A stretch of 24,000 nucleotides of DNA, taken from positions 3,621,774 to 3,645,773 of the forward strand of contig NZ_CP043929.1 of the NCBI RefSeq assembly GCF_008632455.1, given 5' to 3'. The number at the start of each line of letters is the position of its first letter. Within the stretch, counting starts at the first letter, position 1. Position numbers and translations under genes: made by a program. The notes below the pieces were generated by a model, which made no database searches, was not told the origin of the DNA, and saw only the letters and a list, made by a program, of their open reading frames with translations. This DNA is from Methylomonas rhizoryzae (GTDB taxonomy: Bacteria; Pseudomonadota; Gammaproteobacteria; Methylococcales; Methylomonadaceae). Shown in pieces: positions 1 through 24,000 of the stretch.

Positions 1-3000
1 CGGTTTCCGCAGCGCTCAATATGGCATGCGCGGCGATAGGCGCTTGCGGCTGCGCGAGCAGTTGCGTCAGCAGGTTTTGAAACTGCCCGGCCAGACGTTG
101 GATGGTCTCGGCCTCGAACAAGTCGCAGGCATAGGTGAAAAAGCCGCCGAAGCTGTGCGAGCCGTGTTGCCAGGTGTCCAGGCTCAGGTCGAATTGGGCG
201 GCGCCGTTGTCCCGTTCCAGGCTGTCGATCTGCCAATCGCTGCCGGCTTGCAACAGGCTAAGGTCGGTTTGCTGGTGGTTGATCAGGATTTGGAACAAGG
301 GATTTTGCCCCAAGCGCCGTTCGGGTTGCAGGGCATCGACCAGTTGTTCGAACGGCAGGTCCGGATGGGCCTGGGCTTGCAATAGGCTGTGTTTAACCTG
401 TTGCAGCAGTTCGAGGAAGGTGGTCCGGCCGTTCAGGCGGCTGCGCAATACCACGGTGTTGACCAGGTAGCCGATCAGCCCCTGGGTTTCCGGGCGGTTG
501 CGGTTGGCCAGCGGCAGGCCGACGCGCAGGTCGGTTTGGCCGCTGATCCGGTACAGCCAGACGTTGAAGGCGGCCAGCAGCAGCATAAACGGGGTCGCGC
601 CTTGTTGTTTGGCCCGTTCGGCCAGTTGCCCACCCAGTGCTTCGGACAGGGCAAAGCCGACCCGGCCGCCACGCTGGCTGGGTTCGGCCGGCCGCGGCCG
701 GTCGTACGGCAGGACGATTTGCGGCTGTTCGCCGCCCAGCTGTTGCAGCCAGTAAGCCAGTTGCCGTTCGGCTTCGCCGGCTTCCAGCCAATGGCGCTGC
801 CAGCAGGCGAAATCGGCGTGGCGGATCGGCAAGGCCGGCAGTTGCGCAGGCCGGTCGGCGCCCAATCCAGCGTACAGTTCGGCGAATTCGGCCAAGAGCC
901 GGTTCAACGACCAGCCGTCGGCAATCAGATGATGCAGGGTCAAATTCAGTTCGTAGCGGCTGTGCCGACCGGCGTCCGCCAGCTTGACCAGCAGCAGCCG
1001 CCACAACGGGCCGTTCACCAGATCGAACGGCGCCCGCGCCGCCTGTTCGGCCAGTTGCCCGGCTTGCGCCTGCGCCTCGGCCGGCGGCCAAGCGCTCAGG
1101 TCGCGGTAATCCCAGGCGGGGAGCAACCCGGACACGAGACGCTGGCGCGGCTGGCCGTCCCGGGCGTAAAACACGCTGCGCAAGGCGTCGTGGCGCTCGG
1201 CCAGGGCGGCGAAGGCCTGCCGCACTCGCTCGGGCGCCACGTCCCCGGTGATACGCACCCCGCCGGCTATGTGGTAGGCCGCGTTGGACGGGTCCAGTTG
1301 CGCCAAAAACCACAGGCTTTGCTGGCCGCAGGACAGCAACAAGCCGTCGCTTTGCCTCGAATGGTTGATAGGCGATTCAGTCCGGGCCGCATCTACCGAC
1401 AGGCTATCCAAAGCCGCACAGAATTCGCGCAAGCTAGGCCATTCGAAAAACCAGTGTGGCTCGACCCGTACGCCGAATTGCGCGTTCAGGTGGGCAATCG
1501 CTTGCATGAGCGCGATAGACTGGCCGCCGAGCGCAAAGAAATTGTGTTGAGCGCCCACCGCATCAACCCCCAGCACCTCGGCCCAAATGGCGGCGACTTG
1601 CCGCTCCAACGGCGTCAATTCGTCGTCGGCGTTCGGAAGCGTTTGCTCCCCGCTCCGCCACGAAGCATAAGCGTCCAGACTGCCGTCCAGCCAGCCCTGC
1701 CTGCAAGCGCTACGTTGCAATTTGCCGCTGCTGGTTTTAGGGAGCGCACCCGGATTCAACAACAGAATGACGGCCGCCGGCTGCTGACAACACAACGCCA
1801 GTTGTTGGTTAACGGCTTCGATCAGGCTTTCCGCCGGCACCCGCTTTTGCGTGCTGCGGCCGATTTCCGCCGCCACGCCTATGCCTTCGCAGCCGTCTAT
1901 GTTGACCGCAAACGCCGCCACCCGGCCTTGGCGCAGTCCCGCCACCCCATGTTCCAGCGCCAATTCCAGGTCTTGCGGGTAGAGATTTTGGCCGCGAATC
2001 ACGATCAAATCCTTGCAACGCCCGGTGACGTGCAGTCGACCATCTGCCAAAAACCCCAGATCGCCGGTGCGCAGCCAGATTTCGCCGTGCCGCCTGACGA
2101 AAGTTTCCGCCGTTGCCTGCGGATTTTGCCAGTAACCGTGCGTGATGCTCGGCCCTCTCACCCAAATTTCGCCGACCCGGCCGGCCGGCAAAGACTGGCG
2201 GTTATCCGGGTGTATAACGGCTATGCCGTGTTCCGGCTGCGCATGGCCGCAGTCGACCACGGCGTTGGAACCGACGGCAAGCTCCGCCCGGAGTTCGGCC
2301 GGGGCGTGCGCCGCGCGCACCCCTTCTCCCGGCAGCCCGCCGCTGACCAACAGCGATGCTTCCGCCAAGCCGTAGCACGGGTAGAGCGCGCCGGCCGGAA
2401 GACCGGCGGCGGCAAATTTGCCGGCGAAACCGTGCAAGGTGTCCAAGCGTATCGGTTCGGCGCCGCAAAAAGCCAAACGCCAACTATCCAGGCGCAAACC
2501 GGCCAGTTGCGCCTCGCCGATACGCTCGTTGCACAAGCGGTAGGCGAAGTCCGGCCCGCCGCTGACCGTGCCGCCGAACCGCGACAGCGCTTGCAGCCAA
2601 CGTAGCGGCCGTTCCAGAAAATGCCGCGGCGACATCAGCACCAGCGGAATGCCGCTATACAACGGCTGCAGCAAACTGCCGACCAATCCCATGTCGTGGT
2701 ACAAAGGCAACCAGCTGACGAACACGTCGTCGCCGCTGATCCGAAAGCCGTGTTTGATCGCCCGCTGGTTGGCCAACAGGTTGTCGTGACCGACCATCAC
2801 GCCTTTGGGGCTGGCGGTGGAACCGGAGGTATATTGCAAAAATGCCAAGCTATCGGCCGCCAACACCGGCATGCGCCAGTGTTCCGCCCACTCGGTTTCG
2901 ATGGCGTCTACCGCTATCGCGGCGATAGGTTCGCCGCCGCTCAGTGCGTCCAAGACCGGCGCCAACCCCGCCTGCAACGAAGCATTGCTCAGCACGACGC

Positions 3001-3352
3001 GCGGCCCGGCGTCGCGCACGATGGCGGCAACGCGCGCTAGATGCTGCGGGGTTTGCGATTCCGGCGGATAGGCCGGCACGGCGATGACGCCGGCGTACAA
3101 GCAGCCGAACAAGGCACTGACGTAGTCGATGCCGGTGTGCAACAAAATCAGCGCCCGGTCTCCCGGAACGCATCGGCTTTGTAGATAGCCGGCCACGGCG
3201 CGGGCGCGCCGGTCCAAGTCGGCAAAGCTGTAATCGGTAACGGCGCCGTCGCCGTCTGCGATGCAATGTAGCGCCGGACGCTCCGGATGGCGCTCGGCAC
3301 GCTGCTGCATTAAATCGACGAAATGGCGGGCTTGGGCGGGATTGAAACTCAT
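1..3352 (-). CDS. Non-ribosomal peptide synthetase, initiation module (fatty acyl-AMP ligase - carrier domain - condensation domain); 3' end runs off the window
   Basis: Not in the ORF track (no stop inside the window). Hand translation of the minus strand from ATG 3352..3350 stays open for 1117 codons to position 1: MSFNPAQARHFVDLMQQRAERHPERPALH... Adenylate-forming motifs of the FAAL/PvdL-N-terminus type: FLQYTSGSTASPKG (nt 2801-2842), SWLPLYHDMGL, GPDFAYRLC, YGLAEAS, LRTGDLGF, PKTSSGKLQR (nt 1712-1741). Carrier motif FFALGGQSI has its Ser codon at 1517-1519. Condensation motif HHLIADG is at 914-934. The start lies 8 nt after the stop of the upstream dioxygenase gene. Confidence 0.9.
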   Translation of the reverse strand, partial: MSFNPAQARHFVDLMQQRAERHPERPALHCIADGDGAVTDYSFADLDRRARAVAGYLQSRCVPGDRALILLHTGIDYVSALFGCLYAGVIAVPAYPPESQTPQHLARVAAIVRDAGPRVVLSNASLQAGLAPVLDALSGGEPIAAIAVDAIETEWAEHWRMPVLAADSLAFLQYTSGSTASPKGVMVGHDNLLANQRAIKHGFRISGDDVFVSWLPLYHDMGLVGSLLQPLYSGIPLVLMSPRHFLERPLRWLQALSRFGGTVSGGPDFAYRLCNERIGEAQLAGLRLDSWRLAFCGAEPIRLDTLHGFAGKFAAAGLPAGALYPCYGLAEASLLVSGGLPGEGVRAAHAPAELRAELAVGSNAVVDCGHAQPEHGIAVIHPDNRQSLPAGRVGEIWVRGPSITHGYWQNPQATAETFVRRHGEIWLRTGDLGFLADGRLHVTGRCKDLIVIRGQNLYPQDLELALEHGVAGLRQGRVAAFAVNIDGCEGIGVAAEIGRSTQKRVPAESLIEAVNQQLALCCQQPAAVILLLNPGALPKTSSGKLQRSACRQGWLDGSLDAYASWRSGEQTLPNADDELTPLERQVAAIWAEVLGVDAVGAQHNFFALGGQSIALMQAIAHLNAQFGVRVEPHWFFEWPSLREFCAALDSLSVDAARTESPINHSRQSDGLLLSCGQQSLWFLAQLDPSNAAYHIAGGVRITGDVAPERVRQAFAALAERHDALRSVFYARDGQPRQRLVSGLLPAWDYRDLSAWPPAEAQAQAGQLAEQAARAPFDLVNGPLWRLLLVKLADAGRHSRYELNLTLHHLIADGWSLNRLLAEFAELYAGLGADRPAQLPALPIRHADFACWQRHWLEAGEAERQLAYWLQQLGGEQPQIVLPYDRPRPAEPSQRGGRVGFALSEALGGQLAERAKQQGATPFMLLLAAFNVWLYRISGQTDLRVGLPLANRNRPETQGLIGYLVNTVVLRSRLNGRTTFLELLQQVKHSLLQAQAHPDLPFEQLVDALQPERRLGQNPLFQILINHQQTDLSLLQAGSDWQIDSLERDNGAAQFDLSLDTWQHGSHSFGGFFTYACDLFEAETIQRLAGQFQNLLTQLLAQPQAPIAAHAILSAAET

Positions 3353-3360
3353 AGCTTCGA

Positions 3361-4368
3361 TTATGCGGAAAAGGTTTGCGAATAAGGTTCGGCCATGGCG
3401 ACCACGACTTTACGCGGCCCGCGAAACGGGGCGCGGGCGTGGGCCGCCAGCATGTTGTCCAACATCATCACGTCGCCGGTTTGCCAGGGAAAACTGACGG
3501 TCAGCTCGTCCAACACGCCGCGAATTTCCGCCAATACGCCGTCTTCTATCGGGCTGCCGTCGCCGTAATAGGCGTTGCGCGGCAATTCTTCCGGTTCTAG
3601 CACCGCCAGCAGCGCCTCGCGCACGTCCGCTTCCAGATTAGAGACGTGAAACAAATGCGCCTGGTTGAACCATACCCACTCGCCGGTTATCGGGTGGCGG
3701 GCGGTGGCCTGGCAGATTTGCCGGGTACGCAATTCGCCGTCCGCCAGCCATTCGCAGTCGATGACGTGCTCGCGGCAATAGCGCTCCACGACCGCCGGGT
3801 CGTCGCTGTTGAACACCTGGTTCCAAGGCACATCCAAGCCATTGCCGTAATTACGCACGTACATCAAGCCGTGCTTTTCGAAGCGGCGGCGGATGGCCGG
3901 ATCGATGCGACGGTAGATTTGCCGACTGTCGGCAATAGGCGTTTCCCCGCCCTGCTCGGCCACCAACTCGCTGTAAAACCAGATTTTCAGCGGCCATTCG
4001 CGGGTGTAAGCCTGTTCGTTGTGCAAGGGAATAGCTTGGTGGGGCGGGTATTCGGTCGAGGTGTATATACCGGCATCCACTCGGGTGCGCGGCGTGGAGC
4101 CGAATTCGTAACTCAACAGCGGGTGGCCGAAACCGGCGGCAAAGTCTTTGAATTGCGTAATACCGTCGACCGCGAAATCGCGGAACAATAAGCCGCCGCA
4201 TTCGAGCAGCCGCTGCTGCAACAACTCGCCGAACCGAGTGACCACATCTTGCAGCGCCACGCCCGGAATTTCCGGCCGTATAAGCAATGGCAGGAGGCCG
4301 CCCGACGATAAAGGCTCTATGTGCAATGCAACTGTGGCATTCGCTGCCGATGCGATACTCGTAATCAT
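3361..4368 (-). CDS. TauD/SyrP-like Fe(II)/2-oxoglutarate dioxygenase (NRPS-associated amino-acid beta-hydroxylase, e.g. Asp)
   Basis: 336-aa ORF in the track. HxE facial-triad motif AIPLHNEQAY (His codon about 4021-4023) and distal His in DNMLAAHARAPFRG. Overall resemblance to SyrP-type hydroxylases found in siderophore NRPS clusters. The track start at 4371 is TTG; the ATG at 4368 is more likely. Confidence 0.88.
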   Translation of the reverse strand: MITSIASAANATVALHIEPLSSGGLLPLLIRPEIPGVALQDVVTRFGELLQQRLLECGGLLFRDFAVDGITQFKDFAAGFGHPLLSYEFGSTPRTRVDAGIYTSTEYPPHQAIPLHNEQAYTREWPLKIWFYSELVAEQGGETPIADSRQIYRRIDPAIRRRFEKHGLMYVRNYGNGLDVPWNQVFNSDDPAVVERYCREHVIDCEWLADGELRTRQICQATARHPITGEWVWFNQAHLFHVSNLEADVREALLAVLEPEELPRNAYYGDGSPIEDGVLAEIRGVLDELTVSFPWQTGDVMMLDNMLAAHARAPFRGPRKVVVAMAEPYSQTFSA

Positions 4369-4447
4369 CAAAATTACCGTGATCTATGAATTGAAATTCG
4401 TGCGGAGCCAAGCCTGTCCGGCCGTTTCCCGTACTTCAAGACGCCGA

Positions 4448-4531
4448 GGTGTTTGCCCTGGGAAGCGCTTTCGCACCAGGTATAGAGGCAGGGGGAGAAT
4501 TCCTTTTCCATTGCCTCCCAGGACAAACACC
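4448..4531 (-). other. Long-range RNA stem in the intra-operon spacer between the thioesterase and dioxygenase genes
   Basis: Arms ggtgtttgccctggga (4448-4463) and tcccaggacaaacacc (4516-4531). There are 15 Watson-Crick pairs plus one position that is G-U in the minus-strand (sense) RNA but A-C in the plus-strand RNA. The loop is 52 nt. Confidence 0.4.
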
Positions 4532-4574
4532 GCGTCAGCCTGAATGACGCCGATTCGAGGGGCGCTATCGTCCG

Positions 4575-5321
4575 CTAGAGCGGGCCGCTCGCAGCCTGCG
4601 CAAGTTCGCCGCAACATGCGGCTGCCACGCGGTAAGGTTGTAACGTCTGTCCGAAAAAGCGCAAAAGCTCGGACTCGCAAGCGCGCAAAAAGAAATGGTC
4701 TCCGTCGAACATCTGCAACGAACAGCCGCCGCTGCTCTCTTCGCGCCAAGCCAGTAGCGCTTCCTTACTGATCGCATCGAGGCTGCCGCCCAGAACGTAC
4801 AGCGGCATAGCCAACGGCGGGCGCGTCTTTCTGCGGTAGCCGGCGCACAGCGCGAAATCGGCTTTGAGCACCGGCAACAACAAGGCCATCATCTCGGCGT
4901 TAGCCAGAATTTCGCTGTCTGTACCGTTTAAACGCTGCAACTCCCGGCGCAATTCGTTATCGGTTTGCAAATCGGCGTAACGCTCGGTTCGCCGGCACAG
5001 CGGTGCCTCGGCCGCTGACAATATCAACGCGCATGGCTGCGGCCCGCCGCATTCTTGTAAAACATGGGCCAACTCGAATGCAGCTAACGCGCCCAGGCTG
5101 TGGCCGAATAATGCGAACGGCGCCGAAATTGCCGGTATCAGAGTCGCGGACAGCTCGTCCAGCAAAGCCGGCCATTCGCGCTGCAAGTCTTGCTGCCAGC
5201 GCGCGCCGCGCCCCGGCATTTCCACCGGCACGGCCCGCAACCAGTCCGGCAGGCGCTGTTGCCAGCGCAAGTAAACGGCCGCGCTGGCACCGGCATAAGG
5301 CAGGCAAAAAAGCTGCATCAC
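4575..5321 (-). CDS. Type II thioesterase (NRPS editing thioesterase)
   Basis: 248-aa ORF. N-terminal LFCLPYAGASAAVY, nucleophile elbow GHSLGALAAFE, C-terminal GDHFF, all typical of GrsT/PvdG-type TEII. The first codon is GTG (5321); an ATG follows at 5318. It starts 5 nt after the mbtH-like stop. Confidence 0.9.
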   Translation of the reverse strand: MMQLFCLPYAGASAAVYLRWQQRLPDWLRAVPVEMPGRGARWQQDLQREWPALLDELSATLIPAISAPFALFGHSLGALAAFELAHVLQECGGPQPCALILSAAEAPLCRRTERYADLQTDNELRRELQRLNGTDSEILANAEMMALLLPVLKADFALCAGYRRKTRPPLAMPLYVLGGSLDAISKEALLAWREESSGGCSLQMFDGDHFFLRACESELLRFFGQTLQPYRVAAACCGELAQAASGPL

Positions 5322-5325
5322 CGGC

Positions 5326-5538
5326 TTAGCTCTCCTGACCTTCCATGAACTTGCGCAAGCTTAACGGTCGCATGTCGGTCCAAACCTGTTCGATGTACTC
5401 CAGGCAGTCCTTTTTTAGGCCCGATTTGCCGACCGTGCGCCAACCGTTGGGCACCGGCTTGTAGTCCGGCCATATCGAATATTGTTCTTCATGGTTGACC
5501 ACAACCTGAAACACGGTGTCTTCGCTATCGATGCTCAT
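5326..5538 (-). CDS. MbtH-like protein (adenylation-domain chaperone)
   Basis: 70 aa with the full MbtH signature: [10 protein letters not shown]...PNGW...L...WTDMRP. Confidence 0.95.
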
Positions 5539-5545
5539 AAATTCG

Positions 5546-6517
5546 TCAAATACAAAATTGCTCGAAAAATACTTCCCGCGACAACAGCATCATCGCGGCA
5601 CGTTTATGCGGAAAATCGAATTCCTTCAGCTTGCAAAAGCCGGCTTGCTGCATGTAGCCGATCATCTTGGCGTTGTCGGCGCGCGGCTCGGCCACCACGT
5701 TGCGGGTACGCGGATCGTCCAGAAACATGAAATGCGCCAGAGAAGGCAACCAAGCAGCCACCCGCTGCGGGCCTCGCCAACGCTGTTCGCCGACCAGCAT
5801 GTGCACGCCGCGATCGTAATCGTCCGCCGGGTAGTAAGGCGCGATGCGGTCTTCCTTAGCCCAATAAATCTCGAAATAGCCGAAAGGCTGGCCGTCGAAA
5901 CAACCGAATACCGGCTGCATGTGCGGATCGTTAGTCACTTTGTCCAAGTATTCGCGGTGCATGGCTTGGCTGCCGGCCAATTCCCAAAACGCCGATACTC
6001 TAGGGTCGTTATGCCAAGCGTGGAAGGTATCCAAATCGGCATCCAGATCGACACTGCGAAACGACACCCGCAAGTCCTGCTCAGGCAAATAGCGTCGATA
6101 CAGTTCCCCGGCCGGCAACGGCGGGCGCAGCGGATGGCGCTTGCCGTCGCTGACGACGTAATGCAAAGGGAAAGGTTGTTGACGCAGCTGCGGTAAAAAA
6201 CTGTCGGAGAGTTGCCGCAACATGCTGCGCTTGACGGTGACCAGCTCTTCTTGTGAGCCGGCGATGGCGATTCCGCCGCTGATCAAAGCCGCCGCGATGC
6301 CGCGGGCTTGGATCCGCAACACGACTTCCCTGTTAGCCGGCCGCCGGTCGAACCAGGCTTGCAAGGCCGGCAATAACGCGGCCGGGCTACTGTCGCCGGC
6401 CGCTACAACGACGCTGCCGTCTGCGGTTTCGCACAGACTTGACTGAGGCTGCCGATCGCTATCGGCAGCGTACAAATCGATTTGCAGATTGTCGTAACAG
6501 GTTTGAGAGAGTGTCAT
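5546..6517 (-). CDS. IucB/AlcB-family N-hydroxy-amine acetyltransferase (siderophore hydroxamate formation)
   Basis: 323 aa, about IucB length. Motifs [61 protein letters not shown]. First gene behind a Fur-box promoter. Confidence 0.85.
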
Positions 6518-6570
6518 AGCGCTGGTTACACCTTGGAAACAGTCAGGTTAGCGGATTAAAAAGTTATGCG

Positions 6571-6600
6571 AATAATAACGATTCTCATTTAATATGTCAA
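6571..6600 (-). promoter_or_regulatory. Sigma70-type promoter with overlapping Fur box (acetyltransferase-to-NRPS operon)
   Basis: The minus strand reads TTGACA (6600-6595), a 17-nt spacer, then TATTAT (6577-6572). The Fur-like box aaatgagaatcgttattatt (6590-6571) covers the spacer and -10 element. It lies about 55 nt upstream of the start at 6517. Confidence 0.7.
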
Positions 6601-6660
6601 CCAAACAATTGCTTTCCTCGTCGCGCCGCTCGCCCGTTACCCGCTTCATGCAGCTCGGCC

Positions 6661-7998
6661 CTATCCGACTTTATATATCTTCGCCGCCAGCCCGGAGGTT
6701 TCCGCTCCGGCATTTTCGGCAGCTTGCCCGCCGACCCAGCGCATCGGCGCCGGAAAAGGATCGACCTTGTAAACCGGCCTATCCAGCAAACTGTTGATGA
6801 TTACCGCGGAACGCCAAGCCGCCAAGCTTAGCTGGGCGTCGGCTACGCCGTGGCTGTTGCGGCCGGCGTTCAGCATGTAGATGCGATGCCGGGCCGGGCC
6901 GTCCCAAGGCAATCGATAGTCCTCGCTCAAACGCGGCAGCCCCTCCCGGTCCAAGTCCAATCGTTCCAGCAACGGGGCAAGACAATCCGGTAATTGGTAG
7001 CGGTAACCGGTCGCCAGCACGATGCGATCGACGGTTACCGACTCGTCGCTGCGATTGAAACCGTTGCGCATATGCAAGTGGTAAGCGCCTTTGTCTCGGC
7101 CGGCCAGATGCACTTCCCGATACGGCAAAATCGCATACGGCGTGGTGTCGCGATTCAAGAAATCGCCGTCGTACAAATATTGCGACAGGACTTGCAAGGT
7201 GGCCGGGGACACGCCGTCGCCGGTCAGCTTGTGCGAGGCGACAATCGGCAACTTGCGCGCTTCCGGCAAGGCATGAAACTGGCGCACGTAGTCCGGGGTG
7301 AAATATTCGTTGGTGAAGGCGGTTTCATCCAACGGTTCCAAATTAGGCCGGCGACTGATCCAGACGATCTCCTCGGCCTTGCCGCGGTTGCCGGCCATCA
7401 AATCCAGAAATATCTCCGCCCCGCTTTGCCCGCCGCCGATAATCGCCACCCGCTTGCCGGCTACCGAAAAGTCCGAACCGACGTATCCGTGACTATGCAG
7501 ACAATACTCGCCGACGTAGCGCTCTATCCAGGTGGGAAGGTGCGGGCGCATGCCGGTCGCTACCGCCAAGTGCCGAGCCGCAAGCTCTTTACCGCTTTCG
7601 CAGCGCAAGCGGAAACCGCCGTCGCTAAACCGGATGTGTTCGATGCCGTCGCCGAATTGCAAGCAGGGCAATTGCTCGGCAGCCCAGCGCAAATAATCGG
7701 CAAATTCCAGCCGCCGCACCCTGGGGTAATCGGCATTGACAAAACGGTAAAACCGGCCTTTTTGTACCAGATAGGCCAAAAAACTATAGGGATTGCTAGG
7801 GTCTATCGGGGTTACCAAGTCTTTTAAATACGAGGTCTGCATTTGCGTACCCGGCAGCATCATGCCGGGATGCCAGTTGAAACGCTCGCGGCGCTCGAAG
7901 AAGCGCGCCCGGCAGTCCGGCACTTTAGCCAGCAAGGCCGCCAAACTGAGATTAAAAGGCCCGACGCCGATACCGGCCAGATCAAGAATGTCGCTCAT
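6661..7998 (-). CDS. Lysine/ornithine (or diamine) N-hydroxylase, flavin-dependent (IucD/PvdA/AlcA family)
   Basis: 445 aa. GIGVGPFNLSLAALL (FAD fold), FNWHPGMMLPGTQMQTSYLKDLVTPIDPSNPYSFLAYL, GGGQSGAE (NADPH fold), LATGY, and C-terminal HGVADAQLSLAAWRSA. By recollection it aligns nearly end-to-end with E. coli IucD. Confidence 0.9.
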   Translation of the reverse strand: MSDILDLAGIGVGPFNLSLAALLAKVPDCRARFFERRERFNWHPGMMLPGTQMQTSYLKDLVTPIDPSNPYSFLAYLVQKGRFYRFVNADYPRVRRLEFADYLRWAAEQLPCLQFGDGIEHIRFSDGGFRLRCESGKELAARHLAVATGMRPHLPTWIERYVGEYCLHSHGYVGSDFSVAGKRVAIIGGGQSGAEIFLDLMAGNRGKAEEIVWISRRPNLEPLDETAFTNEYFTPDYVRQFHALPEARKLPIVASHKLTGDGVSPATLQVLSQYLYDGDFLNRDTTPYAILPYREVHLAGRDKGAYHLHMRNGFNRSDESVTVDRIVLATGYRYQLPDCLAPLLERLDLDREGLPRLSEDYRLPWDGPARHRIYMLNAGRNSHGVADAQLSLAAWRSAVIINSLLDRPVYKVDPFPAPMRWVGGQAAENAGAETSGLAAKIYKVG

Positions 7999-8049
7999 TG
8001 CTGTGTCCTAACTGAAGGGTGATTTGAAAAGTGGTAACGCATGCCGAGC

Positions 8050-10461
8050 TCAGTGCGGCAGCAAGATCGTGCGCCGGACGGCGGCTTGCGCCACCCGCTC
8101 GGCTGAAGTCAACAGGGGAAAACCGGCACCCGTGCGCCAGGCGCCGGTCATGTCCCGGTACTGCGCCGCCAAGGGATTGCCGGATTGGCCGGTACCCAGC
8201 ACAAATAGGGACCTGTCCGGCTCCGCCAAGTCGTAAATAGCCCGAAACGCCGGCCCGGCCTCGCCGACGTAACGTCCCGACGCTTCGTCGTAACGGTAAC
8301 CGCTGACGTTGACGCTATCCATGCCGCCGGGACTGGAGGTTTCGACGTTGAACCAAGCGGACAGCCACGGCAAGCCGCCGAACGCCGCGTGACGAAACAA
8401 ACTGGGATGCGCCTCGCCCCAGCGCCACGCCCGCATATCTTTTCCGAAATGCTCGCGCAGATTGTGCAAAGCCCGTTGCAGCGCGGTCTGCATGGCAGCC
8501 GCGCATGGCACGGTATCATCAGCGGTTTGCGCCGGACACCAGCGCGCGGCGGCGCCGTCCCGGTCGGTCAGGACGCGGGCTAAAAACGGCGGGTTGTAAT
8601 CGCCGACTTGCTCGAACAAATCGCCTAGCGGCTCGCGATACAGCACAGCCGCCAATTGCCGCAACCATTCGGCGAAAATCAAGGGCTGCGGACTGTCTTC
8701 GCGCATGCCGCCGTCCCAAGCCCGCAGCAAAACCAAGGCCTGCTGCGTTTCCAGCGTAGCCGGTGTCGCCAATAGAAAAGGCAACAGTTCAGAGGCAAGC
8801 GGGTTGGCGATGTCCGCCTGTATTGCGGCGAAAGAAGCCGTGTCGTGCCGTTCGGTGGCATCCAGCAAGGCCGAGATGCGCTCGGCCCGATACGGCAAGG
8901 CCCAGTTGGCGGTGATGAAATAGGGATAGTTGGGCGGGGTGATGTCTTGATTGGCAGTGACGATTTTGCCGTCGGCGGCTCCGGTTTGTTGCGGCAAGTC
9001 GTCGAACGGGATCCAGCCTTGCCAATCGTAACGACTATCCCAACCCGGTGCGGGCAGGCGGCCGGACAACACGTTCCGTTGATCGCGCAGCGGCACCCGG
9101 CCGGCGGCGATGAAGCCGATTTGTCCTGCCGCATCCGCATAAACGATGTTTTGCTGCGGCGCGTGAAAGTCGCGGGCCATTTGCCGTAATGCGTCGGCAT
9201 TCGCCGCGGTGCCGGCGTTCAGAATAAAACGGATGGTGCTATCGTCGGCGGCCAAGCCGGACCAGTTCAAAGCAATCGCCAAACCGTCGGACGCCAGCTG
9301 AGCGGCATCCGGGTCGGCATCGGACAACAGCGGCCCGTGACGGCTCAGGCGCACGGTTAAATTTTCCGTTTGTCCGCCCTTAATCCGGATCGTTTCGTCG
9401 ATACGCTCGAACTCGGCCGCACCCTCCGGGGTTCGATAACGCTGCGTTTGACCCGGCAAGGTTTGTTCGAAATATAGGTCCTGGCTATCCGGACCGGTAT
9501 TGGTGAAAGCCCAGGCGACTTGGCGGTTGCGTCCCAGAACGACGCCGGGAATACCGGGCAAGGTCGCGCCGATTGCATCCAAACCCGGCGCGTGCAAATG
9601 CGCGAAATACCACAGCGATGGCGCGGTCAGGGGCAGATGCGGATCGTTGGCCAAAATGGGTTTACCGCTAATCGACCGACTGCCGTCCACGGCCCAGTTG
9701 TTGGAACCGACTGCTTGTTTGGCCGGCAAGCGGCCAAATGCCAGCAAGCGTTCGGTCAGGCTATGCGTTGCCGCCGCATTCCCCGGATATTCGGGCAACC
9801 CGGCCACGGATGCGTACGGGTAACCTGGAAACAAATCGGCGATGTGCTTAGGCGGCAAGCGTTGCTGCAATTTGAAATTCAGCAACTCCTCCCACCAATT
9901 GCCGGACAGATTCCAGGCCAGGGTTTTCAACCAGACCAAGGAATCCTGCGGCTGCCACCGCTCCGGACCAGCGCCGAGCAGGTAGTATTCGACCGGCAAC
10001 CAATGCGCCTGGTCCAGATAGGCGTTGACCCCGTCGGCATACGCCTGCAGCGCCGTGCGCGTGGCTTGATCCAACTGTTGCCAATTGGCCTGCGCCGCAC
10101 GCTGCAAGCCCAACACCCGGAAAAACCTATCCTGCGGCAAAGCCTGTTCGCCGAGCAGTTCCGCTAACCGGCCGGAGCCGGCCCGCCGGTTCAAATCCAT
10201 TTGCCACAAGCGCTCCTGCGCGTGCAGATAGCCCAAGGTCAAATAGGCGTCGGTTATGCTAGCCGCGTACACGTGCGGCACGCCGTAACGATCGGTGACT
10301 ATTTCCACCGTGTCGCTCAAGCCCGCCGCCGACAACTTTTCCGGCCCTTGATCCAATCCGATGAACAAGCCGCCGCCGATAGCCAAGCACAAAACCAGAC
10401 TCAGCGACAAGCCAAGCGGCAGCGCCCGGATATTTACAACGCAATGTGCGGCTGTCGGCAT
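8050..10461 (-). CDS. Penicillin-acylase family (S45) Ntn hydrolase, PvdQ/QuiP-like acyl-siderophore or acyl-HSL acylase
   Basis: 825-aa ORF in the track. VEIVTDRYGVPHVYA, LGYLHAQERLWQMD, and the autoprocessing/nucleophile site G|SNNWAV (Ser codon 9703-9705) followed by ANDPHL. N-terminal hydrophobic segment LPLGLSLSLVLCLAIGGGLFIGL (signal or anchor). The track start at 10527 is GTG and overlaps the upstream gene by 41 nt. I prefer the ATG at 10461. Confidence 0.88.
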   Translation of the reverse strand: MPTAAHCVVNIRALPLGLSLSLVLCLAIGGGLFIGLDQGPEKLSAAGLSDTVEIVTDRYGVPHVYAASITDAYLTLGYLHAQERLWQMDLNRRAGSGRLAELLGEQALPQDRFFRVLGLQRAAQANWQQLDQATRTALQAYADGVNAYLDQAHWLPVEYYLLGAGPERWQPQDSLVWLKTLAWNLSGNWWEELLNFKLQQRLPPKHIADLFPGYPYASVAGLPEYPGNAAATHSLTERLLAFGRLPAKQAVGSNNWAVDGSRSISGKPILANDPHLPLTAPSLWYFAHLHAPGLDAIGATLPGIPGVVLGRNRQVAWAFTNTGPDSQDLYFEQTLPGQTQRYRTPEGAAEFERIDETIRIKGGQTENLTVRLSRHGPLLSDADPDAAQLASDGLAIALNWSGLAADDSTIRFILNAGTAANADALRQMARDFHAPQQNIVYADAAGQIGFIAAGRVPLRDQRNVLSGRLPAPGWDSRYDWQGWIPFDDLPQQTGAADGKIVTANQDITPPNYPYFITANWALPYRAERISALLDATERHDTASFAAIQADIANPLASELLPFLLATPATLETQQALVLLRAWDGGMREDSPQPLIFAEWLRQLAAVLYREPLGDLFEQVGDYNPPFLARVLTDRDGAAARWCPAQTADDTVPCAAAMQTALQRALHNLREHFGKDMRAWRWGEAHPSLFRHAAFGGLPWLSAWFNVETSSPGGMDSVNVSGYRYDEASGRYVGEAGPAFRAIYDLAEPDRSLFVLGTGQSGNPLAAQYRDMTGAWRTGAGFPLLTSAERVAQAAVRRTILLPH

Positions 10462-10486
10462 TGGTTTACTCTGTCTGCTTTGCTTG

Positions 10487-11257
10487 TCAAACGCGGATAA
10501 GGTCTCGGGATTTGGGTCGATTAACACCCAACACGCCGAATAAAGCCGTTAAAAACAACCAAACGGCACCCGGCAACGGCACGGCAACCGGAGTTTCGGC
10601 ATAGGGCGCGCCTTGCGCTACCCCGGCAATGTCGAAAGCAACCTGGGCGATGCGCGAACCCGCGGCAGCGGATAAATCGAATAAGTAGGCGCTATCGTCG
10701 GGGGCAAAAGTTAAATCCCAAATCAGTAGCGATTGATACACCGCATATTCGACCGAGTCCATGACCACGGTATTGCCGGTGTCGGTCAATGCCACATAGT
10801 CCGCACTCAAGCCGTTCAGCCAAATGTTGTCGTAATCGACGCCGTCGCCGTCCAACGTTACCCAAGCTTCCAACTGCATGGCAACCCGGGTGACTTGATC
10901 TACGGCTTGCGCGGCGTATCCGGAAATATCCGCGTAGGCGAATATCGACTCGCCGTCGTTGGCCAGATTGCCGTAAGCGTCGATTGCGGTGCCGTCCCAG
11001 CTATTCCAGCCGAAGCTGGCACCGCTTAGCCCGTAGCTTCCGGCCAACAACTGGCCGTCCGCGTTGAAGGTATCCCATTCGGCATAAACCGTCCCCGCGT
11101 CACCGCGGCTCCAGCCTCCCCAAACCGCTTGCTGCGGCTTGTCGAACCCGTAGCCTGCCTGGTAAGGATCCATGCCGTTGGCGATATCCGCCACCGCGGG
11201 TAGTGCCTGCGTCAACAATCCTGCCGCCAACACGATTGCAAAAGAATGATGTTTCAT
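10487..11257 (-). CDS. Secreted acidic protein of unknown function with a VPLPA/PEP-CTERM-type C-terminal sorting signal
   Basis: 256 aa. Signal peptide MKHHSFAIVLAAGLLTQALPAVA|DI. C-terminus VPLPGAVWLFLTALFGVLGV-NRPKSR, i.e. motif, TM helix, basic cluster (exosortase-substrate architecture). The body is D/G/W/Y/A-rich with no Cys. I recognise no family. Confidence 0.75.
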   Translation of the reverse strand: MKHHSFAIVLAAGLLTQALPAVADIANGMDPYQAGYGFDKPQQAVWGGWSRGDAGTVYAEWDTFNADGQLLAGSYGLSGASFGWNSWDGTAIDAYGNLANDGESIFAYADISGYAAQAVDQVTRVAMQLEAWVTLDGDGVDYDNIWLNGLSADYVALTDTGNTVVMDSVEYAVYQSLLIWDLTFAPDDSAYLFDLSAAAGSRIAQVAFDIAGVAQGAPYAETPVAVPLPGAVWLFLTALFGVLGVNRPKSRDLIRV

Positions 11258-11289
11258 AGTCGAATTCCGGTTGATATTGATGAATTGCG

Positions 11290-11316
11290 GCAGCCGGCTT
11301 TACCTCAGCCGGCTGC
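11290..11316 (-). other. Perfect 10-bp intercistronic hairpin between the P-domain gene and the CTERM-protein gene
   Basis: gcagccggct (11290-11299), ttacctc loop, agccggctgc (11307-11316). In the sense (minus) RNA it sits 22 nt after the stop codon and has no U-tract after it. The T-run is on the plus-strand side only. Confidence 0.5.
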
Positions 11317-11338
11317 TTTCGGATTTAGGGAGGCGAGT

Positions 11339-12256
11339 CTATTGCAGTGAGCAGGACTGATCGTCATCCGCGGTAATTTCCAGACTCCAGCCACCCTTGA
11401 TCTCGCCGGCGAACCAATAGAAATCGTCGACCACGTACAACTTCCATTGGCCGGACGGATCCGCACCGTTAAAGGTGGCGAGTTTCGGACCGTTGGTGAC
11501 GATTTTGTAAGTGCTTTCGTCGCCGGGGGTCGGAGTGGTCAACACCGTGGTAGGGGTCAGTGCAATCGAGGTTTCCGGATCCTGCAGTTCCACGGGGGCC
11601 GGTGCCGGGAAATGGTCGGTATCGGGATTGTTGTCGTAATCGCTGGGTTTGTAGGTACGCAATGCGGTATCGGTCCATACGTCCACCCACTCTTCGTAGA
11701 TGACGTTGTAAAGCGCATTGGTGGTTCTATTGCTCAAGCGACCATTGTTGCGAGTAGTACGCGGCAACGGCAAGGTTGCGGAATCGTCGAATTTCCAATT
11801 CAGGTTTTCCGCGACGATGCCCAACACCCCACCCTCAGGGGTCGCACCGGCCGAACTGACGTTAGACGCCAGCATCACGTATTGGCCGTTCGGCCCCACC
11901 AACAGCATGTCGACGTCGTTTAAATAGTCGTGATACAAGCCTTTGATGGTTACGTTGACGTCCTTAATTTTCGCGCCTTTCGGGAACGCGCTTTTCGGAA
12001 CGTTAATCATCGAAGGATAGGTTTTGGCTGCTTTTACCGGAACCGCCGGCGCACCTTCCGCAGTGTATGTCTCCAACAGCGCGGCGCACTCCGGCAACTC
12101 CGGATCGGCGCAGGTGTCTTGAATCACGATCGGGCGCGGATTGGCGAAGGTTCTGGTAACCGCATCGGCATTGACCGAAGCGACGGGCAAGCCCGCCAGC
12201 AGCGCTACCGCAGCGGCTAACGGCTTGGCTTGAACACGTGACAAAGTATGCTTCAT
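11339..12256 (-). CDS. Secreted stand-alone proprotein-convertase P-domain-like protein (no protease domain)
   Basis: 305 aa. Signal peptide MKHTLSRVQAKPLAAAVALLAGLPVASVNA|DA. First P-domain half: IKDVNVTIKGLYHDYLNDVDMLLVGPNGQYVML...NLNWKFDDSA. Second half: FNGADPSGQWKLYVVDDFYWFAGEIKGGWSLEI. The halves are separated by roughly 80-100 extra residues. First gene behind a Fur-box promoter. Confidence 0.75.
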   Translation of the reverse strand: MKHTLSRVQAKPLAAAVALLAGLPVASVNADAVTRTFANPRPIVIQDTCADPELPECAALLETYTAEGAPAVPVKAAKTYPSMINVPKSAFPKGAKIKDVNVTIKGLYHDYLNDVDMLLVGPNGQYVMLASNVSSAGATPEGGVLGIVAENLNWKFDDSATLPLPRTTRNNGRLSNRTTNALYNVIYEEWVDVWTDTALRTYKPSDYDNNPDTDHFPAPAPVELQDPETSIALTPTTVLTTPTPGDESTYKIVTNGPKLATFNGADPSGQWKLYVVDDFYWFAGEIKGGWSLEITADDDQSCSLQ

Positions 12257-12350
12257 GAATATTTTCCCTAAATAACAATTGAGATGACTGTGGCTGCATT
12301 CCCGTTCGAAAACCTCGCTAAGGAGGCATTAAAAAACGAAATATTTTCGA

Positions 12351-12395
12351 AATGAGAACGATTATCATTTTGTTAAACAAACACAGACTTGTCAA
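12351..12395 (-). promoter_or_regulatory. Sigma70-type promoter with Fur box (P-domain/CTERM/acylase/hydroxylase operon)
   Basis: The minus strand reads TTGACA (12395-12390), a 17-nt spacer, then CAAAAT (12372-12367). It is immediately overlapped by the Fur-like box aaatgataatcgttctcatt (12370-12351). It lies about 95 nt upstream of ATG 12256. Confidence 0.68.
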
Positions 12396-12905
12396 CCTGT
12401 TTTGTTCAGCACACTGAAGCCTCAATTGATTTCGGGACTATTTCCCCATTGGGTTTAAAGAATCCAACCCTTTGTAACGCTTTATGAAATCCAAATCTCG
12501 CCTATGCAATGTAATCTAAAGTTTCCTACAAATTCCTCAAGCCATCATGCCAAGCAACACGGCGAACAGAGGATTTTCGGGAGTGGCCGGGTCTGGGGCA
12601 GCTTTTCATTACTATGAACGTCATGGTGAGGGGACACATAGCCGCTATTCGCAAGGCCATCATCGCGACTATGCGTCGCTCCTACCAAGCTAGCTTCATT
12701 TACCGGAGCGATTGTCAGGTCTTCATGATCGTTAGTTGGGGTGATAACCATACATGCCCATTATCCCCCCGAGTAATGCGGAATCGCCTAGCAGACGCAG
12801 TAAAAAACGCTGTACATACAATCACTAGCGCCTGCTTTTAATCAGCCTGACCTAGTCTGAGTTAGGCTTGCAAACCGCCTGAACTTACGAGCAGGAAAAT
12901 TTTGG

Positions 12906-12941
12906 TTGCTTTTTTTAATTGAGAATGATTATCATTTGAAA
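12906..12941 (+). promoter_or_regulatory. Fur box with candidate promoter for the small-ORF/ABC-exporter unit
   Basis: gagaatgattatcatt (12921-12936) matches GATAATGATAATCATT at 14 of 16 positions. Possible -35 ttgctt (12906-12911) and -10 tatcat (12930-12935) with an 18-nt spacer. It lies 33 nt upstream of ATG 12969. Confidence 0.68.
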
Positions 12942-12968
12942 AAAGTCACTCGCCACGTGAGTACACCT

Positions 12969-13181
12969 ATGAAAATGTTTTCATCACTTTTTAAAGCACC
13001 CGCCACGGTAAAACTGGAAATCGAGCCGCGCTACTTGGCCGTACTGATTGCAAACGGCCAACTGCATGCTACCGATTTCCGCTGTCTGGACCTAAATTCC
13101 AAGCAAATCGTTTGGAAACTGCTGCTGACGCTTGCCAAGGCTAAGCTGAACGGCAACGACAGACTCGCGGAAAGCGGCTAG
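12969..13181 (+). CDS. Small hypothetical protein (70 aa)
   Basis: The track ORF 12906..13181 starts at TTG inside the Fur box. The first ATG is 12969 (MKMFSSLFKAPATVKLEIEPRYLAVLIANGQLHATDFRCLDLNSK...). Third-position GC is about 60% by my count, above the local average. The SD is weak. No family recognised. Confidence 0.5.
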   Translation: MKMFSSLFKAPATVKLEIEPRYLAVLIANGQLHATDFRCLDLNSKQIVWKLLLTLAKAKLNGNDRLAESG

Positions 13182-13228
13182 ACAGCGGCCCGATCAAACG
13201 CGTCCATCCATATCCCGGAGATTAATCC

Positions 13229-13450
13229 ATGTCGAAAAAACCTTGTACTCACGAATACTTAGCCACTAACGAGAGCGGTAAAGTATTGATTTGCCGCGAA
13301 TGCGGAGTAGTTCATCTGCATCTGCACAATATGTCCTTGCGCCTGGACGAACAGCAATTCGCCAGTTTTGCCGCGTTGATGAATCAAGCGGCGCGCAACG
13401 TCGCCGACAACGCCATGGCTAAACGCCCCAGCCTGACTTTAGTGCATTAA
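13229..13450 (+). CDS. Small hypothetical protein (73 aa) with a C-x-H...C-x-x-C zinc-ribbon-like N-terminus
   Basis: GGAG lies 8 nt upstream of the ATG. Sequence MSKKPCTHEYLATNESGKVLICRECGVVHLHLHNMSLRLDEQQFASFAAL... The stop is 8 nt before the exporter ATG, so the two are probably co-translated. Third-position GC is about 59%. Confidence 0.62.
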   Translation: MSKKPCTHEYLATNESGKVLICRECGVVHLHLHNMSLRLDEQQFASFAALMNQAARNVADNAMAKRPSLTLVH

Positions 13451-13458
13451 TTCAGATT

Positions 13459-15126
13459 ATGACGCTGCTGCGTTTATTGTTTAACCGCTTCAAAACCACT
13501 TTATTACTGGCGATTCTGTTAAGCCTGGCCAGTGCCGGGCTTTCGGTGGCGGTTATCGCGTTCAGCAACGAACGCTTGCTACAAACAACGGGTGACTTGC
13601 AAACCACGCTATTACAGTTTTCTGGCTTGCTGGCAGCTGTTTTGATCATTGGCACCGCCTCGCAAATCTGCATGACCAAACTTGGCCATCGCTTGGTGTA
13701 CGAAATGCGCCGCACCATGGTCAAGCGTATTTTGGATACGGAATTGCAGCGCCTGGAGTGGCTAGGCCCCGCCCGCTTGTTAGCCAGCTTGAACGGCGAT
13801 ACCAACCGCTTGACCTCCGCCTTTATCGGCCTACCTTCGGCACTGTACGGTTTGGCGCTGAATCTGGGCAGTTTTGCTTACCTGGCCTGGCTATCGCCGC
13901 GGCTATTCGCCGCAGTAGCCGGCTGGATGGCTGTCGGCGTGGCGATAGCCTGGTTGCTGCTTAACCGCACCCATCAACACATAGCGGCGGCCCGCTACGT
14001 CGAAGACCTGTTATACGAGGACTATCAAGCCGCACTCTACGGCCGCAAGGAATTGGCCTTAAACCGCGACCGGGCAAAACGCTTCTATAACGACGAATTC
14101 GAAACCAACGCCCAAACCAGCCGCAACTGCGAAATTCGGGCGGACATTTACAACGCGTGCAACGAAAACTGGGCCAACGCCATGATATTAGGTGCCATAG
14201 GCTTGGTATTTTATTTGGTCAACGCCCTGGCCTGGGAAACATCCGCCGTTGCCACCACCTACGCCGTGACGATTTTATTCTTGCGCACGCCCTTGACCGG
14301 TTTGATCGCCGCCATTCCCGGCTTAATCGGCGGCAGCGTGGCGCTGGCGAAATTGGACAGCCTGGAACTCCCCTGCTACAACCCTAAGTTTTCCGTTGCG
14401 CAAACCGCCGCAACCGCAACGTGGCGGACGCTGACGTTAAAAAACGTCGAATACCGCTACCCCGCTCTTGAAAACGGCAACCCGTTTTCGGTGGGGCCTA
14501 TCGACTTCGAACTGCGGCGCGGTGAACTCGTGTTTCTGATCGGCGGCAACGGTAGCGGAAAAACCACGTTCAGCCGCTTGCTGACCGGACTGTACCGTCC
14601 GCAAAACGGGCAATTGCTGCTAGACGGCCACCCGCTGACCGAAGCCCATCGTCCCGCTTACCGCAGTCTGTTCTCCAGCGTGTTTTCCGACTTTTATTTG
14701 TTTTCGCGCTTGCTGGGCCCGAATGGAGCCGATGCCGATCCGGAGCAAATCCGTTTTTGGCTAAACCAATTCGGTTTGGCGGACAAGGTAACCGTTGAAG
14801 ACAGTAAACTATCGGATACTAACTTGTCGCAAGGCCAACGCAAGCGTTTGGCGCTGATAGCCGCACTATTGGAAGACCGGCCCGTGTTGGTGTTGGACGA
14901 ATGGGCGGCCGATCAAGACCCGGAATATAGGCGCCGCTTTTACAGCGAGTGGTTGCCGCTATTGAAAGCCAGCGGTAAAACCGTGCTTGCCATTACCCAC
15001 GACGAACATTATTTTTCCGTCGCCGACCGCATTGTGAAAATGGACGAAGGCCGCATCCACGCGCTAGAGACACGGCAGGGCCCGGTTTTTCCGGTTAGTC
15101 GATATTCGGTTTCGGATTGGCCGTAA
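13459..15126 (+). CDS. Cyclic-peptide/siderophore ABC exporter, fused TMD-NBD half-transporter (PvdE/SyrD family)
   Basis: 555 aa. N-terminal TM domain. Walker A GGNGSGKTT (nt 14542-14568), signature LSQGQRKRLAL, and Walker B VLVLDEWAADQDPEYRR. The DEWAADQDP form is characteristic of the PvdE/SyrD cyclic-peptide transporter family. Confidence 0.9.
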   Translation: MTLLRLLFNRFKTTLLLAILLSLASAGLSVAVIAFSNERLLQTTGDLQTTLLQFSGLLAAVLIIGTASQICMTKLGHRLVYEMRRTMVKRILDTELQRLEWLGPARLLASLNGDTNRLTSAFIGLPSALYGLALNLGSFAYLAWLSPRLFAAVAGWMAVGVAIAWLLLNRTHQHIAAARYVEDLLYEDYQAALYGRKELALNRDRAKRFYNDEFETNAQTSRNCEIRADIYNACNENWANAMILGAIGLVFYLVNALAWETSAVATTYAVTILFLRTPLTGLIAAIPGLIGGSVALAKLDSLELPCYNPKFSVAQTAATATWRTLTLKNVEYRYPALENGNPFSVGPIDFELRRGELVFLIGGNGSGKTTFSRLLTGLYRPQNGQLLLDGHPLTEAHRPAYRSLFSSVFSDFYLFSRLLGPNGADADPEQIRFWLNQFGLADKVTVEDSKLSDTNLSQGQRKRLALIAALLEDRPVLVLDEWAADQDPEYRRRFYSEWLPLLKASGKTVLAITHDEHYFSVADRIVKMDEGRIHALETRQGPVFPVSRYSVSDWP

Positions 15127-15234
15127 ATCCCCCGGAAATAAAGGAAGCGGGAAAATTTCAAACGCCATGCTTATCGAACCATAGCCGGCTAGCGCTTAAG
15201 CCCCTCTCTGTGTCCCACTTAAAACGGGCAGCCG

Positions 15235-15711
15235 CTATCGGTTCGCTTGCAGGCGTTGCCGCAATGCCGCAAGCGAAGCTAAAGCTCTAACATCGCCGGC
15301 GACGTCCTCGACTTTAAACAACTTCAGTCCATAGCCGGCGTTCGGCCTATTTGAAAGGCGAACGATAGTTAAGCGGTAAAACAGTTCTTCATAGTAATGC
15401 AACGCCAGCTCGGTTGGCGATACCGGCCAATGCGCGTTCAACAAGAAAGACTGGTTAGGCACGATTAAGCGCTTACTCGCCAAAGCTTCGAAACGCGTCC
15501 CCAGCAGCAGGAATTCGTTCGATTCTTCGAACGGACAATCGTAAGAAGTAATCAACAAATAACCGGCATCGCATTGATATTGGGCTTCGATGAAATAGCC
15601 CGGTAGCGACACCCCGGTATCCAAGCCGGCAAAATACAAACGGCTCGTACTCGGCCAGGTTTGGTATGGGCCAGGATGATTTTCCAAGCTGAAGTGATCA
15701 ATCGGATGCAT
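15235..15711 (-). CDS. Hypothetical protein (158 aa), no recognisable family
   Basis: The only long ORF in a lower-GC stretch, convergent with the exporter. No signal peptide or TM segment. Sequence looks globular (MHPIDHFSLENHPGPYQTWP...YFIEAQYQCDAGYLLITSYDCPFEE...). Confidence 0.6.
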   Translation of the reverse strand: MHPIDHFSLENHPGPYQTWPSTSRLYFAGLDTGVSLPGYFIEAQYQCDAGYLLITSYDCPFEESNEFLLLGTRFEALASKRLIVPNQSFLLNAHWPVSPTELALHYYEELFYRLTIVRLSNRPNAGYGLKLFKVEDVAGDVRALASLAALRQRLQANR

Positions 15712-16407
15712 CGGAAACTCTATGGCTTAAGAGGCCGCCGGCTCAAGCCGATTTTCTAACGGCCTTAATTATGCCGCTACACGCAAATCCGTGCAGCCGG
15801 CAGCCTGATCTTGACGGCAATACGTTGCACATCCGCTCTCTCCCAATCGAATAGAGGCCGGACAAGAATCTAACGCCTAAACAAATCTTTTTTCAACCAT
15901 TACTTTCCGAAATTGCGTTTGCAAATTGATCGTCAACCCAAACCTGCGGTCATTCGATTCGGTTCCAGCGGTTCGGATCCAGTTAAAAATTAAATTTCCC
16001 GGTTGAAAACAGACTAATTCGCCCACCCGGATAGACGGCGGGCATTGACGCACCGAATGCGGGTTAGCCGAAGCAATTACCCATTTTCCGGGATCAAGAT
16101 TGGCCACTCATACGACAAACGGGTTTTATTGCACCGGTATTTTGCATTCATTGCGTTGGTCGCGAAGCGGAAGATGCCATTCTTTGAAATCGATCGGCAG
16201 CTCCAATAACGGGCCGGTCGCGCAAAATTTCACGCTGCCGTCTTGGCTGAGGTACAGACTACCTTTTAACTTGGCTGCCAGTTGATAGTTGGAACAAACG
16301 GAATTATCCATAAAACCCTCGAAACGCTTGGATCGGCGCTCACTTTGCGAAATTCGACTTAAACCGAACTTAAGCCCGCCGCTTGCGGTTTTGCCCCATG
16401 CCCCGAG

Positions 16408-17583
16408 TCAGGAGCGGCGCGTTGCCGATCTCCCGCTCTTATGCCACCATATCCTGAAACCGGTCACGACCAGCACGGCAATGGCCAAGCCCAGCACGGA
16501 TACCGCCACGCGCCCCGGTAAGCCGGCTATCCGCCCGCTGTGCAAGGGCAATTGCCAAGCGTCGAAAATGTCGGCGGCCGTACCTTGGCCCGGCAAATAG
16601 TCGTCCAAGTATGCGGCAGTTTGGCCGTCGTAATACAGATAATCCGCCCCTAAGCCGTCGGCATCGCCGTATCCGACCCCGAAAATGCCGTATTGGGCGT
16701 TATAAAACACGCTGGAGCGCTGCTTGGTCCAGTGCCGCGCGTCGGCCTCTATTTGCGCCCGATCCAAGACCATGACGAAAGATACCGCAGCTTCGACCGG
16801 CTCCGCCTCGGCCCGGTCGTCGCGCGCATCGAACGGGCTAGGGGTAAAATCGCTAAACAGGCCGACTAGCGGCTCGAACAAGGCATCCCGCAAATTCAGC
16901 GAAATCGCCGAAACCGACAGGATCAGCAAAAACCCGGAAAGCCATAAGCCGCCGGCCCTATGTAGATCGAAATTCAAGCGTTTGCCTCGTGCGCCGGGTT
17001 TAATCCGCCAAGCGGTGCGCCAAGATTGCCGGCTGGCCCCGGCCTCCCGGCGGACTAGCGCTAAGGCCGTTTGCGGTAAGCTCAGATAAAAACCGATCAG
17101 GGTTTCCAGCAGCACGATCACCGCTACTATACCCATCACCCACAAGCCGATCTCGCCCGGCAATTGCAAGCTGTAGTGCAGCACGTAAACGCATGGGATC
17201 AGCTGCTTGCGTTCCAAGCCGCACGCCCCCCATATTCGCCCGCCCAACACTTTGCCGTCTACCGGATCGACGAACACCTCGTCATACGCCGCCGGCATGT
17301 CGGCTTGCGTAGGCCTCAGGGTAATTTTCGCCGCGCGGCCGGCGACGCGTTGCAGTGGTAACGACACCACACGGTATTCGGGTAGCTCGCGCTGCAAGGC
17401 GGACAGCAGTTGCGCGTCGGTTAGCGCCGCGCCCTGAGCGGAGCTATAAAACAGCTCGGGGTTCAGCCACGCGTCCAATTCCTGCTGGTAGGCGATGATG
17501 CACCCGGTCAAACTGGCTTGCAACAAAAACAAGGCGGCGGTCAAGCCAAGATAGCGGTGTAAGCGCGCCCAAAGCTTTCGCAT
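16408..17583 (-). CDS. PepSY-associated TM-helix protein (PiuB/FoxB-like putative ferric-siderophore reductase)
   Basis: 391 aa. N-terminal RLHRYLGLTAALFLLQASLTG. Three further His-containing TM motifs: VLHYSLQLPG, FDLHRAGGLW, LPLHSGRIAGLPGR. C-terminal TGFRIWWHK. It starts 16 nt after the receptor stop. Confidence 0.85.
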   Translation of the reverse strand: MRKLWARLHRYLGLTAALFLLQASLTGCIIAYQQELDAWLNPELFYSSAQGAALTDAQLLSALQRELPEYRVVSLPLQRVAGRAAKITLRPTQADMPAAYDEVFVDPVDGKVLGGRIWGACGLERKQLIPCVYVLHYSLQLPGEIGLWVMGIVAVIVLLETLIGFYLSLPQTALALVRREAGASRQSWRTAWRIKPGARGKRLNFDLHRAGGLWLSGFLLILSVSAISLNLRDALFEPLVGLFSDFTPSPFDARDDRAEAEPVEAAVSFVMVLDRAQIEADARHWTKQRSSVFYNAQYGIFGVGYGDADGLGADYLYYDGQTAAYLDDYLPGQGTAADIFDAWQLPLHSGRIAGLPGRVAVSVLGLAIAVLVVTGFRIWWHKSGRSATRRS

Positions 17584-17598
17584 GGCGGGACTTCGCGC

Positions 17599-19914
17599 CT
17601 ACCAGTTGTAGCGCAAACTGGCCAGTACGGTGCGGCGGTTGCCGTAAAAACAATTACCGCCGTAACAGGTAGTGAAATACTCGTGATCGAGCAGATTGGC
17701 CATATTCACCCCTAAACGCAAGCCGTTCAATTTGCTGTGCAACTTGCCTAATTCATAGTGCACGGCCGCATCCACCACCACGTAAGACGGCGTTTTCAAA
17801 CTGTTGGCCAAATCGCCGTAGTTGCCGCCCGCGTAACGCAACCCACCGCCCAAACCCAAGCCTGCGAAATCGCCTTGCCGTTGCGTGTAATCGAGCCATA
17901 ACCCGGCTTGATGCTCCGGTGTATAAGTCAAATTGTTGCCTAATTCGGAGGCAATCGTGGATTTGGTTACTTTGGTATCGGTATAGGTATAGGATGCGGC
18001 TACGTCCAAACCGACATCCAGACTGGCCTTGCCCTCCAATTCCGCCCCTTGCGAACGCACCTCGCCGGTTTGAATGTTATAACCTACATGCGAAGGCTCA
18101 GGATCGGCGGTTAACACATTTTGCTGGACTAAATGAAACAGCGCTGCCGTAAATAAGGCGTTATATCCGACCGGTTGATACTTGACGCCGAATTCATGCT
18201 GTTGCCCCGTTGTGGGTTTGAAAGCCTTGCCGAAAAAATCGCTATCGGCAATCGGATCGAACGATTCCGAATAACTGTAGTAAGGCACGACGCCCGCGTC
18301 GAACTGGTAGCCCAGTCCGGTCCGGTAGGTGAAGGCTTCGTCGTCGCGCGACGGATCGATCAGGCCATCGTTACCGGTTTGGGTGGTCGCCCAATCGTGG
18401 CGAATACCGATAGTCGCAATCCAACGATTCCATTTAAGCTGGTCTTGTGCGTACAGCCCGACTTGGTCCAGTTGCTGACTTCTGGATGAGTCCAACACGG
18501 GTTCCTGAAACGCATTGCCGTAGGTCGGGTTATAAACATCCAACACCAGTTCGGGCAATTCAAAATCGGTAAAGCCTTGCTTTCTATCGCCGGTAAAATG
18601 CCTGAAATCCAAACCGACCAAGCCTACGTGTTCAACATCGCCGGTGGCAAAATCGGCTTGTAACTGATTATCCAGCGTAAAAGTATGGGTCTGGTCCTTG
18701 TAGCGCGCGCCGTACCGGTTAATCTTGGTCATTTGCGCATCCACGAAGCTAAGGCCGGGAATAAGCTCGCCCTTGTCGGCATCAAAGCCGTAGTAATAAT
18801 CCGGGAAAATACCGCGGTAATCGCTGCTGACATTGGCGTAACGCACATTCTGCCGCGCCGTGAAAATGTGGTTGAAGCGATGATCCAACCCATAGCCCAC
18901 CGCAAACTGCTCGCGTTCATAACCGTCGAATCCGGGCTCACCCAGAAAGCGGTTGCTCGGAATGCGGCCGTTGGGGTTGGCCAACACCGTGCCTTCATAG
19001 GGCAAAAACTGCATCGCGTTGCCGGTTTCGTCTTTTTGATAGTGGCTCAAAAAGGTAAAACTGGTCGCGTCGCTCGGCTTCCAGGTAAAACTGGGCGCGA
19101 CGTAGTAACGGTTGTCTTCCACGAAATCGACCTGGGTATCGGCGTTGCGGCCCATCGCTACCAAGCGGTAAAACAAATCGTTTCGGCTCGCCACCGGCCC
19201 GCTTAAATCCAGGCTGCCTTGCACCCTGTCGTAACTGCCGCCCAGAAACTGGATTTCATGAAACGGGGTTTCGGTAGGCCGTTTGCTCATCATATTGACC
19301 AAGCCGCCCGGCGGATTTTGCCCGTACAACACCGAAGACGGTCCGCGCAGGATTTCGATCCGCTCCAAGCCGTAAGGATCGACCCGCAATTGCGCATACG
19401 AAGAACTGGAACTCATCAAGCGGGTACCGTCCAGGTACTGGGTACCTTCGAAACCGCGCAGAATAAAATAGTCGTCGCGGGTACTAGGGCCGAAAAGCCC
19501 CGTCACCACGCCGGGCGTATAAGCCACCGCCTCGCTAACGCTTTGCGCCGCGCGGGCAACGAATTCGTCCCTGTTGACCGCGCTAATCGACTGCGGCACT
19601 TCGATCAGCGGCGTATCGGTTTTAGAACCCGACGCCGATTGTTCCACGACATAACCTTTTACCGGTGCCGCCGCGCTGCCGGCGTTTTCACCGACCACCG
19701 CCACCTCGGGCAAGGTTTGCGCGCTGCCAACTGCAAGCTCGCGGCGTTTATCGGTTTGCGACTTGGCCGGCCGGGCATTGTTATCAGCCGCCGTTTGCTC
19801 TTGAGCGCTTAATTCCAGCGGCGCGAGCACCAATGCCAACGCGATGGCCGCCGCTTTACCAAAACCTGACCGGACACGAGTCCGCGCTCGCGCATGTACC
19901 ATTCGTTTAGTCAT
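17599..19914 (-). CDS. TonB-dependent siderophore outer-membrane receptor
   Basis: Signal peptide ...AAAIALALVLAPLELSA|QEQ. Plug start LPEVAVVGE...KTDTPLIEVPQSISAV, then IEILRGPSSVLYG. Terminal beta-strand ...VLASLRYNW ends in an aromatic residue. No roughly 80-aa N-terminal signalling extension. The track start 19941 is TTG. The ATG at 19914 has an AGGTGA SD 5 nt upstream. Confidence 0.92.
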   Translation of the reverse strand: MTKRMVHARARTRVRSGFGKAAAIALALVLAPLELSAQEQTAADNNARPAKSQTDKRRELAVGSAQTLPEVAVVGENAGSAAAPVKGYVVEQSASGSKTDTPLIEVPQSISAVNRDEFVARAAQSVSEAVAYTPGVVTGLFGPSTRDDYFILRGFEGTQYLDGTRLMSSSSSYAQLRVDPYGLERIEILRGPSSVLYGQNPPGGLVNMMSKRPTETPFHEIQFLGGSYDRVQGSLDLSGPVASRNDLFYRLVAMGRNADTQVDFVEDNRYYVAPSFTWKPSDATSFTFLSHYQKDETGNAMQFLPYEGTVLANPNGRIPSNRFLGEPGFDGYEREQFAVGYGLDHRFNHIFTARQNVRYANVSSDYRGIFPDYYYGFDADKGELIPGLSFVDAQMTKINRYGARYKDQTHTFTLDNQLQADFATGDVEHVGLVGLDFRHFTGDRKQGFTDFELPELVLDVYNPTYGNAFQEPVLDSSRSQQLDQVGLYAQDQLKWNRWIATIGIRHDWATTQTGNDGLIDPSRDDEAFTYRTGLGYQFDAGVVPYYSYSESFDPIADSDFFGKAFKPTTGQQHEFGVKYQPVGYNALFTAALFHLVQQNVLTADPEPSHVGYNIQTGEVRSQGAELEGKASLDVGLDVAASYTYTDTKVTKSTIASELGNNLTYTPEHQAGLWLDYTQRQGDFAGLGLGGGLRYAGGNYGDLANSLKTPSYVVVDAAVHYELGKLHSKLNGLRLGVNMANLLDHEYFTTCYGGNCFYGNRRTVLASLRYNW

Positions 19915-19944
19915 TGCTTCACCTGCAAATTTGAGTTGCAAGCG

Positions 19945-19975
19945 ATATTACTATGAATAATAACGATTCTCAATT
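19945..19975 (-). promoter_or_regulatory. Sigma70-type promoter with Fur box (receptor/PepSY operon)
   Basis: The minus strand reads TTGAGA (19973-19968), a 17-nt spacer, then TAATAT (19950-19945). The Fur-like box aattgagaatcgttattattc (19975-19955) overlaps the -35 element and spacer. It shares the identical 18-mer gaataataacgattctca with the 6571 box. Confidence 0.7.
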
Positions 19976-20135
19976 ATGTTTTTATCTTATTCGACTCCCT
20001 AGCCTTTCCCCTCCGGTTAATCCGGCCTGTTCGGAAACGCCGCTAAACGCGTTACCATAAGCAGCACTCGCATAGCCGCCGGACACAATCTCTATCCCCC
20101 TTAAGCATCAGACACCTCACCGCCAGCGATTCGTT

Positions 20136-21734
20136 ATGAAAACCGTTGCCAAACAACCCGATCCCAGCCAACTTAATTCGATCCACCGTCTGGTTCAAAG
20201 CGGCCAGTTCCATTCGGCCGAAACCCAAGCCCTCGCCTTGTTGGCGCAGTATCCGAAATCGCTGGGTTTGCTGAATCTGTTGGGCATGAGCCAGCAAGCG
20301 CAAGGCAAGCTGCGCGACGCGGCGGCCAGCTTCCGCAAAATGTTGAGCTTGGACCCCAACGTCGCGGAGATCCATTTCAACCTGGGCGCGATCAATACCG
20401 AACTGGGCGACCTCAAAGCCGCTCTGGCCTGTTACCGCAAAGCCCTGCAACTCAAGCCTCAATTGACAGTCGCCCATTTCAATCTCGGTACCTTGCTGCA
20501 ACAGCAAAGTCAGTGGTCCGATGCGGCCAAACACTACCGGCAAGCGGTCGATCAACAACCCGGCTTTTACCAAGCCTGGGCCAACTGGGGTACCGTATTG
20601 CAGCAACGCGGCGATTTGCAGGGGGCCGAACAATGCTACCGACAGGCCTTGACCATACAGACGGATGCCCAAGGCCATTTTAATCTGGGCACCGTGCTGT
20701 ACGGCCAAGGCGAACACCACGCGGCGATAGCGGCGTTCGAACAGGCTTTGCGGCTGGATCCGCAATTCGCCGACGCCTGGAACGATTTGGGCGAAACCTA
20801 CCGCGATCAAGGCAACATGGAAGATGCGGTGCGCTGCTACCGGGAAGCCCTGAAGGCCGATCCCAAGCACGCCCGCGCCAATTACAACCTGGCAGAAAGC
20901 TACAGCCTGGGCGGACAATTGCAGCAAGCCATCCCTTACTTTAGCGCGTCCGATTTCGCCGACGCGCAAGAGCGCGTGTTGCAATGCCTGTATAAAACCA
21001 GCCAATTCGACGACTTCAAACAACGGCTAAACCAATTCACCGAGCAACGACAGCATGCTTCGATACTGGTCGGCACCCTGTCCACCCATTACGCCACCAA
21101 CTTTAAACTGGACAATCCTTACCACTTCTGCCGCGAGCCGATGCGCTTCGTACAGCACACCCACATCGCCGAATTGTCCGCACCGAACAGTCCGCTGTTA
21201 CGCCAACTCCTGAGCGACATAAAATCCCTGGCCATTGCCGAACGCAAGCAGGGCCGGCTGTATTACGGCATCCAATCGGCCGGTAACCTGTTACAACGGG
21301 CCGAACCCTCGTTTCAACAGCTGGCCGCGCTGATCCGCGCCAAAGTCAAAGCCTACCGGAAGCATTTCGCCGGCTGCGACGACTCCCTGATCAAGCTGTT
21401 TCCGAAAGACTTGGAATTCGCCAGCTCCTGGTATTTACGCATGAACCAAGGCGGCTATCTGACCTCGCATATCCACGAAGAAGGCTGGATCAGCGGTTGC
21501 GTCTACCTGCAACTACCGGACAAATGCGGCGAGCACGCCGGCAGTTTCGAATACGGTACCGACGGCGACGATTACCCGCGCCTGCACGACGACTTCCCCA
21601 GCAAAATCGTCGATCAAGCGGTCGGCGATCTGGTACTGTTTCCGTCCTCGCTATTCCACCGCACCATTCCGTTCCAGTCCGATCAGGAACGGGTGTGCGT
21701 GGCTTTTGACATCAAACCGCAAGCGGCGGCCTGA
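20136..21734 (+). CDS. TPR-repeat protein fused to a C-terminal 2OG-Fe(II) oxygenase-like domain (2OG-FeII_Oxy_5/TIGR02466-like)
   Basis: 532 aa. The N-terminal ~270 aa contain about 7 TPR units (AEIHFNLGAINTELGDLKAALACYRKALQLKP, ADAWNDLGETYRDQGNMEDAVRCYREALKADP, and others). The C-terminus has GGYLTSHIHEEGWISGCVYLQLP and LVLFPSSLFHRTIPF (His-x-His/Glu...His cupin pattern). Confidence 0.85.
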   Translation: MKTVAKQPDPSQLNSIHRLVQSGQFHSAETQALALLAQYPKSLGLLNLLGMSQQAQGKLRDAAASFRKMLSLDPNVAEIHFNLGAINTELGDLKAALACYRKALQLKPQLTVAHFNLGTLLQQQSQWSDAAKHYRQAVDQQPGFYQAWANWGTVLQQRGDLQGAEQCYRQALTIQTDAQGHFNLGTVLYGQGEHHAAIAAFEQALRLDPQFADAWNDLGETYRDQGNMEDAVRCYREALKADPKHARANYNLAESYSLGGQLQQAIPYFSASDFADAQERVLQCLYKTSQFDDFKQRLNQFTEQRQHASILVGTLSTHYATNFKLDNPYHFCREPMRFVQHTHIAELSAPNSPLLRQLLSDIKSLAIAERKQGRLYYGIQSAGNLLQRAEPSFQQLAALIRAKVKAYRKHFAGCDDSLIKLFPKDLEFASSWYLRMNQGGYLTSHIHEEGWISGCVYLQLPDKCGEHAGSFEYGTDGDDYPRLHDDFPSKIVDQAVGDLVLFPSSLFHRTIPFQSDQERVCVAFDIKPQAAA

Positions 21735-21960
21735 CGCTGCTCCAGGCTAAGCCTGGCCTTATCGAGCGGAAACAAAACTCCCGAATGGTGTTGTCTAGTA
21801 GTTCGTTCATTAATATATTGACTAATTACTCAAGCTCCAAGTCGAACTTTTTCCAGCGGAAAACGACAACGCTAGTGCACCATCCCGGTAAAGACATCGG
21901 CCATCTCGCCCGTGTCCTACGACCAATAGGCGCGATAAGCGAGTAATCTGCTCCTTCATA

Positions 21961-21988
21961 AGTGTCCACCTCATTATAAGTGGACACT
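21961..21988. repeat. Perfect 9-bp inverted repeat with a 10-nt AT-rich spacer
   Basis: agtgtccac-ctcattataa-gtggacact, in the AT-richer junction between the TPR/oxygenase gene and the rRNA operon terminator. No flanking T-run on either strand. Confidence 0.45.
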
Positions 21989-22051
21989 ATCTTCGCTTCT
22001 TTCGAGCAACTGATATAGACGCTGTCTATAGATCGCTTACTTTACACGCAT

Positions 22052-22077
22052 AAAAAAGCCCATCGAGGGATGGGCTT
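22052..22077 (-). terminator. Rho-independent terminator of the rRNA operon
   Basis: The minus-strand RNA reads AAGCCCAUC-CCUC-GAUGGGCUU (9-bp stem, 4-nt loop) followed by UUUUUUAU. It starts about 9 nt after the 5S 3' end. Confidence 0.78.
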
Positions 22078-22086
22078 AAGAATAAG

Positions 22087-22205
22087 AGCTTGGCGATGAC
22101 CTACTTTCACATGGCAAACTGCCACACTATCATCGGCGCGAAGCGGTTTCACTTCCGAGTTCGGGATGGGATCGGGTGGTTCACGCTTGCTATGGTCACC
22201 AAGCA
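22087..22205 (-). rRNA. rrf: 5S ribosomal RNA
   Basis: The reverse complement reads TGCTTGGTGACCATAGCAAGCGTGAACCACCCGATCCCATCCCGAACTCGGAAGTGAAACCGCTTCGCGCCGATGATAGTGTGGCAGTTTGCCATGTGAAAGTAGGTCATCGCCAAGC. It is collinear with bacterial 5S (CCGAACTCNGAAGTGAAAC and GCGCCGATGGTAGTGTGG blocks; the terminal helix pairs). Ends are +/-3 nt. Confidence 0.93.
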
Positions 22206-22446
22206 AACTGGTTTGAAGGGGTTAGGCGCAAGGTAAAAAGTTCAGGGTTCAAAACAGCGGCGCTTCGCCGTGTAGCGTCTATCCTACTTTACCTTTCGTT
22301 TCCCTTCGTCATGAGCAGTATTGATAAAGGCTTCCGGTTTTTTGAACCTTGTACCTTGCTTCTTGTACCTGCCCTATGGAAATCTGTAGTTGCGATTGTT
22401 CTCTTACTTTTCAGCTACTGTCGCTGACCAAACGCATTGGGCGTTA

Positions 22447-24000
<1,554 letters not shown>

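Follow-up and report, generated by a model that had tools for sequence, protein, structure and literature searches.

Ornibactin and malleobactin, siderophores of Burkholderia, are peptides that open with N5-hydroxy-acyl-ornithine, beta-hydroxy-aspartate and serine, and their gene sets include a TauD-like enzyme, an MbtH protein, a PvdA-type hydroxylase, IucB-type acyltransferases and a TIGR01194-type exporter. In ornibactin the acyl group sits on N5; the system has neither a FAAL start nor an acylase, and relies on an ECF sigma factor and an ABC importer. In Marinobacter, acylated marinobactins are known and the acylated forms accumulate despite an acylase. Thus, an acylase gene alone is no proof of a transient acyl chain. 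Delipidation of FAAL-primed or acylated siderophores has precedents in PvdQ, BntA/MhtA and PdnM (PMC13592322). Pandorachelin, made by a FAAL-primed NRPS in Pandoraea, is delipidated in the periplasm by the cluster-encoded Ntn acylase PdnM, and a published tree places the known siderophore acylases BntA and MhtA with PvdQ (PMC13592322).

We analysed a 24,000-nucleotide stretch of the Methylomonas rhizoryzae genome (the window). With a probability of about 0.65, this locus is a Fur-repressed NRPS siderophore system that yields an N-terminally fatty-acylated peptide bearing hydroxamate and beta-hydroxy-aspartate ligands. Most likely, this fatty-acid-capped iron chelator is exported, probably trimmed of its acyl chain, and re-imported as the iron complex. 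The analysis established to which domains and families the gene products belong, which codes the A domains carry, that synteny is conserved and that Fur boxes overlap promoters. All gene types named in the initial annotation were present (Table 1), and the absences that it claimed were borne out: among the window ORFs scanned, we found no PvdM/N/O/P-type, periplasmic binding protein, ABC importer or ECF sigma/anti-sigma genes. Its list did not include MbtH, the type II thioesterase, two secreted proteins, two small ORFs preceding the exporter and a 158-aa ORF.

Table 1. Features of the M. rhizoryzae siderophore locus, in window coordinates.
Feature	Coordinates	Strand	Basis or remark
NRPS 5' part, FAAL-T-C	3352 to 1	-	Pfam; gene runs on past position 1
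TauD/SyrP-like Fe(II)/2-oxoglutarate dioxygenase, stand-alone	3361-4368	-	PF02668, E 8e-48
Weak fifth Fur-box-like site over TauD start codon	4354-4384		13/19; also in L080 and L161
Type II thioesterase (NRPS editing)	4575-5318	-	PF00975, E 6e-44
MbtH-like NRPS accessory protein	5326-5538	-	PF03621, E 2.7e-24; called gene in L080
IucB-type N-acyltransferase, predicted N5-hydroxy-ornithine acetylation	5546-6517	-	PF13523, E 8e-60
Fur box, IucB-MbtH-thioesterase genes	6568-6592; with promoter 6568-6600	-	13/19 vs consensus
IucD/PvdA-type flavin Lys/Orn N-monooxygenase	6661-7998	-	PF13434, E 2.5e-105
Ntn acylase, penicillin-amidase family, membrane-anchored or exported	8050-10461	-	PF01804, E 1e-221
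Secreted 256-aa protein, PEP-CTERM-like tail	10487-11257	-	weak XDP1 and VPLPA-CTERM model matches
Secreted 305-aa stand-alone P/Homo-B-domain protein, first gene of operon	11339-12256	-	PF01483
Fur box, operon 305-aa/256-aa/acylase/IucD	12348-12378; with promoter 12348-12395	-	15/19
Fur box upstream of exporter operon	12915-12939	+	15/19; invariant in alignment
70-aa ORF, first gene of exporter operon	12969-13181	+	called gene in L080 and L161
73-aa DUF6686 protein with Cys and His residues	13229-13450	+	PF20391, E 1e-6
ABC exporter, fused permease-ATPase, cyclic-peptide-export subfamily	13459-15126	+	TIGR01194, NF007813
158-aa protein, no signal peptide	15235-15711	-	conserved in Methylomonas relatives
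FoxB-type PepSY_TM inner-membrane protein, putative ferric-siderophore reductase	16408-17583	-	PF03929, E 5e-60
TonB-dependent siderophore receptor, FetA/FhuA/FoxA group	17599-19914	-	plug and barrel only
Fur box, receptor/PepSY_TM genes	19953-19977; with promoter 19945-19977	-	12/19

Methylomicrobium and Methylosarcina carry the same cluster, as does Methylomagnum, in which it is plasmid-borne. Its core (acylase, IucD, MbtH, thioesterase, TauD and FAAL-NRPS) is syntenic across the four methanotroph genera, each of which likewise has an N-acyl- or formyltransferase gene, and the cluster proteins of the sister strain HYX-M1 (locus L080) are 97–100% identical to those of M. rhizoryzae. In the literature searched, the family had neither a characterised cluster nor a characterised product, and no gene-for-gene match to a characterised cluster emerged. 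Thus, the type of system is already known, while the M. rhizoryzae cluster itself is uncharacterised and has an unusual acylase and accessory protein.

The NRPS part in the window (1117 codons, all open) contains AMP-binding (16–408), PP-binding (585–648) and Condensation (671–1116) Pfam domains. Its first domain scored best against fatty-acyl-AMP-ligase models, that domain aligned with positions 11–654, in the N-terminal part, of the 4334-position PRK05691 profile, and the FAAL-T-C start is 47–50% identical to Pseudomonas synthetases. A-domain codes were read beyond the window edge, in HYX-M1 and relatives. In HYX-M1 the gene continues as A1-T-E-C-A2, giving FAAL-T-C-A1-T-E-C-A2, an architecture shared by the NRPS of M. 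fibrata and Methylomagnum. The A1 code, DAEACGGITK, matches at 8/10 positions DGEACGGVTK, which is listed for N-delta-modified ornithine (PMC12283262), and this match supports a modified ornithine (hydroxamate) specificity. The A2 code opens D-L-T, and the HYX-M1 C2-A2 region is 48% identical to a module with a code ending in KIGHVGK and, likewise, D-L..T in its A4 region. Its counterparts in Methylosarcina, Methylomagnum and the metagenome-assembled L006 read DLTKIGHVGK, which we take to be an aspartate code. Thus, hydroxamate- and Asp-type modules are present and the Glu-Tyr-Dab start of pyoverdine is absent, so that the continuation of the NRPS, as read in HYX-M1 and relatives, supports the hydroxamate and beta-hydroxy-aspartate chemistry predicted initially. 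In the Methylomagnum relative, the modules are ordered modified ornithine, aspartate, serine, and a related cluster on a plasmid comprises eight modules altogether.

How might the siderophore be made and recovered? The IucD-like hydroxylase (the exact protein WP_150050258.1) and the IucB-like acetyltransferase, which is replaced by a formyltransferase in L162, would convert ornithine to N5-acetyl-N5-hydroxy-ornithine. FAAL-T-C would activate a fatty acid, of presumptive identity and length, and couple it to the alpha-amine of this residue, which the E domain would then convert to the D form. Module 2 would incorporate aspartate. The TauD gene lies directly upstream of the NRPS gene in all four genera and, given the Asp-type code of module 2, its stand-alone SyrP-like product is a candidate for the beta-hydroxylation of that aspartate. 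Further modules would lie to the left of the window, with MbtH and the type II thioesterase helping the assembly line. The ABC exporter, which scored above the curated cut-offs of TIGR01194 (423 bits, cut-off 286) and NF007813 (685 bits, cut-off 604), would carry the lipopeptide to the periplasm, where the membrane-anchored acylase, with a periplasmic catalytic domain, would most likely cleave off the fatty acid; this timing is likewise presumptive. The ferric complex would re-enter through the FhuA/FoxA-group receptor, and the FoxB-type PepSY_TM reductase would free the iron in the periplasm, which would account for the lack of a binding protein and a siderophore ABC importer.

The acylase has a hydrophobic N-terminal segment (approximately residues 13–35) and a nucleophile serine at a G|SNNW site, and its Penicil_amidase match covers residues 73–813 of the 825-aa ORF, leaving no space for an additional C-terminal domain. 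Its initial assignment to the PvdQ family holds at the level of Pfam PF01804 but not at that of the PvdQ clade: the protein scores 70.5 bits on the PvdQ equivalog model, below the cut-off of 950, and its matches to PvdQ are no better than 1e-10 to 1e-16, over some 112 residues. Orthology to PvdQ was therefore rejected. Its best solved relative is the D-succinylase 7EBY (8e-86), and by sequence it is nearest D-succinylase and glutaryl-7-ACA acylases, on a different branch from PvdQ. The gene shares a Fur-box operon with IucD and its position beside the biosynthetic genes is kept in four genera, which fits a fixed maturation step, as for pvdQ. Gene content and synteny thus suggest that the acylase may remove the acyl chain. 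Homologues elsewhere include a 49% identical acylase in a Sorangium cluster with an NRPS, receptor, ABC exporter, MbtH and PepSY protein, and a 47% identical one among fatty-acid-metabolism genes, a context unrelated to siderophores.

Uptake through a non-signalling receptor and a PepSY_TM protein had also been proposed, and is supported by the similarity of the latter to the FoxB structure 7ABW (E 3e-77), which spans the full length and aligns the His-containing motifs. Iron release by periplasmic reduction is thus probable. The receptor scored above the TIGR01783 cut-off, has no signalling domain and matched the structures 3QLB (1.5e-176), FhuA (~1e-151), FoxA (~1e-146) and FpvA (~1e-21).

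Four separate Fur-box promoters had been claimed, and the four sites indeed match the consensus at 12–15 of 19 positions. Three of them overlap sigma-70-like promoters, the three best in the region: TTGACA-17-TATTAT (11/12) at 6568, TTGACA-17-CAAAAT at 12348 and TTGAGA-17-TAATAT at 19953. The 19953 and 6568 boxes have the core AATAATAACGATTCTCA in common. In composition-preserving shuffles, about 1.6 sites of at least 13/19 arose per window and none at 15/19; the boxes go beyond chance expectation. Fur-box-like sites recur at equivalent positions in three relatives: L161 and L164 have them ahead of the acetyltransferase gene, and L162 ahead of the formyltransferase gene. The 12348 box is invariant across three Methylomonas sequences and has equivalents in L162 and L164, and M. 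album has a 16/19 site at the place of the 12915 box. The promoter overlap and conserved positions point to probable regulation of the cluster by Fur and iron.

Several further ORFs lie in or beside the cluster. The 305-aa P-domain protein is encoded inside it in all four genera; its closest homologues (E < 1e-60) are, where named, all from methanotrophs, and the matches of its structure model (pLDDT 84) were confined to the P-domains of furin, Kex2 and ASP. The 256-aa protein, whose family alignment ends VPxPAAxWL...RRR, lies within the cluster in Methylomonas only. Upstream of the exporter, the 70-aa ORF has only a weak counterpart in M. album. The DUF6686 ORF stops 9 bases before the exporter gene, and in M. 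album and M. fibrata a counterpart about 60% identical likewise precedes the exporter. The 158-aa protein, a doubtful member of the system, had no family match in profile scans.

Is the acyl chain in fact removed? Its retention in an amphiphilic lipopeptide, as in marinobactins or amphibactins, with the acylase acting late, partially or on recaptured siderophore, is rather unlikely: FAAL priming and a membrane-anchored, not clearly soluble, acylase would suit it, and marinobactins are known to occur acylated in a genus that has the acylases BntA and MhtA (PMC13592322), but the fixed place of the gene in the Fur-box operon of IucD argues against it. That same placement in four genera, together with the Sorangium siderophore-like cluster, makes it very improbable that the acylase merely shares the operon and serves, for example, acyl-homoserine lactone degradation or N-acyl-D-amino acid hydrolysis, even though the solved structures nearest to it are those of D-succinylase and beta-lactam acylases and a homologue keeps company with fatty-acid-metabolism genes. 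Decay or silencing of the cluster in this lineage is improbable as well. The HYX-M1 NRPS has a one-base frameshift within its E domain and its annotation lists no NRPS gene across that stretch, but the frameshift adjoins a run of five C, as is typical of assembly errors, the remaining genes are intact with high conservation, and the NRPS reading frame is unbroken within the window.

The receptor and FoxB-like protein (16408–19914) could instead form an independent module for foreign hydroxamates such as ferrioxamine or ferrichrome, a real though minority possibility. Their closest solved relatives are FetA, FhuA, FoxA and FoxB, they have their own Fur-box promoter, the unrelated 158-aa ORF separates them from the exporter, and no such pair was seen beside the cluster in the viewed flanks of M. 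album or the Methylomagnum plasmid stretch. However, a hydroxamate-type ligand is also what the cluster is predicted to make, each of the three Methylomonas sequences has the pair next to the cluster, and the window holds no other receptor. Finally, M. album BG8 has a related cluster and reportedly makes a fluorescent siderophore, and the PvdL-like start and PvdE-subfamily exporter would be at home in a pyoverdine- or azotobactin-like pathway with chromophore-maturation genes elsewhere in the genome. This is extremely improbable and largely refuted by the modified-ornithine code followed by an E domain, the Asp-type rather than Tyr A2 code, a complete Methylomagnum cluster devoid of Tyr/Dab codes and PvdM/N/O/P-type genes, and a receptor far from FpvA. 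We thus favour an acylated hydroxamate and beta-hydroxy-aspartate siderophore that is probably deacylated and presumably taken up by the adjoining receptor.

Compared with Pseudomonas pyoverdine, the locus shares a FAAL-T-C start aligned with a PvdL-type profile, a TIGR01194-subfamily exporter, an exported Ntn acylase, a PvdA-type ornithine N-hydroxylase, MbtH and Fur-type regulation, but lacks the chromophore modules, PvdM/N/O/P and an ECF sigma factor, and differs in its low-scoring acylase and its non-FpvA-like, non-signalling receptor. The predicted N-terminal fatty acid, N-acetyl-N-hydroxy-ornithine and beta-hydroxy-aspartate recall marinobactins, aquachelins and amphibactins, among which we know of no match to the order D-hydroxamate-ornithine then aspartate. 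The initial comparison with marine acyl-peptidic siderophores therefore holds for the predicted chemistry but not for the host, a methane-oxidising bacterium. Like ornibactin and malleobactin, the Methylomagnum relative has modified ornithine, aspartate and serine, and the gene types named above for the Burkholderia systems are shared; unlike in ornibactin, ECF sigma and ABC importer genes are absent from the window. As for FoxA/FoxB of P. aeruginosa, the locus encodes a receptor of that group next to a full-length FoxB homologue, but it has no FoxI/FoxR sigma/anti-sigma factors and no receptor signalling domain, and the pair lies beside a biosynthetic cluster. The Marinobacter BntA/MhtA are also Ntn acylases tied to a siderophore (PMC13592322), whereas the M. 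rhizoryzae enzyme is nearer the PGA/cephalosporin-acylase/D-succinylase side than PvdQ. PdnM in turn stands in a clade of its own and carries a HemS-like domain at its C-terminus, and the ligands of pandorachelin are diazeniumdiolates, but its cluster, like that of M. rhizoryzae, combines a FAAL-primed siderophore NRPS with a dedicated Ntn acylase.

Exact-sequence look-ups identified nine proteins of the window as Methylomonas rhizoryzae WP_150050256 to WP_150050278, several of them common to the sister strain Methylomonas sp. HYX-M1. The gene order is repeated on the HYX-M1 sequence CP160405.1 (L001, L080), whose cluster proteins are 97–100% identical to those of the window, and on a JGI metagenome contig (L161), which stops inside the FAAL domain. 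Relatives were located through the acylase and a FAAL fragment, together with the annotated Methylomagnum plasmid. Every gene type named in the initial annotation is present, but MbtH, the thioesterase, two secreted proteins and the small ORFs had been left out of it (see table). The 158-aa and 61-aa ORFs are both kept in the Methylomonas relatives. On the right-hand side, the gene for a TPR-repeat protein with a 2OG-Fe(II) oxygenase domain is followed after about 350 bases by an rRNA operon.

Genes and Fur-box-like sites of the locus (window positions; minus-strand genes are written in the direction of transcription)
Feature	Position	Strand	Remarks
p305, secreted P-domain protein	12256-11339	-	first in transcription order of minus-strand group
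p256, secreted 256-aa protein	11257-10487	-	second in group
Acylase	10461-8050	-	third in group
IucD-type hydroxylase	7998-6661	-	fourth in group
IucB-type acetyltransferase	6517-5546	-	fifth in group
MbtH	5538-5326	-	sixth in group
Type II thioesterase	5318-4575	-	seventh in group
TauD-family dioxygenase	4368-3361	-	eighth in group
NRPS, first 1117 codons	3352-1	-	last of group; window ends in first C domain
70-aa ORF, DUF6686 protein and ABC exporter	12969-15126	+	divergent from minus-strand group
70-aa ORF	12969-13181	+	upstream of ABC exporter, behind Fur box
DUF6686 protein, 73 aa	13229-13450	+	Cys and His residues; directly upstream of ABC exporter
158-aa ORF	15235-15711	-	between exporter and PepSY_TM gene; no signal peptide, no family match
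61-aa ORF	16126-16311	-	between exporter and PepSY_TM gene; no family match
PepSY_TM protein	17583-16408	-	
TonB-dependent receptor	19914-17599	-	
TPR-repeat protein, C-terminal 2OG-Fe(II) oxygenase domain (PF13759)	20136-21734	+	divergent from receptor gene
5S rRNA	22088-22203	-	
23S rRNA, 3' half	22448-24000	-	
Fur-box-like site	12348-12378		15/19 consensus matches
Fur-box-like site	12915-12939		15/19 consensus matches
Fur-box-like site	6568-6592		13/19 consensus matches
Fur-box-like site	19953-19977		12/19 consensus matches
Fur-box-like site	4354-4384		fifth, weaker

What peptide does the NRPS make? Its start reads AMP-binding, PP-binding and Condensation in Pfam order; FAAL models were the best NCBIfam matches of the first domain, which aligned to positions 11–654 of the 4334-position profile PRK05691. 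The FAAL-T-C start claimed in the initial annotation is thus borne out, and has the make-up of a PvdL-type initiation module (FAAL, then carrier, then condensation). In HYX-M1 the enzyme continues as A1-T-E-C-A2 (5.4 kb beyond the window end), and our substrate calls rest on specificity codes from this strain and the relatives, not from the window itself. The A1 code of HYX-M1, DAEACGGITK, is identical at 8 of 10 positions to DGEACGGVTK, listed in a 2025 survey among the codes for N-delta-hydroxylated or acylated ornithine (PMC12283262). A2, which is partial in HYX-M1, reads D-L-T at its first three code positions, and the C2-A2 segment shares 48% identity with module 2 of a related MAG; in that module the A4 region also reads D-L..T and the code ends in KIGHVGK. 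The Methylomonas architecture recurs in Methylosarcina fibrata (FAAL-T-C 70% identical) and in Methylomagnum ishizawai, and both have DLTKIGHVGK in A2, which we take to be an aspartate code. On plasmid pRS11DPr1, where annotation of the Methylomagnum cluster is complete, eight modules are encoded, for D-modified-Orn, Asp, Ser, a D residue, Ser, a D residue, D-modified-Orn and a last residue, followed by a TE domain; RND efflux genes, a p305 homologue and a phosphopantetheinyl transferase come after.

An IucD/PvdA-type N-hydroxylase (PF13434, E 2.5e-105) and an IucB-type acyltransferase (PF13523, E 7.8e-60) form a hydroxamate-forming pair, found together with an A domain of modified-Orn code. 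The TauD-fold dioxygenase (PF02668, E 8e-48) adjoins the NRPS in all relatives and, beside an enzyme with an Asp-type module, is a putative SyrP-like stand-alone Asp beta-hydroxylase. Because A1 has a modified-Orn code, an E domain follows and A2 is of Asp type, the Methylomonas product is predicted to begin fatty-acyl-D-(N5-acetyl-N5-hydroxy)Orn-(beta-hydroxy)Asp. The modules of HYX-M1 and its relatives fit the hydroxamate and beta-hydroxy-Asp ligands anticipated in the initial annotation, and when the NRPS continuation was checked for hydroxamate and hydroxy-Asp modules, the modified-Orn A1 and Asp-type A2 were both present in HYX-M1. In this strain the initiation module is not followed by the Glu, D-Tyr and Dab modules of a PvdL orthologue, and a pyoverdine-type chromophore was rejected, given the A-domain codes and where the E domain sits.

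In HYX-M1, the NRPS frame shifts by one base in the E domain, beside a run of five C (L080 about 17740-17760, CP160405.1), and no NRPS gene is listed at this stretch; the frameshift may mark a pseudogene or a homopolymer assembly error. A metagenome scan with the distal part of the NRPS returned nothing above 45% identity, and the C domain, when used to scan genome contigs, hit nothing but unrelated NRPS loci and fragments from close relatives. The long NRPS was not among the matches of the protein search, none of which exceeded about 1900 aa.

The acylase matches PF01804 over profile positions 1–674 of 675 (E 1.3e-221), as expected of a penicillin-amidase-family Ntn hydrolase. The nucleophile serine of the G|SNNW site, residue 275 in an ORF of 825 aa, aligns with residue 1 of the beta-chain in several solved acylases. 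Strong hydrophobicity of the N-terminal segment would suit a signal anchor. The PvdQ equivalog model NF051460 scored 70.5 bits against a cut-off of 950, matching only residues 273–482, and PvdQ structures in the PDB aligned over about 112 residues only (E 1e-10 to 1e-16). Whole-length matches were found to the D-succinylase 7EBY (8e-86) and the glutaryl-7-ACA acylase 4HSR/4HST (about 1e-51). Judged by these matches, the acylase is not a PvdQ orthologue. Of the earlier description as a PvdQ-family Ntn acylase with an export signal or anchor, the Ntn family and the hydrophobic N-terminus stood, but the PvdQ assignment gave way to a nearer D-succinylase. A 2026 study (PMC13592322) places penicillin G acylases, cephalosporin acylases and type-B AHL acylases on one side of the superfamily and the lipopeptide acylases PvdQ, BntA/MhtA, Tem25 and AAC on the other, with PdnM as a further clade. 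Judged from its solved relatives, our acylase appears to fall on the penicillin G/cephalosporin-acylase side. N-acyl-D-amino acids are the substrates of the closest solved enzyme, and in the predicted substrate the acyl group likewise sits on a D residue; this agreement may be a coincidence.

Genomic context ties this acylase to the siderophore. It shares a Fur-box operon with the IucD-type gene in the window, and homologues about 57–61% identical occupy the same place in Methylomicrobium album, M. fibrata and Methylomagnum, so that synteny extends across four genera. In Sorangium sp. So ce385 (L167, CP150337.1), a 49% identical homologue lies in a siderophore-like cluster that also encodes an NRPS of 6320 aa, an ABC exporter (38% identical), a receptor, MbtH, an aminotransferase and a PepSY_TM protein; thus, this type of acylase is paired with NRPS siderophore-like clusters outside methanotrophs too. 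A 47% identical homologue sits among fatty-acid-metabolism genes, so the clade is not wholly dedicated to siderophores. We regard the enzyme as a putative siderophore-precursor acylase and infer deacylation from this context.

Two secreted proteins are encoded before the acylase. Besides a signal peptide, p305 consists of one P/Homo-B domain that contains a long insert; acidic residues are invariant at many positions of its alignment, which also shows one Cys pair. A fold search with its structure model (pLDDT 84) gave nothing but P-domains, those of furin, Kex2 and ASP (an Aeromonas protease), and at weak E-values. Where named, the sources of its closest homologues (E < 1e-60) are methanotrophs only, and p305 is found inside the cluster in all four genera (homologues at L162 8920-9918 in M. 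album BG8, L168 47007-47867 on the Methylomagnum plasmid and L169 1992-2963 in a further relative). Our guess is that p305 works with the acylase or acts as a binder in the periplasm. p256 is a member of a rare family, with 70 representatives, has a PEP-CTERM-like sorting signal at its end (VPxPAAxWL...RRR) and is found between the P-domain and acylase genes only in the Methylomonas clusters.

How are the product exported and its iron recovered? The ABC exporter, a fused permease and ATPase, passed the cut-off of the cyclic-peptide export model TIGR01194 (423.3 bits vs 286.2), the subfamily to which PvdE and SyrD belong, which agrees with the PvdE/SyrD-type exporter claimed previously. It also matched NF007813 (685.5 bits vs 604), whose name is the one NCBI gives the protein. 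Export of a lasso peptide or microcin, a reading invited by this YojI-type name and by the small upstream ORFs, was rejected: maturation enzymes are absent and the neighbours are NRPS siderophore genes. In M. album and M. fibrata, too, the DUF6686 gene directly precedes that of the exporter.

For uptake, the receptor has only Plug (112-213) and barrel domains, without the makeup of a signalling FpvA/FecA-type transducer, and is nearest to FetA (3QLB, 1.5e-176), FhuA and FoxA, with FpvA only at 1e-21. The PepSY_TM protein aligned end to end with the FoxB structure 7ABW (E 3e-77, residues 1-383 vs 1-374), including the His-containing motifs LHRY, DLHRAGG and P(L/I)H(S/G)GRI; it is a putative FoxB-type siderophore reductase. 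FoxB and FpvG sit in the inner membrane and, as reductases, release the iron of ferric siderophores on the periplasmic side. No sigma/anti-sigma gene, periplasmic binding protein or ABC importer was found in the window, nor anything resembling PvdM/N/O/P; on these absences, as on the non-signalling receptor and PepSY-TM uptake, the initial annotation was right. Reductive iron release in the periplasm would fit the absence of a binding protein and importer. Alternatively, and because the receptor/PepSY_TM pair has its own promoter and was not seen beside the cluster in the available flanks of M. album and Methylomagnum, the pair could be a module for foreign hydroxamate siderophores, a possibility we take seriously but consider the less likely one. 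We keep the two genes with the cluster as its candidate uptake route.

Fur-box-like sites were scanned against a 19-bp consensus, with locally shuffled sequence as a control, which yielded about 1.6 sites per window at 13/19 or better and zero at 15/19. The scan recovered the four Fur-box promoters claimed earlier, and three of these four sites coincide with sigma-70-like promoters, the three best-scoring ones in the region. Both sites of the divergent intergenic region are invariant in three Methylomonas sequences, whereas the centre of the region diverges. Boxes occur at equivalent places in M. album BG8 (16/19, before the exporter operon) and in Methylomagnum (17/19, before the acetyltransferase gene). 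Because the boxes exceed chance, overlap −35/−10 elements and are conserved in place, the predicted Fur control of the cluster is well supported. The TPR/2OG-oxygenase gene shares a Fur-box intergenic region with the receptor gene, and may therefore be iron-responsive too. A Fur-controlled PrrF-like sRNA at 12341-12486 (+) was rejected: the Rfam model scored 22.8 bits against a gathering score of 90, most of the match comes from its Fur-box part and the intergenic centre is poorly conserved. No convincing terminator or promoter was seen for it in this stretch, which is probably not an sRNA.

The Methylomagnum cluster (L164 1188-6617, L168) lies on the 274-kb plasmid pRS11DPr1, beside an integrase and several transposase genes, and the GC content of the biosynthetic half of the window (1-11000) is 58–65% vs 47–58% elsewhere. 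Together, plasmid location and GC contrast hint at horizontal movement of the cluster among methanotrophs. In M. album BG8 (L162 14029-17718), a formyltransferase and a histone-deacetylase-family gene replace the IucB-type acetyltransferase, which suggests N-formyl hydroxamates; a small copper-binding-domain protein and a DUF6607 protein are also encoded in this cluster.

What might the whole system be? In the boldest reading, to which we give a probability of roughly 15%, methanotrophs of the Methylococcales have in common a mobile siderophore system, carried on a plasmid in Methylomagnum, whose periplasmic maturation module is of a new kind. An Ntn acylase recruited from the penicillin/cephalosporin-acylase/D-succinylase side of the family would work together with a secreted P-domain protein, stand-alone and specific to the cluster, to take the fatty acid off an N-terminal hydroxamate residue of D configuration, and the product might also mobilise copper or lanthanides, metals that methane oxidation needs. 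Methane oxidation is limited by iron supply, and the locus offers a concrete candidate, open to testing, for the siderophore that gammaproteobacterial methanotrophs would make by NRPS, present in four genera and plasmid-borne in one. It would extend the acylate-export-deacylate scheme to an acylase branch without earlier siderophore ties and points to a secreted P-domain protein as an unstudied conserved partner; the general understanding of siderophore systems is unchanged.

Our literature search found no product linked to this cluster family, and the only methanotroph siderophore with a linked cluster that it returned was methylocystabactin, a catecholate of alphaproteobacterial methanotrophs (PMC12435222). 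The acylate-export-deacylate scheme itself is already known, because delipidation of acylated or FAAL-primed siderophores by BntA/MhtA and PdnM is documented outside Pseudomonas (PMC13592322). New here are the group of hosts, the peptide itself, the branch to which the acylase belongs and the conserved P-domain protein. The locus resembles pyoverdine in its logic of acylation, export and deacylation, but the chromophore start Glu-D-Tyr-Dab is excluded by the predicted modified-Orn-Asp start of the peptide. In its chemistry, the predicted product is like the acyl peptides of the marinobactin/aquachelin type, and its peptide core is like that of ornibactin.

What the first reader, a model, noticed from the sequence alone, without database searches (positions are those of the whole stretch)
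10487..11257. Exosortase-type (VPLPA/PEP-CTERM-like) sorted protein embedded in a siderophore operon
The ORF has a clean Sec signal peptide. Its C-terminus is VPLPGAVWLFLTALFGVLGV-NRPKSR, the tripartite motif/TM helix/basic-cluster architecture of PEP-CTERM-class sorting signals processed by exosortases. The mature region is acidic, Trp/Tyr/Gly/Asp-rich and Cys-free, and I recognise no family. PEP-CTERM-class proteins are usually linked to exopolysaccharide and biofilm loci, not iron acquisition. Here the gene sits between the P-domain gene and the acylase gene in a Fur-box operon. This suggests an iron-starvation-induced cell-surface component, for example tethering or concentrating an amphiphilic siderophore, or docking the acylase.
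Basis: partly seen in the sequence, partly recalled or inferred. Interest (0 to 1): 0.72.

Follow-up and report, generated by a model that had tools for sequence, protein, structure and literature searches.

The report
Iron-regulated exosortase-tailed surface protein family
This Methylomonas gene encodes a secreted, acidic beta-sandwich protein with an exosortase-type C-terminal tail, from an unnamed family usually encoded next to TonB-dependent iron/haem receptors, so it is probably a surface helper for iron uptake and not a core siderophore-pathway part.

Summary
ORF 10487-11257(-) encodes 256 aa: a Sec signal peptide, an acidic Cys-free all-beta domain, and a C-terminal VPLPG / TM helix / basic tail. 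It lies between a P-domain gene and a PvdQ-like acylase, in a leftward operon whose promoter carries a Fur-box-like site. The organism is Methylomonas rhizoryzae.

The tail scores below the curated VPLPA-CTERM cut-off (12 vs 25.35 bits). Three things still support it as a sorting signal. Homologues carry passing VPLPA-CTERM or canonical PEP-CTERM tails at the aligned position. Methylococcales tails beside a true XrtD exosortase also score below the cut-off. One family member lies about 2.6 kb from an XrtB-like exosortase.

The main new result is the family itself. It has no Pfam or NCBIfam name and about 70 clusters at 50% identity. In 9 of 10 informative loci it lies within 5 kb of a TonB-dependent receptor, mostly in hemP/HemS haem-uptake operons with Fur-box-like sites.

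The gene is missing from otherwise syntenic siderophore clusters. It is therefore an accessory recruit, not a core component.

Best reading: an iron-regulated, exosortase-sorted extracellular accessory of TonB-dependent iron acquisition, analogous to the zinc exoprotein ZepA. The ligand is unknown. An exosortase in this genome could not be checked.

The parts
10487..11257 (-). Target ORF, 256 aa (stop codon included). It belongs to an unnamed family of TBDR-associated, acidic beta-sandwich proteins with exosortase-type tails.
11189..11257 (-). Sec signal peptide, residues 1-23, predicted cleavage AVA|D. No lipobox.
   Evidence: Read directly from the sequence. AF2 helix at 4-16. The signal peptide is aligned in all homologues.
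10583..11188 (-). Mature domain, residues 24-225. It has a conserved N-terminal motif, F38..P41..W46-G-G-W49-x-R51-G-D53-A-G-T56-x-Y58-A-E-W61-D62, followed by an all-beta sandwich (strands 56-214). pI is about 4.05, with no Cys and no His.
   Evidence: AF2 pLDDT 84.9, pTM 0.78. Invariant columns. Composition. No PDB fold match at E<1e-3 and no PDB sequence match.
10490..10582 (-). C-terminal sorting-type tail, residues 226-256: VPLPG motif, hydrophobic helix (230-245), weak basic cluster NRPKSR, then DLIRV.
   Evidence: TIGR03370 12.0 bits against cut-off 25.35. Aligned with passing VPLPA-CTERM and PEP-CTERM tails in homologues. Nearly identical to the tail of a M. rivi PepA equivalog.
12354..12372 (.). 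Fur-box-like site (15/19 to GATAATGATAATCATTATC) overlapping the -10 of the leftward promoter-like site (-35 TTGACA at 12395, -10 CAAAAT ending at 12367).
11339..12256 (-). First gene of the operon: a secreted 305-aa protein with a proprotein-convertase P-domain. It is a variable accessory: present with FAM in L006-8/L092, alone in L061/L064, and absent in L060/L062.
11290..11316 (-). GC-rich hairpin of 10 bp between the P-domain gene and the target ORF, with no U tract.
   Evidence: MFE -24.3 kcal/mol, z -1.96
8050..10527 (-). Ntn-hydrolase acylase (Penicil_amidase; weak PvdQ match). The likely real start is M23 at 10461, 25 nt after the target's stop codon.
   Evidence: The spacing is comparable with L006, where the gap is 29 nt.
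2..7998 (-). Rest of the siderophore operon: Orn/Lys N-monooxygenase 6661-7998, GNAT Acetyltransf_8 5546-6517, MbtH 5326-5538, thioesterase 4575-5321, TauD-family hydroxylase 3361-4371, and an NRPS starting A-T-C at 3352 and running off the window.
12921..15126 (+). Divergent unit: a second Fur-box-like site 12921-12939, small ORFs 12906-13181 and 13229-13450 (DUF6686), and an ABC exporter 13459-15126.
16408..19941 (-). TonB-dependent receptor 17599-19941 and PepSY_TM protein 16408-17583. This is the nearest TBDR to the target, 6.3 kb away.

Best explanation
The gene encodes an iron-starvation-induced, extracytoplasmic accessory protein of TonB-dependent iron acquisition. It belongs to an unnamed 'choice-of-anchor' family.

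Proposed route:
1. Fur derepresses the leftward operon.
2. The precursor is exported by Sec and the signal peptide is removed at AVA|D.
3. The C-terminal VPLPG / TM / basic tail holds the precursor in the inner membrane, where an exosortase (XrtD type in this order) recognises and removes it.
4. The acidic beta-sandwich is passed to the cell surface or exopolymer layer.
5. There its invariant Trp/Arg/Asp/Asn/Gln face binds a partner common to haem-type and siderophore-type loci. The partner could be the iron source itself, the receptor, or a surface polymer that keeps the protein near the receptor. This raises capture or hand-off to the TonB-dependent receptor, as proposed for the zinc exoprotein ZepA.

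In M. rhizoryzae a diverged paralogue of the mainly haem-operon-linked family was recruited, together with a P-domain protein, to the front of an acyl-peptide siderophore operon.

Shown here: the architecture, family membership, the TBDR / Fur-box-site neighbourhood, the interchangeable tails, and the accessory status.
Inferred: iron regulation in vivo, exosortase processing, surface location, and the ligand.
For: Architecture.

Family: 8 close and about 70 representative homologues, none with a Pfam or NCBIfam name for the N-domain.

Tail interchange on one aligned domain:
- VPLPA-CTERM passes in P0004, P0005 and P0009.
- PEP-CTERM passes in P0013, P0018, P0019 and P0076.
- Some long members carry PKD/Big_9/cadherin stalks instead of a tail.

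Exosortase links:
- P0076 lies about 2.6 kb from an XrtB-like exosortase with a fused EpsI domain (XrtB model 223.5 bits, cut-off 275).
- XrtD (540 bits against cut-off 400) lies next to or near VPLPA-type tails in L047 and in the Methylococcales MAG L054.
- Such tails are multi-copy in Methylomonas species.
- Methylomonas sp. LW13 has two annotated exosortase genes (PMC5874918).

TBDR and iron neighbourhood:
- A TBDR lies within 5 kb in 9 of 10 informative non-redundant loci, and within 600 nt in 7. These include hemP-TBDR-x-FAM-HemS-PNPOx-PBP-FecCD-ABC in M. methanica and Methylomonas sp. TEB, and FAM-TBDR in Nitrosovibrio.
- Fur-box-like sites occur in the window and in 7 of the 11 family loci scanned. 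I placed those in L001, L003, L006, L009, L018 and L019 upstream of the unit that includes the family gene.

Extracellular character: every N-domain checked is acidic and Cys-free.

Precedent: ZepA is a FUR-family-regulated PEP-CTERM exoprotein that supplies zinc. It is encoded near TBDTs and other PEP-CTERM proteins (PMC10957091).
Against: - The window's tail scores 12 bits against a cut-off of 25.35, and its basic cluster is weak. The closest homologue tested in full, P0003, also misses TIGR03370, and the isolated P0002 tail reaches only 15.6 bits.
- No exosortase could be sought in the M. rhizoryzae genome.
- No conserved His, Cys or Met, and no strictly conserved Tyr, that could ligate haem.
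- No fold match to hemophores, NEAT domains or siderophore-binding proteins. Only generic jelly-roll, lectin and CBM similarity at TM <= 0.33.
- In the window the nearest TBDR is 6.3 kb away, and no TBDR is seen in the flank held for L006.
- The gene is absent from syntenic siderophore clusters, so any role is dispensable for that pathway.
- The fate of exosortase substrates is poorly established experimentally.
- The loci are not phylogenetically independent.
Confidence: 0.55

Rival explanations
1. The protein is a dedicated component of this siderophore pathway, a surface tether that concentrates the amphiphilic acyl-siderophore or docks the PvdQ-like acylase.
For: It sits 25-40 nt upstream of the acylase in the same operon. 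The NRPS begins with an A-T-C loading module with a fatty-acyl-AMP-ligase-like N-terminus, which together with the acylase is consistent with an acylated siderophore. The P-domain / FAM / acylase order is kept in homologous clusters with 69% identity in the family protein.
Against: Syntenic clusters with about equally similar acylases (59-62%) lack the gene: L061/L064 have the P-domain gene only, and L060 and L062 have neither. Most family members lie in haem/TBDR loci with no acylase or NRPS. The conserved motif is the same in haem-linked and siderophore-linked members, which argues against a siderophore-specific site.
Confidence: 0.1
2. The tail is only a C-terminal membrane anchor that is never processed by an exosortase. 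The protein faces the periplasm from the inner membrane and acts there, for example escorting substrates between the receptor and the binding-protein/ABC system or organising periplasmic maturation enzymes.
For: The tail fails TIGR03370, and its basic cluster is reduced to NRPKSR. P0003 also fails, and the isolated P0002 tail reaches 15.6 bits. The neighbours are periplasmic proteins (acylase, PBP, P-domain protein). An exosortase in this genome is not shown.
Against: The VPLPG motif, which is not needed for a plain anchor, is conserved in all three siderophore-clade proteins and across the family. It swaps with canonical PEP-CTERM tails. Tails beside true XrtD genes also score below the cut-off (15.4 and 22.9 bits), and a M. 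rivi PepA equivalog carries almost the same tail. Some family members replace the tail with long PKD/Big_9/cadherin stalks typical of surface proteins.
Confidence: 0.15
3. It is a matrix or adhesion protein, a lectin-like exosortase substrate that shapes exopolysaccharide or flocs, or attaches cells to iron-bearing particles. It is switched on by iron limitation but does not take part directly in receptor-mediated uptake.
For: The weak fold similarity is to legume lectins, CBMs and other jelly-rolls. The conserved face is Trp-rich. Sub-threshold hits go to the flocculation protein PepA and other PEP-CTERM families. In L013 the gene sits in an exosortase / polysaccharide-export neighbourhood. 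PEP-CTERM systems are classically EPS-linked (Haft 2006, cited within PMC5874918).
Against: The PepA-type hits cover mostly the tail and last strands and lie far below the cut-off, 12-37 bits against 80. The dominant neighbourhood is TBDR/hemP/HemS operons, not EPS loci.
Confidence: 0.12
4. It is a hemophore-like haem-binding protein. This is a narrow form of the best explanation. In M. rhizoryzae the paralogue would bind the ferric siderophore instead.
For: Placement directly between the haem receptor and HemS/PNPOx/PBP genes in several lineages. Co-occurrence with exosortase-tailed HExxH metalloproteases near TBDRs, which recalls protease-plus-hemophore systems.
Against: No conserved axial-ligand residue. 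The window protein's mature domain has no His or Cys. No fold match to HasA, HmuY or NEAT in the top PDB hits.
Confidence: 0.08

Closest known systems
VPLPA-CTERM / XrtD sorting system (TIGR03370 tail, TIGR04152 exosortase), a variant of PEP-CTERM/EpsH
   Same: [quoted passage not shown] Homologues are named VPLPA-CTERM proteins by NCBI (P0004). XrtD is present in the same order beside such tails.
   Different: This protein's tail is below the curated cut-off and has a weak basic cluster. The context is iron/haem uptake, not exopolysaccharide. The cognate exosortase was not shown in this genome.
ZepA (All3515) of Anabaena: Zur-regulated PEP-CTERM exoprotein for zinc uptake (PMC10957091)
   Same: [quoted passage not shown] Both have FUR-family operator sites upstream. 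Both are encoded near TonB-dependent transporters and other PEP-CTERM proteins. The proposed mechanism is also the same: hand-off to an outer-membrane receptor.
   Different: The ZepA zinc motif H-x(2-9)-H-[FY]-H occurs in 0 of 60 family sequences, and the window protein's mature domain has no His at all. The box is a Fur-type iron box, not a Zur box. ZepA has a second novel domain.
Sortase-anchored NEAT-domain proteins of the Gram-positive Isd haem system; hemophores HasA and HmuY (own knowledge)
   Same: The logic is shared: a beta-sandwich protein with a C-terminal sorting signal, encoded inside an iron-regulated haem-uptake operon next to the transporter.
   Different: There is no homology, no conserved haem ligand, and a different sorting enzyme class (exosortase against sortase). 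No fold match appears in the top PDB hits.
PepA, the flocculation-associated PEP-CTERM protein (NF033554), and other named PEP-CTERM families (FxDxF NF038126, NF038129, XDP1 NF041927)
   Same: They share the tail and the last beta-strands before it. 35 of 42 family members give weak PepA hits.
   Different: All scores are far below the cut-offs: 12.2 against 80 for the window protein, and 36.7 for the best member read individually (P0009). The conserved N-terminal motif is not covered.
Pyoverdine-type periplasmic maturation set (PvdQ acylase and others)
   Same: It is encoded beside an Ntn acylase in an NRPS hydroxamate / beta-hydroxy-amino-acid siderophore operon.
   Different: It is not homologous to any Pvd maturation protein, and it is dispensable in syntenic clusters.

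Membership tests
VPLPA-CTERM sorting domain (TIGR03370) | Curated HMM score at or above 25.35 bits | tested here: not met
   12.0 bits for the whole protein and 13.0 for the isolated tail. Family members P0004 (25.6), P0005 (32.2) and P0009 (30.9) pass. Tails beside true XrtD genes also fail, at 15.4 and 22.9 bits.
VPLPA-CTERM sorting domain (TIGR03370) | Tripartite tail at the extreme C-terminus: VPLPA-like motif, hydrophobic helix, basic cluster | tested here: met
   VPLPG at 226-230. AF2 helix at 230-245. NRPKSR at 246-251 has three basic residues, which is weaker than the usual RRR(K).
VPLPA-CTERM sorting domain (TIGR03370) | N-terminal signal peptide on the same protein | tested here: met
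   MKHH-hydrophobic core-AVA|D, read from the sequence. No dedicated signal-peptide predictor was available.
VPLPA-CTERM sorting domain (TIGR03370) | Cognate exosortase XrtD (TIGR04152) in the same genome | not testable with these tools
   Only 24 kb of this genome is held. XrtD (540 bits against cut-off 400) was found in the Methylococcales MAG L054 and in L047. Two exosortase genes are reported in Methylomonas sp. LW13 (PMC5874918).
VPLPA-CTERM sorting domain (TIGR03370) | Many paralogous proteins with the same tail in the genome or lineage | tested here: met
   Shown for the genus, not for this genome. Tail matches occur in M. defluvii (3 loci), M. rivi (2), M. rosea, M. aurea, Methylobacter and Methyloglobulus, on unrelated N-domains.
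PEP-CTERM (TIGR02595 / PF07589) | Pro-Glu-Pro motif and an HMM hit | tested here: not met
   The window protein has VPLPG and no hit. Family members P0013, P0018, P0019 and P0076 have VPEP and pass.
ZepA zinc exoprotein family | Conserved H-x(2-9)-H-[FY]-H zinc site | tested here: not met
   0 of 60 family sequences carry it. There is no His in the mature window protein.
ZepA zinc exoprotein family | Sequence homology (>=35% identity, >=75% coverage in the paper) | not tested
Hemophore / NEAT-type haem-binding proteins | Conserved axial haem ligand (Tyr/His/Met) and the matching fold | tested here: not met
   No invariant His, Met or Cys. Tyr58 is replaced by F, H, W or T in relatives. No such structures appear among the top 50 PDB Foldseek hits.
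Flocculation PEP-CTERM protein PepA (NF033554) | HMM score at or above 80 bits | tested here: not met
   12.2 bits for the window protein. A true equivalog in M. rivi scores 147.8.
Unnamed TBDR-associated acidic beta-sandwich family (defined here) | N-domain motif F..P..(A)W(G)GW.RGD.GT...W(D) plus invariant N97, Q128, W180 and D209; acidic and Cys-free; a TBDR nearby | tested here: met
   All invariant columns are present in the window protein. N-domain HMM E = 7.7e-49. pI 4.05. The nearest TBDR is 6.3 kb away, farther than in most members.

The most novel reading that the evidence does not exclude
The family is an undescribed, widespread class of exosortase-sorted extracellular partners of TonB-dependent receptors in environmental Proteobacteria (methanotrophs, nitrifiers, methylotrophs, sulfur oxidisers). 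These proteins would capture iron, haem or ferric siderophore at the cell surface and hand it to the receptor. That would make them the iron counterpart of the zinc exoprotein ZepA and a Gram-negative parallel to sortase-anchored Isd proteins. In some loci they would act together with exosortase-tailed metalloproteases and a second tailed protein family.
Probability: 0.3. Interest if true: 0.8.

Novelty: new variant of a known kind. Interest (0 to 1): 0.6.

Why it matters
Exosortase substrates are abundant in environmental bacteria, yet very few have a known function, and they are usually filed under biofilm or exopolysaccharide.

This work finds a protein family with interchangeable VPLPA-CTERM and PEP-CTERM tails that is almost always encoded next to TonB-dependent receptors, in haem and iron operons with Fur-box-like sites. 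Together with ZepA for zinc, it suggests that exosortase sorting supplies extracellular helpers for metal acquisition.

This gives a concrete, testable function for an exosortase cargo. It also points to a missing component of haem and iron uptake in methanotrophs and nitrifiers, organisms with very high iron and haem demand.

Two practical points follow. The curated VPLPA-CTERM cut-off misses the Methylococcales form of the tail. And genes at the front of siderophore clusters need not be biosynthetic.

Tried and rejected
- **Family libraries.** Pfam, NCBIfam and PHROGs gave no family for the N-domain.
- **Solved structures.** A profile search of PDB sequences gave nothing at E <= 1.
- **Canonical Fur 19-mer.** No match within 3 mismatches. 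Relaxed scoring found the two 15/19 sites.
- **Search for a Methylomonas exosortase.** Using the L013 exosortase as query returned only Burkholderiales XrtB.
- **Literature.** Searches for VPLPA-CTERM, XrtD, PEP-CTERM with haem, and Methylomonas siderophores found nothing describing this family. Haft 2012 (PMC3256604) is not held.
- **Rejected: ZepA homologue.** The zinc motif is absent.
- **Rejected: PepA homologue.** The hits cover the tail only and are sub-threshold.
- **Rejected: lipoprotein.** The protein has no Cys.
- **Rejected: chance ORF.** Conserved homologues exist.
Full report
**1. The observation.**
The N-terminus, MKHHSFAIVLAAGLLTQALPAVA|DI, is a standard Sec signal with an AxA site and no lipobox. 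The C-terminus is VPLPGAVWLFLTALFGVLGVNRPKSRDLIRV.

Residues 24-225 have a pI near 4.05, with 28 Asp+Glu against 4 Lys+Arg. They contain no Cys or His, 8 Trp, 13 Tyr, 23 Gly and 23 Asp. An AlphaFold2 model built on 27 homologues is confident (pLDDT 84.9, pTM 0.78). It shows a signal helix at 4-16, an all-beta sandwich at 56-214 and a terminal helix at 230-245.

The product is 100% identical to WP_150050262.1, a 'hypothetical protein' of Methylomonas rhizoryzae.

**2. The surroundings.**
The gene is second in a leftward operon:
- P-domain protein, 11339-12256
- target ORF, 10487-11257
- penicillin-amidase / PvdQ-like acylase, 8050-10527 (probable true start at 10461)
- Orn/Lys N-monooxygenase
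- GNAT acyltransferase
- MbtH
- thioesterase
- TauD-family hydroxylase
- an NRPS that starts A-T-C and runs off the window

The canonical Fur 19-mer has no match within 3 mismatches. Two sites match it 15/19, at 12354-12372 and 12921-12939. They share GAGAAYGATTATCATTT, found twice against 0.01 expected. The first overlaps the -10 of a leftward TTGACA-17-CAAAAT promoter-like site.

The divergent unit carries small ORFs and an ABC exporter. A PepSY_TM gene and a TonB-dependent receptor follow at 16408-19941. 'Fur-box operon in a siderophore locus' is therefore a fair description.

**3. Is the tail a sorting signal?**
The curated HMM says no for this protein: TIGR03370 gives 12.0 bits against a cut-off of 25.35. 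Comparison with relatives points the other way.
- *Passing tails in homologues.* In the family alignment the same position holds tails that pass TIGR03370 (P0004 25.6, P0005 32.2, P0009 30.9 bits). It also holds canonical VPEP tails that pass TIGR02595 (P0013, P0018, P0019, P0076). About 11 of 42 members reach the TIGR03370 cut-off.
- *Stalks in place of tails.* Some long members lack a tail and carry PKD/Big_9/cadherin-like stalks, an extracellular architecture.
- *Exosortase nearby.* Member P0076 lies about 2.6 kb from an XrtB-like exosortase with a fused EpsI domain. That enzyme scores 223.5 bits on the XrtB model, below its 275 cut-off.
- *XrtD in the order.* A profile built from exosortases found two further enzymes among the loci held. 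Both are bona fide XrtD, the 'VPLPA-CTERM-specific exosortase' (540 bits against cut-off 400). One is in a Methylococcales MAG, and each lies beside or near a VPVPAAVW-tailed ORF.
- *The cut-off is too strict for this order.* Those XrtD-neighbour tails also fail TIGR03370, at 15.4 and 22.9 bits. A Methylomonas rivi equivalog of the flocculation PEP-CTERM protein PepA (147.8 bits against 80) ends in AVPLPGAVWMFLAGMMGVFSVGRKKK. That is nearly the window's tail, and it scores 13.0 bits. The HMM failure therefore reflects the Methylococcales form of the tail, not its absence.
- *Multi-copy tails.* Tails of this type occur on unrelated N-domains in M. defluvii, M. rivi, M. rosea, M. aurea, Methylobacter and Methyloglobulus.
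- *Exosortases in the genus.* Methylomonas sp. LW13 has two annotated exosortase genes (PMC5874918).

What I could not do is search the M. rhizoryzae genome itself for an exosortase.

**4. The family and where it is found.**
The N-domain has no Pfam, NCBIfam or PHROG family and no PDB sequence relative. The exhaustive representative search found 70 clusters at E <= 1e-3.

Its hallmark is an N-terminal motif, F38..P41..W46-G-G-W49-x-R51-G-D53-A-G-T56-x-Y58-A-E-W61-D62, plus invariant N97, Q128, W180 and D209. Every N-domain checked is strongly acidic and Cys-free.

Genomic contexts:
- M. methanica MC09 and Methylomonas sp. TEB: hemP - TBDR - small ORF - FAM - HemS/ChuX - PNPOx - PBP - FecCD - ABC.
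- A JGI contig: hemP - TBDR - two small ORFs - FAM - a second, 426-aa FAM.
- Another contig: hemP - TBDR - FAM (400 aa) - PNPOx - HemS - PBP.
- A gammaproteobacterial MAG: two copies flanking a haem ABC/PNPOx/TBDR cluster.
- Methylophaga: beside hemP and a TBDR.
- Nitrosovibrio sp. Nv17: FAM 4 nt upstream of a TBDR.
- UBA7966: three tandem copies next to a TBDR.
- P0008: 479 nt from a TBDR.

Counting non-redundant informative loci, 9 of 10 have a TBDR within 5 kb and 7 within 600 nt. Fur-box-like sites occur in 7 of the 11 family loci scanned. I placed those in L001, L003, L006, L009, L018 and L019 upstream of the unit that includes the family gene, for example about 80 nt upstream of P0007.

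Only the window clade (window, P0002, P0003; 69-71% identity) sits in an NRPS siderophore operon.

**5. Core or accessory in the siderophore cluster?**
I scanned metagenomes with the acylase and annotated the 80 loci returned by similarity to the window's proteins.
- L092 (the same contig as L008) has ABC exporter - P-domain - FAM - acylase.
- L061/L064 have P-domain - acylase with a 196-nt gap and no FAM.
- L060 and L062 have neither gene, yet keep the acylase, PvdA-like, GNAT and TauD genes (L060 also the thioesterase). Their acylases are about as similar to the window's as that of L092 (59-62%).

The gene is therefore a lineage-specific accessory to the operon. It cannot be required for making or maturing the siderophore.

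**6. Mechanism.**
*Shown:* the Sec signal; the beta-sandwich; the conserved aromatic/acidic face; the exosortase-class tail by homology; the neighbourhood of TonB-dependent receptors and Fur-box-like sites; the accessory status.

*Inferred:* the tail is cleaved by an XrtD-type exosortase; the domain reaches the cell surface or matrix; there it supports receptor-mediated iron acquisition.

The same invariant motif is kept in haem-operon and siderophore-operon members. The conserved site therefore probably recognises something common to both settings: Fe(III) itself (the conserved donors are hard O-ligands, Asp/Asn/Gln/Tyr), a receptor surface, or a surface polymer. It is unlikely to recognise haem or one particular siderophore.

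A strict hemophore model is weakened in two ways. No axial ligand is conserved. And no fold match to known haem binders was found.

The closest functional precedent is ZepA of Anabaena. It is a Zur-regulated, PEP-CTERM-tailed beta-sandwich exoprotein that supplies zinc, is encoded near TBDTs and other PEP-CTERM proteins, and is proposed to hand metal to an outer-membrane receptor (PMC10957091). The family is not ZepA: its H-x(2-9)-H-[FY]-H site occurs in 0 of 60 sequences.

**7. Rivals.**
- An unprocessed inner-membrane anchor holding a periplasmic protein: 0.15.
- An iron-induced lectin-like matrix or adhesion protein: 0.12.
- A true hemophore: 0.08.

The evidence for and against each is in the structured fields. 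I place 0.55 on the general model of an exosortase-sorted, iron-regulated, receptor-associated extracytoplasmic accessory.

**8. Novelty and verdict.**
The sorting class is known, and ZepA shows that PEP-CTERM exoproteins can serve metal uptake. Three things are new: an unnamed domain family, its near-constant pairing with TonB-dependent receptors in iron and haem operons, and its recruitment into a siderophore operon. I found no paper describing this.

I rate it a new variant of a known kind, with interest 0.6. The general interpretation (sorted, iron-linked surface protein) is supported. The specific siderophore-tethering or acylase-docking proposal is not.

Noticed in passing
L010:918-3398; L013:8846-11314 and 15185-15982; L015:11565-14017: A recurring set of other exosortase-tailed proteins accompanies the family near TBDRs. 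One is a roughly 250-aa family with the motif EDVMTSSFFTG...GYAG. The others are one or two HExxH zinc-metalloprotease-like proteins. Their tails are VPLPA-type or PEP-CTERM depending on the lineage. This looks like a conserved surface module (binder plus proteases plus receptor).
   Followed up: partly
L047:9419-10138 and 11099-12892; L054:4237-4812 and 10674-12212; L043:9185-10084: The curated TIGR03370 cut-off (25.35 bits) misses Methylococcales-type tails (VPVPGAVWLFGSAL...), even on ORFs beside true XrtD genes (15.4 and 22.9 bits). It also misses the tail of a M. rivi PepA equivalog (13.0 bits). VPLPA-CTERM proteins are therefore likely under-annotated in this order.
   Followed up: yes
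window 11339-12256 (-): A standalone secreted protein with a proprotein-convertase P-domain and no attached peptidase leads the siderophore operon. Its presence varies among syntenic clusters: with FAM, alone, or absent. Its function is unknown.
   Followed up: partly
window 13229-13450 (+) and 12906-13181 (+): Two small ORFs lie between the second Fur-box-like site and the ABC exporter. The 73-aa ORF matches DUF6686 and has a C-x13-C-x2-C motif (CTHEYLA...ICRECGVVHLH). Similar ORFs sit next to the ABC exporter in L060, L061 and L062.
   Followed up: partly
window 11290-11316 (-): A 10-bp GC-rich hairpin (GCAGCCGGCU...AGCCGGCUGC) lies in the 81-nt gap between the P-domain gene and the target ORF. 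It has no U tract, MFE -24.3 kcal/mol and z -1.96. It may be an mRNA stability or processing element that sets different levels of the two products.
   Followed up: partly
window 6568-6592; L006:9822-9846; L060:7402-7426; L062:7140-7164: An internal Fur-box-like site lies between the N-monooxygenase and GNAT genes. It is strong in related clusters (2-4 mismatches) and weak in the window (6 mismatches). This suggests a second iron-controlled promoter inside the operon.
   Followed up: partly
P0014, P0023, P0027, P0040, P0077, P0078; L009:4148-5428: Family variants of about 400 aa replace the tail with a Pro-rich linker and an unannotated C-terminal domain ending G-x-C-D...G-I-P-x-L-x-E-G-D-[YF]. 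The two whose loci were examined (P0078 in L017; the 426-aa L009 copy) lie in hemP/TBDR haem loci. No Pfam match.
   Followed up: partly
L001:9529-9741; L018:9432-9833; L009:2947-3165; L023:547-1233: A conserved ORF of about 70 aa (...LRLEVRLLKRGQKEIIIYCGKQYRYVVDF...) sits between the haem TBDR and the family gene in several haem loci (L001, L018, L009), with a further homologue in L023. It has no signal peptide and no annotation.
   Followed up: no
window 2-3352 (-): The NRPS opens with an A-T-C loading module whose N-terminus looks like a fatty-acyl-AMP ligase. Together with the PvdQ-like acylase, this is consistent with an N-acylated (amphiphilic) hydroxamate / beta-hydroxy-amino-acid peptide siderophore.
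   Followed up: partly
window 22088-24000 (-); 20136-21734 (+): The right end of the window holds a 5S rRNA and the 3' half of a 23S rRNA. Next to them is a 532-aa TPR protein fused to a putative 2OG-Fe(II) oxygenase domain.
   Followed up: no

What the first reader, a model, noticed from the sequence alone, without database searches (positions are those of the whole stretch)
11339..12256. Orphan, insertion-bearing P-domain protein as the first gene of a Fur-repressed siderophore operon
P-domains normally follow the catalytic domain of kexin/furin-type or bacterial subtilisin-like proteases. Here a signal peptide leads directly into a P-domain-like jelly-roll with no protease domain. Its two conserved halves (IKDVNVTIKGLYHDYLNDVDMLLVGPNGQYVML and FNGADPSGQWKLYVVDDFYWFAGEIKGGWSLEI) are split by an unusually long, Thr/Pro/Asp-rich insert. 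It occupies the promoter-proximal position of the operon that also encodes the acylase and the N-hydroxylase, behind a near-consensus -35 and a Fur box. I know of no described role for a stand-alone P-domain protein in siderophore maturation, capture or uptake.
Basis: partly seen in the sequence, partly recalled or inferred. Interest (0 to 1): 0.78.

Follow-up and report, generated by a model that had tools for sequence, protein, structure and literature searches.

The report
Secreted P-domain protein tied to siderophore clusters
A small secreted protein built on the "P-domain" fold known from furin-type proteases, but with no protease attached, is always encoded inside iron-scavenging (siderophore) gene clusters of methane- and ammonia-oxidising bacteria, so it is probably an undescribed helper of iron uptake whose exact job is still unknown.

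Summary
Window 11339-12256 (-) encodes a 305-aa protein. It has a Sec-type signal peptide, a Pfam P_proprotein domain above threshold, and no protease domain. It lies behind a TTGACA-17-CAAAAT promoter overlapped by a 15/19 Fur box.

The window is Methylomonas (the acylase is 100% identical to that of strain HYX-M1). The cluster encodes a PvdL-like, fatty-acyl-primed NRPS siderophore pathway with acylase, ornithine N-hydroxylase, acetyltransferase, TauD, exporter, FhuA/FoxA-like receptor and PepSY_TM.

- The "insert" is two insertions of about 30 aa each, flanking a canonical strand. The first is as conserved as the core, and both are confidently folded.
- P-domains without proteases are common in bacteria.
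- A hairpin or terminator follows the gene in most orthologous loci, so it is often its own transcription unit.

About 50 clusters at 90% identity make up the family (Methylococcales, Nitrosomonas MAGs, some unnamed MAGs). Every locus with enough flank sits in an NRPS-hydroxamate cluster. None of 74 control loci with generic P-domain proteins does. The gene's position inside the cluster varies.

Best reading: a non-catalytic, extracytoplasmic binding accessory of the siderophore system. I favour the uptake side over acylase-linked maturation. The function is inferred, not shown. Interest is moderate.

The parts
11339..12256 (-). P-domain protein gene (305 aa plus stop)
   Evidence: ORF; PF01483 at 31.4 bits, GA 21; family alignment A1; AF2 pLDDT 86; Foldseek top hits are P-domains of ASP, Kex2 and furin.
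12167..12256 (-). Sec-type signal peptide (res 1-30, predicted cleavage after VNA)
   Evidence: Read from the sequence; pLDDT below 50 for residues 1-27; this region is variable across the family.
12029..12166 (-). N-terminal extension (res 31-76): first strand, then a helix carrying invariant C49 and C57
   Evidence: Alignment A1; strands 32-39 and 43-45 and helix 55-65 in the model; absent from the aligned part of minimal relatives.
11762..12028 (-). P-domain core, first half (res 77-165; IKDVNVTIKGLYHDYLNDVDMLLVGPNGQ...NWKFDDSATLPLP)
   Evidence: phmmer stretches 77-168 match P-domain repeats of thousands of proteins; BLASTP to P0083 and P0054.
11663..11761 (-). Insert A (res 166-198; GRLS...LYNVIYEEWVDVWTD), family-specific and as conserved as the core
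   Evidence: Gapped in P0083 and P0054; conservation 0.72; strands 171-173 and 186-191, pLDDT 93-97.
11594..11662 (-). Retained canonical segment (res 199-221; RTYKPSDYDNNPDTDHFPAPAP) with invariant D206, D208, D212
   Evidence: Aligns to TYRP...FPAPAP of minimal relatives; invariant columns.
11492..11593 (-). Insert B (res 222-255), variable in length and sequence, Thr/Pro-rich
   Evidence: Gapped in relatives; conservation 0.42, 9 Thr and 4 Pro in 34 residues; still pLDDT 85-93.
11369..11491 (-). P-domain core, second half (res 256-296; LATFNGADPSGQWKLYVVDDFYWFAGEIKGGWSLEITA)
   Evidence: phmmer stretches 256-296; Pfam best stretch 237-293 to profile 30-85.
12367..12395 (-). Sigma-70-type promoter: TTGACA, 17 nt, CAAAAT
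   Evidence: 10 of 12 matches; sequence.
12354..12372 (-). Fur box CAAAATGATAATCGTTCTC (15/19 to consensus) overlapping the -10
   Evidence: Equivalent boxes lie 103-188 nt upstream of orthologues in Methylomonas, Methylomagnum, Methylovulum, Methylocucumis and Ca. Methylomicrobium oryzae.
11290..11316 (-). GC-rich hairpin (10-bp stem) directly after the stop codon, with no U-tract
   Evidence: Fold -24.3 kcal/mol, z = -2.2. Analogous hairpins or terminators follow the gene in most orthologous loci.
10487..11257 (-). Next gene: VPLPA-CTERM (variant PEP-CTERM) surface protein, 256 aa
   Evidence: C-terminal VPLPGAVWLF...RPKSR; homologues named VPLPA-CTERM by NCBI, only 8 clusters; weak XDP1 C-terminal match.
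8050..10461 (-). Ntn-hydrolase acylase (penicillin amidase family), 803 aa with an N-terminal membrane anchor
   Evidence: PF01804 at 738.7 bits; 100% identical to Methylomonas sp. HYX-M1 protein P0252.
6661..7998 (-). Lys/Orn N-monooxygenase
   Evidence: PF13434 at 352.8 bits.
5546..6517 (-). N-hydroxy-amine acyltransferase (Acetyltransf_8)
   Evidence: PF13523 at 201 bits.
5326..5538 (-). MbtH-like protein
   Evidence: ORF and sequence; PF03621 at the same position in L001.
4575..5321 (-). Type II thioesterase
   Evidence: PF00975 at 151.5 bits.
3361..4371 (-). TauD-family dioxygenase (probable Asp beta-hydroxylase)
   Evidence: PF02668 at 164 bits. The role is inferred from known beta-hydroxyaspartate siderophore clusters.
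1..3352 (-). Start of the NRPS: fatty-acyl-AMP-ligase-like A domain, T, C (runs off the window)
   Evidence: Pfam AMP-binding, PP-binding, Condensation; NCBIfam PRK05691 (NRPS/PKS; PvdL family to my knowledge) 789 bits and FAAL models 350-405 bits.
12921..12939 (-). Second Fur box, serving the divergent + strand unit
12969..15126 (+). Divergent unit: two small ORFs (12969-13181; 13229-13450, DUF6686) and a cyclic-peptide-type ABC exporter (13459-15126)
   Evidence: (TIGR01194 at 423 bits); conserved in loci L001-L004, L010, L011, L024, L025.
16408..19941 (-). FhuA/FoxA-like TonB-dependent receptor (17599-19941) and PepSY_TM protein (16408-17583)

Best explanation
The gene encodes a secreted (periplasmic or extracellular), non-catalytic protein.

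**What it is.** It is a P-domain beta-sandwich. Three family-specific additions decorate the core: an N-terminal disulfide-bearing extension, a conserved aromatic/acidic insert A, and a variable insert B.

**System it belongs to.** It is a dedicated, Fur-controlled accessory of a lipopeptide hydroxamate/beta-hydroxyaspartate siderophore system. That system has a PvdL-like fatty-acyl starter, a periplasmic Ntn acylase, an ABC exporter, a FhuA/FoxA-like receptor and a PepSY_TM reductase.

**Proposed mode of action.** The most likely mode of action is binding, not catalysis. The protein would hold the siderophore or its ferric complex outside the cytoplasm. I favour the uptake side, meaning hand-over at or after the TonB-dependent receptor in a system that encodes no periplasmic binding protein.

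**Shown versus inferred.**
- Shown: the fold and domain, the secretion signal, the conserved cysteines, the Fur box and promoter, the strict genomic linkage, and the separate transcription signals.
- Inferred: the cellular location beyond export, the absence of catalysis, the ligand, and the step at which it acts.
For: **Domain and fold.** PF01483 scores above threshold. Foldseek top hits are all P-domains of kexin-like proteases, probability 0.98-0.99. The model is confident, including the insertions.

**Export.** There is a signal peptide. C49 and C57 are invariant. The mature protein is acidic, pI 4.2-4.8 across the family.

**No enzyme signature.** The only Pfam hit is the P-domain. There is no NCBIfam hit. 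The invariant polar residues mostly coincide with canonical P-domain motifs shared with relatives from unrelated contexts.

**Linkage.**
- All 25 family loci of at least 5 kb lie in NRPS/hydroxamate clusters, in about 8 different gene orders and in two proteobacterial classes.
- 0 of 74 control loci with P-domain proteins at 33% identity or less (47 of them at least 5 kb long) have any cluster-gene homologue.

**Regulation.** The Fur box overlaps the -10 here and recurs upstream of orthologues. A hairpin or terminator follows the gene in most lineages. That suits a protein needed in different, probably higher, amounts than the enzymes.

**Uptake-side hints.**
- The gene is directly upstream of, or next to, the TonB receptor in Nitrosomonas (L013-L017), Methylocucumis (L020, L021) and the L007/L008/L028/L029 subclade.
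- The window's cluster has a receptor plus PepSY_TM but no periplasmic binding protein.
- A P-domain protein lies next to a TonB receptor among iron-responsive genes in Vibrio parahaemolyticus (PMC12341060).
- P-domain proteins rise 16-29-fold under iron starvation in Aeromonas hydrophila (PMC4957856).
Against: - No direct evidence of binding, location or iron-responsive expression exists.
- In Methylomonas, Methylomicrobium and Methylovulum the gene abuts the acylase, not the receptor.
- In the L007/L008 subclade a protein labelled XusB-like is already present beside the receptor. A surface capture role would be partly redundant there. That label was not reproduced by hmmscan.
- An orthologous-type cluster in Pseudomonas akapageensis (acylase 49% identical) shows no P-domain gene in view, and no Pseudomonas member was found in the protein searches. 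The protein is therefore not essential to this pathway type.
- The protein is strongly acidic, which is not obviously suited to an anionic ferric complex.
Confidence: 0.5

Rival explanations
1. Maturation-side helper. The protein would work in the periplasm with the membrane-anchored acylase on the N-acylated precursor. It could present or shield the lipid tail, or prevent premature export, much like the non-catalytic helper PvdM in pyoverdine maturation.
For: - The gene is immediately upstream of the acylase, or separated by one gene, in Methylomonas, Methylomicrobium, Methylovulum, L025 and L008.
- An acylase is present in every cluster that is fully in view, including Methylomagnum on the same replicon.
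- The NRPS starts with a FAAL-like domain, so a lipidated intermediate exists.
- Invariant aromatic motifs (DDFYWF; YxEWVxVW) could bind a hydrophobic tail.
Against: - Position is not conserved relative to the acylase. It is on the opposite strand in Nitrosomonas and 47 kb away in Methylomagnum.
- A close acylase orthologue in a Pseudomonas cluster has no P-domain partner.
- Characterised lipopeptide-siderophore acylases work alone in vitro: PdnM is 'essential and sufficient' (PMC13592322).
- The hairpin or terminator between the two genes argues against tight co-expression.
Confidence: 0.22
2. Cell-surface or matrix factor. The protein would be secreted and bind a cell-envelope polymer or mineral surface. 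It might act together with the exosortase-sorted VPLPA-CTERM neighbour, keeping the siderophore or iron source close to the cell.
For: - The P-domain fold belongs to the galactose-binding-like beta-sandwich class, which is often used for glycan binding (own knowledge).
- A VPLPA-CTERM surface protein follows it in Methylomonas and L027.
- Some distant P-domain proteins themselves carry PEP-CTERM (P0080, P0084, P0098).
- One paralogue has an extra N-terminal secreted-type domain.
Against: - The VPLPA partner is absent from most lineages.
- The protein has no sorting signal of its own.
- No glycan-binding family was hit.
Confidence: 0.1
3. Iron-regulated passenger. The gene would be a Fur-controlled secreted protein with a role in iron stress unrelated to this siderophore, for example metal buffering or Ca2+/metal binding. 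It would travel with the cluster only by co-transfer.
For: - It has its own promoter, Fur box and terminator.
- Its position within clusters varies.
- It sits near metal-homeostasis genes in Methylolobus and M. album (P-type ATPases, HMA, Feo).
- It is acidic, with a DxDxxxDxD motif.
Against: Linkage to NRPS-hydroxamate clusters survives many rearrangements and inter-class transfer. No family member was seen outside such a cluster. That is hard to explain without a functional tie.
Confidence: 0.1

Closest known systems
P-domains of kexin-like serine proteases (Aeromonas sobria ASP 3wqb/3hjr, yeast Kex2 2id4, human furin 1p8j)
   Same: Same Pfam domain (PF01483). These are also the best structural matches, with Foldseek probability 0.98-0.99. 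The canonical motifs H..D.D, FDD, G.W.L.V.DD and GW.L.I are retained.
   Different: There is no subtilisin catalytic domain to pack against. Three family-specific additions total about 110 residues. Foldseek E-values are only 6e-3 and TM 0.25-0.30. No PDB relative is detectable by sequence.
Bacterial protease-less P-domain proteins ('subtilisin-like proprotein convertase family protein', 'P/Homo B domain-containing protein'), e.g. P0083 (242 aa) and P0054 (two P-domains plus Big_5)
   Same: About 30% identity across the core, including the YRP..FPAPAP segment. They are secreted and lack any protease domain.
   Different: They lack insert A, insert B and the Cys-bearing extension. They are not in siderophore clusters. 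Their functions are also unknown.
Non-catalytic periplasmic helpers of pyoverdine maturation (PvdM, PvdO) in Pseudomonas
   Same: Works-like analogy only. They are exported proteins without catalytic activity of their own, encoded in an iron-regulated cluster whose precursor is fatty-acylated by a PvdL-type starter and deacylated by an Ntn acylase (own knowledge; cluster parallels).
   Different: The folds are unrelated (dipeptidase-like and FGE-like). There is no sequence or structural similarity, and this siderophore has no chromophore-forming step.
Extracytoplasmic siderophore-binding proteins (FhuD/FpvC-type periplasmic binding proteins; XusB surface lipoprotein)
   Same: Works-like analogy. 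They are soluble or surface proteins encoded beside a TonB-dependent receptor that hold the ferric siderophore.
   Different: There is no homology: no Peripla_BP_2 or XusB hit. There is no lipobox. Binding has not been shown.
Iron-starvation-induced P-domain proteins of Aeromonas hydrophila (A0KIU6/R4VT74) and the P-domain gene next to a TonB receptor in Vibrio parahaemolyticus (VP_RS22175)
   Same: These are P-domain proteins that respond to iron limitation. One is adjacent to a TonB-dependent receptor (PMC4957856; PMC12341060).
   Different: The Aeromonas proteins are about 88 kDa multi-domain proteins regarded as proteases. The Vibrio gene is linked to a haem/transferrin-type receptor, not to siderophore synthesis.

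Membership tests
Pfam PF01483 (proprotein convertase P-domain) | HMM score at or above the curated gathering threshold | tested here: met
   31.4 bits against 21, E=2e-7, two stretches. The precomputed PF01483 label is present on most family members.
Pfam PF01483 (proprotein convertase P-domain) | Beta-sandwich fold superimposable on solved P-domains | tested here: inconclusive
Kexin/furin-type proprotein convertases (peptidase S8B) | Subtilisin-like catalytic domain N-terminal to the P-domain | tested here: not met
   There is no Peptidase_S8 hit. Only 46 residues lie between the signal peptide and the P-domain core.
Fur regulon | Fur-box match positioned over the promoter | tested here: met
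   15/19 match overlapping the -10. The motif is 200-fold enriched over shuffles. It is conserved upstream of orthologues.
Fur regulon | Iron- and Fur-dependent transcription | not testable with these tools
   No expression data were found for this gene.
PvdL/PvdQ-type acylated-precursor siderophore pathways (cluster level) | FAAL-type starter module on the first NRPS | tested here: met
   A-T-C order. PRK05691 scores 789 bits. FAAL models score 350-405 bits, below their full-length cut-offs because this is a domain of a larger protein.
PvdL/PvdQ-type acylated-precursor siderophore pathways (cluster level) | Ntn-hydrolase acylase and cyclic-peptide-type ABC exporter in the cluster | tested here: met
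   PF01804 at 738.7 bits. TIGR01194 at 423 bits against a cut-off of 286. The acylase is not a PvdQ equivalog: NF051460 scores 70 bits against 950.
PvdL/PvdQ-type acylated-precursor siderophore pathways (cluster level) | The P-domain protein is a recognised component of such pathways | tested here: not met
   No paper links a P-domain protein to siderophore synthesis or uptake. A related Pseudomonas cluster lacks it.
Periplasmic siderophore-binding proteins (class III PBP) | Sequence membership (Peripla_BP_2 or related) | tested here: not met
   No such hit in Pfam or NCBIfam.
PEP-CTERM / exosortase substrates | C-terminal PEP-CTERM-type sorting signal | tested here: not met
   The protein ends ...EITADDDQSCSLQ with no TM helix. 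The neighbouring gene does carry VPLPA-CTERM.

The most novel reading that the evidence does not exclude
The family would be a new class of extracytoplasmic siderophore-handling protein. A P-domain scaffold would have been rebuilt, by a conserved aromatic/acidic insertion and a disulfide-bearing extension, into a receptor for a lipopeptide siderophore or its ferric complex. The protein would act as a relay between the TonB-dependent receptor and the PepSY_TM reductase, or as a carrier of the acylated precursor. It would have spread with the cluster between methane and ammonia oxidisers.
Probability: 0.3. Interest if true: 0.7.

Novelty: new variant of a known kind. Interest (0 to 1): 0.5.

Why it matters
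Iron acquisition in methanotrophs and ammonia oxidisers is poorly characterised (stated for methanotrophs in PMC13274454). Both groups have very high metal demands.

This family is small, highly constrained and strictly cluster-linked, and its members carry no functional annotation. That makes it a concrete, testable candidate for a missing extracytoplasmic step. The step could be hand-over of the ferric siderophore in receptor-plus-PepSY_TM systems that lack a binding protein, or handling of the lipidated precursor.

It would also give the widespread protease-less bacterial P-domains their first defined physiological context. If the protein proves dispensable, the finding reduces to one more conserved hypothetical gene in a biosynthetic cluster.

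Tried and rejected
- **PDB by sequence profile.** No relative was found; the best hit had E=0.27.
- **Model coordinates.** None are returned, so I could not map invariant residues onto the surface or test for a pocket or a Ca2+ site.
- **Expression or localisation evidence.** The M. album BG8 S-layer proteome does not list the protein, the stored supplement is truncated, and the cultures were not iron-limited. The Methylomonas DH-1 RegA/iron paper does not cover this cluster. The methanotroph secondary-metabolite and lanthanome papers do not mention it.
- **Common origin of the two kinds of neighbour.** I compared the VPLPA-CTERM protein with the roughly 235-aa 8-Cys protein. Identity is only 21-22% in a forced alignment, so I rejected the idea.
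- **Structure of the VPLPA-CTERM neighbour.** pLDDT is 62 and Foldseek hits are non-specific beta-sandwiches, so it is uninformative.
- **Rosetta-stone fusion.** Paralogue P0035 has an extra N-terminal domain of about 155 aa, but it matches no family.
- **Acylase-obligate partner idea.** This was weakened by the Pseudomonas cluster without the gene and by the published self-sufficiency of siderophore acylases.
- **Rfam.** Nothing was found in the long intergenic region; the only hits in the window are rRNA.
- **Mirror-tree co-evolution.** I considered it but did not run it. The usable loci fall into two tight groups, so it would have no power.
Full report
**1. What is in the sequence**

Window 11339-12256 on the minus strand is a 305-codon ORF with an ATG start and an AGGGA ribosome-binding site.

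Pfam reports one family only. P_proprotein (PF01483) scores E=2e-7 and 31.4 bits against a gathering score of 21, in two stretches. NCBIfam reports nothing. No subtilisin domain is present.

The N-terminus has the charge, hydrophobic and small-residue layout of a Sec signal peptide. It has no lipobox and no twin arginine.

The gene is real:
- Homologues reach E=1.7e-197, and about 50 clusters at 90% identity align full length.
- An AlphaFold2 model built on 37 of them has mean pLDDT 86 and pTM 0.83. Only residues 1-27 are disordered.

**2. Anatomy of the protein**

An exhaustive HMMER search of 1.84 billion representatives gave 3997 hits at E<=1e-3. Only two representatives were full-length relatives. 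All the others match the query in two separate stretches, roughly 77-168 and 256-296.

Pairwise alignments with minimal relatives (P0083, 242 aa; P0054) show what lies between those stretches:
- a family-specific insert A (residues 166-198);
- a retained canonical segment, YKPSDYDNNPDTDHFPAPAP, equivalent to TYRP...FPAPAP in the relatives;
- a second insert B (residues 222-255).

Insert A is as conserved as the core, with top-residue frequency 0.72 against 0.70-0.76. It contains invariant Y187, E189, W190 and W194. Insert B is the variable, Thr/Pro-rich part, at 0.42. Both are predicted with high confidence and contain strands and a helix. So the "linker-like insert" is really two structured elaborations.

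A third addition is the N-terminal extension (residues 31-76), which has two invariant cysteines. The mature proteins are acidic, with pI 4.2-4.8.

The invariant D206, D208 and D212 form a DxDxxxD pattern that looks like a calcium loop. That is my inference and was not tested.

Foldseek against the PDB returns only P-domain-bearing proteases at the top: Aeromonas sobria ASP, Kex2 and furin, with probability 0.98-0.99. E-values are modest (6e-3) and TM-scores low, because both sides carry large unshared parts. A profile search of PDB sequences finds nothing.

**3. Surroundings**

The window is from Methylomonas. The acylase is 100% identical to that of strain HYX-M1.

On the same strand, downstream of the P-domain gene, lie:
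- a VPLPA-CTERM surface protein;
- a penicillin-amidase-family acylase;
- a Lys/Orn N-monooxygenase, an Acetyltransf_8 acyltransferase, a thioesterase and a TauD dioxygenase;
- MbtH;
- an NRPS that begins A-T-C. Its A domain matches fatty-acyl-AMP ligases and aligns over 590 residues to NCBIfam PRK05691, an NRPS/PKS model that to my knowledge represents the PvdL family.

Divergently transcribed are two small conserved ORFs and a cyclic-peptide-type ABC exporter. Further on are a FhuA/FoxA-like TonB-dependent receptor and a PepSY_TM protein.

The logic therefore parallels pyoverdine. A fatty-acylated peptide is made, exported to the periplasm and deacylated. Here the iron ligands are hydroxamate and probably beta-hydroxyaspartate. 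The product structure is inferred.

**4. Regulation**

A TTGACA-17-CAAAAT promoter is overlapped by CAAAATGATAATCGTTCTC, which matches the Fur consensus at 15 of 19 positions.

The core AATGATAATCNTTCTC occurs twice in the window against 0.01 expected. Both copies lie in this divergent intergenic region, one facing each transcription unit.

Fur boxes occur 103-188 nt upstream of the orthologues in Methylomonas, Methylomagnum, Methylovulum, Methylocucumis and Ca. Methylomicrobium oryzae. I found none by this criterion in the Nitrosomonas loci or the unnamed MAG loci.

A 10-bp GC-rich hairpin follows the stop codon. Hairpins follow the gene in most orthologous loci, and in L012, L016 and L025 they are clear intrinsic terminators with T-runs. 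The gene is thus promoter-proximal here but is commonly a separate or attenuated unit. That arrangement is typical of a protein needed at a different level from the enzymes downstream (inference).

**5. Linkage across genomes**

Family members with named sources come from:
- Methylomonas, Methylomicrobium, Methylosarcina, Methylovulum, Methylocucumis, Methylomagnum and Methylolobus;
- Nitrosomonas MAGs;
- a divergent subclade from MAGs labelled only Pseudomonadota.

In all 25 loci of at least 5 kb the gene lies in an NRPS-hydroxamate cluster. The gene order differs between lineages:
- before the acylase in Methylomonas, Methylomicrobium and Methylovulum;
- before the TonB receptor and opposite the exporter-acylase-hydroxylase unit in Nitrosomonas;
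- between the biosynthetic genes and the receptor in Methylocucumis;
- after receptor, a putative XusB-like protein and an 8-Cys protein in L007, L028 and L029;
- at the far end of the cluster after an RND pump in Methylomagnum, 47 kb from the acylase.

As a control I examined 74 loci encoding generic P-domain proteins at 33% identity or less, 47 of them at least 5 kb long. None contains a homologue of any cluster gene. Two inspected in detail lie in unrelated contexts. The family loci are not all independent, so I count about eight independent arrangements rather than rely on the Fisher p-value.

Conversely, a Pseudomonas akapageensis cluster of the same type has no P-domain gene in view. Its acylase is 49% identical, and it has the same TauD, hydroxylase, GNAT and A-T-C NRPS start. 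No Pseudomonas member appeared in the protein search either. The protein is therefore an accessory, not a universal requirement.

**6. How it most likely works**

The fold class, the lack of any enzyme signature, the secretion signal, the conserved disulfide and the separate expression signals all point to an extracytoplasmic binding protein.

Two placements are plausible.

*Uptake side (favoured).*
- The gene is adjacent to the receptor in several divergent lineages.
- This cluster pairs a receptor with a PepSY_TM reductase but encodes no periplasmic binding protein.
- P-domain proteins elsewhere appear in iron-starvation responses, one of them beside a TonB receptor (PMC4957856, PMC12341060).

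*Maturation side.* This rests on adjacency to the acylase in the Methylococcaceae and on the conserved aromatic motifs. It is weakened by:
- the variable position of the gene;
- the Pseudomonas cluster that lacks it;
- published evidence that a siderophore acylase is sufficient on its own (PMC13592322).

A surface or matrix role with the VPLPA-CTERM neighbour, and a passenger role, remain possible. None of these has been tested experimentally.

**7. Comparison with what is known, and novelty**

It is a member of the P-domain family by HMM. It is not a proprotein convertase.

Protease-less P-domains are common in bacteria and already carry database labels such as "P/Homo B domain-containing protein". 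The architecture alone is therefore not new.

What appears undescribed is this subfamily, with its conserved insertions and its strict, Fur-associated residence in siderophore clusters of methane and ammonia oxidisers. Eight literature searches found nothing on it. I classify it as a new variant of a known kind.

**8. Verdict**

The linkage and regulation claims hold. The rarity premise, the nature of the insert and the operon statement need correction.
- Interest is moderate (0.5). It is a well-defined, testable candidate for a new accessory step in siderophore handling, but at present it is a conserved hypothetical protein with an inferred role.

Noticed in passing
window 10487-11257 (-): A VPLPA-CTERM (variant PEP-CTERM) 256-aa protein lies directly after the P-domain gene. 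It belongs to a tiny family of 8 clusters. It is also found next to a P-domain homologue in metagenome locus L027 (45% identity). The model is a beta-sandwich with a C-terminal TM helix at low confidence (pLDDT 62).
   Followed up: partly
window 11290-11316 (-); also L001 ~10944-10966, L003 ~11010-11043, L012, L013-L017, L025: A GC-rich hairpin sits immediately after the P-domain stop codon. It is conserved as a structure, not as a sequence, across lineages. In several loci it is a full intrinsic terminator with a T-run.
   Followed up: yes
window 12969-13181 (+) and 13229-13450 (+): Two small conserved ORFs precede the ABC exporter. The second matches DUF6686 at 29 bits and has a CxxC-type motif. 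They have their own Fur box at 12921-12939 and are conserved in Methylococcaceae loci but not detected in Nitrosomonas loci.
   Followed up: partly
window 12400-12900: An AT-rich stretch of about 500 bp (GC 0.47) with no convincing gene and no Rfam match lies between the two Fur-controlled promoters.
   Followed up: partly
L007 9202-9921, L008 9232-9927, L026 589-1287, L028 9109-9894, L029 4790-5512: A second uncharacterised family lies adjacent to the P-domain gene in the divergent MAG subclade. Its members are secreted proteins of about 235 aa with eight conserved cysteines and no Pfam match.
   Followed up: partly
L028 4823-7348, L029 59-2395: The TonB-dependent receptors next to the P-domain gene carry an N-terminal TonB_C-like domain.
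   Followed up: no
L007 7428-8822, L008 4172-5620, L028 7386-8795: The precomputed annotation calls these proteins XusB (PF14298). hmmscan against the local Pfam copy finds no family for them. The discrepancy is unresolved.
   Followed up: partly
protein P0035 (same 23.7-kb contig as P0031): Two paralogues of the family lie on one contig. One has an extra N-terminal domain of about 155 aa that matches no Pfam or NCBIfam family.
   Followed up: partly
L001 15604-15628, L011 14699-14723, L012 10326-10350: Additional Fur boxes lie between the N-hydroxylase and acyltransferase genes in other strains. They are absent at the equivalent place in this window.
   Followed up: no
L003/L004 15110-16209: In Methylomicrobium album and M. 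agile the cluster carries a cupredoxin-like gene and a DUF6607 gene. It also has formyltransferase and deacetylase-family genes in place of the acetyltransferase. FeoAB and P-type ATPase genes lie upstream.
   Followed up: no
window 22088-22203 (-) and 22448-24000 (-); 20136-21734 (+): 5S rRNA and the 3' part of 23S rRNA lie at the right end of the window. A TPR protein with a C-terminal 2OG-Fe(II) oxygenase domain lies between them and the receptor.
   Followed up: no
L105 (Pseudomonas akapageensis VXCP01000011.1): A related lipopeptide-siderophore cluster has two ABC transporter genes and no P-domain, PepSY_TM or small ORFs in view. It is a useful natural comparison for what the P-domain protein adds.
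   Followed up: partly
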